Assembly (NCBI GenBank): GCA_001780275.1
Contig: MFGB01000007.1
Coordinates: forward strand, 66,280-130,279
Reading direction: 5' to 3'
Length of the DNA: 64,000 bases
Source of the DNA: Candidatus Falkowbacteria bacterium RIFOXYA2_FULL_47_19
GTDB lineage: Bacteria; Patescibacteriota; Patescibacteriia; Patescibacteriales; UBA12075
The notes beneath the pieces were generated by a model. It ran no database searches. It had not been told where the DNA came from and saw nothing but the letters and a program-made list of their open reading frames with translations. The translations under genes were made by a program, and so were the position numbers. This document shows, piece by piece, positions 1-64,000 of the stretch (positions are counted from its first letter, which is position 1; every line of letters begins with the position of its first letter).

Positions 1-552
1 GCGGTCATAAGTGGATAAAGCAATCCCGTCCGCGTCTTCATATTTGCAGACAGTAATCGATGAAGAGTTTATCTCGGCCTGGCGATTGCCGAAATGCAGA
101 CTGCTGATATTCTGTCCGGCCTGCAGATTAACCATGTGTTTCGTGGGGTCGTCCTGGTTCGGGTAAACTATATTATTAGGATAAGTCTCTGTCCAGCCGG
201 GTTTCTGGGTTTCGGCCACGATATAATGACCGGCCGCGAGGTTATCGAAAATATAGCAGCCGAAATCGTTGGTTATGGTCGTAGTGGAAACATCTCCGCT
301 CAAAACGATCTCCCAGCCCGGGAGGATATCCGCGGTGCTGGTGCCGGTTTCATCCCAGAAACCGTCGCCATCCGCGTCATTCCATTTACAGCCTGATATA
401 GAGCTTAAAGGCGGCTCTGCCGCCACCGCGCCCTCCGGAACGACAAAAAACACGCCCACGAACGACATGTTGAAGATAAGCGTGCTTAATAGAAAAACAT
501 TGAAGAATCCCCGGATTCTTCTGGTTTTCTTGCTGAGATTTGGGATCTGCAT
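1..552 (-). CDS. Secreted surface-repeat protein, N-terminal fragment (gene continues past window start)
   Basis: The minus-strand frame is open from ATG at 550-552 down to base 1. It is absent from the ORF track because it has no stop in the window. The N-terminus MQIPNLSKKTRRIRGFFNVFLLSTLIFNMSFVGVFFVVP is a basic region plus a hydrophobic span. It is followed by CKWNDADGDGFWDE..LPGWEIVL..GCYIFDNLAAGHYIVAETQKPGWTETYP, an SdrD-B/Cna-B-like module. Confidence 0.6.
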   Translation of the reverse strand, partial: MQIPNLSKKTRRIRGFFNVFLLSTLIFNMSFVGVFFVVPEGAVAAEPPLSSISGCKWNDADGDGFWDETGTSTADILPGWEIVLSGDVSTTTITNDFGCYIFDNLAAGHYIVAETQKPGWTETYPNNIVYPNQDDPTKHMVNLQAGQNISSLHFGNRQAEINSSSITVCKYEDADGIALSTYDR

Positions 553-733
553 AGATTTGATTGTAAATAAATAATAACCAGGTTATTATTTTGTTAGTTT
601 ATAATTATGAATAATAATTTATTATAGTTAGAGCTAATTAAATTATCATTATTATAAAGTTAAAACAGCATTAATAAGCAATAAAAAAACAGCCGAACTA
701 TCAGCTGCAATATTTTTTTTGACGGAGCGCGTT

Positions 734-1099
734 CTATGCTACGGTATCGTAATGTTCAATCCGACCATTCAAGTCGTCCAAAAGAGCTTTCAGGTACTGG
801 TACGGCTCTTCATGCGCGGGGAAAGACTGAATGATCGCCTTGATCTCGTTTCTGGTATCGGCGATAAATTTAAAATTAAAATAAAAATTGCTTGTTAAAA
901 GCGTTTGGCAAAGCACTTCAATGCCGAAGTTAATGCGCGCGCACGCCAACATGCTTTCTATCCCCTCGACCGATAGCCCGTCCACGCTCTCTACGTACTC
1001 TTTAACAAGTTTTTTTATCTGTTCGACCGCTGCCATGTGCGGCAAATAGGTTAGGCTCCACTTATCACCGCTATCCCCGCAAATAACATAACCGCCCAT
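734..1099 (-). CDS. Hypothetical protein (121 aa from internal ATG)
   Basis: This is track ORF 734..1141. The ATG at 1099 (MGGYVICGD...) is preceded by AGGAGG, so the upstream 14 codons look like a spurious extension. No family was recognised. Confidence 0.5.
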   Translation of the reverse strand: MGGYVICGDSGDKWSLTYLPHMAAVEQIKKLVKEYVESVDGLSVEGIESMLACARINFGIEVLCQTLLTSNFYFNFKFIADTRNEIKAIIQSFPAHEEPYQYLKALLDDLNGRIEHYDTVA

Positions 1100-1240
1100 C
1101 TTACGCCTCCTGTCAATTATTGTGATTACAAAGAACTTCAAAAAATGTCATCCTCGCGCGGACGGGAATTCCGGCTCGAAGAAAAGCCCGAATTTCCGCC
1201 CTCCGTAAAAATAGCATCCTTTATTAAAAATTAAAATACT

Positions 1241-4200
1241 CTATAAGTTATACGCCTTGCGCTTTATAAGCGCGCTTGCGCCGGTAAGTCCTCCGACCAT
1301 CATAATGAGGGCCATAAACTCGAAGACGCTGAATCCCGTTTCGGCCAACACTTCTATTTCCCGAACCTCAAGGTCGGCCATGGCCTCGAGCGGTTTATGG
1401 TTATCGGATCTTATCGTGGCGGTATTGACGTATATTTTTTCCGCGGCATCGTCGATGACGTTCGCGAAATAAGTGATTTCCCCGGTTTCGCCGGGTAGAA
1501 GGTCTCCGACCGCCCATTCCCGGGTGGTCGAAGCGGTATCGGCGTAAACGATCCCCTCGGGAAGAATATCCTTGATAATGACGTTAAAAGCGGTCAAATT
1601 GCCGGTATTGGCGTAATTGATCACATATTTGAAATTCTTATCCCCCGGATTATAGAACGATTTCTCGTCTGGAATGACCTTCGTGATAGAAAGTATCGGG
1701 TCCCCTTCTTCGCCTTTGACCTCGACGCAGGCGTCGGTCTTGTATTTGACGGTTTTCTCGGTCTTATCCGATCCTTCTTCGGCCTTGGCCGTAAAGGAGT
1801 ATTCGGTATAAGGCTTTAAGCCGCCGATCGTGGTCGAATGCAGGGTGCTTTCCGTGGTCGTGTCGGTCGAGGTGGCGTCTTTAATATCGTCGGAATCAAG
1901 GCCGTAAACGACCCAGCTGGTTACTGTCTTGTTAGTGCGCCACTCTATTTTAGCCGTATTCTCATCAATGCACTTAGCTTCTATTTCCATGATATCGAGG
2001 AAAACATGGCCTCCGCCGCCTCCGCCGCCGCCCGGCAGTTTGCAATACCGACAACCGTCCGTCTGATCGCTATTAGCATCATCGCACTCTTCGCCGGCAA
2101 CATTAATTATACCGTCGCCGCAGTACGGCCCGCCGCCGCCCTCGGTTGAGCAGGTGGCTGAGCAGCCGTCTCCGGAAACGTTATTGCCGTCATCGCATTG
2201 TTCTCCGGGGGTGTTCCCCAGTATTCTGTCGCCGCACCTGGGCCCTTCCTCGTAATAATTATTAAAATTATAATCAAGGCCATCTTTGCCGGTATACTCA
2301 AGCCAGACATCGAAATAAAGCGGGGTGGTGTTGTGCCAATTGGTCTTTAAGACCTCGTTCACGCGGTAAGCGGCGTCATAAGGGAGACCCTGGAAACAAT
2401 AACGCCCGGTGGAATCGGTCAAAACCGGCGCCGTTACCTTTTGCCAATCGGCGCGGCAATTAACGGCGAAAAGGCCGTCAAGGTCATAGCCGTTCCCATC
2501 CGCATTCTCGTCGTTGTCATCGCTCTCGTCAACTAATTTTATATATTTTGCCCAGACTAATGTGCCTAAATCCAGCGAAGTGTCCAATGTAGCAAGACCG
2601 AGTTCGCGCCAGGTGCCGTCAATTCCTGTCGGCGAGGCGTAAACGCGCGCTTTTTCCGAGGTCGGGGCTCCGTCCGGACTGGTTTCAAAAATTTCAATGT
2701 CAGCGCCGTTGCCGTTTATGACGATATTTTCAAGCTCCAGGATGATCTCGCCGCCAAAACCCAAAGAAACGTAATTCAGGGTTTGGTCCGCTTCAGCTTC
2801 TCCTAAAGCTTTAGCGCTATCGGTATAATCGCTTGCGAGCGGATCAGAGTTACTGTCGGTTCCCTGGGTATAATTTATTACCCGGTCCGCCCAGTTCTCT
2901 CCGGCCGCGCAATCCGCCGCGGTCGACAATTCAATGGTCCAATCCGGAAGACCCTTGGTGTTGGGCGTGGCCGCATTCTTATCCTCGTCCTCGTATTTAT
3001 AGCCGCAGATCATGCCGGAATCTCCGTAAGGCCGGTTATAGAAATAGAGCTCCGCGGTCTCGCCGGCTTTAACCTCTGTTGATGTGGCGCCGTTTTCCGG
3101 GCTTAAAATTATCCACCCCTTGGTCAAAGCTGCTTCAGCGGCGTTATAAATACCGATGGGCAGGTCGGAGAGAGTGACGCAGCCGATCTCGCCGGCCGTC
3201 CGCACGGTATGCGCGCTTTGGTCGGGGTATGTGACCGTAAAGGGCCAATCGGCGACCGGATACTGATCGTCGGCCGTATTCAAATCGCCGTCTGAATCCC
3301 CGATCTTGCAGATTTTCAAATTTCCAACCTCGTGCCGGTTAACAAAATCCTTATCGGTTTCGTTGGTATTCTGTGTTGTGATAAAAATAGTGTAATAATT
3401 ATCCGGATCGATCGGGCTTACCTGCGTCCAACCGCTCTGGTTTTGTTCATAGACGTCATACCGGCCGGTACAAAGATCGTTAAAGGCGTAATTGCCGTCG
3501 TTATCGGTCGTGGTGGTGGCGTAAACGATGCCAAGATTGTCGTTCCTGAGTTCAATTACCCATCCAGACAGGCCGTTACCGGTAAAATAATCTAACTTTC
3601 GTCCGCTTATTAAGGAAGTGCACTGCTCGATGGTTTTACATTCAGTTGAACAAGTAGCTGAACCGGTCGGGCCGTGGTCGCACTCTTCTCCCGGATCTGG
3701 GTTGTAATCGCCGCAGAAAGGCGCTTCGTAATTTAAAAAGACAAAAGGCTGCAGAGCGACTGATCCGAGCGTAAAGCTATATGATCCGTTGGCCGGATAA
3801 GTATTCCGCCAGTGTCCGCTTACCGGCGCTTCAGTAATAGTATAGTCGCCGTAAATAAGGTTATCTACGCTTACGCAGGCATTATCATTCGACGTGTTGA
3901 GGGTCTGCGAATAACTATCCGGTCCGGTAACCGTGAATTCCCAGGCTAAGGGCGTATCAACGCCGCTTTCGTAAGCGCCGATCACACCATTATCGTAGTA
4001 TTTGCATATCGTAAAACCGCCGCGCCGGGTGTTATAGAAATTAATCGTCGCGCCTTGGTCTTCATCGACTATAACCGTGCCTTCGCCGTTTTCCGGGTAA
4101 ACCGGACTCCAGCTCGGATTCGGCATAGTTTCGCTGACCGTGTATTGTTTAGGGTCGAGATCGGTGAAAACGGTACAACCGTTATCTCCGGTCGTCTGGG

Positions 4201-6142
4201 TAGTAGTATGGTCTAAAGTAAAGTTCCAGCCGGGCACTATCGTCTGGTCATCGATGGTTGAGGTTAAACCGTCCACGTCAAACCATTTGCAGACCGTGAG
4301 CCAGCCTTTTTTCGGCGGGATATACTTTAATTTGCAATCCGATTCGCAGGTCCAGTTGCCGGAGAGTCCGGTGGGCATAGCCGGCCAGTCGCATTCTTCG
4401 CCCTCTCCGCCCTGGATTATGCCGTCACCGCAATAAGGACCCCTTAAAGAAATCTCACTGCAGGTGCCGGAACAATAAGTGCAGGTGCTGTCATAATCAG
4501 GAACGCATGGCAGGCCGTTTTGGCCGCCCCGATCGCATACCTCGTTCAGGTCGTAGCCGTTCGGGGTCTGGATCGTGCTGTCTCCGCAATAGGTTAAAGC
4601 GCACTGGTCGGTACAGCCGTCGGTATTATCGCCGTCTTTGCCGTCATCGCAGGCTTCCAGTCCGTTTTGAACGCCGTCGCCGCAATACGGTCCGGTTAAA
4701 GTCGTCGGTTGGCAGGTACTGGAACAATAGGTGCAGGTACTGTTATAATCTGGATCGCAAGGTGTGCCGTTTGTTCCGCCTAAATCGCAAACTTCGTTTA
4801 ATCCATTACCATTAGGGGTCTGGATCGTGCTGTCGCCGCAATAGGTTAAGGTGCACTGGTCGGTACAGCCGTCGGTATTATCGCCGTTCTTGCCGTCATC
4901 GCATTGTTCGTCGCCATTCTTGATACCGTCGCCGCAAACGGGCGGGCACTCGACGGTCGTAGTGGCGGTCGCGCAGATCCAATTATCCGGGTTGCTCTTA
5001 CTGCCGAGCTGTTCGGCCCAAGCGCAGGCTTCGTTTACGATTTCGCTGCCGCAGGCCGTTTCAGTCTTAACTGTGGTCAATATATCAACCGTATAAGACT
5101 CGCCGGGGGCTAATACGTTCTTAACCCAGACGTTATTGCCTGAAGCCGGATTCGGCACGGAAGACACGAAAGAGGTCTTGGTATCATAAAATTCTTTAAG
5201 TTCCACACCGCTCCCCGTGCAGTTAGCCGTGCCGGTGTTGGTCAGGGTTAAATTATAAGTAAGATCGCCTCCCGGCGCGACCGGATCGGGGCTGTCGGTT
5301 TTTACGAGTTCAAGTTTGCATTCCCCCGGTCCGCCGCAGAATGTTATATGACTGATACTGTTAACGTCTTTTGTTACAGTTCCGCTTGTTCCGCCCGGAA
5401 ACTCGGTATAGGTCGTGGCCGCTTTTCTTAAAATCTTGTCTACGGCCGGATTTGAGGTCCAATCGGCTGACTCATTATTGCCGCTAACGGCAGTACTATA
5501 AGCTGGGTCATGTTTATCCATGGCTTCACTCCAAGCACCCGCGTATTCCCATTTAGCCACAGTAAAATAATTCGGTCCGAATTTATCTTCGCACTCGTCT
5601 TTGTCTTCTTGCTTCGTATTCGTAAAGGTGCAGGTTATCTGTGTATCATGAGAAATTTTTAATTTTACCTTACGTTCCGAAAGATATTTTGTGACAGTAA
5701 AATTACTGTTATTACCACTGCATACTATATCGCTTAAATTCCAGCCAGGAACATCCGCCTCGGTAATATAATAATCTCCGGTACTGGTAAAGGGCAGATC
5801 GACACTATTGCCGTCAATCAAGGAAAAATTACCGTTCCAGCCGGTTGTTCCGGTTTTATTTTTAGAAAAAGCAAAAGCCTGGGTGTCACCATCCGGCACA
5901 GTTTGTTTTATAACTGTTATCGTGCCGTGACAAGCCCAAGCCTCTCCGGGCGCAACCATAAAAATACCCCCTAAAGCCATGCCGAAAGACATGTTAAGCA
6001 CAAGGAGGCTCATGGAAAATACGTTGATCGCTTTGTAAATTTTACCTTTTCTGGTGTTTAAAAAATTAGGCGCGTAATGGAACGCGTAATTAGGAGCAAT
6101 CTGCCGGGATGAAAGCAGATTGGGAGAGTATGAATCATGCAT
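1241..6142 (-). CDS. Giant cell-surface protein with LAETG sortase sorting signal (1633 aa)
   Basis: The leader is ..AINVFSMSLLVLNMSFGMALGGIFMVAPGEAWA. The body carries several SdrD-B/Cna-B-like modules, Cys-rich CGDGxxxxxExCDDGxxxxDGC repeats, an FN3-like segment, a poly-Gly run and DUF11-like repeats (NTGNLTA). The C-terminus is LAETGF plus a hydrophobic span plus KRKAYNL. Confidence 0.88.
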   Translation of the reverse strand: MHDSYSPNLLSSRQIAPNYAFHYAPNFLNTRKGKIYKAINVFSMSLLVLNMSFGMALGGIFMVAPGEAWACHGTITVIKQTVPDGDTQAFAFSKNKTGTTGWNGNFSLIDGNSVDLPFTSTGDYYITEADVPGWNLSDIVCSGNNSNFTVTKYLSERKVKLKISHDTQITCTFTNTKQEDKDECEDKFGPNYFTVAKWEYAGAWSEAMDKHDPAYSTAVSGNNESADWTSNPAVDKILRKAATTYTEFPGGTSGTVTKDVNSISHITFCGGPGECKLELVKTDSPDPVAPGGDLTYNLTLTNTGTANCTGSGVELKEFYDTKTSFVSSVPNPASGNNVWVKNVLAPGESYTVDILTTVKTETACGSEIVNEACAWAEQLGSKSNPDNWICATATTTVECPPVCGDGIKNGDEQCDDGKNGDNTDGCTDQCTLTYCGDSTIQTPNGNGLNEVCDLGGTNGTPCDPDYNSTCTYCSSTCQPTTLTGPYCGDGVQNGLEACDDGKDGDNTDGCTDQCALTYCGDSTIQTPNGYDLNEVCDRGGQNGLPCVPDYDSTCTYCSGTCSEISLRGPYCGDGIIQGGEGEECDWPAMPTGLSGNWTCESDCKLKYIPPKKGWLTVCKWFDVDGLTSTIDDQTIVPGWNFTLDHTTTQTTGDNGCTVFTDLDPKQYTVSETMPNPSWSPVYPENGEGTVIVDEDQGATINFYNTRRGGFTICKYYDNGVIGAYESGVDTPLAWEFTVTGPDSYSQTLNTSNDNACVSVDNLIYGDYTITEAPVSGHWRNTYPANGSYSFTLGSVALQPFVFLNYEAPFCGDYNPDPGEECDHGPTGSATCSTECKTIEQCTSLISGRKLDYFTGNGLSGWVIELRNDNLGIVYATTTTDNDGNYAFNDLCTGRYDVYEQNQSGWTQVSPIDPDNYYTIFITTQNTNETDKDFVNRHEVGNLKICKIGDSDGDLNTADDQYPVADWPFTVTYPDQSAHTVRTAGEIGCVTLSDLPIGIYNAAEAALTKGWIILSPENGATSTEVKAGETAELYFYNRPYGDSGMICGYKYEDEDKNAATPNTKGLPDWTIELSTAADCAAGENWADRVINYTQGTDSNSDPLASDYTDSAKALGEAEADQTLNYVSLGFGGEIILELENIVINGNGADIEIFETSPDGAPTSEKARVYASPTGIDGTWRELGLATLDTSLDLGTLVWAKYIKLVDESDDNDENADGNGYDLDGLFAVNCRADWQKVTAPVLTDSTGRYCFQGLPYDAAYRVNEVLKTNWHNTTPLYFDVWLEYTGKDGLDYNFNNYYEEGPRCGDRILGNTPGEQCDDGNNVSGDGCSATCSTEGGGGPYCGDGIINVAGEECDDANSDQTDGCRYCKLPGGGGGGGGHVFLDIMEIEAKCIDENTAKIEWRTNKTVTSWVVYGLDSDDIKDATSTDTTTESTLHSTTIGGLKPYTEYSFTAKAEEGSDKTEKTVKYKTDACVEVKGEEGDPILSITKVIPDEKSFYNPGDKNFKYVINYANTGNLTAFNVIIKDILPEGIVYADTASTTREWAVGDLLPGETGEITYFANVIDDAAEKIYVNTATIRSDNHKPLEAMADLEVREIEVLAETGFSVFEFMALIMMVGGLTGASALIKRKAYNL
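4433..4936 (-). repeat. Tandem 2 x 252-bp (84-aa) Cys-rich module duplication inside the 1633-aa gene
   Basis: CGDGIKNG.. starts at aa 403, CGDGVQNG.. at aa 487 and CGDGIIQG at aa 571. At DNA level gatcgtgctgtc recurs at 4571 and 4823, exactly 252 bp apart, with long near-identical runs. Confidence 0.85.
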
Positions 6143-6302
6143 AAGAAACGTCAGGCATATAATTTAAAAATAAATTATGCCTATATGAATAATTAATTAA
6201 AATGATTCTCTAGCTTAGCATTATTATCTCTATTTTGTCAATAGTAAAATTAAAAATTATTAAAATTTGATATTATTCTAACATTAAATAAATTAACAAC
6301 AT

Positions 6303-6338
6303 AAAAAAAACAGGCTATTTTTTAGCCTGTCATGTTTT
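6303..6338 (-). terminator. Rho-independent terminator
   Basis: Stem acaggct / agcctgt (6310-6316 / 6324-6330) is flanked by an A-run and a T-run. On the minus strand it is followed by TTTTTTTT, downstream of the small ORF at 6397..6564. Confidence 0.6.
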
Positions 6339-6396
6339 TTGGGGAAAGGGTTAATAAACTCTTTAATTTATCCGAATGTTTTTGGATGATCTTTTT

Positions 6397-6564
6397 TTAT
6401 TTTGTTGATATGGCAAGCATGCATATGCCAACCGTCAGCAGGAAATAACCCAAGTCTTCGAATTTTTTAAGTTTTGGCCAGACGCCTATACCGAATCCCG
6501 GCAGAATGAACGATATTCCTATCCAATGGCAAAGACCGAGTTGTTTAAAAAACAAAAGGCCCAT
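6397..6564 (-). CDS. Small hydrophobic protein (55 aa), not in ORF track (<60 aa)
   Basis: ATG at 6562-6564 is preceded by GGAGGG. The translation is MGLLFFKQLGLCHWIGISFILPGFGIGVWPKLKKFEDLGYFLLTVGICMLAISTK, which has two hydrophobic spans. It has its own terminator at 6303-6338. Confidence 0.4.
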   Translation of the reverse strand: MGLLFFKQLGLCHWIGISFILPGFGIGVWPKLKKFEDLGYFLLTVGICMLAISTK

Positions 6565-6673
6565 ATACCCTCCTTCTTTATATTTTACATGAAGTCCGCA
6601 GCTTATATTTACTTATACGCTTAAAAAGGGATTCTATTACACTAAAAATTAAAAAAATAAATACTTCCTGTTC

Positions 6674-6702
6674 GTAGAGACGCCCCGCCGGGGCGTCTCT
6701 AC
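6674..6702. repeat. 29-nt palindromic element, copy 1 (GTAGAGACGCCCCGCCGGGGCGTCTCTAC)
   Basis: It is a perfect palindrome and one of four copies in the window. It is followed by cgaggcggtgcatgggatagag, which resembles the flank of copy 2. Confidence 0.85.
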
Positions 6703-6734
6703 GAGGCGGTGCATGGGATAGAGGTAAAAAAATT

Positions 6735-6770
6735 AAAAAACCCGATAGTTTGATCGGGTATTTTTTGGTT
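6735..6770 (-). terminator. Rho-independent terminator after 6782..7432
   Basis: Stem cccgat / atcggg (6741-6746 / 6753-6758) has an A-run and a T-run on either side. Confidence 0.65.
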
Positions 6771-6781
6771 CTTTTTTGAGG

Positions 6782-7432
6782 TTATTTTTTGGGAATATGT
6801 TTCTTAAGCTCTTGCAGTTGCTCAGGGGTAAGGTCTTTTATCCCCTCTCGGATGGTGTCAGTATCCTGTTTAGCTTCCTGTTTTTCCCTTTCCTGGACGT
6901 TCTTGGCGCGCACTTCTTTCTGTGCGCCAGTTTGAGTCAGGGGCAGTGACAGGTTCTCAAAGGCGTGCATCGGCACGACATCGCGGTCTGAGTCGTAATA
7001 CTCTATCACTACCCGGTCGCCCGCTTGGGTCAAGGGTAATTTCACCGAAAGTTCGCCAGCCCCGCCCGTAAAGATGTGCGGCACCTCTTTCAGATGGAGA
7101 TAGTAGGTCGTGCCGGAATTCAGCGCCTCTTGATTACGCCGGTCCACCACGCCCTCTATCTTTTTGAGGACGCGCTCCTTGTCCAGAACGACCTGCTGAC
7201 CGCCCCGCATGATAAGTTTTTCGTATTCGCGCAAGGCTTCGTATTGGTCGTTGCCGACCGCTACGGTCTGGATATTATTGATGGAAACTATTGCCACCCC
7301 TTGAAAGGCGTGGCTTTCGTTTAAAAGCGGTACTACACTGGCCATCGTCCCATAGACGTTATAAAGCTGGGGATCAACGCCGTGGAGCTTTTTATACTCG
7401 ACATGGCTGTTCTTGTTGACCGCATCCAGCAC
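6782..7432 (-). CDS. Hypothetical protein, probably the C-terminal part of the gene at 7475..8614
   Basis: This 216-aa ORF has only a GTG start and no convincing SD. It is in the same frame as 7475..8614, and the 14 codons between them contain no stop other than the TAA at 7475-7477. Confidence 0.5.
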   Translation of the reverse strand: MLDAVNKNSHVEYKKLHGVDPQLYNVYGTMASVVPLLNESHAFQGVAIVSINNIQTVAVGNDQYEALREYEKLIMRGGQQVVLDKERVLKKIEGVVDRRNQEALNSGTTYYLHLKEVPHIFTGGAGELSVKLPLTQAGDRVVIEYYDSDRDVVPMHAFENLSLPLTQTGAQKEVRAKNVQEREKQEAKQDTDTIREGIKDLTPEQLQELKKHIPKK

Positions 7433-7474
7433 GGCGGCATCGGTAGAACCGCCCCTGACCGTATAACGGACGGA

Positions 7475-8614
7475 TTAGCCGGTCCGGGAATTGGTGTACA
7501 CGACGGCGATCAGGGAGTCGTCTTTACTGCTCTGTGAGGTTATACCCGTCACCCAATCCGCTTGTCCCTCCGATCCGTAGATCAGGTTCGGCGTTTCCGG
7601 CTGGGTAATACCCCTCCCTCCCCACCAGGTATTCTTCCAGCCGTGGACATATTTACCGCTCCAGGTCAGATAGTTTTCAATGAAAGACCGCGGCACGGCC
7701 CGGTCCACCCAATCGGGAATTTTGTCTTGGGGAAAAAATTCCGGGTCGCCGCTTGCCGGATCAACGATTACTACTCCGGTAATCTTTTCTCCGCTCCACA
7801 TGATCGTGGGCTTATAAGCGGTAACGACCCACCAGGCCTTGCCATTTTCGTCTATTTCAAAAGTGTAGTCAACCAGGCCGGTGTTTAAAAAACCGCTGTT
7901 GCGCAAATGCCTTTCCAACTCGTTCCAGAAGAAGGCGCCCGGCGTATACTGCATTTTTTCTTTATCCGGGAGCATCTTGAGGACTGCTGGACGATGCGGA
8001 TCTTCGCCGTGGACCATGATATAGCCCGGAACGCCGTCGGTAGAGGTCCAGACGGAAATTCCGCCGTAATCCAGGGGCACGACATACCACAGCTCGTTAT
8101 TGATCCTCTGGAGCGTCATAAGGCCCTCGGAAATCTGAAATTGGCTGCCGACAGCGCCGGCCTCGCCCAGGACTTTTTTCGCGAGATAAACCGCGTTTTC
8201 GGTCGTGGACATCCGCATATGTTTCGGGTCTTTGGGCTGGACATCCTGGGTCCAGACCCTTTCTTCCATCGTCCCGATCATATTCTTGTAGTCGCTGGCG
8301 CGGAACATTCCGCTGCCCAAAGTACAGCTGCCCATATAGATAAGCGCCGTGAAAATAGGAAAAAACGCGACGTAGGTAAATTTACCCTCTAAGATCGCGT
8401 CAATTATTGCAGCCGCTATCCAAAGCAGAAAAACCATGAATCCCGGAATTCCGCCCAGCGGATACACCGTTGAGGGGGTTGATAAGTAAAGAATTCCCCA
8501 AACCAGCCATAATGAAATTACCCCCGTATAAATGGCGGCTTTTACTTTTTTGTTGACGAGCAAAGGAAGTACTCCCAGAACCGTGCAGATAATGGCGGCT
8601 ATAAATACGTACAT
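7475..8614 (-). CDS. Polytopic membrane protein with extracytoplasmic domain (379 aa), possibly truncated by an in-frame TAA
   Basis: The N-terminus has about 4 hydrophobic spans (MYVFIAAIICTVLGVLPLLV.., ISLWLVWGILYL.., FMVFLLWIAAAIIDAIL.., FFPIFTALIYMG). A large soluble domain follows. No family was recognised. Confidence 0.75.
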   Translation of the reverse strand: MYVFIAAIICTVLGVLPLLVNKKVKAAIYTGVISLWLVWGILYLSTPSTVYPLGGIPGFMVFLLWIAAAIIDAILEGKFTYVAFFPIFTALIYMGSCTLGSGMFRASDYKNMIGTMEERVWTQDVQPKDPKHMRMSTTENAVYLAKKVLGEAGAVGSQFQISEGLMTLQRINNELWYVVPLDYGGISVWTSTDGVPGYIMVHGEDPHRPAVLKMLPDKEKMQYTPGAFFWNELERHLRNSGFLNTGLVDYTFEIDENGKAWWVVTAYKPTIMWSGEKITGVVIVDPASGDPEFFPQDKIPDWVDRAVPRSFIENYLTWSGKYVHGWKNTWWGGRGITQPETPNLIYGSEGQADWVTGITSQSSKDDSLIAVVYTNSRTG

Positions 8615-8829
8615 TCTAATCTCCTTTCTTTGGTTTACTTGGTTGGCAAGCTATAAAATGATTGTCCCCCGAATAATCCTCCCTTCTTTTTTTCTATTAT
8701 TAGAAAAATAAGCTTGTCTATTTTAATTGGGTTATCAATGATCTAATAAACTATTATTTCACATTTTGAAGATTTTGTCAAGATTTTATCACGAATTTCC
8801 TCCACCCCTAAACCCCGCAGACGCCCACG

Positions 8830-8858
8830 GTAGAGACGTTGCATTGCAACGTCTCTAC
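8830..8858. repeat. 29-nt palindromic element, copy 2 (GTAGAGACGTTGCATTGCAACGTCTCTAC)
   Basis: It has the same outer arms, GTAGAGACG/CGTCTCTAC, as copies 1, 3 and 4. The inner part differs but is still self-complementary. Confidence 0.8.
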
Positions 8859-8887
8859 GAAACGGGGCATGTGGGAAAAGATTAAAC

Positions 8888-8921
8888 AAAACCCCGCCCG
8901 GCAAATGCCGGGCGGGGTTTT
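8888..8921 (-). terminator. Rho-independent terminator after 8940..12716
   Basis: An 11-bp stem ccccgcccggc / gccgggcgggg has an aaat loop. On the minus strand it is followed by TTTTGTTT. Confidence 0.8.
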
Positions 8922-8939
8922 AAGTATCTAAACCACTGT

Positions 8940-11900
8940 TTACGCTTTTACATCTCCGAATTTAAGGCCCTTGGCCATACCGAATAAACCGAGAACGGCC
9001 AGGATAAGGGTTAAAAGTTCACTCAGATCAAAGCCGGTTTCAGCCAGGACAGCGACGGCCGTCACTTCTAAATCGGCGGTAGCTGTCACGTCAGCGGCGC
9101 TATTATCGGCTTTCACGGTGGCCGTATTGGCATAAGTTTTAGCCGCGGCCTCATTATTGACGTTCACGGTATAGGACATTTCCTTCTTTTCCCCGGCAGC
9201 CATATCGCCGATCGTCCAGGTGCGGGTTAATTCCTCCATATCGGCAAAAACTAAACCGGCTTCAAGCGTATCGGTCAAAACCACGTTGGCGGCGATGACG
9301 TTACCGGTATTGGTAACGGTCAGGGTATATTTGACGCCGGTATCGCCCGGATTAGCTTTTTCGCGATCAACGGTTTTGGCAAGGGTCAGGATAACTTCAC
9401 TCGCTTCGCCTAATACCGATACCGAGATCGGTTCCGGATTCTCGACCGGGGCCGAACCGGCTTCTCCGGTCTTGTATTCCACCTGCTTGCCGATTTTCTC
9501 CGGCGAAGCGGATGATACCGGCCGGAAATAATAGGTCGTATTCGGAGTTAATCCGGTGATCGTTACCGAATGTCCGGTCACGTGTTCTTCGTCTAATTCA
9601 GTTGACCACTGGTAGCCGTAATTCGGGGCCGATTCCCCGGATACGTCCGGATGGCTGACCGTATCGTAAAGCACGCGTGAAGTGCCCGGTTTGTTGGTAA
9701 GCCAGGTAATAGTAATATAATCTCCGCTCAGTTCATTGGCTCTTTCGTTATAAAGCGTAAGCTCGGAGGGCAACCAGCCGCTCCCGCCCGTTTGCTCTTC
9801 CTTGGCGTATTCACAGCTCTGGTCATTGTTAGTGGCGTTCGGATTATAATTAGTGGCGGAAGAATCAGTACAGCCGTAAACCGGTTCATAATGATTCAGG
9901 AAATAAACTTCAGCATAATCATCCTCGCCGCTAATTTCAACGATTATGGCGTTACCGTCCTGATTATAGCAGGTATTATTACTGCCGACCCCGGTCTGAG
10001 TCCAGCCGGCTTGTGAATCTTCGATAATAGTGTAAGTACCGTAAGGTACAATAAAATCAACACAGCCGTAATTTTCACTGTTTTCTCCCTCAGTCGCGCC
10101 GCTATCTTCATGCTCATTATCGCCGCTGATATTCATGGTCCAGCCGGCAAGCGGATGCAGTATCTGTTGCATAGTGGCCAAGGCTTCTTTGATCTTTACT
10201 GCGTTCCATATTTTATCGACGAAAGATACGTCCTGTGGCGGCGTATATTCCGAATAATCCGGGTAGCCGTCGCCATCCGTATCCTCGTATTTGCAGACCT
10301 GGATCGTGCCTGTATAGGTCGGACAAGTGTCCATATTACAATCCTGGCTGCCGGTCGGTTTATCGCCGTCGCAATATTCGTCATCAATGGTAGCGCCGCT
10401 ATCATCACGGCACTCTACGGTCCGATCCTGAGTGCCGCCGCCGCAATCGGCGCTGCAATCTCCCCATTCGCTCATATACCAGGCATAAGTCGGTTCCGGT
10501 TCAGGGCATTCAGTCAATTCTACCTGGACATCGTCAAGCAAGGTGCCATAAGAATCCGACGTGCCTAAATCGGTAAATTCCAGGTCCGTAGAATCACTGT
10601 CGGCAGTCATAGTATATTCATATTCGGTCCAGGCGGTATCGGTATTATCAGAACCATCGGCGCTTACCGTTTCGTCGATAGAGCCGAATTTTATACCTAA
10701 GCTGTTATTTGCTGAATCTGTCTCAGGGCGCGGCGAAAATTTAAAGGTAAGTTTATAAGTCGCACCGGGAATAGTGGTAATGTTTTGAGAGATAACTACC
10801 GAAGCCGCTTCGTTGCCTTCAGCCGGATAATCAGTATCAAGCTCGGCCCATTGACTGCCTTCGCCCGCGGTCCAGCCTAAACCGGTAGTTTGCAGTTCTA
10901 AATTAGCCATTTCCGGCGCGCCTTCGTCCGGATTAACCCAGGAAACGGCCCAACCTAAACCTTCTGTGCCGGAGGGATAGACCTGCCACTTGCCGTCATG
11001 TTCGGTAACGGTCGGTGTTTCAAAATCGCCATTCATTATTTTAATAGCGCCGGTTTCGCAAGCCGGAGTCTGGCAAACGGTTTCATTGGCGCAATCACTA
11101 TCGTCGCAATCTACGTCACCGTCTCCGTCATTGTCAACGCCATCAACGCAATCATCTTCTATCGGCTCTTCGCAAGCATCGCCCGCGCTGTTCCCGTAAC
11201 TATTTTCCTGGGAGGGATTAGAGATAGTCGGACAATTGTCGCAAACATTACCCACTCCATCCACGTCAGAATCTTCCTGGCCCGAGTTAGCGACCGAAGG
11301 GCAATTATCGCAGGCATCGCCTTTGCTGTCCCCGTCAACATTAACTTGGTCCGGATTGGCAGTACTGGGGCAATTATCCTGACTGTCGCAAACGCTGTCT
11401 TCATCCGCATCCGGACAAGCGCAAACCGAATCGGAGCCGTCGCAATCCTGATCCATGCCGTCGTCGCAAACTTCCTCGGCTCCGGGATTAACGGAACCGT
11501 CATCATCATCGCAGTCGTCGCCGCCGCATGCTAAATTAAGATAACCGTCGCCATCTAAATCCAGATTATCGGTTATGCCATCGCAATCATTATCTACCCC
11601 ATCGCCGCAAACCTCCGCGCCCGTAGCAGTGCATTCATCGCAAACGTCGCCCTGTCCGTCTTGATCGCTGTCGGCCTGGTCTGTGTTGAAAACCATAGAA
11701 CAATTGTCGCAGGCATCGCCCAAGCCGTCGTCGTCGCTATCAAGCTGGTCGGCATTGGCGGTTGAGGGGCAATTGTCCGCACAATTTGCATCTCCGTCCC
11801 CGTCAGCATCAAAACCTTCGTCAATCGCGCCGTCGCAATTATTGTCAATACCGTCGCAAACTTCCTTGGCCCCGGGATAAACAGAACCATCGTCATCGTC

Positions 11901-12716
11901 GCAATCACCGCTACAATCGCTATATCCGTCACTGTCATTATCCGGCTCATCAACGGTTTCGCTATTACAATCGTCATTAATGCCATTGCAGGTTGTTTCC
12001 ATGGCCCCCGGATTGATTGCCGGATTATTATCGTCGCAATCCGCGCCATTCGTGCAATTCTGGCCATAACCATCGCCGTCATCATCAATGCAAACCGGGG
12101 CTGGCGTATAATAAACTTTTACGCGCACCTGGTCTACATACAAAATACCGCCATTATTATTACCGTTAGCATCAAGAAAAATTCTAAACTTATTATCACT
12201 AAAATCACCTAATGACCAGGTTCTGCCCCATTTATCTGTCGCGCCCCCAAGAGGACTAACGTTGTCAGAATATGGATGCGAGGAATCTTTGTGTACGTTG
12301 GTTGTTTTACCAGACGTAACATGCGAACCACCATCCCAAGATATCTTAACGTCAGCCTGTCTTGTGTTAGAGGTGTATCCCTCTACTTGAACTTCAATGC
12401 CGTTTATTGTGGCTCCGGCCGGAATGGAAAAACCAAAATTTTTATAAAAAATCTTGTCATTAGAGGAATCAGCTGATGCCCGATGATTATCAGAGGAATA
12501 TACGTATGTCGGGTTTACCCAACCGCCACCAGTATTGCCCTCATTTCCCGTAGGCGCTTTAAATCCGCTATCCGCCGCCTCTACCGTCGGCGCGACAAAA
12601 AACACGCCCATTAACGACATGTTGAAAATTAACACCGATAAGCTGAAAACGCTTAAAAGCTTATAACCGCCCTTTTTGATGCGCTCCAGGCGATAAAAGC
12701 CCATTTTTTTATGCAT
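8940..12716 (-). CDS. Giant cell-surface protein with LAETG sorting signal (1258 aa)
   Basis: The leader is KLLSVFSLSVLIFNMSLMGVFFVAPTVEAA. The body has Cys/Asp-rich CDDxDxxxxPGAxExCDGxDxDCDG motifs, thrombospondin type-3-like DxDxDGxGDxCDNC repeats and a DUF642/choice-of-anchor-C-like region (NGDFETP..GWAVSW). It also has one TSP1-like repeat, an FN3-like segment and a DUF11-like repeat. The C-terminus is LAETGF plus a hydrophobic tail. Confidence 0.88.
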   Translation of the reverse strand: MHKKMGFYRLERIKKGGYKLLSVFSLSVLIFNMSLMGVFFVAPTVEAADSGFKAPTGNEGNTGGGWVNPTYVYSSDNHRASADSSNDKIFYKNFGFSIPAGATINGIEVQVEGYTSNTRQADVKISWDGGSHVTSGKTTNVHKDSSHPYSDNVSPLGGATDKWGRTWSLGDFSDNKFRIFLDANGNNNGGILYVDQVRVKVYYTPAPVCIDDDGDGYGQNCTNGADCDDNNPAINPGAMETTCNGINDDCNSETVDEPDNDSDGYSDCSGDCDDDDGSVYPGAKEVCDGIDNNCDGAIDEGFDADGDGDANCADNCPSTANADQLDSDDDGLGDACDNCSMVFNTDQADSDQDGQGDVCDECTATGAEVCGDGVDNDCDGITDNLDLDGDGYLNLACGGDDCDDDDGSVNPGAEEVCDDGMDQDCDGSDSVCACPDADEDSVCDSQDNCPSTANPDQVNVDGDSKGDACDNCPSVANSGQEDSDVDGVGNVCDNCPTISNPSQENSYGNSAGDACEEPIEDDCVDGVDNDGDGDVDCDDSDCANETVCQTPACETGAIKIMNGDFETPTVTEHDGKWQVYPSGTEGLGWAVSWVNPDEGAPEMANLELQTTGLGWTAGEGSQWAELDTDYPAEGNEAASVVISQNITTIPGATYKLTFKFSPRPETDSANNSLGIKFGSIDETVSADGSDNTDTAWTEYEYTMTADSDSTDLEFTDLGTSDSYGTLLDDVQVELTECPEPEPTYAWYMSEWGDCSADCGGGTQDRTVECRDDSGATIDDEYCDGDKPTGSQDCNMDTCPTYTGTIQVCKYEDTDGDGYPDYSEYTPPQDVSFVDKIWNAVKIKEALATMQQILHPLAGWTMNISGDNEHEDSGATEGENSENYGCVDFIVPYGTYTIIEDSQAGWTQTGVGSNNTCYNQDGNAIIVEISGEDDYAEVYFLNHYEPVYGCTDSSATNYNPNATNNDQSCEYAKEEQTGGSGWLPSELTLYNERANELSGDYITITWLTNKPGTSRVLYDTVSHPDVSGESAPNYGYQWSTELDEEHVTGHSVTITGLTPNTTYYFRPVSSASPEKIGKQVEYKTGEAGSAPVENPEPISVSVLGEASEVILTLAKTVDREKANPGDTGVKYTLTVTNTGNVIAANVVLTDTLEAGLVFADMEELTRTWTIGDMAAGEKKEMSYTVNVNNEAAAKTYANTATVKADNSAADVTATADLEVTAVAVLAETGFDLSELLTLILAVLGLFGMAKGLKFGDVKA

Positions 12717-13037
12717 ATTTTTCTATATCCCGCCCCGAAATTCATAAAAATATGAACTATGGACGGAAATTATTTATAAAAAATTTTAACGAATAAATAA
12801 AAAACAGCCCCTCGTGCTTTCATCGTAGGACAATCAAGGCTTAATCCTATTATTACATATTTTTAAAAATCAAGCAATATTCAAGTAACTTTAATCAGAC
12901 AAGAAAAGCCCTGTTGGGCTTTTCGCAGTCCGCCTCGGGCGTGATCGGTTATTAGCTCGCCACACTCAACAAACCTTAGTTATAAAAATCACAAAATATT
13001 GAAATTCCTTTACGATAAAAAGCCGATATTTATTATC

Positions 13038-14666
13038 TTAATTCGCGGCTTTTTTCCGAAGTATTGCCGCCGAACCCGCCAAAACCAGCATTACGCCCAA
13101 TAGCACGATAAATTCAACATTATCAAAGCCGGTTTCCGGCAATTTAACGGGTGCCGGCGCTTCCCCGCCCATAGGCGCTCCGACCGTACTTCCTTTAACT
13201 TCAATAGCTAAGGTAGCCATGACCGGATTATGGTTAGAGGCGTATACCACGGCCGTATTCGCGTAAGTTCCGGGTAAAGCCACCGCGCCAACGTCTACCA
13301 GATATTTTATGACCTTGACCTCCCCGGGAAGAATATCGCCCAAGCTCCAGGTTTTGACCGGCTCGCCCGTGTCGGCGTGCACGAGGCCGCCGTAAAGGGT
13401 ATCGGCTAAAGTAACCGCATAGGCGGCTAAATTACCCTGGTTGACGACCGTGATCGTATATTCGATGCTGCCGCCGCCGATATTGGCCGTAGTCCGGTCA
13501 GCGGTTTTTTCTATGGTTAATTCCGGATTTCCGGCCTCTCCTAAAACCTCGGTTTCTTCCGTAGCTGCCGGCAGTGTTTCCGGGACCGTTACCGGAGCCG
13601 CCGGCTTAATTTCTCCGACAACAATATCGGCCGTAGCCGTGACCGGAGAATGATTCGCGGCAAAGGCCTGCGCCACGTTAGTATAGATTCCGGGCGTGGC
13701 CGAAGTCGCGATATCGACAAGGTAGGTAATATTCTTTATCGTTCCCGGTTCTATGTCTCCCAGAAACCATTCTTTGGACGTGTCGTCGGTGCCGTCGAAA
13801 ACGAGCCCTGCGGGCAGATTATCGACCACGTTCACGGCATAAGCCGTCAGATTCCCGTTATTCGCGACCACGATCTTAAATATTTTTTCGCTGATCAAAT
13901 CCGAATTGTTGGCATTCTGGTTGAGTATTACCTTCCCGATCGATAAATTAGGCGTGCCGGCCTCGCCCAAGACCACGGTCTCCGCGTCTCCGCCCAAGGG
14001 CGCGAGGGCCGGCGTCGAGGTGCCTGGTTCGAGACTGCAGGAAATCGTACAATGGTAGCCCGCCTGTACGCCAAGGTCGCCGTCGCAGGCCTCGAAATAC
14101 TCCGTAATGCCGTTGCCGCAATAAAAAGACTCTTCCTCGAATATTCCTTCGTAATTGGCGAAATCAACTTCTACCGCTTCTCCCGCTTTAAGGCCGATAT
14201 TATAATCCACCCCCTTGGGCACAGTCTGGGTCCAGCCCTCTTTTTTTATCTCTTTTAAGCGATATTTCCCTTCCGATAAACCGGAAAAGGAGAAACAGCC
14301 GTTAATATCCGTGGTTGTGGCCGCGTAAACCGAACAAACATCATTCACATTGAACGCGAACTCCCCTGTTTCGCTAATATTACCGCAATTTTCCAAAACA
14401 ATCTCCCAGCCAGGCAATTTTTCCCAGGTTTTTTCAACTTTGCCCGTGCCGCTTATATCGCGGTAACTGCAGCCGGAAACAGAACTTAAGACCGGAACGG
14501 AACTCGTGGCCTCCGTGCTGGTCGCTTCGGCGGATACGGCCTTAACGCCCAGAAAAAAAATGCCGGAGGTAAGAAGAAATAATATTATCAGGCTGAATTT
14601 AATACTTTTGGCCGTTTTAAACATAAAAATAAGGCTTATTTTGAATAAAAAAAACCCGCGTAGCAT
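13038..14666 (-). CDS. Cell-surface protein with LPETG sorting signal (542 aa; alternative ATG at 14624)
   Basis: It has a signal-like N-terminus (..FSLIILFLLTSGIFFLGVKAVSAEA) and an SdrD-B-like module (GWEIVLENCG..GKYRLKEIKKEGWTQT). One Cys-rich repeat and two DUF11-like repeats follow. The C-terminus is KLPETGF plus a hydrophobic span plus RKKAAN. Confidence 0.85.
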   Translation of the reverse strand: MLRGFFLFKISLIFMFKTAKSIKFSLIILFLLTSGIFFLGVKAVSAEATSTEATSSVPVLSSVSGCSYRDISGTGKVEKTWEKLPGWEIVLENCGNISETGEFAFNVNDVCSVYAATTTDINGCFSFSGLSEGKYRLKEIKKEGWTQTVPKGVDYNIGLKAGEAVEVDFANYEGIFEEESFYCGNGITEYFEACDGDLGVQAGYHCTISCSLEPGTSTPALAPLGGDAETVVLGEAGTPNLSIGKVILNQNANNSDLISEKIFKIVVANNGNLTAYAVNVVDNLPAGLVFDGTDDTSKEWFLGDIEPGTIKNITYLVDIATSATPGIYTNVAQAFAANHSPVTATADIVVGEIKPAAPVTVPETLPAATEETEVLGEAGNPELTIEKTADRTTANIGGGSIEYTITVVNQGNLAAYAVTLADTLYGGLVHADTGEPVKTWSLGDILPGEVKVIKYLVDVGAVALPGTYANTAVVYASNHNPVMATLAIEVKGSTVGAPMGGEAPAPVKLPETGFDNVEFIVLLGVMLVLAGSAAILRKKAAN

Positions 14667-14859
14667 TTTAGCCGGCAGGGCGCGGTTTTTATCTGAAAGA
14701 TTTTTTTGAAATAAGCTAGAATTCTCATAACATTAGATTGGTTTTCTCCTTGTTTGATTAAAATCACATTAACACAGTCGAAAAAATAAGTCAATATCCG
14801 AAAATACAAAAAAACGCTTGAGAGATCAAGCGTTTTTAAGTTATTTTAAACGAAAATAT

Positions 14860-17304
14860 TTATTTCAGTATATCCGCGAATTGTTCCCTGACCACATCGG
14901 CCGTTTTTTGGTCTAAGATATCCATAAGGGCGGATAATTGCTCCCGGCATTTATCCAACTCACCTAATTTGCGGTACATGACGGCTAAACTATAGCGGGC
15001 ATTGGCGTGATTCGGGCTGACCGACAGGATGTTCAGGAATAAGGCTTCGGCGATATCAAGATCTTCGTTTCGTCCCACCACGTTGCCTGTCAGCTGATCC
15101 GGTTTTACGCTTAATTCATCGCCCTCGCCCCCTTCTTCTTCGACCGTAAATTCGCTCTCCGTGATCTCCTTGGTGGCCGTCTGGTTAAGGTTAAGCTGAG
15201 CGACGCCGCGATTAAAGAATAAGCGCCCCAATTCGAACCGGTAATCGATATTGTTGCCGGCGATCAGGCTGGCCCTCTTTAACTGTTCGATCGCGTCATC
15301 GATATTGCTGAGCTTTTCCGAGGCTATGGCCTTGCCATAATAGGCCGAGGCCAGATCTCCCTTTTTCTCGATCGCCCGGTCATAGAATTTTACGGCTTCG
15401 CCGACATAATATCCCTGCTCGGTCTTATCGGTTTCGGCGTTAGCCCTGGCCATGTTTATCAAAGCCGTCCTTAAATACGGCACCGGGTTGCTCGGATCGA
15501 GCTCCATGACTTTTTTATAAAGATTTTCGGCCCACTCCAAGGCTCCCCGGGTATAAAACGAGGCGTTTTCGTAAATAAGGGCCAAAGATTCGTTGTTCAT
15601 GGCTTTATTCCCCGAAATCTCAACGGCCTTTTTCCCGTTCTCGATCGCTAAGCTCAAATTGGCGCCTACTTCCGCCTGTCCCCCTCCGGCCAAAGCTATT
15701 TGATTGGCCTTGGACATATAATTATTAGCCAAACCCAGGTAGTAACTATCCTGATATGGCGCCAAAGAGATAGCTCTTTGTAATTTCAGGATTTTACTGT
15801 CCACGACCTGGTCATCGATGGCTTTTTTAGCGTAAATATCGCCCATATACATCTTAAGCCCCATAGTGAACAAAACGACTACGCCGGCGCTTACGCACAA
15901 AAATATCGCGGCCAAAGCCAGGGCATACTTGGCCGAAGACCGGAAAGACAGCTTAAGCGTTTTGAATTTTTCGGGATACATTATTATGGCGACCGATACG
16001 GCTAAAACGGATATTATGACATTAACCAGGATTATCGAACCGTTTTGGGCGAACAAGAGGGCGAAAAGAATAATCGAAATCAGACTGGCGAATAGCGCCA
16101 GGAGAATTGAATTAACGCTCTTTTCCTCGGTTTTTATCAGCGTCAGGAAGGTAATGGAGAGCGCGATCAAGACCACGATACCGACGGCCACCGTACCCAA
16201 AACCCCGACCGAGGAGAGAAGTTCGAATACAATACCGCTCGCGTTATCGAAGCGCATGTTCCACAGCGGCGAACCGTTAAAGCTCAGGTCGCGGAAACGG
16301 GAAAAATTATAATAGAACGTCGAGGGACCGGAGCCGAAAATCGGATTTTCCATTACGCTGTTCCTGGAAATCTCCCAGGAAGCTCCCCGGGACAGGCTGA
16401 CTTCAGCCGGCAAATTCAGAGTGGCGATATTAAAATTTCCCAATACCAGCAAAATGATCAAAGCCAGAAAAACGAACAAGGGTATCAGGAGATTATTATT
16501 CGTGATTTTTATGATCTTTGACAGGAAGAACATTAAAACGATCACAATACTCACTATGGCCACGGGCCAAAAGGTAAAACCGTTGAGCAGGGCCAATATG
16601 GCCAGATCGAGAGCGACGATCAAACCCGACAGGATTTTTAAAATATAAACCGGCGCTTTCCGGGCCTGCGGCATTAATTCCCGCGTTTGGGCCGCCGCGA
16701 TAAGTAAGATCGGCAGAATTATTACCAAATACATGGTCAATTCGGAGAGCGAACCCAGCGGATTAAAACTCTGGGCATGGGTAAAAGAGGCTGGCCACAT
16801 GTATATTTTAATAAGCTGCAGGAAAGAAAAAAGCGTTAAAACCGTGCCGGAAGCAAAAGCGGACCAGAATACGGTTTTTACGCGCTCCTTAGAAAGATTA
16901 TTGATGACCAGATAATAAAACAAAATAAAAATGACCAAGGCCAGAAGGCTTTTGCTGGAGCCGCCGTAAGAACCGATCAGGCTGTCTTTACTGCTTATCG
17001 ACATTATCGTGGAAACCGCGAAAACCACCAAGGTAGCTAATATCGGCAGATCCAGAGGCGTCCTTTTAAGGGTTAATTCGCCCAATATGGCGCCTTTGGT
17101 TACCCAGGCAACGACACCTAAGAGCACCAGAAAATAGAACAAAAGCAGCTTCTCAAAACCCATGCCCTGGGCCACCAACCCGGTAAAAAACAAAGGGCAA
17201 AGGAAAAAAACCAGGCAAATCGCCCCTATTATTATAATATCCAGCCCCTTGGTCGAGGTGTTTTTGCCGGCCTTGATCTGATTATTTTGTTTTAATTCTT
17301 CCAT
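14860..17304 (-). CDS. Polytopic membrane protein, O-antigen ligase/polymerase-like with C-terminal TPR repeats (814 aa)
   Basis: There are more than 10 hydrophobic spans over the first ~480 aa. The C-terminal ~300 aa has TPR-like repeats (AYYGKAIASEKLSNIDDAIEQLKRA.., ARYSLAVMYRKLGELDKC). The family call is tentative. Confidence 0.6.
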   Translation of the reverse strand: MEELKQNNQIKAGKNTSTKGLDIIIIGAICLVFFLCPLFFTGLVAQGMGFEKLLLFYFLVLLGVVAWVTKGAILGELTLKRTPLDLPILATLVVFAVSTIMSISSKDSLIGSYGGSSKSLLALVIFILFYYLVINNLSKERVKTVFWSAFASGTVLTLFSFLQLIKIYMWPASFTHAQSFNPLGSLSELTMYLVIILPILLIAAAQTRELMPQARKAPVYILKILSGLIVALDLAILALLNGFTFWPVAIVSIVIVLMFFLSKIIKITNNNLLIPLFVFLALIILLVLGNFNIATLNLPAEVSLSRGASWEISRNSVMENPIFGSGPSTFYYNFSRFRDLSFNGSPLWNMRFDNASGIVFELLSSVGVLGTVAVGIVVLIALSITFLTLIKTEEKSVNSILLALFASLISIILFALLFAQNGSIILVNVIISVLAVSVAIIMYPEKFKTLKLSFRSSAKYALALAAIFLCVSAGVVVLFTMGLKMYMGDIYAKKAIDDQVVDSKILKLQRAISLAPYQDSYYLGLANNYMSKANQIALAGGGQAEVGANLSLAIENGKKAVEISGNKAMNNESLALIYENASFYTRGALEWAENLYKKVMELDPSNPVPYLRTALINMARANAETDKTEQGYYVGEAVKFYDRAIEKKGDLASAYYGKAIASEKLSNIDDAIEQLKRASLIAGNNIDYRFELGRLFFNRGVAQLNLNQTATKEITESEFTVEEEGGEGDELSVKPDQLTGNVVGRNEDLDIAEALFLNILSVSPNHANARYSLAVMYRKLGELDKCREQLSALMDILDQKTADVVREQFADILK

Positions 17305-17479
17305 ATTTTTTTACCTTAAAGATAAAAAACCGCCAAAAGAGGCTTTTTTGCCCCTTAAAAAATTTCGGTCGTTTATCCACAATTAATATATAAACTTCTA
17401 TTATTTTATCAGAAATAAAAGGCCATGTCTAATAAAATCAGGAAATAATACTATGCGCGCGATAAATAAAAAATTGATT

Positions 17480-18625
17480 TTAATCTAATAGTTCAAGATA
17501 GCCTTTGGCGGTATTTTCCCACGAAAACCGATGTTGGCGCTTGTCGCGGTTTGTCGCCAAGAAAGAAGCCGGGTTGCTGCTGTTTAAAACCACGGAAATA
17601 GCGCCCGCAATTTCCGCGATATTTCCGGAATCGACCAGCAAGGCCTCTTGGCCGACAACTTCCGGCAGGCTTGAATTAGATCCGGCTATGACCGGCACGC
17701 CGCAGGCAGCCGCTTCCAGGGGTGGAAACCCGAAACCCTCGTAAAACGAAGGGTAAACGAACAGGGCGGCCAGATTGTAAATATAAACCTTGTCTTCTTC
17801 GTCTATATAACCGATGAATTTTATGTCTTGGCGGTATTTCGATTCCCGCCATTCCCGGAAAATATCTTCAGATTTCCAGCCTTTAGCTCCGGCGATAACG
17901 AGCTTCATGTCCCTTAGACCGCTGTTGGCGTCCCGAAAGATGCCGTAAGCCCGGATCAGACCGGGTACGTTCTTGCGCGGCTCAAGATTACCTACGTACA
18001 GTATAAAATTCGGCGGTAAGCCGTATTTTTTCCGCACGGCCTCGAATTCTTCCCGTTTTTCCGTCCGGTCAAGCGGCTGATAACGGCGGCTGATGCCCGG
18101 GCGGATAACCTTTATCCGGGCCTCGTCGATGCCGCAAAGTTCGATTATGTCGCGCTTGGTATTTTCGCTGACCGCCGCGATCATGTCGAATTCTTTAAGT
18201 ATCTTTTTGACGTTAAGGGCGCGATGCCAGATATTCTTGCGCAGGGAAAAAAACTCGGGATAACGCAGGAAAGACAGATCGTGGACGGTTATGATCTTCC
18301 GGCAACGGCTGGATAAGGACAAAAAATTAATGTGGGGAGCGATAAACCGTTCTACTCCGAGCAGGCGGTCGATCTTCGGGCGGCTCAGGGTTTTCTGCAT
18401 AAAATAATTGAATATCTTATTCGGATAGCGGATGCGGACGACCCGCGCGTTATCGGCGTTGAATTCCGGGATCCTGGAACTAACATCGCGGCCGGAATTA
18501 TAAAAAAGCCGGTATTCCCGGCTTCGATCGACCTCTAATATTTTCCGCACGAGATTATAAGTATAGCCGGACACGCCGCTCCAGTTTTCATCCATCAGGG
18601 TTCGGATGTCGATGCCTATTTTCAT
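17480..18625 (-). CDS. Glycosyltransferase family 4 (GT-B)
   Basis: The C-terminal domain motif is YPSFYEGFGFPPLEAAACGVPVIAGSNSSLPEVVG (E-x7-E type). Confidence 0.85.
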   Translation of the reverse strand: MKIGIDIRTLMDENWSGVSGYTYNLVRKILEVDRSREYRLFYNSGRDVSSRIPEFNADNARVVRIRYPNKIFNYFMQKTLSRPKIDRLLGVERFIAPHINFLSLSSRCRKIITVHDLSFLRYPEFFSLRKNIWHRALNVKKILKEFDMIAAVSENTKRDIIELCGIDEARIKVIRPGISRRYQPLDRTEKREEFEAVRKKYGLPPNFILYVGNLEPRKNVPGLIRAYGIFRDANSGLRDMKLVIAGAKGWKSEDIFREWRESKYRQDIKFIGYIDEEDKVYIYNLAALFVYPSFYEGFGFPPLEAAACGVPVIAGSNSSLPEVVGQEALLVDSGNIAEIAGAISVVLNSSNPASFLATNRDKRQHRFSWENTAKGYLELLD

Positions 18626-18749
18626 ACTAAAAAATATTATCTAATTATACCAAGCGAACGCTTCTACTGCGCGTGCATTTTATTACTGTATCACAATATC
18701 CCTGCCCGCCGGCAGGCAGGCAATATCTAATATCCAATTATATTTATCA

Positions 18750-19919
18750 TTAAGCATTCTTCATTCGAAATTTCCCATATTCCTCTTCAATAAAGCTCTT
18801 TATCTCCTCCTTGAATCTCTCTTTTGAAAATTTCATGGCATGCTCCCGAATTGCGGCCGGATTATATTTGGCCGCGTCAAACTTTTTAACGGCCCCGATG
18901 ATCGCCGCCGGCGTCTGCTCGTCAAAAAACTCTCCACTTACGCCCTCTTTGATCGTTTCCGTGGCCCCGCTCTTGCGGTAAGCGATGACCGGCCGGCCGG
19001 ACGCCTGCGCTTCTATGACCGTGATGCCGAAATCCTCGTCCTGGGGGTGCACGAAAGCCTGGCAATCCGCGTAAAGCCGGGCCCGTTCCTCGTTGTTCAC
19101 GCGTCCCAAAAATTCAATATTAGCCGCGGTACCCGCGATCTTTTTGAGCCGGAGCATATCCGGCCCGCTACCGTATATTTTTAATTTCAGGCCCAGTTCC
19201 TTAAAGGCCTCGATCACGATATCCACCCTTTTATAAGGGTTCAGGCGGCAACCGGCGAGAAAATATTTGTCCGCCGGCTTTTCCCGGGCGACATAAAATT
19301 TATCAAGCTCCACCGGCGGATAGATCAGCGTGGAATTCTGGCGGTAATATTTTCTTATCCGGTTTTGAACCGTCCTGGAGTTGGCGATATAAGCGTCCAC
19401 CCGGTCCGCCGCCACCCGGTCCCAGACCCGGATATAATTTAAAACCAGGGAGATCAGTTTCTTGAAATATTTATTGTACTTAAGCTCGCTGATATACTGA
19501 TGCGTATAATCCCAAAGATAACGGGTGGGAGTATGGCAATAGCAGACATGGAGCGTGTCCAGGGGCGTGATCACGCCTTTGGCGAAAGAACTGGAGTCGG
19601 AGAGCACCAGATCGTAAGAGCTTAGATCAAAAAATTCCGTGGCCATGGGCATGAATGGCATATACCACTGGTAATGGCTGACGCCGCCCGGAAGCTTCTG
19701 GATTATAGAGGTGTGTATTTTTTTTCCGGCGTAATATTTGGCCGCGTTTTTTTCTTCGTAGAGCAGGGTATAGATCGGCGCTTCCGGAAAAATTTCCGCG
19801 AAAACCCTGAGTACCGCCTCGGCTCCCCCGTCCTGCGCCAGGTGGTCATGCACTAAAGCGACTTTGATTGGCGATTGCCGATTGGCGATTTTCGAATTAT
19901 TGTCTTGATAATTATTCAT
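18750..19919 (-). CDS. Glycosyltransferase family 4 (GT-B)
   Basis: Motifs seen are VALVHDHLAQDGGAEAV and FVHPQDEDFGITVIEAQASGRPVIAY. The N-terminal 18 aa are unusual and include a heptamer array. Confidence 0.85.
   Translation of the reverse strand: MNNYQDNNSKIANRQSPIKVALVHDHLAQDGGAEAVLRVFAEIFPEAPIYTLLYEEKNAAKYYAGKKIHTSIIQKLPGGVSHYQWYMPFMPMATEFFDLSSYDLVLSDSSSFAKGVITPLDTLHVCYCHTPTRYLWDYTHQYISELKYNKYFKKLISLVLNYIRVWDRVAADRVDAYIANSRTVQNRIRKYYRQNSTLIYPPVELDKFYVAREKPADKYFLAGCRLNPYKRVDIVIEAFKELGLKLKIYGSGPDMLRLKKIAGTAANIEFLGRVNNEERARLYADCQAFVHPQDEDFGITVIEAQASGRPVIAYRKSGATETIKEGVSGEFFDEQTPAAIIGAVKKFDAAKYNPAAIREHAMKFSKERFKEEIKSFIEEEYGKFRMKNA
19867..19894 (-). repeat. Heptamer array (CGNNAAT family, 4 units) in the 5' end of the GT4 gene
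   Basis: The plus strand reads attggcg attgccg attggcg attttcg. The minus strand reads cgaaaat cgccaat cggcaat cgccaat. The array encodes aa 9-18 (SKIANRQSPI). Confidence 0.85.
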
Positions 19920-20023
19920 ATCATGATTTTTTATTTAAAAAACAAAAAAAACTAAAAAATAAAAATCCAGCTAACCACTTCGCCACGGCCAACAACGCCG
20001 TGGTTTTTTATTTAAAAAAAGTT

Positions 20024-20051
20024 AAATGTCAATTGTCAAATGTTAATTGTC
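20024..20051. repeat. Heptamer array (AAWTGTY) x4
   Basis: The array reads aaatgtc aattgtc aaatgtt aattgtc. It ends 4 nt from the wbaP-like stop codon at 20056-20058. Confidence 0.85.
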
Positions 20052-20055
20052 GTTA

Positions 20056-21480
20056 TCACGCCGCTTTTCTTCTCCTGATTACCGCCAACGGAGTCCTGAA
20101 TAAAATAGCCAGATCAAAGAGCAGGGACCAGTTCTCGATATAATAGGTGTCAAGCTTTACCTCTTCTTCGAACGAGAGATCGCTCCGGCCCGAGATCTGG
20201 GCCAGGCCGGTTATGCCGGGTTTAATGGTCATAACCTTCTTGTGGCGCGCCTCATATTGCGTTACCTCCCGCGGCTGGTGCGGACGCGGACCGACCAGGC
20301 TCATATTACCCCAAAAAACGTTAAAGAACTGGGGTAATTCGTCTATGCTCCATCGGCGGATAAACCGCCCCAGGCGCGTAACGCGCGGATCATTAACGAT
20401 CTTATAGACCGGTCCTTCTTTGGAATTCTGTTCGCGGATCAATTCCTTTTCATAGTTTTCCGCCGCGCCGCTGGCGTATTCCGCGCCCGTACAGTACTGG
20501 ATGAGCATGGAGCGGAATTTAAGCAGTTTGAATTTTCGGCCTGCCTGGCCGACTCTTTCGTTCATGTATAAGACCGGCCCCCGGGAATCAAGTTTTACCG
20601 CCAGTGCCGCCAAAAGAAACAAGGGACTGGTTACGGTAATAAGGATAACGGCTCCGATAATATCGAAGATCCGCTTGATTATCCGCCCCCAGCCGTCCAG
20701 GGGCGTTTTTTTGACCTCGACGATCGGGATACCCGCTATTTCCGTCACTTCAGTTTTAAGAACTTTGGCGCCTAAAAGATCGGCGGCGTATTTAAAGGTC
20801 AGGTGATATTCATCGGCGAAATCATAAAGCCTTAGGGTTTCCGCCTTGCTTAAATTTGGATCGCTTTGGATAAGCTCGTCCGCCTCTTTCGCTTTAAGGA
20901 ATTCGACCAATTCGTCCCGCGCCGCCAGATCGAAACTTCTCAGCCTTTTCACGACCTCAAAACCGGAGTCGCGGTTAACGGAAAATTCGTGGATCAGATT
21001 TTCCGTGGTTTTGCTGTTCCCCACCAAAACCACCTTATGCACGCCGATACCGCTCCGGAATAAAGCGCGCTGCAGTAGCCTGACCAGGCTGCGGGCGAAA
21101 CTTATATATATGATCGCCAATATCAACCCGGCTAAAACAATAAAACGGGAGTCGAATAACTCCCGTCTGATGAAAATAAGCACAACAACCAGCATAAAAC
21201 CGGTTGAACAGGCCAGGACCACGCGATAAAGCTCTTTTGCGAGCTTTCTGGCGCTCCTGATATTATAAAGTCCCGCCAAAGCGAAAATTATAAGCCACAA
21301 CGCCGCTACGATCGATACCGCCTTGAGATAACCGTAAAAATCCAGATTAAATATGACCGGACGGTATGTCTGGAAAAATTCGGCATAACGTATGTAGTAA
21401 GCCGAGATCCCCGCTAAAATTATCGCGGCGAAATCCAGTGGCACCAGTAAAAACGAAAAAAAGAGTTCTGAACGCTTCAT
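20056..21480 (-). CDS. Polyprenyl-phosphate sugar phosphotransferase (WbaP/bacterial sugar transferase family)
   Basis: The N-terminal hydrophobic spans are followed by the C-terminal motif DELPQFFNVFWGNMSLVGPRPHQPREV..KPGITGLAQISGR. Confidence 0.88.
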   Translation of the reverse strand: MKRSELFFSFLLVPLDFAAIILAGISAYYIRYAEFFQTYRPVIFNLDFYGYLKAVSIVAALWLIIFALAGLYNIRSARKLAKELYRVVLACSTGFMLVVVLIFIRRELFDSRFIVLAGLILAIIYISFARSLVRLLQRALFRSGIGVHKVVLVGNSKTTENLIHEFSVNRDSGFEVVKRLRSFDLAARDELVEFLKAKEADELIQSDPNLSKAETLRLYDFADEYHLTFKYAADLLGAKVLKTEVTEIAGIPIVEVKKTPLDGWGRIIKRIFDIIGAVILITVTSPLFLLAALAVKLDSRGPVLYMNERVGQAGRKFKLLKFRSMLIQYCTGAEYASGAAENYEKELIREQNSKEGPVYKIVNDPRVTRLGRFIRRWSIDELPQFFNVFWGNMSLVGPRPHQPREVTQYEARHKKVMTIKPGITGLAQISGRSDLSFEEEVKLDTYYIENWSLLFDLAILFRTPLAVIRRRKAA

Positions 21481-21527
21481 AACTCATAACTCATAACTCA
21501 TAACTCATAACTTTGCTTTGTTATGAG
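21481..21527 (-). repeat. (AACTCAT) x4 abutting the wbaP-like start codon, plus complementary arm
   Basis: Four exact 7-mers span 21481-21508, directly after the CAT (ATG) at 21478-21480. ctcataa (21504-21510) pairs with ttatgag (21521-27). Confidence 0.85.
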
Positions 21528-21562
21528 TTTTAAGTTACGAGAAAAAAAATTCTAATAATATC

Positions 21563-22003
21563 GGGGCAAGCTATAAGCCGGATTCTGTATCCGCCGAATC
21601 GGCGGACGATGGCCATTTATCTAGGATCGTTGTTACCAACGACCTCATGCGAACCACTTATCTTCACCCCGAATTCTCGGAATGAGTTTGTTCTTGCTCC
21701 AGGCAGGGTTTACCGCGCATTCCGCTCGCGCGGAAGCGAAGCTTGTAGCCTTTTGACTCGAGGACAAAAGACACCAAGCGACTTTTCACTCTTCCCCCGA
21801 GGAAAGCAAAGCTTTCTTTTCGGGGTAGTATGGTCTCTGTGGCACTTTCCCTAAGGTTTCCCTCGGTCGCCGTTAGCGACTGCCGTTTTGAATTTCAGAT
21901 ACGCCGTCTTCGAAAATCGAAAATCGGCAATCGTCAATCCAAAGAGTCCGGACTTTCCTCTCTGCTTAACTAAAGCTAAGAAGAGCGGCCATCCGCTTAC
22001 CAC
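21563..22003 (-). ncRNA. rnpB: RNase P RNA, bacterial type A
   Basis: The minus strand contains GAGAGGAAAGUCCGGAC (P4 5' strand), GUGCCACAGAGACCA, GGUAAACCCUGCCUGGAGCAAGAACAAA, CUAGAUAAAUGGCCAUCG and ACAGAAUCCGGCUUAU (P4 3' strand). P1 forms as GGUAAGC/GCUUGCC. A P8-like hairpin GUCGC-UAAC-GGCGAC is present. The ends are approximate. Confidence 0.88.
21911..21938. repeat. Heptamer array (CGNNAAT family, 4 units) inside rnpB
   Basis: The array reads cgaaaat cgaaaat cggcaat cgtcaat. This is the same unit family as at 19867 and 26454. Confidence 0.85.
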
Positions 22004-22049
22004 GATATTACTAGAATTTAATGTTCTTGATTTATAGCAACTCTAATTT

Positions 22050-22078
22050 ATATTACCAATATTGATACAAAAAGTCAA
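22050..22078 (-). promoter_or_regulatory. Sigma70-like promoter upstream of rnpB
   Basis: The minus strand reads TTGACT (22073-22078), a 17-nt spacer, then TAATAT (22050-22055). Confidence 0.5.
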
Positions 22079-22160
22079 TTAAAATAGATAAAATCAATAA
22101 TGTTTTTATATTTTTTATTGTTTAACATTAGAGAAATTTTAATTTATTCCGTGGTAGCAC

Positions 22161-22189
22161 TTGACAATATAAAAAATATATGCTATATT
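22161..22189 (+). promoter_or_regulatory. Consensus sigma70-like promoter
   Basis: TTGACA (22161-66), a 17-nt spacer, then TATATT (22184-89). The 12-mer ACTTGACAATAT is identical to the one at 43659. Confidence 0.6.
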
Positions 22190-22195
22190 AATAAA

Positions 22196-22335
22196 TTAGC
22201 GGTGGCGATCGGCCGGTCTTCCGGCCGGTTGCCACCGATATATACAAGCACAACCAGTTTTATATAATAATAAAACATTTCCTGTAAAAACAGCTAAAAA
22301 CCACTCTGAACTATAAAGAGTGGTTTTTAGTTTTA
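22196..22335 (+). ncRNA. Candidate small RNA (~135 nt) between a promoter and a terminator
   Basis: A 17-bp GC-rich hairpin (22200-22237, loop tctt) starts a few nt after the predicted TSS. The terminator is ccactct/agagtgg (22301-22323) plus a T-run. There is no credible ORF and no match to a known RNA family by eye. Confidence 0.3.
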
Positions 22336-22342
22336 ACATGTG

Positions 22343-22371
22343 GTAGAGACGCCCCGCCGGGGCGTCTCTAC
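22343..22371. repeat. 29-nt palindromic element, copy 3
   Basis: GTAGAGACGCCCCGCCGGGGCGTCTCTAC, identical to copy 1. Confidence 0.85.
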
Positions 22372-22381
22372 GCTTGTGGAC

Positions 22382-22410
22382 TTGACAAATCAATGAAAAT
22401 TTGTTAAAGT
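22382..22410 (+). promoter_or_regulatory. Sigma70-like promoter of the 22531-24198 operon
   Basis: TTGACA (22382-87), a 17-nt spacer, then TAAAGT (22405-10). Confidence 0.5.
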
Positions 22411-22530
22411 CAAAATAATTTTCGCTCCTTGAAAATCAATTTTTACGGTGTCTGCCTGAATTAGCGGCGCTATGTCCGGGATGGGCCTGGATGTAAAAAA
22501 CCGTTTGACGGCGGATGCAAGGAGAACACA

Positions 22531-23529
22531 ATGGAAGAAGAAATCACAATGGGCCAGGTAAGAGAATTGTTTGAGCAAAGCAAGGAAAAAAACGGCCACC
22601 GGCGAATCAACCGGCAAAATGCGCAGGCTTTTTTGCGCAATCCCGATCGGTTTAATACCGGCAAATTTGAACCTCGGAAACCAGATGTTTATTCTATTAC
22701 GGTTGACTATGATAAGGGTATCGAAAAAATGATAGATGCTGGCTGTTACAGCCATGTATCCATAGATTGCCTCAACCAAGATGACGGTAATTACAATCGT
22801 GTCGTTGAAAATCTCTACGAAACTAATATAACAACGATGAAAGCCGCTGAAAACAAAGCTGGCAAAACCACTATCACCGTTGAACTTATCAACCCGAACA
22901 AGGTGGTGAGTAGTGACGATTTTCTGTGTTACCTAAAAGAAAACGGTCTGCGCCCGGCTTCGCTTCCGGAATTCCTGTCTTTCCTGTCCTCTCACCACGA
23001 ACTTCCCGTGGGTACCTCTGTCATCGCTTGCCTTGATTCTTTTATGCATGAAGATTATAGTAGCGAGGGCGAGGAAGATCGTCTCACCTTCTGCGCGGTC
23101 AGGAGCGGGTGGGATTCAAGAATGCTCAGAGCTGTAGATTATTATGAAAATTGGAGCCAGGATACTAATTTTCTCGCCGTCCGCGAATCGGTCCAAGCAC
23201 CGCAACCGCTTAAAACCTTTCTCCTCTTTGAAGAAATCCATGATCCTACCGTACCCGGCCCTGATCCCAGAAAAATACTGGCCACGATCCAGGCGACAGA
23301 CGAAAAGGCTGCCGCCGCTCATCTCGGGGGTGAATATATAAGATTCCTCGGCCCCCTGGATAATGGACCCAGTATATTATTGCCCAGGAAACTTTTCAAA
23401 CCATGCGGGAAATACAGGACGCGTGATATGATGGAATTTAGACAAGACGGACTTTATATTTGCATAGATGCCAGATGTGCAGAGCACTATATTCGCATAG
23501 AGGAAGTTCCAAATATTATCGCGTCATAA
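22531..23529 (+). CDS. Hypothetical protein: unknown N-terminal domain + C-terminal copy of a ~100-aa domain shared with the next two genes
   Basis: The RBS is AAGGAG. The N-terminal part carries ..ITVDYDKGIEKMIDAGCY..LKENGLRPASLPEFLSF..NFLAVRES. The C-terminal aa ~228-332 carry LKTFLL..DP..GP..ATDEKAAAAHLGGEY..LPRKLFKP..FRQDGLYI. Confidence 0.8.
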   Translation: MEEEITMGQVRELFEQSKEKNGHRRINRQNAQAFLRNPDRFNTGKFEPRKPDVYSITVDYDKGIEKMIDAGCYSHVSIDCLNQDDGNYNRVVENLYETNITTMKAAENKAGKTTITVELINPNKVVSSDDFLCYLKENGLRPASLPEFLSFLSSHHELPVGTSVIACLDSFMHEDYSSEGEEDRLTFCAVRSGWDSRMLRAVDYYENWSQDTNFLAVRESVQAPQPLKTFLLFEEIHDPTVPGPDPRKILATIQATDEKAAAAHLGGEYIRFLGPLDNGPSILLPRKLFKPCGKYRTRDMMEFRQDGLYICIDARCAEHYIRIEEVPNIIAS

Positions 23530-23542
23530 GAAGGAGAAAAAG

Positions 23543-23842
23543 ATGGCTACTCTGCGAACTTTCACTCTTCTGGGGGATGACCCTTTGGGTCCGGCAGAAT
23601 GCGCCCAGGGACGATACTGCGTGCTTGTTGAAGCCGAAAACGAAGAAGCGGTCGCGGAATATTTGGGCGGCCGGTTCTCGAAAAGCTTATCGGCGATTTT
23701 CCTGCCCCAATCCCTTTTTAAACCGTTCCTTCCCGGCATCTTAAAGTTCGAAAAAGATCGCTTTTGCGTTTATCTTAAGAGCGGTCTTTTTGAAAGGGGT
23801 GTCCGGATTCAGATGCCGGAAAAAATCAGGCTTAAGGCTTAA
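23543..23842 (+). CDS. Hypothetical small protein (99 aa), stand-alone copy of the shared domain
   Basis: The RBS is GAAGGAG. Motifs are LRTFTLLGDDPLGP..AENEEAVAEYLGGRF..LPQSLFKP..FEKDRFCV. Confidence 0.75.
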   Translation: MATLRTFTLLGDDPLGPAECAQGRYCVLVEAENEEAVAEYLGGRFSKSLSAIFLPQSLFKPFLPGILKFEKDRFCVYLKSGLFERGVRIQMPEKIRLKA

Positions 23843-23868
23843 CTATAACCCATTTTATCGGAGGAAAT

Positions 23869-24198
23869 ATGAAAAAAGCCGCCAAAACCCTGACCACCTT
23901 CATTCTTTCCGGCCACGATCCGTTCGGGCCGGAGTATGAAGACGGCTGGTCCGGATCCGACTGGGGAAATATGCTTATTGACGCCCATGACGAAGAAAGC
24001 GTGGCTAGATATTTCGGCGGCCGGTATTGTCCTGAAAAACAAGCCATAGAATTGCCCAAAAAGTTATTCAAACGGACGACCCATAACGGCCGGAGATGCA
24101 AAAAATTCACGAAAGACGGTCTCGTTGTCTTTTTAAGCGACGATAACGACCGGTTTCGTTCGATCCGAAAAGCGGAAAAGCTTATAGTCAAAGATTAA
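23869..24198 (+). CDS. Hypothetical small protein (109 aa), stand-alone copy of the shared domain
   Basis: The RBS is GGAGG. Motifs are LTTFILSGHDPFGP..AHDEESVARYFGGRY..LPKKLFKR..FTKDGLVV. Confidence 0.75.
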   Translation: MKKAAKTLTTFILSGHDPFGPEYEDGWSGSDWGNMLIDAHDEESVARYFGGRYCPEKQAIELPKKLFKRTTHNGRRCKKFTKDGLVVFLSDDNDRFRSIRKAEKLIVKD

Positions 24199-24203
24199 AA
24201 CAC

Positions 24204-24232
24204 AACGGCTGAAAAATCAGCCGTTTTTTATT
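24204..24232 (+). terminator. Rho-independent terminator of the 3-gene operon
   Basis: Stem aacggctg / cagccgtt, followed by TTTTATTTT. Confidence 0.8.
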
Positions 24233-24307
24233 TTGTCATTCTGGAGCGAAGCCGCGGCGAAGCGATAGAACCCCTTTTGACTGATCGAATAATTTAAAAC
24301 CGTAGCG

Positions 24308-24328
24308 CAATTTCTAATTTCCAATTTC
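24308..24328. repeat. Heptamer array (YAATTTC) x3
   Basis: The array reads caatttc taatttc caatttc. It lies in the gap downstream of the GT2 gene. Confidence 0.7.
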
Positions 24329-24374
24329 GCGCGAGCGCAGCAAGAGTTTAATATCACGAGCCCGCAGGCGAGTT

Positions 24375-25196
24375 TTAACTATGCTTCCTTCTCAGGTAAT
24401 CAACAACCCCTAAAGTCGATCGATTCCCCTTCTCCGGCGGGAACCAAGTCTGGCCTTCTAATAGCGGATGCCCTTCGTGCTTATAAAAGATCTTTTTCTC
24501 TTCCCGTTCCCACATAGCGAAAACCTTATCCGCGCTCCGCATATCTATCTTCTGCTCATAGTCCAATAAAGCCCTGTTCAAATACAAAAACCCCCTCGGG
24601 AACTTCTTGCTTATCCGAAGCGTCAGCTCCCAGTCTTCCCAGAATTTAATATTCTCGTCCCAGCCCCCCAGTTTCATTATCTCTTTGCGCTTATGGCACA
24701 TCGAGCTGGTGTCTATCATTATCCGCCGGTGCCATAAGCGCTTCAAATCGAAATACCGGTCCGCGTTGGTGTATTCATCCCGCACTCTTTTTTCCTCCCC
24801 GTTCTCATCCACCAGGGTCAGACGATAATTTTTCTTGCAGAATACCAGCACGCGGGCCTTATCGCCCGCGAATGCCTTATTCATTAGCTCAAGGAATTCC
24901 GGATACCAGGCGTTATCGGAGTCGAGATAAGCGACAAGCTCTCCCTGCGCTTTCTTAAGGCCGTAATTACGGACCGCGGCCGGTCCGACGTTTTTCTTTA
25001 ATTTATAATAACGGATCCGCGGATCAGTAAACCGCTTTACAAGTTCTTCCGTGGCGTCTTTGGACGCGTCATCGACGATGATCAATTCAAAAAACGGATA
25101 AGTCTGCGCCAAAACAGACTGGATCGCCAGCCATAAAATATAGGCGCGGTCATGCGTCGCCGTTATCACAGAAAATTTAGGCTTAAAGTTTTTCAT
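24375..25196 (-). CDS. Glycosyltransferase family 2
   Basis: The motif is FSVITATHDRAYILWLAIQSVLAQTYPFFELIIVDDASKD. The start was moved to the ATG at 25196, because the track ORF's first 41 codons are AT-rich non-coding-like sequence. Confidence 0.85.
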   Translation of the reverse strand: MKNFKPKFSVITATHDRAYILWLAIQSVLAQTYPFFELIIVDDASKDATEELVKRFTDPRIRYYKLKKNVGPAAVRNYGLKKAQGELVAYLDSDNAWYPEFLELMNKAFAGDKARVLVFCKKNYRLTLVDENGEEKRVRDEYTNADRYFDLKRLWHRRIMIDTSSMCHKRKEIMKLGGWDENIKFWEDWELTLRISKKFPRGFLYLNRALLDYEQKIDMRSADKVFAMWEREEKKIFYKHEGHPLLEGQTWFPPEKGNRSTLGVVDYLRRKHS

Positions 25197-25363
25197 AATA
25201 TTAAGATTTATATTATAATAATAGTTTAAATAAAAATATCTTTTTAAGCAAACCGCGAAACAAACTGTCCGCGTTTCGTTTTTTTTCGTCAGTTTCCGAA
25301 TTCGGAAATGCGAAAGCAACGAATATTCACAAAATTTAACGAAAAAAATTCTTAGGAAAAAAT

Positions 25364-25389
25364 CAAAACCGCCTTAAACGGCGGTTTTT
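25364..25389 (-). terminator. Rho-independent terminator after the protease gene
   Basis: Stem accgcc / ggcggt is flanked by an A-run and a T-run. Confidence 0.7.
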
Positions 25390-26142
25390 CTATGAACATT
25401 TTTGAATATAGGCCGAGACATATTCCCATATCAGGGGTATGGCGTCGCTTAATCTTGCGCAGGTAGCGTATTTTTTGTCGCTACAAAGATTATACGAATT
25501 TAAAATCCCGACCAAAGCCCCCTTGGTCGTGACAATAATTCCGCCGGAGTCTCCCGCCTCCGCGTCAAGCGTCAACGGATAATGGTCGTAATGCTGGCAA
25601 GGCTGGGTGCGGTAACGGCACGATATCTTATTTTCCCGGACAAAGTATTCCGGTATTTGCAGGCCGTAATGCAGATCCACCAGCCGGTGCCACAAAACCC
25701 CGTTTTTCCGAGTCAAACCGCCGTCCCGGCGGCCGAGATAAATTATCGACCGCGGGTTGTCGCCGCCCGTCTCCGGACAAGCGAAATAAAACTTGAAGCA
25801 ATGATAAGCGCTCCCTTCCGGCAAAAATAATTTGCATAAAGCGATATCGCGAAGCGGGTCAAGGGCGCATATCTGGAAACCGGAAAATATCCGGCCGTCG
25901 GCCAATCTTGTTTTTAAGATACCCGAAGAAAAATAAACGCAGTGGGCGCTGGTCAAAAAATAACCGTCCTGGGTTAAAAGCAGGCCGCTGCCCAGATGGC
26001 TACCGCCGGCATAAAGTATTTCTATGATCGCATTGGCGATATAAGCCTCCGAAAACTCGGCAGTGGACCTCTGAAAACATCCGAAGTTGTTCAAAAAACC
26101 GGAGAGCGACTGAGGCGAACCCGATGGCTGATCGGCGGACAT
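25390..26142 (-). CDS. Trypsin-like (S1 family) serine protease, no signal peptide
   Basis: The catalytic triad motifs are FLTSAHC (His), RDIALCKL (Asp) and GDSGG (Ser). The N-terminus MSADQPSGSPQSLSGF is not hydrophobic. Confidence 0.72.
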   Translation of the reverse strand: MSADQPSGSPQSLSGFLNNFGCFQRSTAEFSEAYIANAIIEILYAGGSHLGSGLLLTQDGYFLTSAHCVYFSSGILKTRLADGRIFSGFQICALDPLRDIALCKLFLPEGSAYHCFKFYFACPETGGDNPRSIIYLGRRDGGLTRKNGVLWHRLVDLHYGLQIPEYFVRENKISCRYRTQPCQHYDHYPLTLDAEAGDSGGIIVTTKGALVGILNSYNLCSDKKYATCARLSDAIPLIWEYVSAYIQKCS

Positions 26143-26200
26143 TATTCCCTCCTAATAATATTTTAAAGTTCAATTATTTTTATCTTTTAAAAGACGAAAA

Positions 26201-27346
26201 CTATAATAATCCGGCTTTAATACCATAACGTATCTTTCGCGTTAAATCAAGATAAAACTCCAAATTATTGAGCGTAGCCAGCCTTTGCCCGAGAGGCTCA
26301 CGGATCTTGAATAAATAATGAAGATAAGCCCTGGATAAATTCCTGAGTTCCGATAATTTACTCTCCGGATTGATCGGTTTAAAATCTTTCGCGAATTTCG
26401 CGTTAGTAATATTCTCGGTTTTATAAAAATTATTTTTTGATATATCTGTCGGCCGCAAATCGGCAATCGGCAATCGCCAATCGAAAATCCGACCGTGCCT
26501 TCCTTCCCGCGTCGGTATCACGCAGTCGAGCATATCCACCCCGCGCTTTACCGCCTCGACGATATTCTCGGGATAGCCGACGCCCATAAGATAGCGCGGC
26601 TTGTCGGCCGGCATTTCCGGCACGAGGTAATCCAAAACCGCATACATCTCGGCCGCCGATTCCCCGACCGACAGGCCGCCGATGTTGTAGCCGTCCCAGC
26701 CGATATCCTTTAAATCTCTCAGGCTCTTCAGCCGCAACTCCTTATCTAAACCTCCCTGAATAACGCAGTGGAGCAATGGCTTTTTCCCTTTTAATTTATC
26801 ATGATATTTTTTCGTTTTCCGGGCCCAGGCAGTGGTCAGATCCACTGATCGTTCGATATATTTCCGTTCCGCCGGCAGAGCCACGCATTCGTCAAGGCAA
26901 ACAGCGATATCGACGCCCAGGTCCGTCTGGATCTTCAGGGATCTTTCCGGTGTTAAATAGTATTCCCGACCGTCGACATAAGACTTAAAACGCACTCCGT
27001 CGGCTGTCAGTTTTACCAGGTTTTCGCCAGATCTTTTTTTCGTACCGGCCAAAGAAAAAACCTGAAAACCGCCCGAGTCGGTAAGAATGGGCTTGTCCCA
27101 ATCCATGAATTCATGAAGTCCGCCCGCTTTCTTGATAAGCTTCTCGCCGGGCCTGAGCATCAAATGATAAGTGTTGGATAAAAGTATCTGCGCCTTCAAA
27201 CGCCGCATCTCTCCGGTCGCCACCTGCTTGACCGCGCCCTGAGTCGCGACCGGCATGAAAAACGGAGTCTTGATTTTACCGTGGGCTGTATGCAAAATAC
27301 CCGACCTGGCCTTGCTGATTTTTGAATATTTGGTGACTTTAAACAT
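26201..27346 (-). CDS. tgt: tRNA-guanine transglycosylase (queuine tRNA-ribosyltransferase)
   Basis: Motifs seen are TPFFMPVATQGAVK, LSNTYHLMLRPG, LTDSGGFQVFSL, MLDCVIPTR and SRAYLHYL. The start was moved to the ATG at 27346 (MFKVTKYSK..). Confidence 0.9.
   Translation of the reverse strand: MFKVTKYSKISKARSGILHTAHGKIKTPFFMPVATQGAVKQVATGEMRRLKAQILLSNTYHLMLRPGEKLIKKAGGLHEFMDWDKPILTDSGGFQVFSLAGTKKRSGENLVKLTADGVRFKSYVDGREYYLTPERSLKIQTDLGVDIAVCLDECVALPAERKYIERSVDLTTAWARKTKKYHDKLKGKKPLLHCVIQGGLDKELRLKSLRDLKDIGWDGYNIGGLSVGESAAEMYAVLDYLVPEMPADKPRYLMGVGYPENIVEAVKRGVDMLDCVIPTREGRHGRIFDWRLPIADLRPTDISKNNFYKTENITNAKFAKDFKPINPESKLSELRNLSRAYLHYLFKIREPLGQRLATLNNLEFYLDLTRKIRYGIKAGLL
26454..26488. repeat. Heptamer array (CGNNAAT family, 5 units) inside tgt
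   Basis: The array reads cgcaaat cggcaat cggcaat cgccaat cgaaaat. It is read on the minus strand as ..IFDWRLPIADLRP.. Confidence 0.85.
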
Positions 27347-27351
27347 ACTTT

Positions 27352-27459
27352 CAAGGACACAAGATACAAGGATACAAAAAAATCCCAATATCCAAACGGT
27401 TTGATATTTGGAATTTGTGATTTGAAACTTGTTTGTATCCTTTTATCTTGTGTCTTGTG
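27352..27459 (-). terminator. ~100-nt compound hairpin filling the gap between 27466..29583 and tgt
   Basis: The outer arms cacaagatacaaggatacaaa (27358-78) and tttgtatccttttatcttgtg (27432-52) pair with one mismatch. The imperfect inner hairpin is followed by a T7 run on the minus strand, so it looks like a terminator. The arms show 7-nt periodicity. Confidence 0.6.
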
Positions 27460-27465
27460 TTTTGA

Positions 27466-29583
27466 TTATTCAACCACTCCCGCCCCCCTCGCGATATCAT
27501 CGTCCTCGAGCTTGGTGGTCTTGGCCGGAGTAGTAAAGTTCAACTCCGCTTCGGTTTCGTTGTCTCTGGCGGTAACGCTTGAACCGGGCAGGAGCACCAT
27601 GATAGTATTCTTATCCTCCTCTTGCGGCGTGATTTTAAGGCTCCATTCGGCGCTCGAATCATAAACCGTAACAGGCAAACGCCCGATATCCCAAACCACT
27701 TCATGGGTACCCTCCAAATACTTAACGGCGCCGGCGGTTGACCTTTCTTTACCGTCCCAGCTAACGTATTTCGGGAGCTTGACCGATATCCTCAGATCCG
27801 AGAGTTCGTGCAGATTATTGTTGAGCTTCCAATAAACTTTATAGCTTGTGGTTTCCCCGGTTTTAGGCGGATGCGGCCCGGTGCCGACCGGAATATTGTC
27901 CTCATTGAAATAACGCGCCGACTCCTCGAGTTTAAGATCGCTGTTTATCCTTATAAGAACCGTATTGCTGCGGTTGTCGCCGTCTTCGGACCTCTCGGCT
28001 CCCTCTTCGATCTCCCCGACGCTGAATTGCGCGTAGCTTTCCGCCTGGTATTTTTTACCCGGATCGATCGCGCCGACGTTAAGGATATCTATGGAAAAAT
28101 CGATCGTGCCCTCGGCGTGCTTAGCGATCGTCTCCAGGGCGGGTATTTCTTCCTTGCTCCAGGTGATCGTATTCCCCTTTTCCTTCCCCTTGTTTTCATC
28201 TTTTAAGCTCGCCCAATCAAGGAAATCGCTGTCCAATACGGCCATGATCACGACGTCTTTCATGTCGGTCTCGCCGCTGTTCTTATATACTATCGAATAA
28301 TTCAGGGTTTGGCCGAAGTCGGCTCCCTGGTTATCCCGCGCCCCGTTCACTATCATGGTCAAATTAAGATCGCTCTTCATTACCTCGAAATTAAGCTTTG
28401 CTTCGTGGAATTTTATGTAGCGGCCGGAAACGGAACTGGCGGTAGCGGTAGCGCTATCACCGATGTTTTTCTCGAAGTAAACGACAATATCCTGCTTATC
28501 GGATTTTTTTTCGGTAAACTTTATCCTGATCGGCAATATTTTTTCTTCCTTCCCGAGACTCTCGATCTCCCAGACCCCCGGTCTTATCATCTTGGCCGGC
28601 GCCAACTTTCCCTTATCCTCTTCTTTCGGGGCCGGCGCGCCGATCTCGATATTTTCCTGCGGTTCGACCGTAAGGCGGAAATTGCCGATATAATTCTTTT
28701 CGTTCGGATTCAGCCTGATCGTAACCTCGTCCTCCTGCCCGATAAGGGCGCTCGCTATATAATCATAATCGATCTCGATGCCGATATCGTTTATCATGGT
28801 CGACGACATGGTCTCTTTCTTGAATTCGGAGGAAAAATTTTCCGGCGAATACGTCAAATCGGCGGTTATTATCCCCCGGTCGTTCTCGAGTCCGACCATC
28901 ATACCCTTGATCTTTATCTTGCCTGTTTCCCGCGCTCCGACCGCTCCTATGTTCCACGATCCGATCTTATCGTTCTTTTCGTTGCCGCTTTCCGGATAGC
29001 TGTCCAGGAAGATGAAATTATCCGGGAATTTAACTTCTATCCGGACATCCCTGATATTTATATTGCTCAAATTCTTATAATGGATCGAATAAAAAAATTC
29101 TTCTCCGGCAGCCACTTCGCTTTTGCCTTCGATTGAAAATTCGACCGCGGTCGCGTCCGAACCGCCTCCTAAATAAAAATACCGGTAAGCCCCGTAAGCC
29201 GCGCCGGTTATTCCTCCGGTCATAAAAATAAAGAAAAAAAGCCAAAAAAAGAAGCCGCGGCGCTTCTTGATGTCCATTTTTTTCACGTCGATCATCTTGC
29301 CGTTATTATCTTCGTAAATTTCATGCAGGCTTTCATCTATTTCCTCTTCCATTTCCCGGCTGATGCCCTCTTCGCCGCCCCGGTCCCTTAAAGAGATTAC
29401 GCCATCCTTGACGAATGCAGGATTTCGACTCACGTACGCGGATTCTTCTACCAATTCCTCAAAACTCTCGACTTCCTCATCGGTTGGCATCGGCCGCCGG
29501 ATAAACTCCGCCAGCCCGGATTTTTTAGAATTTTTTATGACAATACTTTCGTCTATGTTGCTTTTGCCCCTGGGTTTTGCCAT
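27466..29583 (-). CDS. Hypothetical type-II membrane protein with large extracytoplasmic repeat region (705 aa)
   Basis: A charged N-terminus is followed by a single span FFFWLFFFIFMTGGITGAAYGAY. About 560 aa of beta-rich sequence follows, with DUF11/CARDB-like segments. No confident family. Confidence 0.8.
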   Translation of the reverse strand: MAKPRGKSNIDESIVIKNSKKSGLAEFIRRPMPTDEEVESFEELVEESAYVSRNPAFVKDGVISLRDRGGEEGISREMEEEIDESLHEIYEDNNGKMIDVKKMDIKKRRGFFFWLFFFIFMTGGITGAAYGAYRYFYLGGGSDATAVEFSIEGKSEVAAGEEFFYSIHYKNLSNINIRDVRIEVKFPDNFIFLDSYPESGNEKNDKIGSWNIGAVGARETGKIKIKGMMVGLENDRGIITADLTYSPENFSSEFKKETMSSTMINDIGIEIDYDYIASALIGQEDEVTIRLNPNEKNYIGNFRLTVEPQENIEIGAPAPKEEDKGKLAPAKMIRPGVWEIESLGKEEKILPIRIKFTEKKSDKQDIVVYFEKNIGDSATATASSVSGRYIKFHEAKLNFEVMKSDLNLTMIVNGARDNQGADFGQTLNYSIVYKNSGETDMKDVVIMAVLDSDFLDWASLKDENKGKEKGNTITWSKEEIPALETIAKHAEGTIDFSIDILNVGAIDPGKKYQAESYAQFSVGEIEEGAERSEDGDNRSNTVLIRINSDLKLEESARYFNEDNIPVGTGPHPPKTGETTSYKVYWKLNNNLHELSDLRISVKLPKYVSWDGKERSTAGAVKYLEGTHEVVWDIGRLPVTVYDSSAEWSLKITPQEEDKNTIMVLLPGSSVTARDNETEAELNFTTPAKTTKLEDDDIARGAGVVE

Positions 29584-29620
29584 AGCTATATCGCTTAGGA
29601 ATGTTTAAAATTTATTCGGG

Positions 29621-30151
29621 TCATAACCTGAAATCCGTCTCGTGTCTGGTATTCTTTATGATCTCGTCCGCCTTGATCTTCGCTTCCTGCTCCAGGAAGA
29701 ACTTATTTACTCCGGGTACGAGCGAGAGCCATTTCCTGATAAGGTCGATGATCTTTTTTACCTTTACTTTGCCCCGGCCGATAAGCTCGTTTATTTTAGC
29801 GGCCGTTTCTTCGCCGACCAGCTTGAATTCCTTTTGTTTCTCCGGCGTCATGCCCGCGAAAATATCCCCGAGATCTTTTTCCAGAATAACCTCTATCTTT
29901 TTCTGGCGCGCCTTGAACGCCGGTGTTGCGCCTCCGTACGGACCCGCGCCTAATTGGCCTTCCCCCTCCCGGGTTTTGACCACCATCTCCGCTATTTCCT
30001 GACGGCGCCGGTTATCGGCGCCGCTTTCGGTTTCCGGCGTCGGTATGGTTTCGATCCTTTTCTCTTCTTTTTTCTCCCCTATTTCCGCGCCGCCCCGGAT
30101 TCGATCTTTAAAACCTTCGATTTTTCCGATTATACTGTTGTCTTCCGCCAT
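29621..30151 (-). CDS. Hypothetical charged protein (176 aa)
   Basis: This is a track ORF on the same strand as its neighbours, tightly spaced with them. No family was recognised. Confidence 0.6.
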   Translation of the reverse strand: MAEDNSIIGKIEGFKDRIRGGAEIGEKKEEKRIETIPTPETESGADNRRRQEIAEMVVKTREGEGQLGAGPYGGATPAFKARQKKIEVILEKDLGDIFAGMTPEKQKEFKLVGEETAAKINELIGRGKVKVKKIIDLIRKWLSLVPGVNKFFLEQEAKIKADEIIKNTRHETDFRL

Positions 30152-30316
30152 ATTTTATATTTTTCTATCAAAAATTCGATAGTTAATGCTTAAAAATCTG
30201 TATTTATCCCTAAAAATTATTATACCATATTTTCTAAAAAAATAAAACCCGCCATATTTTAAGATTACCCTAAACCGTGTTATAATATAAACATAATAAT
30301 TATCTAATAAATCAAT

Positions 30317-31255
30317 ATGCTAAAAACCGATAATATAAACGAGATCGCGGTCGCGGACAATGACGGCCATAAAATATCCTGGATCAATATCCGTAACGCC
30401 GGTAAAACCGAACTTGATTGGCTCCGCAAAAAATTCGATTTTAAGTTATCGCATCTGTCGGCCTCATCCGTCAAAGCCGTGACCCAAAGATCGATAATCG
30501 AAAAAACCGAAAACTATATTTTTATGATCCTGCACTTTCCCGTTTTAGCGGGCGATAAGGTGGTTACGGAAGAAATAGACTTCTTTGTGGGTAAGGATTA
30601 TCTGGTCACGTCGCACGACAACAAGATCGGGGCCTTAAATGAATTATTCAGTTTTTACAAAAAAGAAAACGCCCCAGAAGATGGCGGCGTTATCGGCCTT
30701 CTGTGCCATATCCTGGAAAAACTGTCGGATATTCCCTTCGCGCTTCTCGACAAGAACGGTTCGGCGATAAACGAATTGGAAGACATGATATTCGATCACA
30801 AATCAAGAATGGCCGCTTCCCGCGTTTTATCGTTAAGGCTTGGCATTATAAACGCTTGCGAGGCCCTGCAAAACCATCAGCGCATCATTGATGTTCTCAC
30901 TGAATACGCCGCCGAATTCCTTTCCGGCGGCAAAGCGCGGGAATTGACCAGAAAGATCCATCGGGACGCGAAAACCATCTGGCTTAATCTCGAAAACCAA
31001 AGGGAGATCGTCGAAGTGCTTAACAGCACGAACGAGTCTTTCATGAACTATCAGATCTCGAATATAATGAAAACCCTGACTATCTTTTCCGTGATCGTTT
31101 TTCCTCTTACCCTCTTAGCCGCTATATTCGGCATGAATACGGTTAACGGCATGCCGTTCATGGAAACGAAAAACGGTTTTTGGGCGATCATCGGCATAAT
31201 GCTTTGCGGCAGTTTATTCATGGTGTTTTACTTCAAGGGGAAAAAATGGCTCTAG
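30317..31255 (+). CDS. corA: CorA-family Mg2+/Co2+ transporter
   Basis: The C-terminus has two TM spans with the signature FGMN (AAIFGMNTVNGMPF). Confidence 0.82.
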   Translation: MLKTDNINEIAVADNDGHKISWINIRNAGKTELDWLRKKFDFKLSHLSASSVKAVTQRSIIEKTENYIFMILHFPVLAGDKVVTEEIDFFVGKDYLVTSHDNKIGALNELFSFYKKENAPEDGGVIGLLCHILEKLSDIPFALLDKNGSAINELEDMIFDHKSRMAASRVLSLRLGIINACEALQNHQRIIDVLTEYAAEFLSGGKARELTRKIHRDAKTIWLNLENQREIVEVLNSTNESFMNYQISNIMKTLTIFSVIVFPLTLLAAIFGMNTVNGMPFMETKNGFWAIIGIMLCGSLFMVFYFKGKKWL

Positions 31256-31280
31256 GGTTTCCGATTTGAGTACAAGATAA

Positions 31281-31312
31281 AAAAACCGAGCGGAAGATCC
31301 GCTCTTTTTTAT
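31281..31312. terminator. Bidirectional terminator between corA and dus
   Basis: Stem gagcgg / ccgctc has an A-run upstream and a T-run downstream. Confidence 0.65.
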
Positions 31313-31341
31313 TCCGCAAAACAGCCTGAAACCCGCAAACA

Positions 31342-32352
31342 CTAAAAGCGATTGTCGGGTACGCGCAATCCTTCGTACCCCCTGAACACTTCCTCGATAT
31401 CCTTAACCGTTTTTACTCCGACCAACCGCCGCCTCAAATCCCGCGCTCCGGATAGTCCGGCCGCGTAAGCGCAAAGCTGGCCGCGCATTTCCACTATCCC
31501 CCGCCCGCCTTTATGTTCCTCGGTAAGCCGGGCGTGCTCCAAGACGACTTTAAATACCGCCCGCGGCGAACGCGCGATATCCTGCCCGGTGCGGACGGCC
31601 TTGAATATCCACGGCCGCCCCAAAGCTCCGCGCGCGATCCCGATCCCGTCGGCTCCGGTCCGAGCTAATAATCCGGCGGCATGACTCCCGGCATTATCCC
31701 TCTTATCTTCCGGCGCCACAAGGCCCGCGACTCCAACCCCTCCGTTCGCTATGATAACGCCATCGAAATGGTCGCGGGCTTTTTTTATTATGGCCGTATC
31801 GATAGAACCGGAAAATCCCTGTTTTAGTGTCCGTCCATGGATCATCAAGGCGGCAATATCAAGATCCCTGACGAAATCAAGGAACTCGAGAATATCGGTA
31901 TTGTTCACCCTGGTCCTGGTTTTTATCGAAACCGGCAGATCGGTACTGTCAATTACGCTTTTGACGATCTCCCGCGCCAGCGGCATATTATCCATTAAAA
32001 TCGCGCCGGCGCCCTGCTTGGCGACTTTTTTGACCGGACAGCCGAAATTTATATCGATCCCGTCCGGACCGATCTTCTCCGTTATTATCCGCGCGGCCGC
32101 CGCGAAGTGTTCCGGCTTCGCCCCGAAAAGCTGGACCACGTACGGACGTTCTACCGGATCAAATTTAAGCATCTCAAGGGTTTTAGCCGGATCATAAACC
32201 AGGGCGGTCGCGCTCGCCATCTCGGAATAAACTACGTCCGCGCCGAATTTTTTGCAGATCCGGCGGAAGGCGCTGTCCGTATACCCGGCCATCGGCGCCA
32301 GGGCGTAGATCGGCCGGCCTTTGTTCTTTGATTTTTCCCAGAAATTACGCAT
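31342..32352 (-). CDS. dus: tRNA-dihydrouridine synthase
   Basis: Motifs are LAPMAGYTDSAFRRICKKFGADVVYSEM and GIDINFGCPVKKV. Confidence 0.9.
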   Translation of the reverse strand: MRNFWEKSKNKGRPIYALAPMAGYTDSAFRRICKKFGADVVYSEMASATALVYDPAKTLEMLKFDPVERPYVVQLFGAKPEHFAAAARIITEKIGPDGIDINFGCPVKKVAKQGAGAILMDNMPLAREIVKSVIDSTDLPVSIKTRTRVNNTDILEFLDFVRDLDIAALMIHGRTLKQGFSGSIDTAIIKKARDHFDGVIIANGGVGVAGLVAPEDKRDNAGSHAAGLLARTGADGIGIARGALGRPWIFKAVRTGQDIARSPRAVFKVVLEHARLTEEHKGGRGIVEMRGQLCAYAAGLSGARDLRRRLVGVKTVKDIEEVFRGYEGLRVPDNRF

Positions 32353-32459
32353 AGTCTCAATTTAGCATGTTTGACAAAAATTACAAGTCATGCTAACGTA
32401 TTCTAATTATTAGCGGATCTTTTAAAATTTTTTTAACCATAGTACGGGGAGGTTAAACA

Positions 32460-33026
32460 ATGAAAACATTAAGAGTTCTGCTTTACGGATTCTGGGTCAT
32501 GATCTCTATAGCCGCCTGCTATTTTCTGGCTACAAAATGGATGTTAAACAATGAAGATTCATATCGGATCACGGAAAGTATATCATATTTTACCGATCAT
32601 CGTGAAGTTAATGCCTTCCCTGAATTTCCGGCTCCCTCCGATTATAAATCGGTAATTGCGCTTGATGAATCAAACTATGCGATAATAACAAAATATGATC
32701 TGGCGTTTTACAAAAAAATTTTTGTGAATGAGATGTTTTTCGGTGATGATGATGTCCGGATCGGATTCGCGAAATATGTTTACAGGCAAAATCCCGGTTT
32801 TTACCAAGGTTTTGATTTTGTTAAAACCATAAAACCCGTCGATCCTCCCGTCAAACTCAATTTCTGGCGAAGCTACGAGGTGAAAATATTGGCCGTTTCT
32901 ACTGACGGAGAAATAAGTGTTGAATTTACTCCCGAATTCAACAACTGGATCGGATTCCTCGTGTTCGCGATGGTTTTTGTGATCATGATCATGGGGCTTA
33001 ACCTGATTGCTGAAAAATTGGAATAA
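32460..33026 (+). CDS. Hypothetical membrane protein (188 aa)
   Basis: It has N- and C-terminal hydrophobic spans and a GGAGG RBS. No family was recognised. Confidence 0.6.
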   Translation: MKTLRVLLYGFWVMISIAACYFLATKWMLNNEDSYRITESISYFTDHREVNAFPEFPAPSDYKSVIALDESNYAIITKYDLAFYKKIFVNEMFFGDDDVRIGFAKYVYRQNPGFYQGFDFVKTIKPVDPPVKLNFWRSYEVKILAVSTDGEISVEFTPEFNNWIGFLVFAMVFVIMIMGLNLIAEKLE

Positions 33027-33050
33027 CCACAAAAAAGAAAGGAACAAAAA

Positions 33051-33479
33051 ATGGAGAAAACTAAGGTCGGGCCAATACAAATTATACAGTTAGCTACGGT
33101 AATTCTGCTGTTTTTCGGAGCCTTTTATTTTATAGGCTTTAAAGCGCGACAAGAGTCCCGTAATTCGCATGATCTGATGCCAGGCGCTTACGCCGGAATA
33201 ACGATCATGGGAATTCCCGAGGAAATAGCGGACTTGTCGCCGGCCGTACCCCATGGGGTAGCCGTTATGACCGTGTCTCATGGCTATCCAGCCAAGGAAA
33301 AAGGGATAATTCCGGGTGATATTATAACCTCCCTGGACGGAAATGCGATTAAAAATATGCTCCAGTTCTTTGAAATTATGCACGACAAAAAACCGGCAGA
33401 CGAATTAAGCGTCGGCATCCTGCGCGGCACGGAAAAACTTTCCTTCAGTCTTATATTGGCCGCGGACAGGCCGAAATAA
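33051..33479 (+). CDS. Membrane-anchored PDZ-domain protein
   Basis: An N-terminal TM span is followed by the PDZ-like pattern GVAVMTVSHGYPAKEKGIIPGDIITSLDGNAIKN. Confidence 0.7.
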   Translation: MEKTKVGPIQIIQLATVILLFFGAFYFIGFKARQESRNSHDLMPGAYAGITIMGIPEEIADLSPAVPHGVAVMTVSHGYPAKEKGIIPGDIITSLDGNAIKNMLQFFEIMHDKKPADELSVGILRGTEKLSFSLILAADRPK

Positions 33480-33498
33480 AACTAATCCCAAAAACCAA

Positions 33499-33518
33499 AA
33501 GCACCCAACCGGGTGCTT
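33499..33518. terminator. Bidirectional terminator hairpin between the PDZ gene and cysS
   Basis: Stem aagcaccc / gggtgctt with an aacc loop. Confidence 0.6.
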
Positions 33519-33539
33519 CTTTTATAACTAACAAAAATT

Positions 33540-35189
33540 TTATTTTTTAAAAACTCTCTGTCCCTCCGGCGTATCCTCGACCGTCCAACCCAATTTTTCT
33601 ATCTCCTTGCGCAGACGATCGGATTCCGCCCAATTTTTCGCCATCCGTGCCAATACCCTCGCCTTAAGAAGCTTTTCTATTTCTTCGTCCAATACTTCGC
33701 CCTCGTTCATTAATAAAGTCGTTGATGAAGAAGTTGATGAAGAAGTTGATGAAGAAGTTGATGAAGAAGTTGATGAAGAAGTTGATGAAGAAGTTGATGA
33801 AGAAGTTGATGAAGAAGTTGATGAAGAAGTTGATGAAGAAGTTGATGAAGAAGTTGATGAAGAAGTTGATGAAGTATCTAGTTCTTTTTTTATGGATTTT
33901 AATTTGGATAAATTCAAACCCAACACCTTGTCAAAGTCCATAGCTAACGCTAATTTTTCATCATCTTTCAAATCGGATTTTAAAACCTCCTGTAACACCG
34001 CCATGGCCATTGGCGTATTTAGATCATCGTTTATAGCCCGTAAAAATTTATCCTTATACCGGTCAAAATTCACGCATTTATCATCTTCAAACTCTAAACT
34101 TTTTTCAAACATTCCATTTGATTCTTTTTCGCCTGCCGGAACACAGCTCAATTCTCTTATTTGATTATTAAGGTGTTCCAATCCGTCTTTGGCCGCCTTG
34201 AGCGAATCAAAGGTAAAGTTCATGTGTTTGCCGTAATTCGTCTGCATGCAGAGGAAACGAAAGGCCAAAGGTTCGAATCCTTTCTCTTCAATATCCCTTA
34301 AGGTATAAAAATTCTTGAATCTCTTGCTCATTTTTACGCCGTCGACAAGCAGATACTCGTTATGCAACCAATAATTGACCGGCGTTTCCGTATCGTATCC
34401 GATTACGCTCTGCGCGATCTCGTTCTCATGGTGCGGAAATTTAAGGTCGATGCCGCCGGTATGGATATCGAAAGGCATCCCCAATGCGGATTGGCCCATG
34501 GCCGAGCATTCAATGTGCCAGCCCGGACGGCCCGGCAGTCGCTCGCCGTTCAGTTCAAAATCCCAGTACGGCTCGCCGTCCTTGCACCCTTTCCAAAGGA
34601 CAAAATCCTGGACATTTTCTTTTTCATATTCATCAGCATCAACCCTGGCCCCGGCCCTGAATCCGTCCATGTCTATATTGGTAAGCTTCCCATATTTATG
34701 GTCCGCGGCATATTTGGCGACATTAAAATACACCGAACCGTCTTTGCCGTAAGCGTAGCCGGCATCAACTATCGATTTGGTCAAAACCTGCATTTTTTCG
34801 ACATATTCCCGATCGGCGGCATGCGGCACTATATCGGGCTTGTTTATATTCAATTTTCGCGTATCATCCCAAAAAATCCGTTCATATTCGCCGGTAAACC
34901 TGTTTAAGGCTTCCATCGGCTCCAGGTCCGGGTATTTCAACTTTGAATCCCTGATCGTTTTATCGTCAACATCGGTAATGTTCATCACCCATTTTACAGC
35001 CGTCTGCCCATAATTATACCTTAAGGTTCTATCCAGGATATCGGAAAATATATAAGCCCGTAAATTTCCGATATGAGCGAAATTATAAACCGTCGGGCCG
35101 CAGGTATAAAGACCGATTTTGGCCGGATCGATCGGCATGAACTTTTCTTTTTTCCGCGTAAGCGTATTGTATAAAAAAATATCGTCCAT
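33540..35189 (-). CDS. cysS: Cysteinyl-tRNA synthetase
   Basis: Motifs are YTCGPTVYNFAHIGNLRAY (HIGH) and KMSKR (VKMSKRFKNF). The start was moved to the ATG at 35189 (MDDIFLYNT..). That ATG lies 1 nt after the stop of the upstream ORF, so the track's 59-aa extension overlaps that ORF. Confidence 0.9.
   Translation of the reverse strand: MDDIFLYNTLTRKKEKFMPIDPAKIGLYTCGPTVYNFAHIGNLRAYIFSDILDRTLRYNYGQTAVKWVMNITDVDDKTIRDSKLKYPDLEPMEALNRFTGEYERIFWDDTRKLNINKPDIVPHAADREYVEKMQVLTKSIVDAGYAYGKDGSVYFNVAKYAADHKYGKLTNIDMDGFRAGARVDADEYEKENVQDFVLWKGCKDGEPYWDFELNGERLPGRPGWHIECSAMGQSALGMPFDIHTGGIDLKFPHHENEIAQSVIGYDTETPVNYWLHNEYLLVDGVKMSKRFKNFYTLRDIEEKGFEPLAFRFLCMQTNYGKHMNFTFDSLKAAKDGLEHLNNQIRELSCVPAGEKESNGMFEKSLEFEDDKCVNFDRYKDKFLRAINDDLNTPMAMAVLQEVLKSDLKDDEKLALAMDFDKVLGLNLSKLKSIKKELDTSSTSSSTSSSTSSSTSSSTSSSTSSSTSSSTSSSTSSSTSSSTSSSTSSSTTLLMNEGEVLDEEIEKLLKARVLARMAKNWAESDRLRKEIEKLGWTVEDTPEGQRVFKK
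33721..33874 (-). repeat. 12-bp microsatellite (GTTGATGAAGAA) x ~12.8 inside cysS, encoding (TSSS)n
   Basis: There are 12 perfect units plus a 10-nt partial unit. The minus-strand reading gives ..DTSSTSSSTSSS...TSSSTTLLMNEGE. Confidence 0.95.
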
Positions 35190-35190
35190 A

Positions 35191-35478
35191 TTATACTTTG
35201 GTCTTAATATCAACACCGCTGAAGCCGTACAGGCCATGGATCGTTTCGCAGGCGGAGGCATAGGCTTTTTGCCCGTTATCGGCCCGCTGGCCGGTACTGC
35301 GCCACTCTTCCTCCCCTTCTTTTTTAACTTCGACCAGGCCGGTTTTGGAATTCCACTGGGTTTCAAAAAAGATCTCCTTGCCCCGGATCATCGCTTTGAT
35401 TTTCTCCAAAGGCCATTTACTCCCGCTTTCCGCCTGATTTTTCCTTATGGCGCTCATTAGCTCGCCGTATTCTTTCAT
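35191..35478 (-). CDS. Hypothetical protein (95 aa)
   Basis: This is a track ORF. Its TAA lies 1 nt from the cysS ATG, which suggests coupling. No family was recognised. Confidence 0.5.
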   Translation of the reverse strand: MKEYGELMSAIRKNQAESGSKWPLEKIKAMIRGKEIFFETQWNSKTGLVEVKKEGEEEWRSTGQRADNGQKAYASACETIHGLYGFSGVDIKTKV

Positions 35479-35539
35479 ATTTTTTATTTAATGAATAAGT
35501 GAACATTTAAATTTTACCCTAAGCCGGAGTTTTTTGCAA

Positions 35540-36448
35540 TTATTTTCCGGCGGCCTCATCAAAAAGGCCGGTGCTTAAATATTTTTCCCCCCGGTCCGGA
35601 AATATGGTAACAATATTACCGGCTTTAAGCTTCCCGGCTATTTTCAGGGCCGCGACCATGGCCGCCCCGGAGGACATGCCAACGAATATGCCTTCTTCCC
35701 GGACTATCCGGCGCGACATAAGGTACGCCTCCTCCGTGTCGATCATGATGATCTCGTCCAGTTTCGACCGGTCATAGATCGCCGGCACGATCGCCTCTTC
35801 CATATTCTTAAGCCCCTGGATATAGTGGCCTTTGACCGGTTCGGCGCTCACTATCTTTACGTCCGGCTTGTATTTCTTAAGAAACGCGGCCACGCCCATA
35901 AGCGTGCCGGACGTGCCGATGGAACTCACGAAATAATCGATTTCGCCCCCTGTCTGCCTCCAGATCTCCTGGGCCGTTGTTTCGTAGTGCGCGATCTGAT
36001 TATACTCATTGGAAAATTGATCGGGTCGAAAATATTTATCGGGGAATTTTGCCGTGAGTTCTTTGCATTTAAGGATCGCCCCGTCCGTGCCTTTGTCTCC
36101 GGGGGTCAAAGTAACTTTAGCGCCGAAAGCGGCGATCATCTTCCGGCGTTCGACCGAAACCGCTTCGCTCATGACTATTTCCGACTTATATCCCTTGACC
36201 GCCCCGATCATGGCCAGGGCGATACCGGTATTCCCGGAGGTAGCTTCGATGATCGTCTTGTCCGGAGTTAATTTACCTTCGGCTTCCGCCTGTTCGATCA
36301 TTTTAAGGGCGATCCGGTCTTTGATGCTTCCCCCCGGATTAACCCCCTCCACCTTGGCGTAAATATTAACGGCCGGTCGGGGATTTAATTTGTTTATTTT
36401 AACCATGGGCGTATGGCCGATGGTTTGAAGGATATTTTTGCAGATCAT
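35540..36448 (-). CDS. cysK: Cysteine synthase (O-acetylserine sulfhydrylase), PLP-dependent
   Basis: Motifs are NPGGSIKDRIALKMI (the Lys that binds PLP) and TSGNTGIALAMIGA. Confidence 0.85.
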   Translation of the reverse strand: MICKNILQTIGHTPMVKINKLNPRPAVNIYAKVEGVNPGGSIKDRIALKMIEQAEAEGKLTPDKTIIEATSGNTGIALAMIGAVKGYKSEIVMSEAVSVERRKMIAAFGAKVTLTPGDKGTDGAILKCKELTAKFPDKYFRPDQFSNEYNQIAHYETTAQEIWRQTGGEIDYFVSSIGTSGTLMGVAAFLKKYKPDVKIVSAEPVKGHYIQGLKNMEEAIVPAIYDRSKLDEIIMIDTEEAYLMSRRIVREEGIFVGMSSGAAMVAALKIAGKLKAGNIVTIFPDRGEKYLSTGLFDEAAGK

Positions 36449-36512
36449 TTTATTATATTTATAAATTAATCTTTAAATAAAAGACCCCAGACCGAGCCGG
36501 GGCTTAAAAGGT

Positions 36513-36719
36513 TCATTCATCGTCTTCGTCCCTCCGCACAGGCGGAGGAACATAGTCCGGGAAAGTCCTGGCAAACCAAGACTCGAAATCCATGGTGCCG
36601 TTGCCTTCGCCCAGCTTTAAGATTATTTTTGGCAGTTTTTCCGGGTTTCTCGGCTTATGCCGATTATTGCCGCGTCTTTCATCTTTTTGAGGCGTTTGGG
36701 TTTGTTGTGCCGCTTCCAC
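36513..36719 (-). CDS. Hypothetical small protein (68 aa, GTG start)
   Basis: This is a track ORF with only a weak RBS. The N-terminus is basic and the tail is acidic. Confidence 0.3.
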   Translation of the reverse strand: MEAAQQTQTPQKDERRGNNRHKPRNPEKLPKIILKLGEGNGTMDFESWFARTFPDYVPPPVRRDEDDE

Positions 36720-36926
36720 TAAATTAACCCTTTCAATGAGTAAATATAAACCGCTAATGCGCCAATTTCGCGGTTAGCGGAACCTTGGCCGGATTGAACA
36801 CAAAAAACATTGGTAAACACAGCATAACACAAAAAAAAGAAAATGTCAAGCACTTTCTTTTTTTTCCGTAAAAATATTTATAAACGATCTTTAATATGGT
36901 TAAATAACTCTAATTTTACAATAAAT

Positions 36927-38222
36927 TCACTTTAACCATTCTTCCTCCTGCCTTACTAGCAGTTTCGAGGCGCGCAAAGGATCGGCTATAATTTCTTTAA
37001 CCACTTTTTCCATCCTCATGCCCTGAGAACCCTTAACCAGAATAAGGTCGTTTTCCCGGATCCGATCCTGCATAAAGCGGCCGACTTCGGAGGAATCCGA
37101 GAAACTGAAAATCCGGTCTTCTCCCATTCCCTCTTCTTTGGCTCCATGAGCTATGTGCCTGGCCCGCTCTCCGACCGTAAAGAGCCAGTCGAAGCCGGCC
37201 CGAGCCACGTATCGGCCGACATCCTTATGGCCCTCTTCGCTATATGCGCCAAGCTCGAGCATATCACCCAAAACGACGAATTTACCCGCACCCTCTTTAA
37301 CCGGTATCCGCTTCAAAGCCCCTAAAGCCGCGATCGCGGATTTTGGTTCGGAGTTATAGGTATCGTCTATTATTGTCGTGTTTTTTATGCCCGGAATAAG
37401 ACGCATCCGGCCTTTGGGCGAATCAAATTTCCGCAAAGCTTCCGATATTTCGATCTGATTCATGCCGAAGCTTAAACCGACGGCCGCGGCCGCCAGCGCG
37501 GCATAGACGGAATTGATGCCCAAAACTCCGGGGAGAAGTATGGGGGTGTGCGAACCTTTATAGCCCATCTTAAAATTGATCCCCTTTATGTTGGCGGCGA
37601 TAGCCTCTCCCGAAAAACTATAGTTGATCTCCTGGGCGCGGATATCGGATCTTTCTTCCAGCCCGAAAGTAATTACCCGGGCGCGGCTTTCCGCCGCGAT
37701 ACGCCGGCAATCCTCGTTATCGTAATTTATGATCGACCATCCCGACGCCGGAATATTCCTGATAAGCTTGGCCTTCTCCTGGATCAATTTGTTCCTGGAA
37801 CCGAAATTTTCCGCGTGCACCGTGCCGATCATGGTCAGGATGCCCACCTTGGGCCCGGCTATGTCCAAAAGATAATCCATGTCTCCCGGATGATCAATGC
37901 CCATCTCCAATACCAGGATCCGGGGATAATCCTCGTCCTTCCGCAAAGAAAGCTTAAAACCCCGCCAGAATATCCGGATCCATCCGAAAATATTCCTCCC
38001 GGGCGATGCCGCTCCGATTATGGTCAGGGGCAGGCCGAATTCGTTATTATAATTTTTAAGGCAAGAGCCTACCCGGAATTTCCTATTAAGAACGGCGTAA
38101 ACCGCGTCCCGGGCGCTCGTTTTTCCGACGCTTCCGGTAATACCGACGACCTCCGGTTTCTGCTTCGCTATAACCAATTTCGCCAATATTTTAAGTTTTA
38201 GCTGTATGATCTTCTTTAGCAT
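36927..38222 (-). CDS. murF: UDP-MurNAc-tripeptide--D-Ala-D-Ala ligase
   Basis: The Mur ligase P-loop GITGSVGKTS is present. Its length and its position after ftsI in the dcw block also fit murF. Confidence 0.82.
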   Translation of the reverse strand: MLKKIIQLKLKILAKLVIAKQKPEVVGITGSVGKTSARDAVYAVLNRKFRVGSCLKNYNNEFGLPLTIIGAASPGRNIFGWIRIFWRGFKLSLRKDEDYPRILVLEMGIDHPGDMDYLLDIAGPKVGILTMIGTVHAENFGSRNKLIQEKAKLIRNIPASGWSIINYDNEDCRRIAAESRARVITFGLEERSDIRAQEINYSFSGEAIAANIKGINFKMGYKGSHTPILLPGVLGINSVYAALAAAAVGLSFGMNQIEISEALRKFDSPKGRMRLIPGIKNTTIIDDTYNSEPKSAIAALGALKRIPVKEGAGKFVVLGDMLELGAYSEEGHKDVGRYVARAGFDWLFTVGERARHIAHGAKEEGMGEDRIFSFSDSSEVGRFMQDRIRENDLILVKGSQGMRMEKVVKEIIADPLRASKLLVRQEEEWLK

Positions 38223-38293
38223 ATTTTATTTATAACTCCCTGGGCTTTGTGATAAATATATTAGCATAATAATCTAAAAGCTAAAAGCAATTT

Positions 38294-40222
38294 TTATCTT
38301 TCTTTCGGCACCTGGTAATAATTCAAGATAAATTCGGCGATTTCCGAAAAGAGAGGGGCCGTCGAAGAATCCGCCCAGGCCACGTCTTTAGGGTCGTTCA
38401 ATTTTACCAGCATAACGAATTTCGGGTCGTCGGCCGGCGCGAAGCCGATGAAGGTATGGATCGTCCGGCCCGCCTCATAACCCTTGGTTCCGCTGCCGGC
38501 CACCTGCGCCGTGCCGGTCTTGCCGCCGACGTAATAGCCTTTTACGGCCGCTCGCGTGGAATGGCCCTCTTCGACCACCCTGACCATCATGCCGGATAAA
38601 AGCAGCGAGGTTCTTTCGGAAATAACCCTTCTTACCGGCTGCGGCTGAGTTTTTATCCTTTCCCCTTCCGACGTCACTATTTCATCCACCACGTAAGGTT
38701 TCATCAAAATACCGCCGTTAACGACCGCCGCGTAAGCGGTTATGGTCTGGAGAGGAGTGACCGTTATTCCCTGGCCGAAAGTCGCGGTCGCGACCTCCAC
38801 CGGCCTGATAACGTCGCGCTCCAGGTTAACGATATTACCGCTTCCTTCGCCCGGCAGCTCGATTCCGGTTTTTTGCCCGAAACCGAATTTTTTGACGTAA
38901 TCCGCGAAAACCTCCGGGCCGGTTCTCTGCATAACATGGATCGAGCCGGTATTTAAGGATAGCTCCAGGACGGTGATCATATCGACCGTGCCGTGGCCGC
39001 CGAAAGTATCGAAGTCGGAATTTTTTATCGGTTTTGACCAGCCGGGTATCTTTATCGAACCCTTGTCGTTATAGGTGCTCTCCGGCGTGACCTTACCCTG
39101 GTCTATTCCGGCCGACATCGTAAAAATCTTGAAGATCGAACCGGGTTCGTATTGATCGAAGACCGCGGGATTATTGTAAATACTGATATCGTCCACCTTT
39201 CCGTAATTATTGGGGTCATAATCCGGCCAGGAGCACATCGCGATGATAGCGCCGGTTTTGGGCTCCATCACGATAACGGTTCCGCCGTCGGCGCCGTGCC
39301 GGAGGGCGGCAGCGTTAAGTTTTTGGCAGGCGTTGAACTGGATCGAGCGATTGATCGTCAGGATCAAATCGCTGCCGTTTTTAGGTTCGTTGAATTCCCG
39401 GTCATTAACGATGATCAGGCTGCCGTTACCCGACCTTTCCGCCTTGATCGATCCCGGGGCGCCGGTCAATTCCTCGTTAAAAAAATTCTCGAGGCCGTAT
39501 CGTCCGATCTTTCCGGAATCGTCGAAACCCACGAAACCGAACAGATGGGAACCGATCGAAAATTCCGGATAATAACGGTATGCCTCCATTATGTGATCTA
39601 TGCCCAGGCCGTGAAGCTCGTCGATATAAGGGTCGAGCGTTTCTTTTTCAACCTTGTATCGGATCGGTTCGTAAGGATCGTTTTCTTTTGATAATTTATC
39701 CAGATAAGCGGCAACAATGGATTTTTTTCTGGTTTCCAGTTCGAGCTCTCTTTTGATCGCCTTGAATTCTTCCCGGTTTTTAATATCGGCGGCCGCTATG
39801 CCGAGGCCATCGGAGGAGGTTGCTGAAAAATAAGGGTCTTCTTTAAGCATCTTATCGACCTCATCCTCCACGTTCTTTCGGTCGAATATTTCGTATAAAC
39901 GATCGGCCGCCTCCGCGGGACTCTTAACGTCTTTCGGTATGGCGTAAACCAGGGCGAAATCCTTATTCGTGGCCACCGGGTAAAAATCCTTCCCGTCCGG
40001 GACCGGACTGTTCTGAATATATATTTCACCGCGCGACGGCTGCAGCTTATTATATACCTGGTGCTGGTCGGAGGCTAAAGCGACATAAAGATCGTTCTTT
40101 GATACCTGGAGTCCGTACAGGCGCAGCAGGATCGATCCGGCCAATAAAAAAATAACCGTCATGACCAGATTAAGACGATTACCGTTGTCGCTTTTTTTTC
40201 GGTTGTATTTGCTGGAAATCAT
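38294..40222 (-). CDS. ftsI: Penicillin-binding protein 2/3 class transpeptidase (FtsI-like)
   Basis: It has an N-terminal TM span and the motifs SIFK (SxxK), SLN (SxN) and KTGTA. Confidence 0.85.
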   Translation of the reverse strand: MISSKYNRKKSDNGNRLNLVMTVIFLLAGSILLRLYGLQVSKNDLYVALASDQHQVYNKLQPSRGEIYIQNSPVPDGKDFYPVATNKDFALVYAIPKDVKSPAEAADRLYEIFDRKNVEDEVDKMLKEDPYFSATSSDGLGIAAADIKNREEFKAIKRELELETRKKSIVAAYLDKLSKENDPYEPIRYKVEKETLDPYIDELHGLGIDHIMEAYRYYPEFSIGSHLFGFVGFDDSGKIGRYGLENFFNEELTGAPGSIKAERSGNGSLIIVNDREFNEPKNGSDLILTINRSIQFNACQKLNAAALRHGADGGTVIVMEPKTGAIIAMCSWPDYDPNNYGKVDDISIYNNPAVFDQYEPGSIFKIFTMSAGIDQGKVTPESTYNDKGSIKIPGWSKPIKNSDFDTFGGHGTVDMITVLELSLNTGSIHVMQRTGPEVFADYVKKFGFGQKTGIELPGEGSGNIVNLERDVIRPVEVATATFGQGITVTPLQTITAYAAVVNGGILMKPYVVDEIVTSEGERIKTQPQPVRRVISERTSLLLSGMMVRVVEEGHSTRAAVKGYYVGGKTGTAQVAGSGTKGYEAGRTIHTFIGFAPADDPKFVMLVKLNDPKDVAWADSSTAPLFSEIAEFILNYYQVPKER

Positions 40223-40295
40223 AGCAAGGGTTTTCGTTTTTCTTAATGATTACACCCCTTGCGCCCGTCTCGGTCCGTGGTGTAAATTGTAATTT

Positions 40296-40709
40296 TTATT
40301 TTCTGGCTACCGCTTCGCTTATGACGGTAATGTATTCGATCGTCCCGGCTTTGACAAGATTCATGCCCAGTGCCCGCTTTTGTATGTTCTCGTAAGATTC
40401 TAATTCCGTTACCTTGTTCGTGACCAGCTTATTATTATTCTGCAGTTCCTCGGATTTAAGCCTTAACTCCCGCAGGACGAATCCTTTGATGGACAGGTCG
40501 TTTACGCTCGCCACGAAATAAATACCGTTGATTATTATAACAATAAACAAAAACTTATTCAAAATTCCCAGATAAGACCTTTCGGCCTTTTTCCCCGGAA
40601 AAATTTTAGCGTTAAAATTATAATTTTTATTTTTGTTTTTATCTTTTATTATCATAGAATCCGCTTGTTGAATAATCCGGAGATTTGGCCTAAGATCATA
40701 CTGCCGCAA
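40296..40709 (-). CDS. ftsL: FtsL-like cell-division protein (start uncertain: TTG at 40709 or ATG at 40655)
   Basis: It has a single TM span (FLFIVIIINGIYFVA) followed by a coiled-coil-like segment. It sits between rsmH and ftsI. Confidence 0.55.
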   Translation of the reverse strand: MRQYDLRPNLRIIQQADSMIIKDKNKNKNYNFNAKIFPGKKAERSYLGILNKFLFIVIIINGIYFVASVNDLSIKGFVLRELRLKSEELQNNNKLVTNKVTELESYENIQKRALGMNLVKAGTIEYITVISEAVARK

Positions 40710-40745
40710 AGATGCCGATCGCTCTTTATGGATTATAATTTTATA

Positions 40746-41732
40746 TCATATTTTCTCCGCCACCCTCATCTTGGCGCTCCTGGCCCTGGGATTCGCTGCG
40801 ACCTCTTCGGCCGCCGGTAGAACCGTTTTTTTCGTAATTATCTTTAAAACCGCCTTATGGCCGCATTGGCAGACAGGTATCTCCGCCGGACAGACGCAAT
40901 TCCGGCTTTCGGTTTTAAAGAAATTTTTCACTATCCTGTCTTCAAGGCTGTGGTAGGAAACGACGGCTATCCGCCCGCCCCTTTTCAGGATCCGAACCGC
41001 CTGCGGCAAGGCGTTTTCCAAATTACCCAGTTCATCGTTGGTGGCGATCCTTAACGCCTGAAAAGCGCGCGTGGCGAAATGGATCTTTTTGTTATGCCTA
41101 TAAACCGCCGGTACGGATCCGCCGATTATGTTCACGAGTTCTCCGGTACTTTTTATTTCTCCCTCTTTTCTCGCCTGAACGATGGCCCGCGCTATTCTTC
41201 CCGCGAATCTTTCCTCCCCGTATTCCCGCAATATTCTCGCCAATTCCGACGCAGGATAACGATTAACGATATATTCTGTCGTCCGTTTTGCGTTTTCCGT
41301 TCTCTGGCCAAAGGCCATGTCTAGCGGAGCATCCAGTTGAAAAGAGAATCCCCGGCGCCGGTCTTCGAGTTGAGCTGATGATAGACCCAGATCAAATACA
41401 ATGCCGGAAAAAACAGGTACCTCCGGAATCTCGGAATCCGCCCGAGCGGCAATCTCGGCTGACTCGCCCGCCGCCATGATCTTGTGTAAGTCTTTAAAAT
41501 TTCCATGTATGATCTTTATGTTATTGTTTTTTTCAAATCTTTTCCGCGCGTGTTCGATGGCCAGGTTGTCCAGGTCGAAAGCCGCCACCAACCCCTTCTT
41601 GCCCACGCGCTCGGCCAACGCGGCCGTATATCCCCCCCCGCCCAAGGTACAATCCATGAATTTTTCTCCGGGTTTCGGATCAAGATACTCTAACACCTCC
41701 CCCAACATGACCGGTACGTGAATATATTTCAT
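40746..41732 (-). CDS. rsmH: 16S rRNA (cytosine1402-N4)-methyltransferase
   Basis: Motifs are HVPVMLGEVLEYL, DCTLGGGGY and SYHSLEDRIVK. The start was moved to the ATG at 41732. Confidence 0.92.
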   Translation of the reverse strand: MKYIHVPVMLGEVLEYLDPKPGEKFMDCTLGGGGYTAALAERVGKKGLVAAFDLDNLAIEHARKRFEKNNNIKIIHGNFKDLHKIMAAGESAEIAARADSEIPEVPVFSGIVFDLGLSSAQLEDRRRGFSFQLDAPLDMAFGQRTENAKRTTEYIVNRYPASELARILREYGEERFAGRIARAIVQARKEGEIKSTGELVNIIGGSVPAVYRHNKKIHFATRAFQALRIATNDELGNLENALPQAVRILKRGGRIAVVSYHSLEDRIVKNFFKTESRNCVCPAEIPVCQCGHKAVLKIITKKTVLPAAEEVAANPRARSAKMRVAEKI

Positions 41733-41821
41733 ACGACATGGAGCACGGAGCATGAAGCACTAACGGTTTGCGCGTCGCGTGTCGCATGCTTCATGTTCCA
41801 TGCGCTAAAGCACTAAAGCGC
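41731..41821. repeat. 7-nt-periodic array upstream of rsmH with partly complementary halves
   Basis: The first half reads atggagc acggagc atgaagc actaacg. The second half reads tgcttca tgttcca tgcgcta. atgaagc pairs with gcttcat. Confidence 0.65.
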
Positions 41822-42017
41822 GCGTTCGGGCAAAAATAATACTCCGCAACTCCTCCGTATCCACCAGCGGCGCTTTTATTATCCGCACTTTCACGGTCTT
41901 GGGTTGCAGAGCGACTTTTGTTTCGCACTTGATTTTTTTTGTCATATTTTTATTTTTGTTTTTCCGCCCGAGGCGGATATTTTTGGTTTTTTTGCGTGAT
42001 TCGACTTTCTTTATTTG

Positions 42018-42449
42018 TCAAATTCCCAGCTCACCCAGCGCCTCCGCGATTTCCCCGGAATCTTTTTCCGTACCTTGCTTATATTTATCCCAGGCTTCCT
42101 CTTCCCAGATTTCCAACCGATCGAACAATCCGGCGATCACGGTTTTTTTATTTAAAACCGCGAACTCCCTCAGGTATTCCGGCAAATTAATCCGGCCCTG
42201 ATTATCAAGATCGACATCCATGGCTCCGGCCAGCATCAAACGGGAAAACGCCCGGGCCTTGGATTGGCTGATCGGCAGATCGGCGAGCTTCCGGGCGATC
42301 TTCTCCCATTGCTCATGGGTATATAAAAAGAGGCACCGATCCAGACCGCGGGTCACGACCGCCCCTCCCTTAAGCTTATCCCTGAATTTTACCGGAATCG
42401 CCAGCCTTCCCTTGTCGTCTAAATTATGTTTATATTCTCCGATAAACAT
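42018..42449 (-). CDS. mraZ: Transcriptional regulator MraZ
   Basis: The N-terminus reads MFIGEYKHNLDDKGRLAIPVKFR, and a second half-repeat GRINLPEYLREF is present. The start was moved to the ATG at 42449. Confidence 0.9.
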   Translation of the reverse strand: MFIGEYKHNLDDKGRLAIPVKFRDKLKGGAVVTRGLDRCLFLYTHEQWEKIARKLADLPISQSKARAFSRLMLAGAMDVDLDNQGRINLPEYLREFAVLNKKTVIAGLFDRLEIWEEEAWDKYKQGTEKDSGEIAEALGELGI

Positions 42450-43173
42450 ATTGCGGCGGATTAATAAAAAATATAACAAGATGTTTTTTAGCACCTGCTA
42501 TATTCTTCCTTTCTTTATGATTTTACCCCCGCCGCCTTTCCGGTTAGCAGGTGTAGTCCCCTTTTATTCGTGCGGGGTAAATTGATATCAGGTTGGGTTT
42601 TTCCGCCAAAAGGCGGCAAAGCCCAGCATAATTCAACTTATGAATTATATAAACACGACAAGCACGCAAACTAAGGATCAAGAGGAGGCTGATCTTGGGA
42701 TTTTGCCCTTGATGATCAGACCCCTTCTTCGCCTTAATTTTTCCCGTTTCCGGGAATTTTTTTGTTTTTGCTCTTTTGAGGGAGCAAATAGCATCCCCAT
42801 GCTATTGTTCCGTACCCCGAGAGGTTTTACGGAACTATTTTTTTGTTTTCTTGTTAGCGCGAAATGTCTTAGCTAACAATTTTATCCGCCCGGAAACGGT
42901 CTATGAACATATCTTATCCGGTTTATTTTATTTTTGTTTTTGTCTTTGACGTATTTTTTGGATTTTCTCCACTATTCCCCATTTCACACCATTATAATTT
43001 AATCATACACCACTTTTGCCCAAAAGTCAATCAGCCGTAAGATAGAAAAAACCAGCTAACTTAAGCTTTTTTATTAACAAAAAAACCGGCTTGTTAATAA
43101 GCGGCTCTTTGACCTTCTTTTATGGTTAATAACTTTTAAACCGTTTGTCAACAGGTAATCCACAACTCTTTCA

Positions 43174-43229
43174 CGTAACGCATAACGTGGAACGCGTATA
43201 CTGCTATCTATGCATTATGCGTTACGCGA
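43174..43229. repeat. 7-nt-periodic inverted repeat overlapping the tsaB 3' end
   Basis: Units are cgtaacg cataacg tggaacg ... tatgcat tatgcgt tacgcga. The perfect 11-bp arms are cgtaacgcata (43174-84) and tatgcgttacg (43216-26). Confidence 0.7.
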
Positions 43230-43591
43230 GGATACGTTATATTCGGCTCCCGATCATATTCCGGCTTTATAACCGAAAATTTACCGGTATTTTTTTTAGT
43301 ATTAGCCACTTTATCGTTCGTAACCGGCACCCCGAGCGCGTATCCCAGAGCATTGGCGGTTACCACGCCGATGCGCAGGGCGGTAAAACCGCCGCCATGA
43401 TTACAGACGATAATTTTAGCGATATCTTTAAGTCGGTATTTATTTTTGTCCAGGATTTTTTTTATTGCCGGCAATAATTTTTCCGCCTGACTGTATTTGG
43501 CGCTGAATTTTTTCCGGGAAATTACTCGGGTCCCCTCTTTTAGATGAAGAGCAATATTATGGTCCTGGGTAGTATCGATAAATAAATCCAT
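43208..43591 (-). CDS. tsaB: TsaB (YeaZ)-like t6A biosynthesis protein, short form (127 aa)
   Basis: Motifs are MDLFIDTT.. and IIVCNHGGGFTALRIGVVTANALGYALGVPV (the GPGSFTGLRIG-type motif). Only the N-terminal ASKHA half seems to be present. Confidence 0.6.
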   Translation of the reverse strand: MDLFIDTTQDHNIALHLKEGTRVISRKKFSAKYSQAEKLLPAIKKILDKNKYRLKDIAKIIVCNHGGGFTALRIGVVTANALGYALGVPVTNDKVANTKKNTGKFSVIKPEYDREPNITYPRVTHNA

Positions 43592-43660
43592 AAAATAAAG
43601 TTTCGTATATCCTTAAATACTGTCTAATATTAACTTTTTTTTGTTTATCCGTCAATCTAC

Positions 43661-43689
43661 TTGACAATATATTGTTTCTATGATAATAT
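43661..43689 (+). promoter_or_regulatory. Consensus sigma70-like promoter of the 43880-46157 operon
   Basis: TTGACA (43661-66), a 17-nt spacer, then TAATAT (43684-89). ACTTGACAATAT is identical to the 12-mer at 22159. Confidence 0.55.
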
Positions 43690-43695
43690 ATATCA

Positions 43696-43714
43696 AATTA
43701 ACATGTTGTTAATT
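43696..43714 (+). promoter_or_regulatory. Perfect 8-3-8 palindrome at the predicted transcription start (operator-like)
   Basis: AATTAACA tgt TGTTAATT begins about 7 nt after the -10 element. Confidence 0.4.
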
Positions 43715-43879
43715 TAAACAATTTAAGATAAATGATTGCGGTCCTACCGTGATTATTTATATACCTGGCTCTTTGTAAACTTAATAACCAAATCAGTAAC
43801 CAAGGAAGGGAGGTGTTCAGGTTTTTTTGGTTAGGAATTTATTTTTTTCGAAAACCCACAACAGAAACAGGAGAAACAC

Positions 43880-44482
43880 ATGAAACGTCTCGCGCTTATT
43901 ATCACCATCATCATCGCCATCATCGCTCCCTTGTCCCCTGCTACGGCCTGCGACGGCCCCAACTGCGACACCATCACTGGCGCCTCTAACGGCACCGTGG
44001 ACACCAGCCAATGGATGAGTCTCAACAAGGAGGCTTTGTCCGACGGCTGGAAATTTATGGCCGATGGCGGACAAAAAATCACGGGCCAGGGCCATGCCGG
44101 CTACGGCCTCTCTGTCGCCGGCAAGGGCGAACTTAATCAGGCGCACTGGATGAATAACCAGGCCGCCACGCCCAACGCCAACGTCTGGCATATGGACGCG
44201 GCGGACATGACGCTCAAGGCCGGTGCCGAAACCGGCGGCAGGTGCGCGGATTTCAAGATTGAAGCCGCCGCTAACCGCTCGGCTACGACCGAAACCCATG
44301 CTGGCGAAAACAGCATGTCTGCCAAGACGGGACACGCCGTCGACGCTTCATTCAGCGTCAAGGGCGCCAATCCGTCAGCCGCGGTTGATATCAGGAGTCA
44401 AACCGAATACCTTCAGATACCTACCAAATTCCAGGGCTATCAGACCGGAATAAGCGAGATTATTATCAAGGGCAACCGCTAA
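43880..44482 (+). CDS. Secreted hypothetical protein (200 aa)
   Basis: The RBS is AGGAG. The signal peptide is MKRLALIITIIIAIIAPLSPATAC. The protein is Gly/Ala/Asn-rich, and no family was recognised. Confidence 0.75.
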   Translation: MKRLALIITIIIAIIAPLSPATACDGPNCDTITGASNGTVDTSQWMSLNKEALSDGWKFMADGGQKITGQGHAGYGLSVAGKGELNQAHWMNNQAATPNANVWHMDAADMTLKAGAETGGRCADFKIEAAANRSATTETHAGENSMSAKTGHAVDASFSVKGANPSAAVDIRSQTEYLQIPTKFQGYQTGISEIIIKGNR

Positions 44483-44550
44483 CCGATATTTAACGGTCTG
44501 ACAGCCCGCAGGCTGTCAGACCGCTTTACCACCACCCGAAAGGATAAAGC

Positions 44551-45699
44551 ATGAAAAAAATCAAAAATCACTTGGTCTTACTCTTATTTCTCCTGACCCT
44601 GCCGACTGCCACTGTCCTGGCTAGCGACACCAGCAATGACACTACTACGGTTGGACAAGGACAGGAACAAGTGATGATCGACAACGGCCAGCAATACATG
44701 ATCTTTGACGGTGGCAAACCCATCCGCCAATTCACCGGCGTTTATCCGGAAGCGGAGATGCCCAATTCCGCTCCCCTTCCCTACGAACAGTACAAATGGG
44801 GAGCAATGGAAAAATCGGTAAAAATATTTCCCCACGAGCTACTCTACGGGAAAGAAGAGGCGCTGGAAAAAGCCGGTGGGGTTGATAAGATCAAAGAAAC
44901 CGGCCGATTTTTCCTGCCGCCCAACACCGATCCGGTGGTTCTCCTGAATGAAGCTCCGGGGCGACTAGGTGACTTTGAAATCTATACCGTTGAGTTGGAC
45001 GCGCCGAATGGAGGCATGTCAGAGGAAACCCTCCTGATCCTACTCTCTTACGGCAAGCATCGTTCTGGTTCCCGCCGGGCTTACGCCGAACTTATGCCAC
45101 TGAATAATCCGAAAGCGTCCGGAGTAGCCTTGCCGGCCGGAGCGAGCCAAGCCTTCGTGAACGGCAGTCAGGCGACTGCCCTGGCCGTCACTCCCGTCCT
45201 GGGATGGTCCCGGACCGTCGTTGAAATGCCTTACCGCGTTAAGGTCACTTTCTATAACGACGGGTACGTGCCCGTCCCGCCCGAGGTTTTCGGACGACGG
45301 GCGATCAAGCGCCTGACGCCCCGGGAACTCGGGGCGATCTATTTCGATTTCGACAAGTATTATCTCAGGCCGGACCAGGAAGAGACGGTTGTTCTCTGGG
45401 AAAAGGTTATTTATTCCCACTGGAACGACGTACCGATTTTTATTATCATAGGAGAATGCGACGAGCGCGGCTCCCTTGAATACAACGACCCCTTGGGTGC
45501 CAAGCGCGCAATAACGGTCAAAAACCGCATAATCGATGATTTAGCGGCGGCCGGATTCAACCGAGCGGAACTTAAGGAGAGGATCCTCTCTCCCTCCGAG
45601 GGTAAGAGGAATCTGCGTTTCACCGAGCACCAGAAAAACCGCACCGCCATGCTCTATTTCGCACGGAAAGCGTTTGTGGAAAAGGAGGTAAGTAAATGA
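44551..45699 (+). CDS. Secreted protein with C-terminal OmpA-like peptidoglycan-binding domain
   Basis: The signal peptide is ..LLLFLLTLPTATVLASD. The C-terminal motif is IYFDFDKYYLRPDQEE..IIIGECDERGSLEYNDPLGAKRAITVKNRI (OmpA_C pattern). Confidence 0.75.
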   Translation: MKKIKNHLVLLLFLLTLPTATVLASDTSNDTTTVGQGQEQVMIDNGQQYMIFDGGKPIRQFTGVYPEAEMPNSAPLPYEQYKWGAMEKSVKIFPHELLYGKEEALEKAGGVDKIKETGRFFLPPNTDPVVLLNEAPGRLGDFEIYTVELDAPNGGMSEETLLILLSYGKHRSGSRRAYAELMPLNNPKASGVALPAGASQAFVNGSQATALAVTPVLGWSRTVVEMPYRVKVTFYNDGYVPVPPEVFGRRAIKRLTPRELGAIYFDFDKYYLRPDQEETVVLWEKVIYSHWNDVPIFIIIGECDERGSLEYNDPLGAKRAITVKNRIIDDLAAAGFNRAELKERILSPSEGKRNLRFTEHQKNRTAMLYFARKAFVEKEVSK

Positions 45700-46157
45700 A
45701 GAAAATCCCCTGGATTGTTCTCGGCCTGGCTATTATAACCCTGGTTCTCGGTGCCTGCGCCGGAACTAAGCACTACAACACCGACACGTCGATGGTCGCC
45801 GCGCCGCAAAACCTGCGCGGCCAGATGTATTTCTACAGCCCCGACACTAAACAGCCGGTCCCGGTTTCGGAGACCGTTCTGATCACTTCCCTGCGCCCGG
45901 TACCGCCGGAAAATCCGGAACCGGAGTCAACGCTGAAACCGTCCACCAAAACCTGGCTTGACCAGGAAGCGGAGAAACACAAATCCGGCAAAGAGGCGAT
46001 CAACGAAATTGTCGCCTATACGCCGGACGGTGCCGCTCCGGACCGCAAGCACCGCGCTTTCGCTATCCAGGCGTACCTGGGGAAGAAGGGTATTAGCGTG
46101 CCCATCCACCCTGAACGCCGACATGGCGCTGATCTGGAGGGCGTGAGTCTAAGATAG
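45696..46157 (+). CDS. Lipoprotein (153 aa)
   Basis: An ATGA overlap links it to the upstream gene. The lipobox is LVLGAC within MKKIPWIVLGLAIITLVLGACAG. Confidence 0.7.
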   Translation: MKKIPWIVLGLAIITLVLGACAGTKHYNTDTSMVAAPQNLRGQMYFYSPDTKQPVPVSETVLITSLRPVPPENPEPESTLKPSTKTWLDQEAEKHKSGKEAINEIVAYTPDGAAPDRKHRAFAIQAYLGKKGISVPIHPERRHGADLEGVSLR

Positions 46158-46189
46158 CTCGCGCCCAATCGCACAAAACAATTTCACAC

Positions 46190-46220
46190 CCCCTGACAAA
46201 GTCAGGGGTTTTTATTTTTT
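46190..46220 (+). terminator. Rho-independent terminator of the envelope operon
   Basis: Stem cccctgac / gtcagggg, followed by TTTTTATTTTTT. Confidence 0.8.
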
Positions 46221-46321
46221 AACACCCTCTCCCGCGCCGCCCATAGGCGAGGGAGGGGGCTGGGGTGAGGGCAATTTCTACCAACAAAAAAAATCAGGGG
46301 TTTTTATTTGCGGCAAAAACA

Positions 46322-46350
46322 GTAGAGACGCCCCATCGGGGCGCCTCTAC
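46322..46350. repeat. 29-nt palindromic element, copy 4 (one arm mismatch)
   Basis: GTAGAGACGCCCCATCGGGGCGCCTCTAC. Confidence 0.75.
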
Positions 46351-46374
46351 CGGCAATTTTATATAAACATATTT

Positions 46375-49300
46375 TTACCTCGGCACTTCTCTTTCTTCTG
46401 TTTTACCGCCCGGCACCTCCCTGATCCTTCCCCTTCCCGACGCCTCCATTCTTCTTCGTTCGGATGGAGATAATTTCCGTACCTGTTCGTCCGACGGCAC
46501 CTCCCTGATCCGGCTTTCATTACCCGGGACTTCCCTGATCTGCGGCTTATCGGAAGGCACTTCTCTTATTCCTCCCTCCGCTGACGGCACCTCGCGAGTA
46601 GAACCGTCGGAAGACAATTCCATGTCGGGATGGTCTATGTTCCAGAAACTTTCGACCTTCGCCCTGGCCGTGGCGATATTATCGGGGCTCATATCCATGA
46701 CCGGCCTGATTTTAGTGAACAATCCGCCCTTGGTTCCCCAATTAAGCTTAGATGGCCCGTCCACGCCGATCTTGTCCTCGGTCATAAGGATATTGAATCC
46801 TCCCCTGCCGAAAACGTCGCGGACGATGATCGTGTTGTCCGCGCGCGTCTCCCAGCTGGGCGCATGATCCATTCTTAAAAGCTCTTTGAGGCCTTGGCCC
46901 GTCATCTCCCGATTACCAGCGAAAATTTTCATATAGCCCAGGGCGGAATCGTAATTTCCTTTGATCGCGTTAGGCATGCTGTCGTAAGCGTCTATAAAAA
47001 ATTCCTGGCGGTAATCTATACCCGATGATAAACTTAGTTCCCGGATCAATTTTATTTCCTCCGGATAATAATTCTTGTGCTTCATCCAGAATTCAAGGAG
47101 TTCGCGGTCTGCCGGAGAAAATCCGTCCTGATCGTGAATATCGATGCCGGTCTTTCGCGCGTCCTCAAGGCTTAATCCGTAGCTCTTGGAAAATTCATTG
47201 AATTTATTGAGTTCCTGGTCGATCTTCGCCGCCGTTTCGATATCCCCCTTGATCGCGCTGATCTCCTTTTCCGCTTCGATGATCTTCCGCTCTTTTAGAT
47301 ATTCGTAAGATTGCGTTTTGCCGGTTTCCTGGGATATGAATTCACCTTTTTCGTTTTTAAGATATTCATGGATACCCATCTCTCCGTTAGCGTCCTTTTC
47401 CAGGACGTAAGCGGCCCGGCCTATGCCCTTGGTTCCGATCCGGGTCTCGGTTTCGTCCGCGCCGACATAATCATTATCGCGCGCTATCTCGAAAGCCCGG
47501 CGATCCGCCCATTTTTCTATTCCCGCCCGGTCCTCGATATCGCCTTCATATCCGAAACCGCGGAGCTGTTCCTCGTTGGGTAAAAATCCCGGGTCCTTGA
47601 TATTTCCGCCGGTTAACTGGCGCTTAAGCACGTGGGTAACACCGTCGCCTTTGCGGACGGTCGCGAGTTCGAACTGCGCTTTTCGGGAGTTTTCCCCGGT
47701 GATCAGACCCCGGTATTCGTCCCCTTCCGGAACCGTTCCCGGCAGAGGGGTTTCCGATGAATTGACGGGCGGCTCAACGGGTCCTTCGGGCGGAGAGACC
47801 GGCGGTTCATCGGGAGCAATATCCGCCTGAGAAGCGCCCGAATCCGGTATCGCGCCCATTTTGCCTAACTCATCCGGCACTGTTTCGATCCCGCCGGCAG
47901 GCGGAACGATCGGAGGTTCTCCGCCGCCGCTCGCTTGCCTCCCGACATATTCTTTAACTTTTTCCAATCCTTCTCCTATTTTACCGGCTATCGGCCCGGT
48001 TTTTCGGCCGACATAGTCGCTTATCTGGTCGCCCCAGAAATGCCTGACCAACCAACCGGCTCCGGCGAATCCGGCAGCCATGCCGGCTCCCCAGGCCATG
48101 CGCTTGCGTATTACCTTCTTGCGGCCTTGTTCCGTCTTTGAGTCGCGTTCCGAAATCGCCCTATCGAACCTTTCCGCCCATTTATCGCCGAGCTTATAAC
48201 CGTTTAAAGCGATTTCGCCTTGCGCCAAAGAGCGTACGAGGTCATGCTGGCCGGTTACCCGTTTTTCCCAGGTGCCGAAATCGATCAATCCTTTGGATGT
48301 TTTATCATCTATCCAGTCGATGTTCAACCGCAGGGATTTCTTGTAAATTCCTCGTTTTTTGTCGTCAAGATTCTCGTCTTTGAGTTTTTCCAGTAAAGTT
48401 TCGGTTTTATGCCTGATCTTTTCCGCTTCCGAAAATTTTATGCCCAGACCGGCTTCCTCCAATTTGGTCTTTTCGGCGGTCAACTGTTCATGTTTTCTTC
48501 TCTCTTCATCGCTCAAATTTTCCTTAAAAGTGAATTTTTTAGCTTCGCCGCCGCCCAGATGTCCGTCATCCCACATCTTTGAATTTAGAATATTTATTTC
48601 CCGGGTAATTACCGCGTATCTTTTCTCTTCTTCGCTTCTCTCTCCGCGTCTGCCCAGCCCGTCGCCGGTTTTAAATTCCTTTTTGGCGCGCGCTCTGGCC
48701 ATAAAGGCGCCCATGCCCGCCGCGGCCGGCACGACTACCGCCAATCCGGCCAAACTGGCTCCGGCAGCGGCCCGGGTGGCGTAACCCGAGGCCATATAGA
48801 TCCCTCTTTCCGTAGCGACATTTTTCATTACTTTTAAAAATCCCCATTTATTGCTCTGCGTCCTCAATAATTTAGCTTCTATGCGCTTGTCGTTGCCGAA
48901 GAACCGGTTCATCTGCACCTTCCGGTCGATATCGTTCTTATAGAGCATGCCGACACCCTCGTTATAACCCAATTCCTCCTTTTTAAAACGCAAAACGTTC
49001 TCCAGCGCGCTTTCATATTTTTTTTGCGCCCTGTGATACATGTTCTTCTGGATCAGGGTTGCGTCTGGCAGACTGTATTCATAGGGCACTTCCCCTATTC
49101 GCTCGGCCGCCTCGTTAAGCTTACTATAAGCCTCGCTCTCTTTAGTGTTAGGCGTTTCCGGCGCGGACACGTATCTTACCTTAAGTTCGTCGGCGTTCCT
49201 GAACCGGCTTTTTTTGATTATATCGACATCGGGACCGTAATTATGCAAACCGGCTACCAGTTGCTTAAGTATCGCCCCGTGCGCCTCAAGTCCGCCCCCG

Positions 49301-51255
49301 ATTATCTCCTTGGCGCTCTTTTTCTCGAGTTTGGCGATCTGGTAATGACGGCTGAATCCCTGCCAGGCTTTACTTAACCATTTAAGCCCCTTGACCTGAC
49401 CCAGAACCTGACCTCCTTCTTTCGCGTTTTTCCTGTATTTTAAGGCCGCTTCATCCTGTATCCGTCCCAGGGTAAGCTGTTTAAGGTTCTCTATGACCAG
49501 AAGCTGCTGCCCTTCGGTCAATTTATTCAAACCAACCTCTTTTAAGGCTTTGGCGTCTTCCGGGCTGATTCCCAATATTTTCAAACGCTTGAATACGTGG
49601 TCCGAGATCCCTGAGTCCTTTTCCTTTTTCTCGTTTTTTTCCTCGGTCTTTTTCCGCTCCCCTCTTTTTCCGCCCGGAACTTCCTTTTCTTCGTCTAGCT
49701 TATCCGCGCTTAATATATCCCTTAGAACGGCTTCATCCTTTTCTATTATTTTTTCCCATTTTTCAAGATTTACGATCTCTTGCCCTATCTCTTCGGCCCA
49801 ATTTTTCTCGTCTCCCGGATATTCGGCCGATTTTTCTTCTTTTTCCATCGCCTTTTCCAATTTTTCCAACCAGGCGATCTCGCGCCCGATCTCCTCGCGC
49901 CACCCTTCTTTGGCCTCCGGTCCCCTGTTTTCGGATTCGGTCCCCGTTTTCGTTTCGCCATCCCCGCCTGCTCCCTTTAATATCGCGTTCTCCCTAGCCA
50001 GATCGTCGTGCGCGCTCAAAACCGTTTCCAGCTCTTCCTCCGCTTTTTTCGCATCGCCGTCCTCGGGCCCGCTTACGTATTTCCACCGCTCCTTCGGAGA
50101 TTCTTCGTAAAACTGTCTTCGCGCCTCCTCTTGAGCCAGCTTTGCCGTATCAATTTTATCCATTTCGACCTCCTCGCTCTTGGCTATACCCTCGATGATC
50201 TCCTCGGTTTTCTCCGGGGTGAGGTCCGCGTCCTCTTCGGGGATCGCGCCTTTTTCCTGATCCGATTTCCGCCAGATATCCCTAAACGCGTCCATTTCTT
50301 CCCGGGTCAAAACCGGACCATTGCCGATTCCAGGCTTGCCGCTGACCGCCGCGCCCGCTTCCTTGTCCTGAGAGCTTAATTTTTCCAATTCCTCGTAAAG
50401 CCTGCTTTTTAAAACATGGTTTTCGCTTTTATCCTCGTTCATTTCCTGAAGCAGTTTTTCCAGGATCATCTTCCGGCCTTCGCCCCGATAATTTTCGAGC
50501 ATCCGTTCATATTCTTCATAAACGCCCTCTTCGCCCTTCGCCCCCGATTCGTCCGCGATTTCCTCGTTTTGAAGCTTTACGATTTCCTGCCACACGATCT
50601 CCCGCCGCCTCTTATACTTCTCCTTAGAATCGGATCTCAAATATTTTTCATCTTTAGCGATTATTACTCCCGCCCTCTCTACGGCTTTCCGGAAATTTTC
50701 CTTTGACACCAATCCATCGGGAATGTTCTCCGCTTTTTCTCCCGTCCCCGCCTCCGCCGTTTCCTGCGGTTTATCGGCCGATTCGGGCTCGGCTGATTTT
50801 TCTATTTCGGGTTCTTCCGTCAAAACGTCTGGTCTTTTTTCCTCTGCCGTCGCCCCCTTTATACGCAAGAGATCGTTGTCCGCTTTTATCCGTTCATAAA
50901 GCTCGCGGAGCTTCTCGAATAAAGCTTTTTGCATTTCCTGATCGTCCGAAGATTCTTCGATCGCTTTCGCCAATCCGTCTATTTGCGCCGCAAAGGGCGA
51001 CATCTCGTCCGGTATATCGCCGTTTACTTTGATCTCGAGCATGCCGACCGTTTCCCGTATTTCATCGGCTTTTTTGGTATAATCGATTTTTTCTTCTGCC
51101 GCTTGCCCGGTGCCGTTTTCCGGGTCACTCTGGCCCTTTATGACGTCATTCCTGACCTGGGCCATAAAACCGGAAAAATCCGTGCCGTCCCCTTTTATCT
51201 TTTTAGGTTTTTTCGGCTTATCCTTTTTTTCAAAATCTTTTCTTCTTTCGCTCAT
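46375..51255 (-). CDS. Giant hypothetical protein (1626 aa): E/K-rich coiled-coil N-terminus, two Gly/Ala-rich hydrophobic spans, C-terminal globular region and REVP repeats
   Basis: This is a single uninterrupted ORF. The first ~540 aa are highly charged. The candidate TM spans are AAAGASLAGLAVVVPAAAGMGAFMA and MAWGAGMAAGFAGAGWLV. No family was recognised. Confidence 0.8.
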   Translation of the reverse strand: MSERRKDFEKKDKPKKPKKIKGDGTDFSGFMAQVRNDVIKGQSDPENGTGQAAEEKIDYTKKADEIRETVGMLEIKVNGDIPDEMSPFAAQIDGLAKAIEESSDDQEMQKALFEKLRELYERIKADNDLLRIKGATAEEKRPDVLTEEPEIEKSAEPESADKPQETAEAGTGEKAENIPDGLVSKENFRKAVERAGVIIAKDEKYLRSDSKEKYKRRREIVWQEIVKLQNEEIADESGAKGEEGVYEEYERMLENYRGEGRKMILEKLLQEMNEDKSENHVLKSRLYEELEKLSSQDKEAGAAVSGKPGIGNGPVLTREEMDAFRDIWRKSDQEKGAIPEEDADLTPEKTEEIIEGIAKSEEVEMDKIDTAKLAQEEARRQFYEESPKERWKYVSGPEDGDAKKAEEELETVLSAHDDLARENAILKGAGGDGETKTGTESENRGPEAKEGWREEIGREIAWLEKLEKAMEKEEKSAEYPGDEKNWAEEIGQEIVNLEKWEKIIEKDEAVLRDILSADKLDEEKEVPGGKRGERKKTEEKNEKKEKDSGISDHVFKRLKILGISPEDAKALKEVGLNKLTEGQQLLVIENLKQLTLGRIQDEAALKYRKNAKEGGQVLGQVKGLKWLSKAWQGFSRHYQIAKLEKKSAKEIIGGGLEAHGAILKQLVAGLHNYGPDVDIIKKSRFRNADELKVRYVSAPETPNTKESEAYSKLNEAAERIGEVPYEYSLPDATLIQKNMYHRAQKKYESALENVLRFKKEELGYNEGVGMLYKNDIDRKVQMNRFFGNDKRIEAKLLRTQSNKWGFLKVMKNVATERGIYMASGYATRAAAGASLAGLAVVVPAAAGMGAFMARARAKKEFKTGDGLGRRGERSEEEKRYAVITREINILNSKMWDDGHLGGGEAKKFTFKENLSDEERRKHEQLTAEKTKLEEAGLGIKFSEAEKIRHKTETLLEKLKDENLDDKKRGIYKKSLRLNIDWIDDKTSKGLIDFGTWEKRVTGQHDLVRSLAQGEIALNGYKLGDKWAERFDRAISERDSKTEQGRKKVIRKRMAWGAGMAAGFAGAGWLVRHFWGDQISDYVGRKTGPIAGKIGEGLEKVKEYVGRQASGGGEPPIVPPAGGIETVPDELGKMGAIPDSGASQADIAPDEPPVSPPEGPVEPPVNSSETPLPGTVPEGDEYRGLITGENSRKAQFELATVRKGDGVTHVLKRQLTGGNIKDPGFLPNEEQLRGFGYEGDIEDRAGIEKWADRRAFEIARDNDYVGADETETRIGTKGIGRAAYVLEKDANGEMGIHEYLKNEKGEFISQETGKTQSYEYLKERKIIEAEKEISAIKGDIETAAKIDQELNKFNEFSKSYGLSLEDARKTGIDIHDQDGFSPADRELLEFWMKHKNYYPEEIKLIRELSLSSGIDYRQEFFIDAYDSMPNAIKGNYDSALGYMKIFAGNREMTGQGLKELLRMDHAPSWETRADNTIIVRDVFGRGGFNILMTEDKIGVDGPSKLNWGTKGGLFTKIRPVMDMSPDNIATARAKVESFWNIDHPDMELSSDGSTREVPSAEGGIREVPSDKPQIREVPGNESRIREVPSDEQVRKLSPSERRRMEASGRGRIREVPGGKTEEREVPR

Positions 51256-51302
51256 ATATTTTTGCTAATATTAAATTAAATAAATAATTTATTAAATTAT
51301 AC

Positions 51303-51331
51303 TTGACAATTTTTAATAATTGTGATATATT
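51303..51331 (+). promoter_or_regulatory. Consensus sigma70-like promoter of 51433..51921
   Basis: TTGACA (51303-08), a 17-nt spacer, then TATATT (51326-31). Confidence 0.55.
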
Positions 51332-51432
51332 ATTATAATTACCTAATCTGACTCCACGATCTTTAAAACCGAAGGTGCGAAAAATTTACATAAAAAATAC
51401 CCCCAAAACCCACAAAATGAAAGGAAGCCGCA

Positions 51433-51921
51433 ATGTACGAAAGCAAATCAAAGTACGAAACAATCCGGACGGACATCGTCCGGGTAAAAGTCCCGAAAGC
51501 CCCCCAACCCGGCGTTTTTGGTCCAGTCGCATGGATCGACCCCATGGTTATGGTGGTCGAGGGCAAAACCATCCATGTCGACGGCCACCTCCGCAACTAC
51601 TACGTCGCTCAGGCCGCTTATGACGGCAACATGGGCGGATTAAAAAGGGAACGGATCGACGCCCACCTCAACTTCTATGTCAGTGCCGATATGTGCGGTA
51701 AGTGGATCGTCGCTCGAGCGGAACTGGTCCGCAAAATCACCGAAGGCCATGATCGCCACAACATGGTAATTAACTACTGGCCCATCGAAGCCGAAGCTAC
51801 CCAGGAACACAAGTTCCCGGAAAAAAAGCCGAAAGAGGGCGATACTGTCCTCATGCAAATCCCGGGTACTGAACGACTCGTCGTCCTCCGCCCAATCCCA
51901 CCCCGCCCCGAGCAACCGTAA
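51433..51921 (+). CDS. Hypothetical protein (162 aa)
   Basis: The RBS is GAAAGGAAG. It has its own promoter and terminator. No family was recognised. Confidence 0.7.
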   Translation: MYESKSKYETIRTDIVRVKVPKAPQPGVFGPVAWIDPMVMVVEGKTIHVDGHLRNYYVAQAAYDGNMGGLKRERIDAHLNFYVSADMCGKWIVARAELVRKITEGHDRHNMVINYWPIEAEATQEHKFPEKKPKEGDTVLMQIPGTERLVVLRPIPPRPEQP

Positions 51922-51942
51922 CGCGCACCTTCCCGCCAATCG

Positions 51943-51990
51943 ACGCCCGAGAAGCAAGCGACAACGCTTCCTCGGGCGTTTTTCTTTTTT
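51943..51990 (+). terminator. Rho-independent terminator
   Basis: Stem acgcccgagaag / cttcctcgggcgt, followed by TTTTTCTTTTTTT. Confidence 0.8.
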
Positions 51991-52014
51991 TGCCCTAAAA
52001 ACCGGCCGCACTGA

Positions 52015-52058
52015 ATTCGTGATTCGTGTAAATTCGTTATAAATTCGTGGCCATTCGT
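52015..52058. repeat. Five direct ATTCGT(G) boxes spaced 7, 10, 11 and 10 nt
   Basis: The attcgt boxes are at 52015, 52022, 52032, 52043 and 52053. Confidence 0.8.
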
Positions 52059-52285
52059 GTTTTAAAAAAAGAACAGCTTAAAACCGCCGTCTCACAATAA
52101 AAATATCTTTTAAATTGTCATTAAAAAACTCAAGCATGGTATTTTTGATATCAGATATAATTCGTAATAATATCCAATATCTAGTATCGCGAGGCCGTAG
52201 CCGAGCATAATATCAGCGAGCAACAGCGAGCGAATATCGCGACTAAAAAGCAATCACCAGAAAAATATCAAAAATCTTTAAAACC

Positions 52286-52936
52286 TTAATTCACAACATC
52301 TAATTCATCTATCACGACGATCTTTTTCGCTTCCAGGATACTATACAGGAATACGTCCGTAATATCGCGCCGGTATCTGAACTCCTTCGTGTCCATGATC
52401 GTATAATTTATCTCCCGGCCCAGTTCGCCTTCCATTTCCTTGATGACTTTGAGCAAACCCGGCCTGTGAAGACGCCCGACGATAAAGAGATCGACCGGCA
52501 CTCCGGGCAAATTCACGAAAAAACCGGTCAATATAAGAAGTTTAAGATAACCGGTCTTTTGCAGTTTTTCTATAAAATCTTTTTCATAGAGAATCTGCGC
52601 TTTCATTATCAAGGCTTTAATTTCTTCAAATAGCACGAAATCCGCGTTGACCCGGAAATACTTCTTGTCCGTTTTAGACGGCTCATCGGTTTTACGGCCG
52701 GTTTTTTTATTGTTTTGAGAAGCTTCGCCGTTATCCTCGTCCTTAATCTCTCCTTCCGCGACGGCAGAGGTCAACAAACCGAATTTTTCCAGATTTTCGA
52801 GTTCCCGGCGCACCGAATTCGGCTGTAATTTAAGATCACGGGCCATTTCCCGGATATAATACTTCTTACCGGGATTAAGGAGGAATAATTTGAGTATTTT
52901 TACCCTGGCTTTTGAACCAAATAGTTTTCCTAACAT
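52286..52936 (-). CDS. Winged-helix (ArsR-like) transcriptional regulator with extra C-terminal domain
   Basis: The N-terminus is SKARVKILKLFLLNPGKKYYIREMARDLKLQPNSVRRELENLEKFGLL. The C-terminal half is of unknown function. Confidence 0.6.
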   Translation of the reverse strand: MLGKLFGSKARVKILKLFLLNPGKKYYIREMARDLKLQPNSVRRELENLEKFGLLTSAVAEGEIKDEDNGEASQNNKKTGRKTDEPSKTDKKYFRVNADFVLFEEIKALIMKAQILYEKDFIEKLQKTGYLKLLILTGFFVNLPGVPVDLFIVGRLHRPGLLKVIKEMEGELGREINYTIMDTKEFRYRRDITDVFLYSILEAKKIVVIDELDVVN

Positions 52937-53132
52937 ATGCCTGTGTTTATCAGTAAAACGTTTCTAAAAAAATTTTCTTATATTAGGTAATTATCATACC
53001 CCCGGGAATGCTGAATCCAGATTTTAATATATTGGTGTTTTACTTAATGGATATTTATAGTATAATATTATATATAATAAAAGTCAAAAATTTTTATCTG
53101 ATTTTAATGTACAAAAATAAGATCAAAGCGCG

Positions 53133-55433
53133 ATGGACTATAAAATAGTACAACTAGGCTTAACCCCCGGCAAAAACGCCAATACCGTGGGGGATATTTT
53201 TATAGCGGAACCGGATACGACCAAAGAATCGCTGGCCGGCCGGATTTTTGTTTTGATCGAAGTTGAATCTAAGCGGTCCGAAGGGGTAAAAATAATTAAC
53301 TTCCTGCTGGACAACATCAATTACAACTATTATCAGAACGAAAAGATCTATTTGCGGGAAAGGATAAACGCTTTAAAGGTTGAGTATATTTTTGAAGCGG
53401 CCCTGGCCAAGGTCAATAAAAATTTCCTTGATTATCTGAAAAGCGAAAAAATAAACCTGCCGATTAGCGCCCTGAACATAACCGTGGGGCTTATATATAA
53501 AAACGAGCTTTATTTTTCCGGTTGCGGGAAAAATCGGGCCCTGCTTATTTACCGCGCGCCGGATACGAGCCGAAGCGGCGCTAAAAAAATGCCCGCTGAG
53601 AAAGATCCCGCTTCCGTCAGAAAAGAATATTCGCTCTCTGACATATCGGAACAGACGGGAAACGGAGAGCTTAAACCGGACGGACCCGCCATTCAGACGA
53701 AACTTTTTTCCAATGTCATTTCCGGCAAGATCCCGAAAAACGGTTTTTTCGTTTTTACGAACGAAACCCTGCCCGAATATATTTCCGGGGCGCAGCTAAC
53801 CAGGATAATAACGACCCTGCCGCCGCTTTCCGCCGTCGAACAGCTCAAGAACACCCTGTCTAAAATAAATTCGTATGTCTCCTTTTGGGGTATTATCATA
53901 AAAAACACCCAATTCGAAAAAGCGGAAGAAACGAAACAGCAATCATCGTCTAAAGATTCCGTCGTTGATCTTTCCCGAACCGAGGAAAGAACCGAGAACT
54001 TATTGGCCCCCTCCGGCATCATAAACATAAAAAAACCGCTCTCGTATATCGGGTCTCTCCTGCCCGGATCGGATAAAGCCATGTCGGGCATCGGAGGCGC
54101 CATGATCAAGGACAAAATTTTCGTCAAGAAAAAATCGGTTGCCAAAAAATTAAATCTTATCCTGAAAAACTTTTTTACTTACGCGCTTAATTTCCTGTTT
54201 TTCGCGGCCAAATGGCTGTCCTCCCGGGGATCAATTAAAAAAACCGTTTCCGGATTAGGGTTAAAATTAAAAAATTCCACGGAATTCCTGTCCCTTCCGG
54301 GTTTAACGCTCAATAAAAGGAACAAAGCGCTTCTGATCGTGGCGGTCGTGTTTCTGGTTTTTTTCATCGTTAACCTGTCTTTCATGAAAGCGAAAAAGAA
54401 CCGGCAGGCAGAATTGGAAAACTATGAAAACCTTTCGGCCATGATCGAGCAAAAGCAAAACCAGGCGGAAGCCAACCTGCTTTACTCGAACGAAGAAGGG
54501 GCTAAGAAATTATTCGATGAGATCAGCGGCCTTATGGGAAGCCTGCCGCAGGCGACCGAAGAGCAAAAATCAAGATTCGCCGATTTTACGGAAAAATATA
54601 ATTTGCAATTAGAGAAGATCAGGCGCATTACGAGGATAGACGAACCGGAAGAGGTCGCCGATTTTAAAAATCTGACCAGTTCAGCCGATCCGGCTAATAT
54701 TATACTCTCGGCAAACAACGGGAAGATCTATGCCGCCGATTCCGGACAAAGATCTATTTATATCCTGGAGATCGCCGACCGCCTGGTCACGACGGTTACC
54801 GATCTCGAGGAACCGATGGAAGAGCTGCTCCTGCCTGCCCAGGCGGCCGAACGCGTTTATTATCTCAATAAAACCAACATCATTGAACTTGATCTTAAAA
54901 CGGAAGAATTATCCCCGCTGAATATCGATCTCGACGCGAATAATAATTATATGGGCGCGGATACCTATAACGAACGACTTTATCTCCTTGATAATAAAAA
55001 CGGACAAATAATACGTTACGCGAAAAATGGCCGGGCCTTTTCCAGCGCTTATTCCTGGCTCCAGGAAAACACAGACCTGTCGGCGGCGGTCGATCTGTCT
55101 ATCGACGGCCACGTTTATGTTCTTAAGAATAACGGCGAAGTTATAAAGTTCCTGCGCGGCCAAACGGTTGAATTCGCGTTGGAAGCGGTCGATCCGCCGA
55201 TAGAGCAAGCTTCAAAAATATTCGTTTCGCCGAAAAATAATTATATTTACATTCTCGATCCGAAAAGCCAGCGCCTGATCGTCTACGATAAAACCGGCCA
55301 ATTCCAGGCCCAATATACATCAAAAACCTTTACTGATCTAAGGGATTTTGCGGTCGATGAAACCAGCCAGGAAGTTTATCTCCTCTCCGGCGCCAAGGTG
55401 CTCAAGATCAAGATCGGCCAAGAAAACGAATAG
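53133..55433 (+). CDS. Hypothetical membrane protein (766 aa): N-terminal cytoplasmic domain, TM span, C-terminal beta-propeller-like repeats
   Basis: The TM span is ALLIVAVVFLVFFIVNLSF. The C-terminal repeats are IYAADSGQRSIYILE, LYLLDNKNGQIIRY, VYVLKNNGEVIKF, IYILDPKSQRLIVYD and VYLLSGAKVLKIK. Any similarity of the N-terminal domain to a degenerate PPM fold is weak. Confidence 0.75.
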   Translation: MDYKIVQLGLTPGKNANTVGDIFIAEPDTTKESLAGRIFVLIEVESKRSEGVKIINFLLDNINYNYYQNEKIYLRERINALKVEYIFEAALAKVNKNFLDYLKSEKINLPISALNITVGLIYKNELYFSGCGKNRALLIYRAPDTSRSGAKKMPAEKDPASVRKEYSLSDISEQTGNGELKPDGPAIQTKLFSNVISGKIPKNGFFVFTNETLPEYISGAQLTRIITTLPPLSAVEQLKNTLSKINSYVSFWGIIIKNTQFEKAEETKQQSSSKDSVVDLSRTEERTENLLAPSGIINIKKPLSYIGSLLPGSDKAMSGIGGAMIKDKIFVKKKSVAKKLNLILKNFFTYALNFLFFAAKWLSSRGSIKKTVSGLGLKLKNSTEFLSLPGLTLNKRNKALLIVAVVFLVFFIVNLSFMKAKKNRQAELENYENLSAMIEQKQNQAEANLLYSNEEGAKKLFDEISGLMGSLPQATEEQKSRFADFTEKYNLQLEKIRRITRIDEPEEVADFKNLTSSADPANIILSANNGKIYAADSGQRSIYILEIADRLVTTVTDLEEPMEELLLPAQAAERVYYLNKTNIIELDLKTEELSPLNIDLDANNNYMGADTYNERLYLLDNKNGQIIRYAKNGRAFSSAYSWLQENTDLSAAVDLSIDGHVYVLKNNGEVIKFLRGQTVEFALEAVDPPIEQASKIFVSPKNNYIYILDPKSQRLIVYDKTGQFQAQYTSKTFTDLRDFAVDETSQEVYLLSGAKVLKIKIGQENE

Positions 55434-55489
55434 CGCGCCGCTTCAAACAAAACAGGCCTTTCGACCTGTTTTTTATTTGATTCATTATT

Positions 55490-55518
55490 TTGACAATATA
55501 ATGATTTTCGGGTAAACT
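55490..55518 (+). promoter_or_regulatory. Sigma70-like promoter of 55575..56117
   Basis: TTGACA (55490-95), a 17-nt spacer, then TAAACT (55513-18). Confidence 0.45.
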
Positions 55519-55574
55519 CCTTTAAAGATAATTAAAAATGGACTTTTACAATATATCACGTTAACGGAGGGGGA

Positions 55575-56117
55575 ATGGACAGAATAATCACTGATAAAAG
55601 AATGTGGCGCCAGGAGTATCTTATCTGGAAAAAAATTTTGGATGTCCACTTCCGGGACGTAGCCGGAAATTTTATTTTTCCCAGACAAAAATATTTCTAC
55701 GGCGTGAAACCGTCGATAGCGGAATCCCAAAAAAATACGAGCGGCCCGCGCGATCTCTTCGGCGCGATCTGGTGGGATTGCCCTTACGGTATCAGGCTTA
55801 ATTTTTTATGGCAGACTATCGCCTGTCTCGGCTTTACCGTCAAGGACGAAAAAACTTTACGCATCGAACAGCTGCAGGGCGTCTTGGGAAAACGGGAATA
55901 TCTTAAGGGCTTAAGATGGGAACGGATGCTGATCAGACTGCTTATCAAAGTCGCTCCAGGGCTGGGATACGAAAAAATTTACGTCCAACCGGGTAAAAAC
56001 AACCGTTGGGTGGGGAATGACCTCAAAACATTCAAATTACGTTATGATGTAAGCGCTAAAAGAGAGGGCTTTAAATACGATCCCGAAAACGGCGATTACG
56101 TTTTAAAATTAACTTAA
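55575..56117 (+). CDS. Hypothetical protein (180 aa)
   Basis: The RBS is GGAGGGGG. No family was recognised. Confidence 0.65.
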   Translation: MDRIITDKRMWRQEYLIWKKILDVHFRDVAGNFIFPRQKYFYGVKPSIAESQKNTSGPRDLFGAIWWDCPYGIRLNFLWQTIACLGFTVKDEKTLRIEQLQGVLGKREYLKGLRWERMLIRLLIKVAPGLGYEKIYVQPGKNNRWVGNDLKTFKLRYDVSAKREGFKYDPENGDYVLKLT

Positions 56118-56171
56118 AAACAAAAGACGAGGATAAAATCCCCGTCTTTTTAAATAATACCTGTCGTTTAT

Positions 56172-56600
56172 TTATTTCAGGCTTACCTTGGCTCCGGCCT
56201 CTTCCAGCTGTTTCTTCATTTTTTCCGCGTCTTCCTTTTTAACGCCTTCTTTCACCATTTTCGGCGCGCCGTCCACGAGATCCTTGGCGTCCTTAAGACC
56301 CATCTCGGTAATAGCCCTGACCGCTTTGATGACCGCGATCTTATTTCCTCCCGCTTCAGTCAATTCGACATCGAAGCTGGTTTTCTCCTCAGCGGCGGGA
56401 GCGGCGGCAGCCGGACCAGCGGCCATCATCATGGCCGGGGCGGCGGCGGATACTCCGAATTTCTTTTCCAGGATCTTGACCAGTTCGGCCAGATCGAGAA
56501 CGGACATCTTTTCGATCTCTCCGACCAAAGATTTGAATTTGTCGGGCACAACCACTTCTTCGGCAGTGTCCTTGACTTCTTGTTTTTGTTCGTCTGTCAT
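56172..56600 (-). CDS. rplL: 50S ribosomal protein L7/L12
   Basis: Motifs are [22 protein letters not shown], an Ala/Pro hinge, and [53 protein letters not shown]. It has a ~20-aa N-terminal extension. Confidence 0.92.
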
Positions 56601-56661
56601 AGTTTTTATCCTATAACCCGTAACGGGTTATATTGTATTAATTTATTATAAAAAACGTCAG

Positions 56662-57189
56662 TTAAGCTTTTTTCTCTTCGATAGCCTTAAGTACATAAAC
56701 GAGATTGCGTAAATTTCCGGCTAACGCGTTAACAAAACCGGACACCGGCGCGTTTAAGGAACCGACCAATTTAGCGTATAATTCCTGCTTGCCCGGTAAT
56801 TTAGATAAGGCTTCCACCTGGTCCGGGGTCAAATATCTGTTTTCCAGGATTCCGCCCACGAAATCCAATTTATCCGCGTGGGTTTTTTTGAATTGGCCGA
56901 CTATTTTAGCGGGAGCGACCTCGTCATTATACCCGAAAATAGCCGCTACCCTTCCTTCCATATTCCTGATATCGAGGCCGGCGATATTTTTGTCCTTAAA
57001 AACCAGGCTAAGCAGGGTTTTCTTGGCTACGTAGTATTCGCTTTTTTCGGCATCTAATTTCTGCCGCAAATCCTCATTCTCTTTAACGGTCAATTTGTCG
57101 AATTTGGCGAAAACCACGGATTTGGCTTGATCGACCTTACTCTTTATATTATGGAGTATGTCTCTTTTTTGTTCTTTGGTTTTTGGCAT
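56662..57189 (-). CDS. rplJ: 50S ribosomal protein L10
   Basis: The motif is KSVVFAKFDKLTVKENEDLRQKL. It lies immediately upstream of rplL. The start was moved to the ATG at 57189. Confidence 0.88.
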   Translation of the reverse strand: MPKTKEQKRDILHNIKSKVDQAKSVVFAKFDKLTVKENEDLRQKLDAEKSEYYVAKKTLLSLVFKDKNIAGLDIRNMEGRVAAIFGYNDEVAPAKIVGQFKKTHADKLDFVGGILENRYLTPDQVEALSKLPGKQELYAKLVGSLNAPVSGFVNALAGNLRNLVYVLKAIEEKKA

Positions 57190-57379
57190 AATTTTCTCAT
57201 AGGGTAACGCATAAGGTAACGCGCTACGACAAATATTTAGAAATTTATTAAAACAAAAAATCCGTGCCACAGCCACAGATTTCACGAGTAAAAAACAAAA
57301 AATTTTTCTTGTTTTATGCCTCGGCAGGTCTTATGGCGCTTATGCCGCCTGCTGTCTGTGGCGCTTGATTGTTATAGTT

Positions 57380-57407
57380 ATATTAGCATATTTTAAAAAA
57401 ATGTCAA
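57380..57407 (-). promoter_or_regulatory. Sigma70-like promoter upstream of rplJ
   Basis: The minus strand reads TTGACA (57402-07), a 16-nt spacer, then TAATAT (57380-85). This leaves a leader of ~185 nt. Confidence 0.5.
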
Positions 57408-57478
57408 ATTAGCCAATATTAAACAAAAAATATAATCAAACCCTAAAAAACCTAAAAGCTTTAGCCTAAAAGCAAATA

Positions 57479-59839
57479 CTATTTTTCACTGTAATTAAAC
57501 ACCGGTCCGACCGCCATGATATTCTTTTCGCCTATTTTATAGACCAAAACCACGAATTTAACGCCATTTATGCTTTCGGTCATCTCGTTAATCGCCCGCG
57601 GATTCAATATTATGTCTTTCTCGCCGGCATTCTCAACTATATTCTGTCCCACGAATTCGGTTATGAACCGGCGGTCATCGATATCCCAATCTTCGCCCGA
57701 TAATTCTTTTCGGGCGATATCGAGTATTTGGGCGAACCGGCTGTTTATTTCCTTAAGCTCGACGGAAGCCGCGTTGGTCTTTTTTGTTACCCTGAGCACA
57801 TTCATCATTTCCGAAAGCATATCGTTCTTGGCCATAAGTTCAGCGATAAAACCGATATTGGGTTCAACATAATCATAAAGACTCTCCTGGCTGTATGATC
57901 CTAAACCCTCCTCAACTTCGTGATAACCGGCTAATTTATCCGCCGGCAAATGTAGATTTACCCAGCCGCCCAGGACCGTATTTATATCTTTTTGATTATG
58001 CCAATCATTATTCTTCATGAACACCGGCACATAATCGCTATCATACTTCAATAATCGCTTGGCGATATCAAGAGTTGACCAATAAGCGTTGTTGTTCCAG
58101 GCGTTGATATCGAACCGGTCTATTTCTGATTTAAGGCTCTTTATCCGTTCGGGATAGAATTCGTAGGCGGTATTAACGCGGAAATAATCGCTATCGATCA
58201 ATCCCGGATCAGGATGGATAAGATTAACGACATCAAGACTTAACCCCCGGCATCGGTAAAACATCGTTCGGTTTCTGGTGTGGCAGGCCGTAAACGGCGG
58301 TTTGATCTTATTGGACGCCTGACTCAGGATACCTTCTCCCGTAAGATGGTTGAATATATAATCATTGGGCCAATACGATTCCTGAAGCATTCTCATGCCC
58401 AGATATCTTTTATTTTTTTCGTCATGCCGGTTTATCCCTCCCTCCATGTCGAGAAAAGTAAAACGGGCTATCCTTTCCTGAAGTTTTTTCATGTCCGCGT
58501 CCCGATTAACATTATCCGCGGCAAAAATATCCTCGATCTTATAATCTTTACCAAAAACATCCGTAAGCGCCTCCCGATAATGCAGGTAGGTAAGATCCTG
58601 CCTTAAGCCGGTAAAAAAAGAAACGAATTTATAAATAATCGCCCATTGGTTCTTTATGTCCTGGTTTTCAGACATGTCCTTGGTTATGAAGCAGGCAGCC
58701 GCCAGATTTATCGACCAATCGTCGCGATCCAACACGCAATCCGGGCAGCTTTCCTGACGCTCGTACAGCGGAAAATTTGAATTCAGCCATTTTAAAGTAA
58801 GATAAAAATTATTGAGTTTGGCGTTTTCCTGATAATGGCGGGGAACGGTAAAATCGGCATAATTCCGTTCATAAAGCATAACCGGTGATTTTTTGGTCAA
58901 CTCCCCTCCCCGGATCAGGTCAACCTCTTTAAATACGTCGTCTTCCAGCGTGGACGGCATGACGAAATTGTAAGATTCCGCTTCCTTTACTTCGAATTTG
59001 CTGTTATCGGTAAGATTCGGCTTTTTATTGATCTGCGCCTCGATCGGCTGGAGAAGCCTTAAAGCGACCGCGTAATAAGCCATCTCCAGACGCATTGCTT
59101 CAAGCACGGGATCATTAGCCGTGCCGACGGCCGCCAACCGCATTTTATATCGGTTGAGGGCGATTGTATACATCCGCTTATTGATATTCCAGATATTTTC
59201 GAAAAAAGAGGTTTTTTCTATATCCTTGAATACGTCCTTAAGGGTATTCTGGAAATAATACAGCAGAAAATCGCTCGTTATCACGAGCGGGATCTCCTTC
59301 CGGCCGAGCAATCTATAAGCGCTATAAAAATCTTTTGCCTCACCGGCGAACTGATTATCTATGACCGCGAATCCGTACCTGTTTATATGGTCCAGATAAG
59401 GATCAAGATTGATCTTCCTGGAAATATCGTAATAATTGGAGACATCCACCTTTACGTTGATCGGTAATCCGTAATCTTCGTTGTCGGCTTCGAAATCAAC
59501 AACCGGCCGTTTATAAAAATATCCGAAAGTCAGATACTCGGCTTTAATATCCGCGTTAAGCATGTCGATATCGATATCGCTGCCGTCGCCATTACCGTAA
59601 TCCCCAGGCAGACCGATCACCGGCGTGGTGGAGGCGACCGGCTCAGAAACTACGGGTTGGTTTTCTTCCGGCTTTATGAAAAAAATATAGATCACCCCGA
59701 TCCCGATCATGATCAGGGCGGCCAGGCCGATAACGGCGTACAGGCCGATCTTCGATAAAAACGGACTATTATATTCTTTCCGGCTGAATTGAGGGGGCTC
59801 TCTATATTGGTCGGGCTTGGTTTTGTTTTCTATAAACAT
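57479..59839 (-). CDS. Hypothetical membrane-anchored protein (786 aa), possibly DUF3160-like
   Basis: An N-terminal TM span (IGLYAVIGLAALIMIGIGVIYIFFI) is followed by a large extracytoplasmic domain. The family call rests only on remembered motifs (..FTVPRHYQENAKLNNFYLTLKWLN..) and is tentative. Confidence 0.75.
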   Translation of the reverse strand: MFIENKTKPDQYREPPQFSRKEYNSPFLSKIGLYAVIGLAALIMIGIGVIYIFFIKPEENQPVVSEPVASTTPVIGLPGDYGNGDGSDIDIDMLNADIKAEYLTFGYFYKRPVVDFEADNEDYGLPINVKVDVSNYYDISRKINLDPYLDHINRYGFAVIDNQFAGEAKDFYSAYRLLGRKEIPLVITSDFLLYYFQNTLKDVFKDIEKTSFFENIWNINKRMYTIALNRYKMRLAAVGTANDPVLEAMRLEMAYYAVALRLLQPIEAQINKKPNLTDNSKFEVKEAESYNFVMPSTLEDDVFKEVDLIRGGELTKKSPVMLYERNYADFTVPRHYQENAKLNNFYLTLKWLNSNFPLYERQESCPDCVLDRDDWSINLAAACFITKDMSENQDIKNQWAIIYKFVSFFTGLRQDLTYLHYREALTDVFGKDYKIEDIFAADNVNRDADMKKLQERIARFTFLDMEGGINRHDEKNKRYLGMRMLQESYWPNDYIFNHLTGEGILSQASNKIKPPFTACHTRNRTMFYRCRGLSLDVVNLIHPDPGLIDSDYFRVNTAYEFYPERIKSLKSEIDRFDINAWNNNAYWSTLDIAKRLLKYDSDYVPVFMKNNDWHNQKDINTVLGGWVNLHLPADKLAGYHEVEEGLGSYSQESLYDYVEPNIGFIAELMAKNDMLSEMMNVLRVTKKTNAASVELKEINSRFAQILDIARKELSGEDWDIDDRRFITEFVGQNIVENAGEKDIILNPRAINEMTESINGVKFVVLVYKIGEKNIMAVGPVFNYSEK

Positions 59840-59947
59840 ATGCTTATATTATAACATTTTTTTAAAAAAATAAAAAACGCCCGATTGGCGTTATTTACAC
59901 ATGCCAGGAAGGATCATTAACTTCCTGATAATTACTTTCCTTTAGGA

Positions 59948-60973
59948 TTATTTTAAATACTTGGCCTTGTTCCTTAAATGCTCCTCATAATTGCGGCCGA
60001 ATATGGTTTCACCTGTGTCCTGGCGATTCAAATAAAATAAATAAGGGCTTTTTTCCGGATAGATCGCCGCTAAAATAGAATCCAAACCCGGATTCGATAT
60101 CGGCCCCGGCGGCAATCCTTGGTATTTGTATGTATTATAAGGCGAATCGATCCGCAGGTCTTCCGCGGCGGAACTCGGATTATCTTTTCCCGTTATGTAG
60201 TTTATGGTCGCGTCCACCTCAAGCTTCATGCCCGATTCCAGGCGTTTATAAAGTATGCCGGCCACGATCTTTTTGTCCTCAAGACCCCGTACTTCTTTTT
60301 CTACGATCGAAGCCAGGATGATTATATCGTGAATGGTTTTACCTTTTAAGGCTATATCGGCGCGCGCCGCCGGGGTCAACTTGGCGTCGAAATTCAAAAG
60401 CATTCTTTCGATGATGTCCTCGGCTTCGGCATCCCGGTAAATCCGATAGGTATCCGGAAACAAGTAACCCTCCAGTCGGGCGTCATCGGGAGCGTTTTTA
60501 AGAAAGTCCGGTCTGGCAAAATCAAACGTCCAGTTTCCGATCTCTTTTTTGGAGAGTCCGGCGAACGCGTCTTTCGATATTACGCCGTTTTCCGCCAGAT
60601 ATCGATCGATATCGTCGATATTCCATCCTTCGATTATTTTTATTTCCCTTTCCCGATTAAGCGATTTCCCGGAAGATAATATGGCCGCGATCTCCTTAAC
60701 GGACATGCTCGAATTAAGCGCATATTCGCCGGCCTGCAGAACGGATTGTAGTCCGGAACGACGGATGTATATCTTAAAACAAAGTTTTGACCTGATCAGG
60801 CCCGCTTCGATCAAATTTTGGCCGATCCTGTCCACGCCCTCGCCCGAACCGACCACGAAAACCATGTCCTTGCCAAAGTCGTCGACCGCATTAATACCCT
60901 GATTATAGGCGGCAACACAAAAAATCGCGCCTATTGCCAGAAAGATAGCTATATATTTGAATATTTTTAACAT
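59948..60973 (-). CDS. mltG: Endolytic murein transglycosylase MltG (YceG family)
   Basis: It has an N-terminal TM span and the signature EGYLFPDTYRI. Confidence 0.88.
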   Translation of the reverse strand: MLKIFKYIAIFLAIGAIFCVAAYNQGINAVDDFGKDMVFVVGSGEGVDRIGQNLIEAGLIRSKLCFKIYIRRSGLQSVLQAGEYALNSSMSVKEIAAILSSGKSLNREREIKIIEGWNIDDIDRYLAENGVISKDAFAGLSKKEIGNWTFDFARPDFLKNAPDDARLEGYLFPDTYRIYRDAEAEDIIERMLLNFDAKLTPAARADIALKGKTIHDIIILASIVEKEVRGLEDKKIVAGILYKRLESGMKLEVDATINYITGKDNPSSAAEDLRIDSPYNTYKYQGLPPGPISNPGLDSILAAIYPEKSPYLFYLNRQDTGETIFGRNYEEHLRNKAKYLK

Positions 60974-61006
60974 AAAAATCTTATAGATATTCCCGAAAGT
61001 TAAGAT

Positions 61007-62089
61007 CTATAAATATTCATTCTTATTTTTCGCTTTAAGATGCTCCACCACCTTCTTGGCTTCGTGCGAATTCTCCAGACTGGAAATGAACAATGCGTCC
61101 TTAGTATCGACGATCACCAGGTTCTTTACGTCATTAACGGCTACTATCTTTTTTTTATTGGTGGAATAAACGAGATTGTTCTCGGAATCAATGGATATTA
61201 CCTCTCCTTTGGTAAGGTTTCCGCCGTTGCCTACGATCCTTTTGATAATATGCCATTTGCCGAGATCGCTCCAGCCGATCTTGTTGGAAACGCTCATGGC
61301 TATGTGATCGCATTTTTGGGTAATGGCGGATTCGATGGTCATCTTCTCAAGTTTGCCATAAAGCTCCTGGGCGGCGGCAAGATCATTTTTTTCCGCGATC
61401 AGGGCCGCGACCATCTGGCAGATCTTGTACATTTTCGGCCTCTTCTTCCGGAATAAAGAAACAATATTCTTGAGCTGCCAGATATACATGCCGGTGTGGC
61501 AGTAGTAGACTCCGGAATCGATGATCTCCTGGCAATAATCCTGGTTGGGTTTTTCCACTACCTTAGCCACCGTATAAATAGTTTCTTCCCCGTTTTCGCA
61601 TAATTTACTTCCGGCTTTAAAATAAGAATAACCGGTATCGGGATAATCCGGCCGGATCGCGGGGGTCAGGATGTATTCCGGATTTTCTTTTAAGAATTCC
61701 TCGGAAACACTAAGCAGCCGGCGGAACGCGACATCATCGGAAATATAATCATCCGACGGCAGACTGGCCACGATATCTTCTTTTTGGCATCTCCTTTCAA
61801 GAAAACAAACCTCAAGGCACATGGCCGGACCGGTGTTGCGGGTGTCGGTTTCGATGATAAGATTTTCTTTTTTTAAACCCGGCAATTCGCGCAAAGTTTT
61901 TTTCACGAAATCCTTATTTACCGACACGTAAAGATCGTCCCGCCCTTTAAGGGCGGGCAACACCCGCTTATAGGTAGTTTTTATCATTGACTCTTCGCCG
62001 ATCACTTTTTGGAATTGTTTAGGGTTGCTTATCCGGCTCATGGGCCACAGCCTTGTGCCCGTGCCTCCGGCCCTGATTACGATTTTCAT
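61007..62089 (-). CDS. Sugar-phosphate nucleotidyltransferase (mannose-1-phosphate guanylyltransferase-like)
   Basis: The N-terminal motif is IRAGGTGTRLWPMSR (GGxGTRLxPLS type). Confidence 0.75.
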   Translation of the reverse strand: MKIVIRAGGTGTRLWPMSRISNPKQFQKVIGEESMIKTTYKRVLPALKGRDDLYVSVNKDFVKKTLRELPGLKKENLIIETDTRNTGPAMCLEVCFLERRCQKEDIVASLPSDDYISDDVAFRRLLSVSEEFLKENPEYILTPAIRPDYPDTGYSYFKAGSKLCENGEETIYTVAKVVEKPNQDYCQEIIDSGVYYCHTGMYIWQLKNIVSLFRKKRPKMYKICQMVAALIAEKNDLAAAQELYGKLEKMTIESAITQKCDHIAMSVSNKIGWSDLGKWHIIKRIVGNGGNLTKGEVISIDSENNLVYSTNKKKIVAVNDVKNLVIVDTKDALFISSLENSHEAKKVVEHLKAKNKNEYL

Positions 62090-62326
62090 AATATTCTTTA
62101 ATACGGTTTTATTCTATAAAAACATAAAACTTTAATACTCTAATTTTAGCAGACAGCGATACATCGGGCAAGACGGCGTGCCTGTTATTATTAGTTCTCC
62201 CTCGTCATGAACTTTATCCACTTGCCATTTATCCTAATCTGTGATATAATAAAAATATAGTGAATACTGAATCTGTTCCAAAATAAACGGATTCATTGTT
62301 TAAAAACAAAAAATAAAAACAAAAAA

Positions 62327-63097
62327 ATGAAAATCAAAAATAAAGAATTTTTGGCTTTATATTGGCTAAAAAATAAAAAGGTATTTGTGTTATCCCTATT
62401 TATGATGTTTATGGGGATTTTTTTATTGCCAAAGGTGGCTTGGCTGTCATCAATTACGGAAGAAAATATAATCAGGCTTACCAATAATGAAAGAATGAAA
62501 AATAACCTAGGGACCTTAACCTCCAACGAACTTCTTACAAAGGCGGCTTATCGCAAAGGCGAAGACATTATGGCTTCCGGCAGGTTCCAGCACAATTTCG
62601 GAGACCGATCGTTTTCCGCCTGGATAAAAGAAGCAGGTTACAATTATACTTTTGCCGGAGAAAATCTGGCCATTGACTTCGTTACAAGCGAAGGGGCGCT
62701 TAAAGCCTGGCTAGCCTCTCCGACGCACCAGAAGAACATCCTTAATGATAAATTTACCGAAACCGGCGTGGCCGTCATAAACGGCAATTTCCAGGGTAAT
62801 GACACCACGCTGGTCGTGCAAATATTCGGCTCGCCCCTATTGATTTCTTCTGTTTCCGGATCAGTCGCGGAGGGCCGGCAGATTCTCGAGGAGCCGGCGC
62901 CTGTCCCTCTCCTGTCCGTCAGGCGGAATTACGGGTTAAAATCGCTATATTCCAACTATGCTAATCCGCTCAAACTAATAATATCCATATTAACCTTCGT
63001 GGTTTTCCTCGTGTTTATGAGTGCTCTGGGGCGCTCGGCAAATGTCCAGAATTTTTTTACGGCCAAAAATAAACAATTAAGATTGCCGCTAAAATAA
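62327..63097 (+). CDS. CAP/SCP (YkwD-like) domain protein with N- and C-terminal hydrophobic spans
   Basis: Motifs are RLTNNERMKNNLGTLTSNELLTKAAYRKGEDI, GENLAIDF and AWLASPTHQKNILNDKFTETGVAV. Confidence 0.75.
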   Translation: MKIKNKEFLALYWLKNKKVFVLSLFMMFMGIFLLPKVAWLSSITEENIIRLTNNERMKNNLGTLTSNELLTKAAYRKGEDIMASGRFQHNFGDRSFSAWIKEAGYNYTFAGENLAIDFVTSEGALKAWLASPTHQKNILNDKFTETGVAVINGNFQGNDTTLVVQIFGSPLLISSVSGSVAEGRQILEEPAPVPLLSVRRNYGLKSLYSNYANPLKLIISILTFVVFLVFMSALGRSANVQNFFTAKNKQLRLPLK

Positions 63098-63860
63098 ACC
63101 GATAAAACGCGAAAATATTGAGGCTGTGGTTGCGGGCGAAACGCAGGAAATACTTGATTACGAGAACGGCCGTAAAAAAAGCGAAAACAAAAGCTATCGC
63201 CAATACCGTTGATTCGCTCTCGTTTAATCCGGCATTGAAAAGATGCGGGATTTTTTTTACGGCCGCGCCGGCAATAATAGGTATGGATAAAATAAAAGAG
63301 AACCTGATAGACGCTTCTCTCTGGAGTCCGGCCCCTAAACCTGCTATAATAGTAATACCGGACCGGGAAGTGCCGGGGATAAGCGCGAGCGCTTGCGCGC
63401 AACCGATAAAGAACACCTGGCGCGCGTTTAACGCGGTATATTCTTTTACCCGACGGCTGTATTTTTCAAAAATAATAAAAAGTGATCCGACTACCGTCAA
63501 CATGACTATCACCAACCACGGCGAGCGCAGAACATTTTCGATATAATCGTCAAATACCGCGCCGACCAAAGCGGCCGGGATCGTGGCCAGGATAATGAGC
63601 CAGGCTAATCGCCCGTCATCGTTCTTTTCTCCCCCGAGACTTCTGATCCAGCCGGTTATAAGACGCCAAACTTCCACTCGCAAAAAATAAATAACCGCGA
63701 AAAGCGTGGCTAAATGCAGAGTAACATCAAAAACCGCCTCATTGTCGATCGGCAAAGCGATAAGTTCATGAAGGACGACTAAATGGCCGGAACTGGAAAC
63801 CGGCAGAAATTCCGTAATTCCCTGAACGATACCGAAAATTATAGCGTTTATATACATCAT
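63057..63860 (-). CDS. uppP: Undecaprenyl-diphosphate phosphatase
   Basis: Motifs are GIVQGITEFLPVSSSGHLVV and PGTSRSGITI. Confidence 0.92.
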   Translation of the reverse strand: MMYINAIIFGIVQGITEFLPVSSSGHLVVLHELIALPIDNEAVFDVTLHLATLFAVIYFLRVEVWRLITGWIRSLGGEKNDDGRLAWLIILATIPAALVGAVFDDYIENVLRSPWLVIVMLTVVGSLFIIFEKYSRRVKEYTALNARQVFFIGCAQALALIPGTSRSGITIIAGLGAGLQREASIRFSFILSIPIIAGAAVKKIPHLFNAGLNESESTVLAIAFVFAFFTAVLVIKYFLRFARNHSLNIFAFYRFILAAILIVYFWP

Positions 63861-63889
63861 AAAACATCAATTACATTAAAAAACATCTT

Positions 63890-64000
63890 ATGTATAATAT
63901 TCTCATTATACCTCTGGTGGCGGGGGCGCTGGCCCAAATTATAAAATTCATCATCAGATCCAATCAGCAAAAAATTTCCTGGAGATACGTCTTCGCTTAT
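63890..64000 (+). CDS. Partial CDS, divergent PAP2/DUF212-like membrane protein (N-terminal 37 aa, runs off window)
   Basis: From the ATG at 63890 the frame is open to the window end. The translation is MYNILIIPLVAGALAQIIKFIIRSNQQKISWRYVFAY. The family call is tentative. Confidence 0.4.
   Translation, partial: MYNILIIPLVAGALAQIIKFIIRSNQQKISWRYVFAY

Follow-up and report, generated by a model that had tools for sequence, protein, structure and literature searches.

A sortase-linked island of modular surface proteins, candidate fibrillar adhesins, in Candidatus Falkowbacteria

The fibrillar adhesins of Gram-positive bacteria that belong to the MSCRAMM type, SdrD and Cna among them, share a plan in which a signal peptide is followed by a distal binding region, a stalk of CnaB/SdrD_B and CnaA-type domains, and an LPXTG-like motif with a transmembrane segment and a basic tail, with a sortase gene nearby. 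Class E sortases of Actinobacteria prefer LAXTG. They have Ala at the second position of their motif and, as with Streptomyces SrtE1 (PDB 5CUW), are single membrane-anchored enzymes of the housekeeping type. CnaA-like CLIPPER domains make up the stalk of the adhesin B9T28_05395 of Acinetobacter silvestris (PDB 9IFR; PMC12617251), and acidic, Cys-rich repeats mark the MopE/TSP3 surface proteins of Myxococcota (MtsC family, NF047638). In this study, we analysed a stretch of 64 kb (the window) from Candidatus Falkowbacteria, a tiny groundwater bacterium of the CPR/Patescibacteria, in which, or just beyond which, such features recur. We consider it probable that four proteins encoded there are Sec-exported, sortase-anchored modular adhesins of an island of ~23 kb, whose distal modules bind a partner cell or substrate.

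Sortase-anchored fibrillar adhesins are of a known kind, and the architecture of the island is the classical Gram-positive one. Since this is so, and since UniRef already labels the 542-aa protein as an LPxTG-domain protein and sortases in CPR genomes have been reported before (PMC7143001), the locus is of value as a well-delimited candidate and not as a new principle. The account given in PMC11623550 describes all cultivated Patescibacteria as obligate episymbionts, with partner recognition known mainly from a few cultivated Saccharibacteria and type IV pili implicated in it. The locus provides a testable alternative to type IV pili in an uncultivated groundwater lineage, with four predicted sortase substrates and a sortase, defined candidate heads, and a pair of genes that are wholly different in their centres between close relatives.

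Layout and variation of the island

All four surface-protein genes lie on the minus strand, as do all features whose coordinates are given below, and an earlier sequence-only reading that had counted four co-oriented genes was correct to the residue. The 542-aa (or 528-aa) protein at 13038..14666, the 1258-aa protein at 8940..12716 and the 1633-aa protein at 1241..6142 each correspond to an ORF of exactly that length, and the gene of the fourth, an 878-aa protein, starts at 552 and runs off position 1, so that its first 184 codons (1..552) are in the window. That reading had assigned about 22% of the window to these proteins, which is right for the span 1-14666 but too high as a coding share; the four genes total 10,860 nt (17%), and the span holds other genes.

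The contents of the island are not purely adhesins. A 135-aa ORF (734..1141; 121 aa in public gene calls) is 86% identical in a related genome and has neither a signal peptide nor a family match, and a 55-aa ORF (6397..6564), hydrophobic by reading, has a 55-aa counterpart called at the equivalent place there. The gene of a conserved membrane protein of ~610 aa (6782..8614) is divided into ORFs of 379 and 216 aa by one in-frame TAA. These two ORFs were considered as an adhesin-specific accessory and rejected, because they are a single interrupted gene of a widespread family, and the related genome lacks that gene at its syntenic locus; the gene probably stands outside the adhesin system. Island genes carry terminator-like sites of their own and do not form one operon, and they look like separate transcription units; a strong terminator-like hairpin (8887..8922), with a stem of 16 bp and a T run after it, is placed directly after the 1258-aa gene. 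On identical contigs, the island runs ~8.3 kb beyond the window edge, to the end of a sortase gene, and the region in the window is most of a surface-protein island of ~23 kb. Peptidoglycan machinery is also encoded within the window, including a PBP transpeptidase, a Mur ligase, MraZ/MraW, YceG and BacA.

Five assemblies of the population show 99.99-100% identity at the locus. The related Falkowbacteria genome is syntenic at the locus, with flanks that are 92-96% identical and with the middle parts of the 1258- and 1633-aa genes replaced or unalignable; the alternative head of the orthologue P0003 gave nothing significant in Pfam. Active recombination had been proposed from the sequence alone, in part on an internal duplication of 252 bp. 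The duplication is real, consisting of two tandem Cys-rich units of 84 aa (4421-4672 and 4673-4924), and module shuffling is evident against the related genome. The word 'active', however, overstates the case, since the two copies have diverged to 77% identity in both DNA and protein and the five assemblies are so nearly identical; shuffling is visible only between species-level relatives.

Export, sorting signals and the sortase

By reading, the N-termini of all four proteins have the basic n-region, hydrophobic core and AxA-like site of a Sec-type signal peptide. A six-frame scan of the 64 kb for L[PA]xTG followed by hydrophobic and basic segments returned exactly three signals, and each of the three complete proteins ends in one of them. 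The motif reads LAETG in the 1633-aa protein (LAETGFSVFEFMALIMMVGGLTGASALIKRKAYNL, 1241..1348) and the 1258-aa protein (LAETGFDLSELLTLILAVLGLFGMAKGLKFGDVKA, 8940..9047), and LPETG in the 542-aa protein (13038-13142) and the 878-aa protein. Only the 542-aa protein exceeds the cut-off of TIGR01167 LPXTG_anchor (18.1 versus 15.9 bits).

Neither Pfam, run on all sizeable ORFs, nor a scan for the TLxTC motif found a sortase within the window. The sequence-only reading had classed the proteins as sortase-type and proposed a search for the enzyme in the rest of the genome. Assemblies that are 100% identical to positions 1-16142 of the window carry the island onward past position 1, and there the gene of a 225-aa sortase, ~7.6 kb past the window edge, closes the island; together with the LAETG/LPETG signals, this bears out the classification. 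The product matches PF04203 at 84.5 bits (cut-off 26.6) and TIGR01076 at 65 bits (cut-off 39.35), and it has an N-terminal transmembrane helix and the motifs ITGHR, TMFTC and QRLVV, which hold the catalytic His, Cys and Arg. NCBI records list an identical protein for three Falkowbacteria assemblies of the same population, two of which, RIFOXYB2_FULL_47_14 (tags A2303) and an assembly with A2227 tags, are also named for the 542- and 1633-aa proteins. The accessions are contiguous, from OGF27558 (sortase) through OGF27564 (1633 aa) to OGF27568 (542 aa).

Orthologous sortases occur in 26 Patescibacteria loci, and in 12 of them the next gene upstream encodes a protein with a C-terminal L[AP]x[TSA]G-F, a transmembrane segment and a basic tail; one further such gene is found farther upstream, and the commonest motif is LAETG. 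Directly upstream of the island sortase is the gene of a 1039-aa protein that has a transmembrane tail without an LPXTG-like motif and whose N-terminal half gave nothing significant in Pfam. All subfamily models score the island sortase below their cut-offs (class C 64.8/160, D 61.9/165, E 59.2/160, F 24.2/166 bits). By these NCBIfam models it appears to fall in no class C, D, E or F, and since a class cannot be assigned, its specificity for LAETG/LPETG is predicted from gene linkage only.

We infer that the 542-, 1258-, 1633- and 878-aa proteins leave the cell via Sec by means of their related signal peptides, and that the C-terminal L(A/P)ETG, hydrophobic and basic signal would then hold them in the membrane. 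The membrane sortase encoded beyond the window would cut after Thr and link this residue covalently to peptidoglycan. Another use of such an enzyme would be to polymerise the proteins as pilin subunits, as pilus-type (class C) sortases do in SpaA or RrgB pili. In favour of this, the proteins contain isopeptide domains of SpaA type, the SpaH/EbpB major-pilin model gives a weak match to the 878-aa protein (38.7 bits, cut-off 95), and class C enzymes figure among the top PDB hits by sequence for the sortase. However, no island protein contains a YPKN-type pilin motif (YPK[NQ]), just one sortase is seen in the island, and the proteins, at 542-1633 aa and with many modules, are unlike typical pilins. 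With the motif missing and the class C model far under its cut-off, the pilus hypothesis was rejected, and we regard it as very improbable.

Stalk modules and candidate binding domains

Modules were called from HMM scores, in bits, against curated Pfam and NCBIfam cut-offs, and nearly all of those named from the sequence alone are genuine: SpaA (68.1, cut-off 23.1), SdrD_B (45.6, cut-off 29.7), DUF11, now CLIPPER (PF01345; 59-84, cut-off 24.6), DUF4215 (56.9, cut-off 27), TIGR02232 (67.6, cut-off 20.8), Cu-binding_MopE, whose motif is annotated as metal-binding (71.6, cut-off 27), and TSP1_ADAMTS (45.2, cut-off 23.8). DUF642 scores above its Pfam cut-off (35.5, cut-off 27) and below that of NCBIfam TIGR04362 choice-of-anchor C (66.8, cut-off 120). 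TSP_3 is borderline (25.0, cut-off 25), and fn3, also on that list, is sub-threshold (20.8 and 16.6, cut-off 25). Pur_ac_phosph_N is matched in the 1258-aa protein (34.8, cut-off 30).

A wall-proximal cassette of FN3-like unit, CLIPPER domain and sorting signal is common to all four proteins, with 31-38% identity among the paralogues. The 542-aa protein consists of a signal peptide, a SpaA unit, a sub-threshold Cys-rich repeat (17.5 bits versus 20.8), two CLIPPER domains and its LPETG signal. The 878-aa protein shows its signal peptide and first SdrD_B/SpaA unit in the window; in full, from the identical contig L005, it has five SpaA-type units, an FN3-like unit, CLIPPER, and LPETG with a transmembrane segment and RRK. 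The 1633-aa protein begins with a signal peptide, SpaA_4, an unassigned segment, CLIPPER_2 and Cys-rich DUF4215 units (residues 178-278 gave nothing significant in Pfam), continues with a SpaA/SdrD_B (CnaB-type) array that contains one interspersed Cys-rich repeat (2909..4306), and ends with an unassigned 'SLGFGGE' domain, two DUF4215 repeats, an FN3-like unit, a CLIPPER (DUF11) domain with its Lys-Asp-Asn triad kept (1400..1693) and the LAETG signal. A profile of the eight CLIPPER domains of the island matches PDB 9IFR, where a single domain as query found no PDB relative, and aligns their Lys and Asp with the isopeptide K715 and the catalytic D748 of that structure. The Asn motif is conserved as well, and the K-D-N triad is kept in six of the eight. 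The CLIPPER and SpaA/SdrD_B units are probably stiffened by intramolecular isopeptide bonds, and the stalks would combine these CnaA- and CnaB-type units with repeats of disulfide or calcium type (DUF4215, MopE, TSP3).

The distal ends would carry variable candidate binding modules, some of them lectin-like: the jelly-roll head, DUF642 domain and TSP1 repeat of the 1258-aa protein, and the SLGFGGE domain. The latter (2471..2908, about residues 1079-1224) apparently sits inside a SpaA unit, by reading, and is 32% identical to a secreted 388-aa protein encoded beyond the window. It has no match in Pfam, nor in the PDB with a three-sequence profile; the 388-aa paralogue gives a sub-threshold Pfam hint of F5/8 type C (E 0.0085), and a single-sequence AlphaFold model of the domain reached a pLDDT of only 42 and is unusable. 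In the 1258-aa protein, the signal peptide is followed by the head (12096..12584, residues 45-207), which forms the mature N-terminus, by Cys- and Asp-rich Cu-binding_MopE, TSP3 and acidic-disulfide repeats (11067..12095, residues ~208-550) and by the DUF642 (choice-of-anchor C) domain (10521..11039, residues 560-732). The second half holds the thrombospondin type-1 repeat (10323..10481, residues 746-798), a SpaA unit, an FN3-like unit, CLIPPER and the LAETG signal. Asp and Glu make up 19% of this protein, which has 47 Cys.

Some of these modules had been described as eukaryote-like modules of the extracellular matrix, and it could be supposed that they are mimics acquired from eukaryotes for attachment to a eukaryotic host. 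The names TSP3 and DUF642 derive from eukaryotes, and the TSP1 repeat is genuine, matching the TSRs of human thrombospondin-1 at E 1.6e-7 with its Trp pair, Arg and the cysteines inside the HMMER alignment in register; reviews regard this repeat as characteristic of animals and apicomplexans (PMC3417536). The description is nevertheless mostly an artefact of Pfam names, and among the modules the TSP1 repeat alone is characteristic of eukaryotes. The MopE/TSP3 region matches thousands of proteins, and those with names among the matches listed are nearly all bacterial, mainly from Myxococcota/Deltaproteobacteria; DUF4215/TIGR02232 and choice-of-anchor C are NCBI bacterial models. HMM searches of the 1258-aa protein hit neither EGF repeats nor the thrombospondin C-terminal domain, and it has only modules in common with thrombospondins. 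Its one TSR is missing from the two closest orthologues, where SpaA repeats stand instead, and cultivated Patescibacteria are described as attaching to bacteria. Acquisition from eukaryotes for a eukaryotic host thus seems highly unlikely, and any host would most likely be another microbe. The TSP1 segment alone retrieved two candidates in a word-indexed protein search, neither of which scored, and 66 pattern matches in a scan of metagenome contigs, with no relative. The bacterial thrombospondin type-1 repeat is a side result that may also prove useful elsewhere.

The head of the 1258-aa protein is, as modelled (pLDDT 92.6), an undescribed beta jelly-roll domain, and its fold matches the jelly rolls of carbohydrate-binding modules with modest TM scores of 0.41-0.56. 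Its relatives are mostly from phages, where they form N-terminal domains of virion proteins (29-44% identity; TM 0.66-0.75 in BFVD); they include ORF39 of Methanobacterium virus PhiF1, a podovirus 'tail tubular protein A' and many small proteins of uncultivated phages. An alignment of 11 head sequences was productive in a viral scan, for which one of 48 was too diverse. PHROGs has no family for the head or its phage homologues, and Pfam likewise has no model; this undescribed phage-associated family is a second side result that may serve more widely.

Carbohydrate-binding modules bind a wide range of polysaccharides, and as the candidate binding modules are similar to them, the proteins could be sortase-anchored without being host-specific, and could serve as a general coat, in binding environmental polymers (sediment polysaccharides, biofilm matrix, minerals) or in scavenging glycans. 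The organism comes from metagenomes of aquifer sediment and groundwater, and very acidic, Cys-rich proteins fit calcium- or metal-binding matrix proteins. Outright replacement of head modules between close relatives, within such similar flanks, is, however, typical of partner-specific recognition under diversifying selection, and the head family also serves on phage tails, structures that recognise cell surfaces; we therefore think a coat or scavenging function rather unlikely. On the adhesin reading, which we prefer, the most likely ligands of the distal modules would be glycans or surface polymers on a partner cell or substrate, and a role in host attachment is suggested. More tentatively, and doubtfully as a whole, the locus could be what determines partner recognition (host range) in a CPR episymbiont, and it would diversify by replacement of cassettes flanked by a conserved 5' end (signal peptide) and a conserved 3' end (FN3-CLIPPER-LAETG), with at least one module, the jelly-roll head, exchanged with phage tail or receptor-binding proteins. 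If this were true, episymbionts and phages that aim at the same cell surfaces would share one pool of binding domains.

Relation to known systems

The island differs from each of the systems that it resembles. Compared with adhesins of the MSCRAMM type, it is found in CPR/Patescibacteria, and two of its four proteins carry LAETG. Its stalks add the Cys-rich DUF4215, MopE and TSP3 repeats that are typical of Myxococcota surface proteins, and its heads are jelly-roll, DUF642 and TSR modules, whereas those of MSCRAMMs are DEv-IgG (N2N3). Like class E enzymes, the island sortase is a single membrane-anchored enzyme of the housekeeping type with sorting motifs that have Ala at the second position (LAETG), and 5CUW is among its sequence hits at E 1e-6; by the NCBIfam model it is not a member of that class, and the models of classes C and D give equal scores. 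In the A. silvestris adhesin, CLIPPER domains form a long tandem array and anchoring is by an OmpA-like domain; the island proteins have one or two such units beside the anchor and are predicted to be anchored by sortase. The 1258-aa protein matches the MtsC model at E 1.3e-21, yet fails as an equivalog of this cell-cohesion protein (77 bits versus 350) and ends in an LAETG anchor in place of MYXO-CTERM. Finally, the jelly-roll domains of phage tail and virion proteins are homologous to the island head and, like it in its mature form, stand at the very N-terminus of their chain, but in the island this domain is fused to a cellular stalk with a sortase anchor.

Sorting signals, a sortase and the layout of the island

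The sequence-only reading of this DNA had proposed an island of four co-oriented surface-protein genes at window positions 1-14666, and the open reading frames bear out both the orientation and the sizes: complete minus-strand genes encode proteins of 1633 aa (1241-6142), 1258 aa (8940-12716) and 542 aa (13038-14666), and a fourth minus-strand gene, for an 878-aa protein, starts at 552 and runs off position 1, leaving it partial in the window. The accompanying estimate of about 22% of the window holds for the span but not for the four genes, which together occupy 10,860 nt (17%); the span includes three other features, namely a 135-aa ORF (734-1141), a 55-aa ORF (6397-6564) and a membrane-protein gene (6782-8614, minus strand). 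Terminator-like hairpins lie 3' of several island genes (e.g. 8887-8922), which indicates that the island consists of separate transcription units, not one operon.

A six-frame scan of the whole window identified exactly three signals made up of L[PA]xTG, a hydrophobic segment and a basic tail, and each of the three complete proteins ends in one of them (LAETG, LAETG and LPETG). Within the window, no sortase was detected by the Pfam Sortase model on all sizeable ORFs or by a TLxTC motif scan of ORFs. Anchoring as first claimed depended on a sortase somewhere in the genome, and a search beyond the window found one. Window positions 1-16142 are 100% identical to L005 and L006, longer ENA contigs from the same population, on which the island reaches ~8.3 kb past the window edge, up to the end of the sortase gene, in the order 878-aa, 388-aa, 237-aa and 1039-aa proteins, sortase, NUDIX gene. 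The full 878-aa protein contains SdrD_B/SpaA units, an FN3-like unit and a CLIPPER domain (the current name for DUF11), and ends in LPETG, a transmembrane (TM) segment and RRK. The 388-aa protein (L005 18395-19561) is secreted and is followed by the 237-aa protein, and the 1039-aa protein (L005 20578-23697) has three CLIPPER domains and a TM tail without an LPXTG-like motif. Gly/Asn-rich repeats (..N..TGGN.I..G.GG.I.TGDA..) recur in the 388-aa protein and in the first half of the 1039-aa protein, and match no entry in any library used.

The sortase gene begins 17 nt after the 1039-aa gene and encodes 225 aa, with an N-terminal TM helix, the motifs ITGHR, TMFTC and QRLVV, and scores of 84.5 bits for PF04203 and 65 bits for TIGR01076 (cut-off 39.35). 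No defined sortase class accommodates it: models for classes C, D and E give 59-65 bits against cut-offs of 140-165. In NCBI, the sortase (OGF27558), the 1633-aa protein (OGF27564) and the 542-aa protein (OGF27568) have contiguous accessions in one assembly, under the organism name Candidatus Falkowbacteria bacterium RIFOXYB2_FULL_47_14 / RIFOXYA2_FULL_47_19. Orthologues of the sortase occur at 26 loci in Falkowbacteria, Parcubacteria and other Patescibacteria, and at 12 of these an L[AP]x[TSA]G-F motif, a TM segment and a basic tail form the end of the gene directly upstream; one more gene with such an ending lies further upstream, and LAETG is the commonest motif. This linkage supports an enzyme-substrate pairing, in which the sortase would process the four substrates of the island. 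A wall to anchor to is plausible given the peptidoglycan genes elsewhere in the window (PBP transpeptidase, Mur ligase, MraZ/MraW, YceG and BacA). With sorting signals in the window and a sortase gene on 100% identical contigs, the description of these proteins as sortase-type is well supported, as is their predicted identity, judged from sequence, as sortase-anchored fibrillar adhesins of Gram-positive type. Sortase-built pili are argued against by the lack of a pilin motif in the island proteins.

Elsewhere in the window, we located a bacterial class A RNase P RNA (21558-22004, minus strand, 175 bits) and a ribosomal L10 leader (57245-57379, minus strand, 62.5 bits), and no tRNA gene was found in the 64 kb. 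A 1626-aa ORF (46375-51255, minus strand), with a Lys-rich N-terminus and repeated '...IREVP...' motifs in its C-terminus, lies where GC and AT skew are both strongly negative (48-50 kb); neither Pfam nor NCBIfam matches it, and it lacks a signal peptide and a sorting signal.

Modular stalks on a shared wall-proximal cassette

Almost every module named in the sequence-only reading was recovered with Pfam and NCBIfam models. The 1633-aa protein matches SpaA (68.1 bits), SpaA_4 (42), SdrD_B (45.6), DUF11 (65.8), DUF7507 (44.5), DUF4215 (56.9) and TIGR02232, the Myxococcus-type cysteine-rich acidic repeat (67.6). The 1258-aa protein matches Cu-binding_MopE (71.6 bits), DUF642 (35.5), DUF11 (59.2), TSP1_ADAMTS (45.2) and, exactly at the cut-off, TSP_3 (25.0), and the 542-aa protein has two DUF11 domains (80.4 bits) and SpaA (26.9). 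The FN3-like segments stand in part: the fn3 model itself remains sub-threshold in both large proteins, but Pur_ac_phosph_N, a family of FN3 fold, is above threshold in the 1258-aa protein (34.8 bits). A 252-bp tandem duplication that had been noted is real (4421-4672 and 4673-4924), its copies being 77% identical.

The stalks place disulfide-rich repeats (DUF4215, MopE and TSP3) beside CnaB-type SpaA/SdrD_B units; cysteines number 47 and 61 in the two large proteins, where acidic residues make up 15-19%. Nearest the wall, all four substrates have a common cassette, in which an FN3-like unit and a CLIPPER domain precede the sorting signal; it is 31-38% identical between paralogues. CLIPPER is a CnaA-like domain whose intramolecular Lys-Asn isopeptide bond confers thermal and protease resistance (PMC12617251). 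A profile of the island domains matches 9IFR, the CLIPPER structure of that study, at E 3.4e-5 with the isopeptide Lys and catalytic Asp aligned, and the K-D-N triad is kept in six of the eight island domains; stalk units would therefore be expected to form such bonds. The top PDB match of the same profile is 9flp (E 6.4e-9). This is the 'grappling hook' protein GhpA of Aureispira, a predatory bacterium, where a CLIPPER-type domain is found in a prey-catching appendage. Outside the island, a 705-aa CLIPPER protein (27466-29583, minus strand) has DUF11 and DUF7619 domains but ends without an LPXTG-like motif, and its first 70 residues include no signal peptide.

The signal peptides of the substrates are related, with a core of ...VFS.S.LIFNMS... 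that extends to ...VFS.S.LIFNMS..GVFFV.P in the 878-, 1258- and 1633-aa proteins and their orthologues; the signal-peptide-coding DNA of the 878-aa (420-477) and 1258-aa (12572-12629) genes is 81% identical. By analogy with YSIRK, sortase substrates of this lineage may have a signal-peptide type of their own, marked by this core. In the 1258-aa protein, a short two-Cys motif, YGCTDSSATNYNPNATNNDQSCEY (residues ~950-973, approximately window 9800-9870), lies between the SpaA unit and the FN3-like unit; it is kept in both orthologues and has no match in any library.

Distal modules and a phage-related head

The distal candidate binding modules, some of them lectin-like, are DUF642 (choice-of-anchor C), a thrombospondin type-1 repeat (TSR), the unassigned 'SLGFGGE' domain and the mature N-terminal domain, or head, of the 1258-aa protein. 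The SLGFGGE domain (2471-2908), also present in the 388-aa protein, appears by our reading to be inserted within a SpaA unit.

The modules of the island as a whole had been described as eukaryote-like, a label that proved to be mostly nomenclature. The MopE/TSP3 region has >6,000 protein matches, and the named ones among the matches listed are nearly all bacterial, mainly from Myxococcota/Deltaproteobacteria; the models for DUF4215/TIGR02232 and choice-of-anchor C are bacterial ones from NCBI. Only the TSR (10323-10481, minus strand), here in a protein of a CPR bacterium, is typical of eukaryotes, namely of animals and apicomplexans (PMC3417536). It aligns with the TSRs of human thrombospondin-1 (E 1.6e-7), with the Trp pair, Arg and cysteines within the alignment in register, and is a single unit, absent from the two closest orthologues, which have SpaA repeats there instead. 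A homologue search with the TSP1 segment alone and a scan of metagenome contigs did not trace its source. The 1258-aa protein is not itself a thrombospondin, as Pfam finds neither an EGF repeat nor a C-terminal lectin domain in it.

The head (residues 45-207, window 12096-12584, minus strand) matches nothing in Pfam, NCBIfam or PHROG, and has 47 homologues, nearly all of them proteins of 145-305 aa. An AlphaFold model built on that alignment is confident (pLDDT 92.6) and resembles jelly-roll carbohydrate-binding modules in the PDB (CBM32, 36, 8, 22 and 61; TM 0.41-0.56), and much more closely predicted viral structures (TM 0.66-0.75), among them a Methanobacterium virus tail protein. The domain occurs in ORF39 (1310 aa) of Methanobacterium virus PhiF1, two genes downstream of a baseplate-J gene, and a podovirus 'tail tubular protein A' begins with it. 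One homologue, P0282, has an SU10-type adaptor gene as its neighbour, and the contig also encodes a diversity-generating retroelement, ERF and an endolysin-like protein. Relatives are encoded on 92 IMG/VR viral contigs, and in 52 of 71 complete IMG/VR ORFs the domain begins <=15 aa from the N-terminus. In the adhesin, the head begins directly after the predicted signal-peptide cleavage site (VEA|ADSGFKAP), where the phage counterpart reads MADTGFKSP. From these structure and sequence matches, we conclude that the adhesin tip is a member of a jelly-roll family, as yet undescribed, that is associated with the virions of phages and occurs mainly at the N-termini of phage proteins.

Mosaic divergence and relation to known systems

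Synteny with a related Falkowbacteria genome (GCA_043801965.1) extends across the locus, from the glycosyltransferases to the sortase. Amino acid identity is 92-96% for the flanking genes (83% for one GT4), 93% for the 542-aa protein, 92% for the sortase, 88% for the 878-aa protein, 86% for the 135-aa ORF and 80% for the 388-aa protein. The 1258-aa gene is a mosaic (signal peptide 81%, middle 63%, C-terminus 74% identical), its counterpart having an unrelated segment in place of the head and SpaA repeats in place of the TSR. The counterpart of the 1633-aa gene encodes 1200 aa; the ends are near-identical (C-terminal 330 aa, 92.5%) and the centres almost unalignable. In the 1633-aa protein the centre has a SpaA array, the SLGFGGE domain and, besides two Cys-rich units of 84 aa, other Cys-rich repeats; the relative has a single SpaA unit and eight or more Cys-rich units. 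The two 84-aa units share 77% identity, against only ~50% with the units of the relative, so that their duplication, or homogenisation of the copies, postdates the lineage split. The earlier suggestion of active recombination is therefore upheld as mosaic divergence between genomes, but not as ongoing, phase-variation-like shuffling, of which five assemblies of the population, with at most one base difference over 16 kb, give no sign.

The relative's syntenic locus has nothing equivalent to a 2.2-kb block (6650-8884) that comprises the membrane-protein gene with its flanks; in the relative, only the 55-aa ORF separates the 1362-aa and 1200-aa genes. The difference is either an insertion or a deletion. 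The gene itself is split into 379-aa and 216-aa ORFs by a single in-frame TAA (7475-7477; ...YTNSRTG*SVRYTVRGG...) that is present in all five assemblies. Its 1157 homologues, multi-pass membrane proteins without a Pfam or NCBIfam model, are typically 600-620 aa long with K, Q, E or D at the stop position, and each half is ~45-50% identical to them. The TAA may reflect a recent nonsense mutation, serve as a readthrough site or mark a functional split. The window corresponds to NCBI contig MFGK01000017.1 (GCA_001778255.1), except that the latter has an N run at 6973-7130, a scaffold gap that falls 25 nt short of the real sequence present in the window and the ENA contigs; the 216-aa ORF is consequently missing among the genes called on the NCBI record.

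A role in host attachment can reasonably be inferred by analogy, since cultivated Patescibacteria are described as episymbiotic (PMC11623550), and the island is a well-delimited candidate for a partner-recognition locus. Earlier work had noted sortases in CPR genomes (PMC7143001), and the 542-aa protein already carries an LPxTG label in UniRef; set beside these, the most original features of the locus are its phage-like head and its mosaic divergence.

Follow-up and report, generated by a model that had tools for sequence, protein, structure and literature searches.

A conserved leader of sortase-anchored adhesins in Patescibacteria with a hairpin-forming core

The stretch of DNA analysed here (the window, 64 kb of a contig from a very small groundwater bacterium, Candidatus Falkowbacteria) carries four adhesin genes, A to D, all on the minus strand. 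Three conserved N-terminal segments had been described in A, B and C by an earlier note; translation of the minus strand returned exactly the quoted strings, with many stops on the plus strand, confirming that the three proteins share a leader that must be read on the minus strand. The genes and their sorting signals are as follows.

1–552, minus strand: adhesin A, N-terminal 184 aa of a gene that runs off the window edge; an NMS leader, then an SdrD_B-like domain
1241–6142, minus strand: adhesin B, 1633 aa
1244–1348, minus strand: sorting signal of B, LAETGFSVFEFMALIMMVGGLTGASALIKRKAYNL
8940–12716, minus strand: adhesin C, 1258 aa
8943–9047, minus strand: sorting signal of C, LAETGFDLSELLTLILAVLGLFGMAKGLKFGDVKA
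13038–14666, minus strand: adhesin D, 542 aa, with an LPETG anchor at 13041–13142

Adhesin B comprises SpaA_4, DUF7507/CLIPPER_2, DUF4215 Cys-rich repeats, SpaA/SdrD_B, fn3-like and DUF11/CLIPPER domains and an LAETG anchor, and adhesin C is composed of MopE/TSP3 metal-binding repeats, DUF642 (choice-of-anchor C), TSP1, fn3-like and DUF11/CLIPPER domains, again with an LAETG anchor. The genes with the shared leader are tandem paralogues with common C-terminal modules. B and C end in the manner of LAxTG sortase substrates, where the LAxTG motif is followed by a hydrophobic helix and then a basic C-terminal tail; here these are VLAETGF, a TM segment and a basic tail (LAETG...IKRKAYNL in B, LAETG...KGLKFGDVKA in C). 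An orthologue of A (L013) is 868 aa long, is 93% identical across the 184-aa part of A and has an LPETG C-terminus. The leader of D is ordinary or degenerate (MFKTAKSIKFSLIILFLLTSGIFFLGVKAVSA) and has neither NMS nor the hairpin described below, as expected from the earlier statement that the fourth adhesin lacks the motif; within the window, N(M/L)S(F/L/M) in a hydrophobic N-terminus was found in A, B and C only. The three leaders were delimited as follows.

418–552, minus strand: leader A, MQIPNLSKKTRRIRGFFNVFLLSTLIFNMSFVGVFFVVPEGAVAA, with a basic n-region, an h-region of ~25 aa and an A-V-A site (earlier-noted segment, 436–510)
5933–6142, minus strand: leader B, 70 aa, with a long n-region containing the PNFLNTRKGKIYK box, the h-region AINVFSMSLLVLNMSFGMALGGIFMVAP and the site A-W-A↓C (earlier-noted segment, 5945–6031)
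12573–12716, minus strand: leader C, MHKKMGFYRLERIKKGGYKLLSVFSLSVLIFNMSLMGVFFVAPTVEAA (earlier-noted segment, 12588–12662)

The h-regions of A, B and C share the consensus ..(I/F)YK.(I/L)N(I/V)FS(M/L)..L(I/V)(F/L/I)NMS..GVFFVAP, followed by a predicted AxA cleavage site, and their n-regions are basic (KKTRRIR, RKGKIYK and RIKKGGYK), the n-region of the family ending in (I/F)(Y/F)K. The same layout was found in 48 distinct leaders, with an h-region of about 22–25 residues (up to 28 in A, B and C), which is longer than usual, and with information peaks at K-13, F-8, L-3, I/V-2, NMS and GVFF, so that the fixed residues of the h-region are F-8, L-3, (I/V)-2, N0-M-S and G+5-V-F-F. In nearly all members, GVFF is followed by a Pro or helix break and then, 5–9 residues on, by a small-x-small site, the candidate cleavage sites being AVA↓A, AWA↓C, VEA↓A, AQA, ASA and similar. 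The n-region is extended in roughly one leader in four by an additional box upstream, (V/I)(N/D)F(L/V), and the B-type leader also occurs in P0002, P0003, P0005 and P0013. Variants of the NMS triplet, namely Q-S-S / Q-I-S, HMS, NMT and NIS, are present among relatives.

A basic n-region, a hydrophobic h-region and small residues at -3 and -1 give these leaders the layout of Sec/signal peptidase I substrates. They do not resemble type IV prepilin or class III signals, as there is no conserved Gly -1 and no Glu+5, a Lys falls within the would-be mature helix, and AxA follows the h-region; nor do they contain a lipobox, since A and C have no Cys and the B-type sites (A-W-A↓C / A-L-A↓C) have no Leu at -3. 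The leader would thus be a long signal peptide of the Sec/signal peptidase I type, with Sec dependence, export and cleavage as predictions. The length of the h-region would also suit a membrane anchor.

A profile made from the three leaders scores 89–100 bits on proteins A, B and C, and its search against 1.84e9 representative proteins (E ≤ 1e-3) produced 39 hits, 38 of them N-terminal leaders of this kind and the other repeat junk, a result that places the likeness of the three N-termini beyond chance. All 25 complete carriers among the 38 end in LA(E/A/V)(T/S)G or LPxTG, a TM segment and a basic tail, mostly with LAETG, and the same holds for 35 of 35 when all complete carriers are pooled (LAxTG or LPxTG), so the complete carriers are sortase substrates without exception, and the motif was found on no other kind of protein. 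The suggestion that the leader belongs specifically with LAETG C-termini was not borne out: five of the 35 carriers, including the orthologue of A, have LPxTG, and LAxTG proteins bearing other leaders were also found. Degenerate-DNA scans of 185,579 species genomes identified eight true loci; these lie in 7 genomes, all of them Patescibacteria (Falkowbacteria, Parcubacteria), and another 13 loci came from metagenomes. Altogether there are some 50 different carriers, with less than 50% identity among the proteins and with unrelated mature N-terminal domains (VWA, MopE, SpaA_4, DUF642 and others).

Searches of five leaders against Pfam and NCBIfam gave no match at E ≤ 10, the full proteins likewise had no YSIRK/GS match, and none of the YSIRK, KxYKxGKxW, ESPR, SipW-cognate or Tat models matches the leader. 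Rfam (E ≤ 1) gave no match at the leaders within positions 1–15000 of the window. A word-index protein search with the leader alignment returned two candidates, neither of which scored, and one with the C-terminal CLIPPER+LAETG module returned a single hit. On the evidence of the searches made, the leader is previously undescribed, specific to Patescibacteria and confined to sortase-anchored adhesins, and what is new here is a leader family that no Pfam, NCBIfam or Rfam model covers.

The closest known counterparts are leaders reserved for particular surface proteins. Like the YSIRK/GS signals (TIGR01168 / PF04650), to which the NMS leader had reasonably been likened, it is long (~40–50 aa) and has a conserved motif, is confined to certain sortase-anchored surface proteins with unrelated mature domains (the restriction to sortase substrates holding in all 35 complete carriers), and coexists with other sortase substrates of the same genome that have ordinary leaders, D being the case in point. 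The motif itself is different, however, as is its place, which is within the h-region and not at the n/h border; YSIRK HMMs do not match NMS leaders at E ≤ 10, the (Y/F)SIRKxxxGxxS motif is absent, the hosts are Patescibacteria and not Bacillota, and the anchor is mostly LAxTG. We know of no conserved mRNA hairpin in YSIRK leaders. The KxYKxGKxW (TIGR03715 / PF19258) and ESPR (PF13018) leaders are also specialized and found on very large or repetitive surface proteins, and the n-region of the NMS leader, ending K-(I)-Y-K, recalls KxYK, although K-x-Y-K is all that is shared: there is no GKxW and no HMM match. ESPR, for its part, belongs to Gram-negative type V secretion and its HMM gives no match; accessory Sec genes were not seen here. 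In its proposed function, the NMS leader would resemble YSIRK/GS leaders and also the extended signal peptides that very large autotransporters carry. At the other end of the protein, LAETG, TM segment and basic tail in B, C and most family members are as in class E sortase substrates, which carry LAxTG, e.g., the chaplins of Streptomyces (PMC5148588). Unlike those substrates, five of the 35 carriers have LPxTG, the sortase encoded beside one family member scores below the class C, D and E cutoffs, and the NMS leader is not known from actinobacterial LAxTG proteins.

Codon usage at the invariant residues indicates how the leader has been maintained. Phe-8 is encoded by TTT or TTC (12 and 9 leaders), Leu-3 by six codons, and Ser+2, in the hairpin loop, by TCT, TCG, TCA and TCC (8, 5, 5 and 3), so synonymous sites are randomized at Phe-8, Leu-3 and Ile-2, the invariant residues outside the core, and at Ser+2. 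Every Ser-7 codon is AGY and every Ser+2 codon TCN, a sign of common descent, and the randomization at most invariant residues argues for long-term purifying selection on the peptide and against a recent duplication. These codon patterns show that the peptide motif is held by purifying selection across ~50 proteins with unrelated mature N-termini.

The core of the leader is also a nucleic-acid element: the codons for N-M-S (AACAUGUC) and those for G-V-F (GGCGUGUU) form the arms of an 8-bp hairpin, AACAUGUC-N7-GGCGUGUU, followed by UUUU, in which the 7-nt loop falls on the two variable residues. Two such structures lie in the window, in leaders A and C, beside a hairpin of the B type; all three were folded, and the first two were also covered by a terminator-like scan and synonymous-site tests.

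445–471, minus strand: hairpin and U tract of leader A, AACAUGUC-GUUCGUG-GGCGUGUU-UUUU; stem 471–449, U tract to 445
12597–12623, minus strand: hairpin and U tract of leader C, AACAUGUC-GUUAAUG-GGCGUGUU-UUUU; stem 12623–12601
5958–6009, minus strand: B-type hairpin at 5966–6009, then AUUUUUAU at 5958–5965

The scan picked out the hairpins at both A and C, where 8 pairs, 3 of them G-C, a loop of 7 and the tail TTTTG fall within the structural definition of an intrinsic terminator (a stem of ≥ 5 bp containing ≥ 3 G-C pairs, a loop of 3–8 nt and a U-rich tail). As in intrinsic terminators and in hairpin pause or attenuator sites of the pyrBI type, a sense-strand stem-loop is directly followed by a U tract inside translated sequence, here in the 5′ coding region ~75–150 nt into the ORF. 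In contrast to pyrBI-type attenuation, the hairpin lies in the signal-peptide codons of a structural gene and not in a separate leader ORF, and in contrast to true intrinsic terminators its stem is weak (two of the eight pairs being G.U) and belongs to no Rfam family; it is a candidate pause site or terminator. Single hairpins reach only -8 to -11 kcal/mol (z ~ -1.5 against dinucleotide shuffles) and are weaker than the real terminators of the genome in the same scan. The B-type hairpin, with an inner stem CAUGUC-UUUC-GGCAUG and an outer stem GCCUCCU/AGGGGGU, reaches -18.7 kcal/mol (z -2.9), and in an orthologue (L011) a GGG-to-GGA change converts a U.G pair in it to U-A. The hairpin is missing from the divergent leaders L032, L034 and L036 and from the Q-variants.

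In a synonymous recoding test, the mean MFE was -6.4 kcal/mol as against -2.3, 17 of the 21 leaders falling in the lowest 5%, and several codons are frozen (observed versus expected: AAC, 16 vs 6.8; GGC, 18 vs 7.9; GTG, 18 vs 4.0; the two codons of TTT TTT, 20 and 21 vs 15). Only stem and U-tract sites are frozen in this way, the first loop base being free, and 28 of the 29 leaders with G-V-F-F have TTT TTT, where ~53% would be expected. The prediction held in six leaders obtained independently through their protein ids (GTG in 6/6, TTT TTT in 6/6, GGC in 5/6). Pairing was found in 97.3% of cells, with one C-G to U-A double synonymous change, at a hairpin where true covariation is nearly impossible to see, as the peptide, too, constrains the two arms. 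The codon statistics thus show that synonymous sites of the stem and U tract are under selection. Since the NMS and GVF codons pair and only stem and U-tract synonymous sites are frozen, the core appears to be dual-coded, for a signal peptide and for a terminator- or pause-like mRNA element. The earlier reading of NMS as a conserved protein motif therefore stands insofar as a family-specific leader motif is real, and needs amendment insofar as its conservation has a second cause in the arms of the hairpin.

Several other readings of the core were considered and set aside. A programmed frameshift at U6 with a defined product is not indicated, as the -1 and +1 frames end randomly with no conserved peptide, and pairing of U6 with A-rich n-region codons or the ribosome-binding site gave inconsistent partners, GGCGUG always pairing with the NMS codons. 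No overlapping ORF on either strand is common to A and C, and a DNA uptake sequence or genome-wide repeat was rejected because GGCGTGTTTTTT occurs in the 64 kb only in the two leaders. An N-glycosylation sequon (N-x-S/T as NMS, NMT or NIS, with a glycosyltransferase cluster adjacent) is unlikely, given that the Asn would sit mid-membrane and that HMS and Q-S-S variants break the sequon.

A nucleic-acid element (an attenuator, pause, RNA–protein binding site or mRNA localization tag) could be the principal cause of the invariance of NMS..GVFF, the peptide being a generic signal peptide that tolerates the hairpin codons, with Asn present since its AA has to pair with UU in a Phe codon. Non-synonymous positions fix six of the eight stem pairs, which makes the amino-acid motif self-complementary, the frozen synonymous sites are confined to stem and U tract, and the hairpin outlives peptide changes, from GV to YM in L039:9673 (AACAUGU/ACAUGUU) and from GV to GM in the B type (a GGCAUG arm within a longer stem, plus U5). 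Yet NMS/GVFF is kept where the hairpin is destabilized (MFE 0 to -2.9 in L006, L008, L016 and L039:7195), relatives without a hairpin keep (Q/H)-x-S-x-x-G in register, and at K-13, F-8, L-3 and I/V-2 the residue hardly varies while synonymous sites are free, and we consider so exclusive a role for the RNA unlikely. A dual code is a further proposal, tentative and less probable than not: NMS..GVFF may be both the intramembrane motif of a new class of sortase-substrate signal peptide and an intragenic pause or attenuator hairpin that couples transcription to the ribosome, or else localizes or regulates the message, with the polar Asn serving both codes.

The remaining explanations fare worse. 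An origin of the likeness in recent duplication, in gene conversion or in a shuffling of cassettes that took the 5′ end with it, with no special function, would agree with the tandem paralogy of the genes, with their common C-terminal modules and with the identity of the A and C cores at 35 of 41 nt; the flanking DNA of the A, B and C leaders does not align, however, core-adjacent synonymous sites are saturated across genomes while the residues are invariant, the leader sits on unrelated mature domains in the ~50 carriers, and the near-identity of A and C is accounted for by the family-wide hairpin constraint, so that by sequence comparison this explanation is already largely refuted and very improbable. 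An uncleaved N-terminal signal-anchor, holding precursors or mature proteins at both ends, would suit a hydrophobic stretch of 22–25 residues, the length of a TM helix, with the Asn, Ser and Gly typical of helix–helix contact motifs, but it is improbable in view of the Pro or helix break and small-x-small sites beyond GVFF and of the normal removal of the N-terminal signal from sortase substrates. Neisseria opa genes have repeats in their signal-peptide region that act as an on/off switch, and the T6 tract could similarly be a slipped-strand contingency site, kept as TTTTTT because one-base changes switch the adhesin off and on. The excess of TTT TTT and the nature of the carriers, surface adhesins being the usual phase-variable class, fit such a site; six T are short for efficient slippage, though, the frozen GGC, GTG and AAC are left unexplained, the alternative frames have no conserved product, and gene C has an identical in-frame tract in three independent assemblies, all of which makes a contingency site highly doubtful.

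Neither a sortase nor a signal peptidase was found in the 64-kb window, which also has no TLxTC ORF, and no conserved partner gene was found; one carrier (L037) has a sortase gene directly downstream, for which the models of classes C, D and E each give ~67–70 bits, below their cutoffs. The ORFs between B and C (6782–8614) were rejected as dedicated partners, having no family match and being absent from a syntenic Falkowbacteria contig, as was a SipW-type peptidase, which is near carriers in only 2–3 loci, always beside TasA-like genes, and absent from the window. The N-domain of a TPR membrane protein had no match in Pfam, NCBIfam or PDB.

The best explanation overall, and probably the right one, is that the leader is the export signal of a Patescibacteria-specific family of sortase-anchored adhesins, with a putative pause or attenuator hairpin in its core. 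These would be very large fibrillar adhesins, in which variable adhesive domains are followed by a CLIPPER/DUF11 stalk and an LAxTG or LPxTG anchor. The polar face of the h-region (N/Q/H, S, G) may be recognized within the membrane by a targeting factor, for which the translocon or YidC, a signal peptidase and the sortase are candidates, or by the C-terminal anchor helix of the same protein, which contains Glu, and such recognition could hold or route precursors of 600–2000 residues until the C-terminal sorting signal is processed. The weak terminator-like hairpin, in turn, might be a transcription pause or attenuator that is melted by a closely following ribosome, in which case transcription of the multi-kb adhesin genes would continue only while the message is translated.

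Most Patescibacteria (CPR) are epibionts that have not been cultured, and attachment proteins lie at the heart of how they live; to our knowledge, almost nothing is known of surface-protein sorting in these organisms. A diagnostic leader, as an HMM or a DNA pattern, provides a handle on one class of their sortase-anchored fibrillar adhesins, and can be used to seek its partner, be it a sortase, a peptidase or the translocon, and to give annotations to hypothetical proteins. It also carries a caution, in that an odd invariant residue in a signal peptide need not mean recognition by a protein. The embedded hairpin is a clean natural case in which a peptide code and an RNA code overlap within a signal-peptide region and, if it is a pause or attenuator site, would show how bacteria with small genomes police the transcription of very long genes.

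The resemblance that the earlier note had described among the N-termini of three adhesins is real. Translation of 436-510, 5945-6031 and 12588-12662 on the minus strand yields exactly the three peptides in question, the plus-strand reading being interrupted by stops, and these are the N-termini of the large minus-strand ORFs A, B and C. A fourth adhesin, D, had rightly been set apart as lacking the motif, and combines an LPETG C-terminus with a different leader.

Features of the window that bear on the NMS leader
1-552, minus strand: ORF A, which runs off the window and off contig MFGK01000017.1 too (assembly GCA_001778255.1, to which the window corresponds with an offset of 324 nt)
471-449, minus strand: terminator-like site in leader A (consensus scan: 8 pairs, 3 G-C, loop 7)
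1241-6142, minus strand: ORF B, 1633 aa
6782-8614, minus strand: two ORFs between C and B, one for a multi-pass membrane protein (379 aa) and one for a protein of 216 aa
8940-12716, minus strand: ORF C, 1258 aa
12623-12601, minus strand: terminator-like site in leader C (consensus scan: 8 pairs, 3 G-C, loop 7)
13038-14666, minus strand: ORF D, with an LPETG end
14860-21480, minus strand: TPR protein, directly upstream of the adhesin genes, and glycosyltransferase and Bac_transf genes

B and C both end in VLAETGF, a hydrophobic helix and a basic tail. The window adhesins are multi-domain fibrillar adhesins, made up of SpaA/SdrD_B prealbumin-like, Cys-rich DUF4215, MopE/TSP repeat, DUF642 and fn3-like domains with a C-terminal DUF11; this domain, which forms isopeptide-bonded stalks in fibrillar adhesins, is now named CLIPPER (bioRxiv 10.1101/2025.04.25.650565). 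The sorting signals at 1244-1348, 8943-9047 and 13041-13142 and the C-termini of P0001-P0038, proteins from the leader profile search, have an extended motif in common, (V)L(A/P)ETGF-x3-E-(F/L), in which a Glu is conserved where the anchor helix begins; D, which is without the NMS leader, shares the motif. Elsewhere in the window, a 705-aa DUF11/DUF7619 protein (27466-29583, minus strand) when inspected at both ends, shows neither an apparent signal peptide (N-terminal) nor an apparent sorting signal (C-terminal), and thereby differs from the other CLIPPER proteins.

A profile of the three leaders, which scored 89-100 bits on its source proteins, was run by exhaustive hmmsearch against 1.84e9 representative proteins (E<=1e-3) and gave 39 matches, one of them repeat junk and the other 38 lying within residues 1-76. 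All 25 complete proteins among these 38 carry a C-terminal sortase signal: LAETG in 14, LAESG in three, LAATG in two, and LAASG, LAVTG, LPATG, LPQTG, LPETG and LPITG in one each. When a degenerate DNA pattern for the leader, with every third codon position left free, was scanned through single genomes of 185,579 species, nine stretches were found; eight are real leaders and come from seven MAGs with Falkowbacteria, Parcubacteria or Patescibacteria group in their titles, and the ninth lies in a tiny ORF of a Gammaproteobacteria MAG and matches by chance. Metagenome contigs yielded 18 stretches (11 new leaders, five repeats of known sequences and two chance matches in tiny ORFs), and ten further loci were added by protein id. 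With all complete carriers pooled, every one of the 35 is a sortase substrate (30 of LAxTG type and five LPxTG), and the leader is not exclusive to LAETG. The mature N-terminal domains that follow are mutually unrelated (VWA, MopE repeats, SpaA_4, DUF642, LTD and others). The consensus of 48 distinct leaders reads K-(I)-(Y/F)-K-x-(I/L)-(N/S/H)-(I/V)-F-(S)-(L/M)-x-x-L-(I/V)-(F/L/I)-N-M-S-x-x-G-V-F-F-(V)-(A)-(P). Pfam and NCBIfam gave no match to the leaders, even at E<=10, and no description of them was found in the full-text literature. We regard the leader as a genuine and specific class of signal peptide on sortase substrates, and one that has apparently not been described before. About a quarter of leaders have an extended n-region with a second box, (V/I)(N/D)F(L/V), 8-12 residues ahead of YK; this occurs in B (6040-6070, reading PNFLNTRKGKIYK) and in P0013, P0016, P0023, P0024, P0030, P0032, P0035-P0037 and P0039.

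Recent duplication with conserved flanking DNA would count against the earlier note's reading of the resemblance, but the DNA flanking the A, B and C leaders does not align. In 21 distinct leader DNAs, with residues counted from the Asn of NMS, Ser+2 is encoded by TCT (8), TCG (5), TCA (5) and TCC (3), Phe-8 by TTT (12) and TTC (9), and Leu-3 by six different codons, and yet Ser-7 is AGY and Ser+2 TCN throughout. Such randomisation of synonymous codons at invariant residues, together with the constant codon class of the two serines, shows that the leaders descend from one common ancestor and have been maintained by purifying selection through long divergence.

The core of the leader, from NMS to GVFF, is also constrained as RNA. 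Its G-V-F-F codons are GGC, GTG, TTT and TTT in 18, 18, 20 and 21 of the 21 DNAs, against a window-wide usage of 44% for GGC, 22% for GTG and 52% for TTT. In partition-function folds GGCGUG is paired with a probability of ~1 in nearly all sequences, its partner being the NMS codons, in a hairpin 5'-AACAUGUC-(7 nt)-GGCGUGUU-3' followed by UUUU, the loop comprising the third Ser-codon base and two variable residues. With each 27-mer recoded synonymously at the codon frequencies of the ORF it belongs to, the mean MFE was -2.3 kcal/mol versus the observed -6.4, and 17 of 21 sequences fell in the lowest 5%. Tested individually, the three synonymous positions with the strongest constraint all lie inside the stem: the last base of AAC (16 against 6.8 expected, p 3e-5), of GGC (18 against 7.9, p<5e-6) and of GTG (18 against 4.0, p<5e-6). 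Constraint is weaker at both Phe codons in the U tract (p 0.005 and 5e-4) and is not seen at the loop position, at Phe-8 or at Ile-2; the flanking Ser-7 is biased as well (AGC 10 vs 3.0, p 4e-5), at least partly because it is always AGY. Standard pairs make up 97.3% of stem cells, and the sole double change, C-G to U-A in two loci (L006 and L016), is silent in both arms. In a prospective test on six extra leaders, obtained by protein id and independently of any DNA pattern, GTG and TTT TTT were found in 6/6 and GGC in 5/6. Among all G-V-F-F leaders with DNA, the counts are 24/29 for GGC, 26/29 for GTG and 28/29 for TTT TTT.

Peptide and RNA can be separated. At four leaders (L006, L008, L016 and L039:7195) NMS/GVFF is intact though the stem is destabilised (MFE 0 to -2.9), and relatives without the hairpin keep (Q/H)-x-S-x-x-G in register, as in L040:7276 (VLQSSFFGVLLP) and L037:1247 (VMQISLGSLLL). 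Conversely, in L039:9673 the peptide is NMSFVYMFLF, with GGC GUG replaced by UAC AUG, and the stem persists as AACAUGU/ACAUGUU, 7-8 bp Watson-Crick, with its U-rich tail. The B-type leader has GGCAUG after a 4-nt loop, within a longer stem (5966-6009; -18.7 kcal/mol, z -2.9), then AUUUUUAU, and in its orthologue a U.G pair has become U-A. A peptide kept without the RNA, and an RNA kept through peptide change, argue from sequence comparison that the core is probably dual-coded. The D leader (KFSLIILFLLTSGIFFLG; 14565-14666) and the Q-I-S and Q-S-S leaders (L037 1247-3751; L040 7276-10761) resemble degenerate NMS-leader relatives without a hairpin, and head proteins of LPETG or LAATG type.

The 814-aa TPR protein has C-terminal TPR repeats and a polytopic N-domain with no match in Pfam, NCBIfam or PDB; after it come two genes for GT4 glycosyltransferases and one for a Bac_transf protein (phosphoglycosyl transferase). 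The cluster may be a surface-glycan or adhesin-glycosylation module. At least three other genomes have a TPR-protein homologue beside an NMS-leader adhesin (L008 3618-6248, L038 934-3426, L011 7173-8000). In a Candidatus Falkowbacteria MAG, the syntenic contig JAZDLN010000051.1 carries counterparts of D, the TPR protein and A with 91-97% identity, by which the window is assigned to Falkowbacteria (Patescibacteria/CPR). An LAATG adhesin with the NMS leader has a 220-aa sortase (TLFTC) immediately downstream of it, at L037 8303-8965; TIGR01076 gives the sortase 74.6 bits, and class C, D and E models score alike, all below cutoffs. SipW-type signal peptidase genes (SGSM(E/Q)PAI) and TasA/camelysin-like genes (Peptidase_M73, ..FFSDTE.. 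leaders) occur within a few kb of NMS-leader adhesins at several loci (L032/L033 1-2875; L040 232-636; L012 1-3127). Farther along the window, 46375-51255 (minus strand) encodes a protein of 1626 aa that is extremely rich in charged residues (K/E), lacks a signal peptide, and has hydrophobic segments internally and (I)REVP repeats towards its C-terminus. Plus-strand genes for an OmpA-like protein and a small lipoprotein-like one lie in 44001-48000, where G+C reaches 53-55% vs ~47% for the window.

The leader has the layout of a Sec/SPase-I signal peptide, with a basic n-region, a long h-region, Pro and an AxA-type site, and among complete carriers it is limited to sortase substrates. A dedicated SipW-type peptidase was judged less likely, the window holding no SipW-type gene, nor any TasA/camelysin-like gene; so were the two ORFs at 6782-8614 as partners, which have no family match and, being missing at the same place in JAZDLN010000051.1, look like an insertion. 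An N-glycosylation sequon as the reason for NMS, a frameshift site in the core and a slippery T6 phase switch in the T tract were likewise considered less likely. The idea that NMS is a recognised targeting motif survives in part: the leader is specific and conserved on sortase substrates, but the triplet itself is accounted for, in part at least, by an RNA structure.

We infer that a conserved polar face of the long h-region could be recognised in the membrane, and that this would hold or route the precursors, which are very large (580-2058 aa), until the action of sortase, by the same logic as YSIRK/GS or extended signal peptides. The hairpin and U tract lie 75-150 nt from the start of the ORF, form a weaker structure than the true terminators of this genome, and would most plausibly serve as a pause or attenuator that is melted by the leading ribosome. 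Specialised leaders of sortase substrates are a kind already known; what is unusual here is the overlapping RNA element.

Follow-up and report, generated by a model that had tools for sequence, protein, structure and literature searches.

In one 64-kb stretch of the genome of a Candidatus Falkowbacteria bacterium (the window), short head-to-tail arrays have a period of specifically seven nucleotides. They lie at gene ends and within a few genes, turn over rapidly at fixed sites, keep the reading frame where they are coding, and have the potential to form hairpins. We suggest, with a probability of roughly 0.6, that they are heptanucleotide simple-sequence repeats of the STRR/LSSR kind, generated by slippage and copying and tolerated where they are harmless. 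The host belongs to the CPR and is a tiny groundwater bacterium with a very compact genome. An excess of heptanucleotides has already been published for many bacteria. Their occurrence in CPR appears to be new: as the original prediction had supposed, we found no paper linking heptamers with CPR or Patescibacteria in the literature searched.

Period-7 arrays in the window

The window was searched with Tandem Repeats Finder and with our own period scan, in which arrays were defined by at least three copies and at most 15% mismatch, with dinucleotide shuffles as the control. All nine loci of the original prediction were recovered, together with three arrays absent from it (18689-18747, 52168-52189 and one that lies 8.8 kb outside the window). 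The features in the window are:

18689-18747, minus strand: CAATATC-family heptamer array in the spacer between two GT4 glycosyltransferase genes
19864-19895, minus strand: (AATCGSC)4 on the sense strand, within the first 18 codons of glycosyltransferase gene 18750-19919, encoding SKIANRQSP
20017-20051, minus strand: (GACAWTT)4, AAWTGTY on the plus strand, starting 5 nt past the stop of sugar-transferase gene 20056-21480
21474-21541, minus strand: perfect (ATGAGTT)5 plus a complementary array at the start of the sugar-transferase gene, after the RNase P RNA gene
21885-21943, minus strand: insert of 59 nt within RNase P RNA (gene 21558-22004), at the P5/P7 junction
24307-24330, minus strand: (GAAATTR)3, YAATTTC x3 on the plus strand, in a convergent spacer 45 nt downstream of the glycosyltransferase-2 stop
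26453-26489, minus strand: (GATTGSC)-type array in TGT gene 26201-27346, encoding IFDWRLPIADL
27347-27465, minus strand: long imperfect hairpin with ACACAAG-type units in its arms, DUF11-protein/TGT spacer
41733-41821, minus strand: hairpin of GCUYCRU-type units in the mraZ-rsmH spacer, ending at the rsmH ATG (41732)
43174-43229, minus strand: hairpin of GTAACGC/ATAACGT-type units at the 3´ end of a TsaB-like gene
52168-52189, strand unassigned: short CAATATC-family array, TAATATC CAATATC TAGTATC, in spacer 51922-52285

The mechanical scan yielded 6-8 non-trivial period-7 arrays in the 64 kb against about 0.2 in shuffles. At the thresholds given above, there were eight arrays of period 7 (0.23 in dinucleotide shuffles) and none of periods 8-11; the six period-6 matches are either A/T-rich or coding. 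Within the window, the excess over neighboring periods was thus upheld, as was the enrichment over shuffled intergenic sequence: intergenic DNA has three period-7 arrays where 0.03 are expected, and none of periods 5, 6, 8, 9 or 10. Outside the window, we compared loci picked via the TGT gene and not via repeats, and found five period-7 arrays in 61 kb of close relatives, 18 in 138 kb of CPR-like loci (with three of period 8 and one of period 6), and eight in 483 kb of other bacteria. An assembly artefact was ruled out, since the window is matched with zero indels by ten contigs that differ in sample and assembler. The cysS gene of this genome carries a perfect insertion of 12.8 copies of a 12-nt unit, indicative of general repeat instability.

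The periodicity, originally described as strict, is so at six loci. The remaining three (27352-27459, 41731-41821 and 43174-43229) are degenerate arrays of two to three units that form hairpin arms, and Tandem Repeats Finder reported periods of 8/14/7 at 27352-27464. Arrays comprise 3-5 units, and nine of ten tracts are imperfect. Contact with a start or stop codon, expected for most arrays, was found for six of the nine loci, largely because the arrays fill spacers of only 40-140 nt.

Four spacers each contain two paired arrays that fold into a long hairpin, as had been proposed. The entire 119-nt spacer from the DUF11-protein stop (27466) to the TGT start (27346) is occupied by hairpin I3 (33-nt arms, 85% complementary; -44 kcal/mol, z = -6.8), with an array at 27439-27467 and a complementary arm at 27352-27388. 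At the sugar-transferase gene, AACTCAT is present in 5.1 copies with 100% identity (21474-21515, Tandem Repeats Finder). This tract, (ATGAGTT)5 in the gene's sense, abuts and takes in the start codon. Its complement is a degenerate array at 21520-21541, with which it pairs (inverted repeats I10-I12), and the resulting hairpin takes up the spacer that follows the RNase P RNA gene (-27.8 kcal/mol, z = -6.4). Arrays at 41737-41760 and 41768-41788 lie in the hairpin in front of rsmH (-36.6 kcal/mol, z = -2.2), whose start codon at 41732 is confirmed by a 328-aa database protein. The hairpin at 43174-43229 (z = -2.7 on the minus strand and -3.8 on the plus strand), in which the scan recovered a period-7 array at 43208-43229, overlaps the final eight codons and the stop (43208-43210) of the TsaB-like gene. 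No hairpin was found on folding 20017-20051 (z = +1.3) or 24307-24330, the latter beside the glycosyltransferase-2 gene (24375-25196/25319).

Unit families, turnover and arrays inside genes

The original prediction held that the unit differs by locus. Most unit types are indeed unique to one locus, but at least two families recur. As predicted, CGNNAAT (AATCGNN) is common to three loci, which lie within 7 kb and are 85-96% alike over 26-34 nt. They occur in both orientations, the array first placed at 19867 being opposite to the other two, at 21909-21939 and 26453-26489 (19864-19895 reads ATTGGCG/ATTGCCG/ATTTTCG on the plus strand, the reverse complement of CGNNAAT). CAATATC arrays are found in three unlinked spacers of this genome. 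The one at 18689-18747 is interrupted by a GC-rich palindrome, CCTGCC-N8-GGCAGG, and this 57-nt combination of array and palindrome is shared with the TGT coding sequence of a relative, L131 (about 50/57 nt identical; local alignment score 66, shuffle maximum 29).

Comparison of orthologous gaps, which the original prediction had called for, was made with relatives' loci labeled L131, L132, L133, L134, L135 and L140, and showed that the corresponding sites in relatives either hold arrays built of different units or lack an array. L131 has (GYYGTCT)3, without a hairpin, at the sugar-transferase start, and GATTTTT GATTGCC GATTAAA at the place 3´ of that gene where the window has its 20017-20051 array. 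The 24307-24330 array is absent in L131, the 18689-18747 array was not found in the orthologous spacers of L131 and L134, and the 27347-27465 hairpin is absent in L131 and L132, where another palindrome stands. The Dus-CorA spacer has arrays in L131 and L132 and none in the window, and in L135 two tRNA genes are separated by a spacer that is filled by a pair of inverted arrays. Among ten assemblies of this population, there was no copy-number change, the perfect (ATGAGTT)5 tract included, and none even in the one assembly with 15 substitutions nearby. As far as consensus sequences show, slippage is thus not a rapid process on the time scale of a population.

[quoted passage not shown] The insert is lineage-specific, and in the alignment the P5/P7 junction grows from about 10 nt (L134) through about 24 nt (L131) to 59 nt (window). 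In TGT, the array codes for a portion of a beta-hairpin loop that is expanded, exceeding the loop of a solved TGT by about 17 aa. The units here are ATTGSCG in the window, AATATCC in L132 and L131, TTCAATT in L133, GATKTCG in L135 and TCAAAAT in L140, and the segment has the same length, 40 nt, in the window as in L132. A lone GAATTTTCAATTAC in L134 corresponds to GAA(TTTTCAA)4 in L133 which, together with the graded RNase P junction lengths, points to local amplification. Across 91 homologues, lag-7 identity of the TGT loop is 0.100, versus 0.05-0.084 at other lags; such 7-aa periodicity in distant CPR homologues could mean maintenance and not mere tolerance. Other CPR homologues have unrelated insertions in this loop, such as FCHPERSEGSRDSS in P0024, and the loop thus accepts several kinds of insertion. 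At the N-terminus of the GT4 glycosyltransferase, the array adds 7 aa (21 nt, three units) compared with relatives, whose proteins start MENNQGNNLKLKVALV and MENNNTIKVAL, identifying the ATG at 19919 as the true start.

Relation to known heptamer repeats

The resemblance to the STRRs of heterocystous cyanobacteria, drawn in the original prediction, holds for anatomy, although heptamers are not a speciality of these organisms and occur in many bacteria. Shared features are short head-to-tail 7-nt arrays, several families per genome, a mostly non-coding location and inverted pairs able to form hairpins. In contrast, the Falkowbacteria arrays belong to a CPR member with a very small genome, are limited to 3-5 units and have unrelated unit sequences. 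None of the published heptamer units, including STRR1-3 and TAACTGA, is found in tandem here and, the host not being a cyanobacterium, "STRR" is descriptive and does not denote membership of the cyanobacterial families. Cyanobacterial STRRs in RNase P RNA are reportedly located in helix P12, whereas the Falkowbacteria insert is in the P5/P7 junction. Small dispersed repeats (SDRs) of Nostoc are the subject of Elhai et al. 2008, a reference in PMC3116915. SDRs are reportedly very small palindromic elements tied to heptamer tracts and sometimes found in genes. The CCTGCC...GGCAGG palindrome inside the CAATATC arrays at 18689-18747 and in L131 TGT is similar, but this element is seen in only two copies here and its mobility would be hypothetical. 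A further likeness is suggested by the title of Vioque 1997 (a reference in PMC2858038), which places STRRs inside the RNase P RNA genes of these cyanobacteria.

As relayed by later papers, heptanucleotides outnumber every other class of long SSR in the majority of prokaryotic genomes, with polymerase slippage as the proposed origin (Mrazek 2007, via PMC4679880 and PMC4692102). By these accounts, the Falkowbacteria arrays share with prokaryotic long SSRs the 7-nt excess, non-coding bias, scattered phylogeny and proposed slippage origin, but additionally occur in-frame within conserved genes and within a ribozyme; that survey predates the availability of CPR genomes. Described families include Xanthomonas GGGAATC, TAACTGA of Beggiatoaceae, Cyanobacteria and Bacteroidetes, and repeats of Nostoc (PMC4692102, PMC4679880). 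GGGAATC is a rotation of AATCGGG and thus an AATCGNN member. Both it and Nostoc GGGGAYT resemble the Falkowbacteria arrays in lying near gene ends, forming inverted pairs, keeping a stable position (constant between Xanthomonas species, with variable length and sequence) and having no regulatory role found. Those units are G-rich and quadruplex-forming, whereas the Falkowbacteria units are A/T-rich, with GC, CC or AA as NN and no G-runs (PMC4692102). TAACTGA repeats, known from marine Beggiatoaceae, some Cyanobacteria and Bacteroidetes, are similar in having 2-6 copies, some inside ORFs and many directly 5´ of start codons without a Shine-Dalgarno sequence, but have one dominant unit in one preferred orientation, unlike the many units in both orientations here (PMC4679880).

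When 185,579 species genomes were scanned for (AATCGNN)3.6, at least 120 matches were obtained. Among the matches listed are more than 12 phyla, with Xanthomonas and Luteimonas represented; in 120 genomes among them, 76 arrays are sense and 58 antisense to neighboring genes, at both gene ends. This lack of orientation preference argues against a strand-specific RNA signal.

Slippage, copying and other possible origins

Three arrays end exactly at start codons without a Shine-Dalgarno sequence (21481, 27347 and 41733), four spacers are wholly hairpin, and the positions of arrays are retained through changes in sequence. These observations, like the inverted pair between tRNA genes in L135, would fit functional cis-elements. 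Each 7-nt unit would offer one site to a protein that binds single-stranded nucleic acids, such as a cold-shock-domain protein or ribosomal protein S1, and rows of bound protein or hairpins would tune translation start and RNA processing or stability at gene boundaries. AATCGSC units also contain ATTGG/CCAAT, which we take to be the Y-box core bound by cold-shock proteins. S1, Csp and CsrA are candidate binders of TAACTGA repeats just 5´ of start codons in Beggiatoaceae (PMC4679880), and deletion of the heptamer repeats upstream of Nostoc recO alters LexA/NtcA regulation of a reporter (bioRxiv 10.1101/2022.06.06.494920). Still, we think both the binding and the tuning unlikely. Units are wholly different between loci, and between relatives at one locus, leaving no single recognition sequence; AATCGNN is found in both transcript orientations (GT4 versus RNase P and TGT), a balance also seen in the 120 genomes; and about two thirds of the window genes have no obvious Shine-Dalgarno sequence anyway. 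The sugar-transferase start hairpin is absent in L131 despite the array there, arrays in a protein loop and an RNA helix fit a boundary signal poorly, and the arrays match no Rfam family.

It is also rather doubtful that an enzyme inserted the arrays as very small mobile dispersed repeats (SDR- or REP/MITE-like). Similarity between copies ends at the array edge, with no terminal inverted repeats, target-site duplications or conserved flanks; no transposase-like gene is evident beside any array in the window (Pfam); and most unit types are confined to one locus. The single copy in L134 versus four in L133 indicates growth in place. Insertion would nevertheless explain the likeness of the three AATCGNN arrays in both orientations, the scattered CAATATC arrays, and the 57-nt block present in L131 TGT and absent from orthologous spacers, and CPR TGT loops do take unrelated insertions. 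The densest array cluster (18.7-27.5 kb) falls within a glycosyltransferase/sugar-transferase gene cluster, where one perfect tract overlaps a start codon and another array is near the 5´ end of a glycosyltransferase coding sequence. Heptanucleotide tracts drive hmw1A switching in Haemophilus influenzae (PMC8262952), and phase-variation (contingency) tracts could likewise switch envelope-glycosylation genes by unit gain or loss. We consider this highly improbable given the absence of length polymorphism in the ten assemblies, the imperfection of nearly all tracts and the presence of arrays in housekeeping loci, namely RNase P RNA, TGT, the leader of rsmH and the 3´ end of tsaB. Moreover, TGT would be destroyed if the coding arrays gained or lost one unit.

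Slippage with copying has difficulties of its own. Most arrays are imperfect, none changes in copy number across the ten assemblies, and local slippage alone accounts neither for the AATCGNN and CAATATC families at unlinked loci nor for the 57-nt block shared with L131. It also leaves the preference for seven without a mechanistic account, for which the reason may be, following a published suggestion, the length of DNA held by the polymerase. We suggest that a local 7-mer would be duplicated head-to-tail by replication slippage and that the array would then evolve in concert, so that units turn over. At times, template switching or ectopic gene conversion may copy an array elsewhere or to the other strand. 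Such copying would disperse unit families and give rise to inverted pairs able to fold into hairpins. Arrays would survive only at harmless sites, such as short spacers at gene ends, a peripheral RNase P RNA helix, the surface beta-hairpin loop of TGT and the glycosyltransferase N-terminal tail, and coding sequence would retain units in multiples of three only (21 nt, 7 aa). The hairpins formed in this way may have a secondary use as RNA processing or stability elements.

Period-7 arrays in the window and beyond

The original prediction described short arrays of 7-nt periodicity scattered at gene boundaries and inside genes, an observation that our analysis confirms and extends. Tandem Repeats Finder (TRF) placed period-7 arrays at starts 19866, 20027, 21477, 21910, 24308, 26458 and 27446, plus weaker ones, and our own scan recovered these and added three-unit arrays at 41737, 41768 and 43208, with both methods confirming that the heptamer units lie head to tail. 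Absent from the original list were an array at 18689-18747, a short one at 52168-52189 and one on scaffold L768, 8.8 kb outside the window on the side of its start. There are ~12 heptamer loci in 64 kb and one in the adjoining 8.8 kb, comprising the unit families AATCGNN (counting rotations and complements such as CGNNAAT and ATTGSCG) and CAATATC together with unique units.

With arrays defined by at least three copies and at most 15% mismatch, the window holds eight at period 7, compared with 0.23 in dinucleotide-preserving shuffles, and none at periods 8-11. The concern that such arrays might be no commoner than those of period 6 or 8 does not hold in the window, where period 8 is empty and the six period-6 hits are all A/T-rich low-complexity or coding tracts. 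The enrichment also stands against shuffled intergenic sequence: in intergenic DNA only, shuffled segment by segment, period 7 gave three arrays compared with 0.03, and the other periods from 5 to 10 gave none (~84% of the window is covered by the gene list, with nearly all genes on the minus strand). A 7-nt periodicity of all intergenic DNA was rejected. The small lag-7 autocorrelation excess was gone once the listed arrays were masked, and the signal is therefore restricted to discrete arrays.

The same comparison was made in loci of relatives and of other bacteria, picked through the gene for tRNA-guanine transglycosylase (TGT) and not through their repeats.

Tandem arrays by period in loci picked through the TGT gene
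Close relatives, 61 kb: period 7, 5; neighbouring periods, 0-2
Ten CPR-like loci, 138 kb: period 7, 18; period 8, 3; period 6, 1; period 5, 4
Seventy loci of other bacteria, 483 kb: period 7, 8; period 6, 10; period 5, 6

A scan for 3.6 copies of AATCGNN in one genome per species (185,579 species) gave at least 120 matches where ~4 would be expected by chance, and those listed include Acidobacteriota, Planctomycetota, Verrucomicrobiota, Bacteroidota, Chloroflexota, Cyanobacteria, Nitrospirota, Desulfobacterota, Gemmatimonadota, Xanthomonas and three CPR genomes. In the 8-kb loci around the listed matches, 231 period-7 arrays with 90 types of unit were counted, ~134 of them present by selection, compared with three arrays at period 6 and six at period 8, and many of the arrays adjoin a second heptamer array or their own reverse complement. 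Among the listed matches, from 120 genomes and with crude ORF calling, the orientation of AATCGNN relative to neighbouring ORFs showed no convincing bias (76 sense and 58 antisense, at both gene ends). Viral contigs gave at least 120 matches to AATCGNN, at least 120 to the permuted core AGACTNN and 69 to TACAGNN at period 7, 68 (AATCG) and 59 (TACAG) at period 8, and at least 120 (TACAG) at period 6. These controls give no special status to the AATCG core or to period 7 in the viral collection, and we claim none for AATCG, since tandem repeats of all kinds are common there.

Arrays in spacers, a ribozyme and reading frames

The positions occupied by the principal arrays and hairpins are as follows.

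19864-19895: array within the first 18 codons of a glycosyltransferase gene (GT4; 18750-19919)
20017-20051: array 5 nt past the stop codon of a sugar-transferase gene (20056-21480, minus strand)
21474-21515: perfect (ATGAGTT)5 on the sense strand, including the sugar-transferase start codon
21909-21939: array inside the bacterial type-A RNase P RNA (gene 21558-22004, 175 bits)
24307-24330: array in a convergent spacer
26453-26489: array inside the TGT gene (26201-27346, minus strand), encoding IFDWRLPIADL
27347-27465: hairpin forming the entire 119-nt spacer from a DUF11 surface-protein gene to the TGT gene (-44 kcal/mol, z = -6.8)
41733-41821: hairpin, by folding, up to the rsmH start codon
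43174-43229: hairpin, by folding, over the last codons of a TsaB-like gene

The prediction that several arrays pair with complementary arrays into long hairpins was borne out at four spacers. Hairpins were obtained at 21474-21541, 27347-27465, 41733-41821 and 43174-43229; the arrays at 19864-19895, 20017-20051 and 24307-24330 gave no hairpin on folding. The (ATGAGTT)5 array at 21474-21515, whose stretch 21477-21512 is the sole perfect heptamer tract, has a degenerate complementary partner at 21520-21541, with which it pairs (-27.8 kcal/mol, z = -6.4). Scans for classical promoters and terminators were uninformative about the arrays. Heptamer hairpins lack the U-run of intrinsic terminators and the outer hairpins were not among the terminator-like sites found; of these sites only one falls within a hairpin, a weak inner stem of 5 pairs at 41777-41789 (non-coding strand). 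Classical terminators are located elsewhere, for example at 24204-24225. That terminator adjoins GTCATTCTGGAGCGAAGCCGCGGCGAAGCGATAGAACCCC (24233-24275) in a ~70-nt block that is conserved at ~13600-13680 of L131, the corresponding locus of a close relative, where the flanks are not. The Rfam 15 covariance models matched no array or hairpin, even at E <= 1, and their only matches in the window were RNase P, which holds one array, and the ribosomal protein L10 leader. The leader (RF00557, 62.5 bits; 57245-57379), upstream of the L10 gene (56662-57285), is an ordinary feature.

In an alignment with two relatives, the RNase P array belongs to an insert of 59 nt that separates the 5´ strands of P5 and P7, a junction that measures ~24 nt in L131 and ~10 nt in L134, another syntenic locus. 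In type-B RNase P RNAs, P5.1 occupies this position.

Two arrays are translated in conserved enzymes. The N-termini of GT4 relatives (MENNQGNNLKLKVALV and MENNNTIKVAL) indicate that the ATG at 19919 is the real start, such that the array adds exactly 7 amino acids, or 21 nt, or three units. Compared with a solved bacterial TGT, the TGT array segment is a ~17-aa loop expansion between two strands (GHLFV-TDG-VVKIRNAKY), and a rough structure model, poor in its N-terminal half, has strands 286-290 and 308-312 flanking the array loop. The zinc-binding CxCxxC of bacterial TGT (PECDCYTCRN in the solved enzyme) reads PESKLSELRN here and in the CPR homologues, and the catalytic-region motifs are retained. 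Stop-free arrays also lengthen ORFs or confuse start calls (18750-19919, 26201-27388 and 40746-41753). Mechanical ORFs are too long by 7 codons for rsmH and by 14 codons for TGT, and the GenBank glycosyltransferase call (372 aa) implies a non-ATG start codon, ATC, immediately past the array; heptamer arrays can thus mislead gene callers.

Repeats of other lengths occur as well. The cysS gene (33540-35366, minus strand) carries a perfect 12-nt repeat, GTTGATGAAGAA x12.8, 100% identical, at 33721-33874, which by a frame derived by hand encodes a Ser/Thr-rich (SSTS)n stretch between the DALR and anticodon-binding domains. CysS measures 461 aa in L131 compared with 533-608 aa here, and the insertion is in keeping with common repeat expansion in this genome. 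The 252-bp unit x1.9 (80% identical) at 4460-4941, in the gene for a 1633-aa surface protein (1241-6142; SpaA, DUF11, DUF4215), is a domain duplication.

Turnover between species and stability within the population

Syntenic loci were fetched through TGT homologues: L131 (Falkowbacteria GCA_043801965.1, 80-90% nucleotide identity), L132, L133 (GCA_043818995.1) and L134. The CPR affiliation of the host is upheld by an RsmH named 'Candidatus Falkowbacteria bacterium RIFOXYB2...' and by the closest named TGT proteins, which are also from Falkowbacteria. In the TGT loop, the unit is ATTGSCG in the window, (AATATCC)4 in L132 and (TTCAATT)4 in L133; L131 has (AATATCC)2, an 18-nt palindrome and 2 further units, and L134 has one GAATTTTCAATTAC only, which looks like an unamplified precursor. 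Still other units occupy this loop in the distant CPR loci L135 and L140, and a second variable loop of TGT carries arrays in L138, L140 and L144. L135 also contains (20229-20464) a 90-nt spacer between two tRNA genes that consists throughout of the inverted pair (ATKTCGG)5 and (ATATCCG)5. Among 91 CPR TGT proteins, amino-acid identity within the loop is 0.100 at lag 7 compared with 0.05-0.084 at other lags, with clear 7-aa repeats in KSQIPNNKQIPNFKSQIPNN and RIKNYELRIKN. Because three units make 7 codons, we consider this signal the footprint of translated 7-nt arrays. Some CPR TGT homologues, P0024 and P0098 among them, carry loop insertions (FCHPERSEGS.../FCHSEAR...) resembling translated repeat elements.

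Spacers behave similarly. Upstream of the sugar-transferase gene, L131 has (GYYGTCT)3 without a hairpin where the window has (ATGAGTT)5, and downstream it has GATTTTT GATTGCC GATTAAA in place of (GACAWTT)4. The Dus-CorA spacer holds one array each in L131 and L132, with different units and positions, and none in the window; the 27347-27465 hairpin is absent from L131 and L132. For the rsmH hairpin, the comparable stretch in the best relative is limited to the 9 nt ahead of the gene, where its contig begins. At ~15-20% nucleotide divergence, then, nearly every array has changed its unit, appeared or vanished, and several sites have been reoccupied repeatedly.

L132 (ERZ27254852 k141_839444), compared over window positions 21727-27480, is a mosaic. 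It is 100% identical to the window from 21727 to ~26400, identity is ~80% from position 26488, and the TGT heptamer array marks the exact point of the switch. Its RNase P array and its array downstream of the GT2 glycosyltransferase gene lie in the identical part and were therefore rejected as independent evidence. L132 is either a natural recombinant in which the exchange tract ends where the arrays cease to be homologous or a chimera assembled from two strains that occur together.

Within the population the arrays are stable. The 474-aa sugar-transferase (20056-21480) is encoded as an identical protein on 18 public contigs, including MFGK01000017.1 of GCA_001778255.1 from the Rifle aquifer, a record in which the window corresponds to positions 325-64324. 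None of ten contigs from different samples (JGI, NCBI, ENA and Logan assemblies) shows an indel when aligned to the window. Assembly artefacts are thus excluded as the source of the arrays, and at the consensus level copy number is fixed. In the comparison of orthologous gaps that the original prediction proposed, units and presence differ between species at nearly every site; within the population, across the ten assemblies, there is no indel. Phase-variable contingency tracts are an unlikely identity for the arrays. The ten assemblies show no copy-number polymorphism at the consensus level, and only one tract is perfect.

Unit families, origin and meaning

Most heptamer units are confined to single loci. 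Of the three window arrays of the AATCGNN family, one is inverted relative to the other two, and their similarity over 26-34 nt is 85-96%. CAATATC-type arrays lie at 18689-18747, at 52168-52189 and on L768, as well as in the TGT loops of L131 and L132. The 18689-18747 block, in which CAATATC units flank a CCTGCC-N8-GGCAGG palindrome, matches a block in the TGT gene of L131 at ~50 of 57 nt (score 66, best of 500 shuffles 29), and the orthologous spacers in L131 and L134 lack it. Given the shared unit families and the shared 57-nt block, growth in place is not the whole story, and copying between arrays or a strong unit preference is needed. The GT4 5´-end array (19860-19925) is complementary to the arrays of the RNase P RNA (21900-21950) and the TGT mRNA (26445-26500), with predicted duplexes of -42 and -48 kcal/mol, respectively, compared with shuffle means of -17 and -20. 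From these models, pairing in trans of the GT4 mRNA array with both RNAs is conceivable.

The most economical reading is that the arrays are heptanucleotide simple-sequence repeats (SSRs). They would be born by local slippage, then homogenised and replaced through concerted evolution, and sometimes copied, either directly or in inverse orientation. Copying of the inverse kind would account for both the unit families and the hairpin pairs, and template switching at quasi-palindromes is a known mutational route. Arrays would be kept only where insertions are tolerated, and in coding sequence the retained changes are multiples of 21 nt. Population stability, recurring unit families and deep persistence in the TGT loop nevertheless speak against a purely neutral view, and we therefore keep two other explanations in play. 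A functional explanation, protein-binding or structural, we judge improbable. That the arrays are small mobile elements, similar to REP, MITE or small dispersed repeats, would accommodate copies at separate loci, but similarity ends at the array edges, with neither terminal inverted repeats nor target-site duplications at the arrays, and most units occur at a single locus; we consider this quite improbable.

Comparable repeats are known from many bacteria. As summarised in two later papers (PMC4679880, PMC4692102), Mrazek et al. (2007) reported heptanucleotides as the most abundant class of long SSRs in most prokaryotic genomes, and proposed that 7 nt corresponds to the stretch of DNA in the grip of the polymerase, favoring slippage. 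The GGGAATC arrays of Xanthomonas, whose unit is a rotation of AATCGGG, are found close to the ends of genes, in part as inverted pairs; their length and sequence vary from species to species while their position is conserved, and they have no detectable regulatory role (Rehm et al., PMC4692102). In Beggiatoaceae, TAACTGA arrays are found directly upstream of start codons, and binding by S1, Csp or CsrA was suggested (MacGregor, PMC4679880); in Nostoc, deletion of heptamer tracts upstream of recO alters reporter regulation (preprint 10.1101/2022.06.06.494920). Cyanobacterial RNase P RNA genes also contain heptanucleotide repeats known as STRRs, according to the title of Vioque (1997; reference in PMC2858038). 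The window arrays resemble STRRs in their 7-nt head-to-tail units, many dispersed loci and several unit families per genome, and resemble long SSRs, defined as tandem tracts of a 1-11-nt unit, in exceeding the tract length expected by chance, with an excess specific to 7 nt in the window and in the loci of CPR relatives. They differ from STRRs in their units, as no published heptamer unit, STRR1-3 (CCCCAGT, TTGGTCA, CAACAGT) included, occurs in tandem within the window, and in their host, Candidatus Falkowbacteria instead of a heterocyst-forming cyanobacterium. The label 'STRR-like' is thus right as a description and too narrow in regard to what is known. Literature searches on heptamer or heptanucleotide repeats in Patescibacteria or the candidate phyla radiation returned nothing relevant, and this is the first case in CPR that we can find, including arrays within RNase P RNA and in the reading frames of conserved enzymes.

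The question of why bacteria gather 7-nt repeats, and of what role these have, dates back to the description of STRRs in 1990. For it, a streamlined CPR genome is a hard test case, with little spare DNA yet with arrays in a ribozyme and in frame in housekeeping enzymes. With units replaced at the same sites in related genomes, Falkowbacteria and their relatives, represented by hundreds of genomes and read sets from metagenomes, provide a compact comparative system in which mutation pressure is separable from selection. The arrays also suggest one way in which CPR-specific insertions in RNAs and proteins could have arisen. A bolder proposal, which we judge improbable, is that heptamer-array growth could be a main generator of such lineage-specific insertions, in conserved proteins as well as structural RNAs. 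It would act at hot spots of long standing, among them the beta-hairpin loop of TGT and the P5/P7 junction of RNase P RNA, and a process or factor working in a 7-nt register would maintain the arrays; as a side effect, complementary copies could pair in trans.
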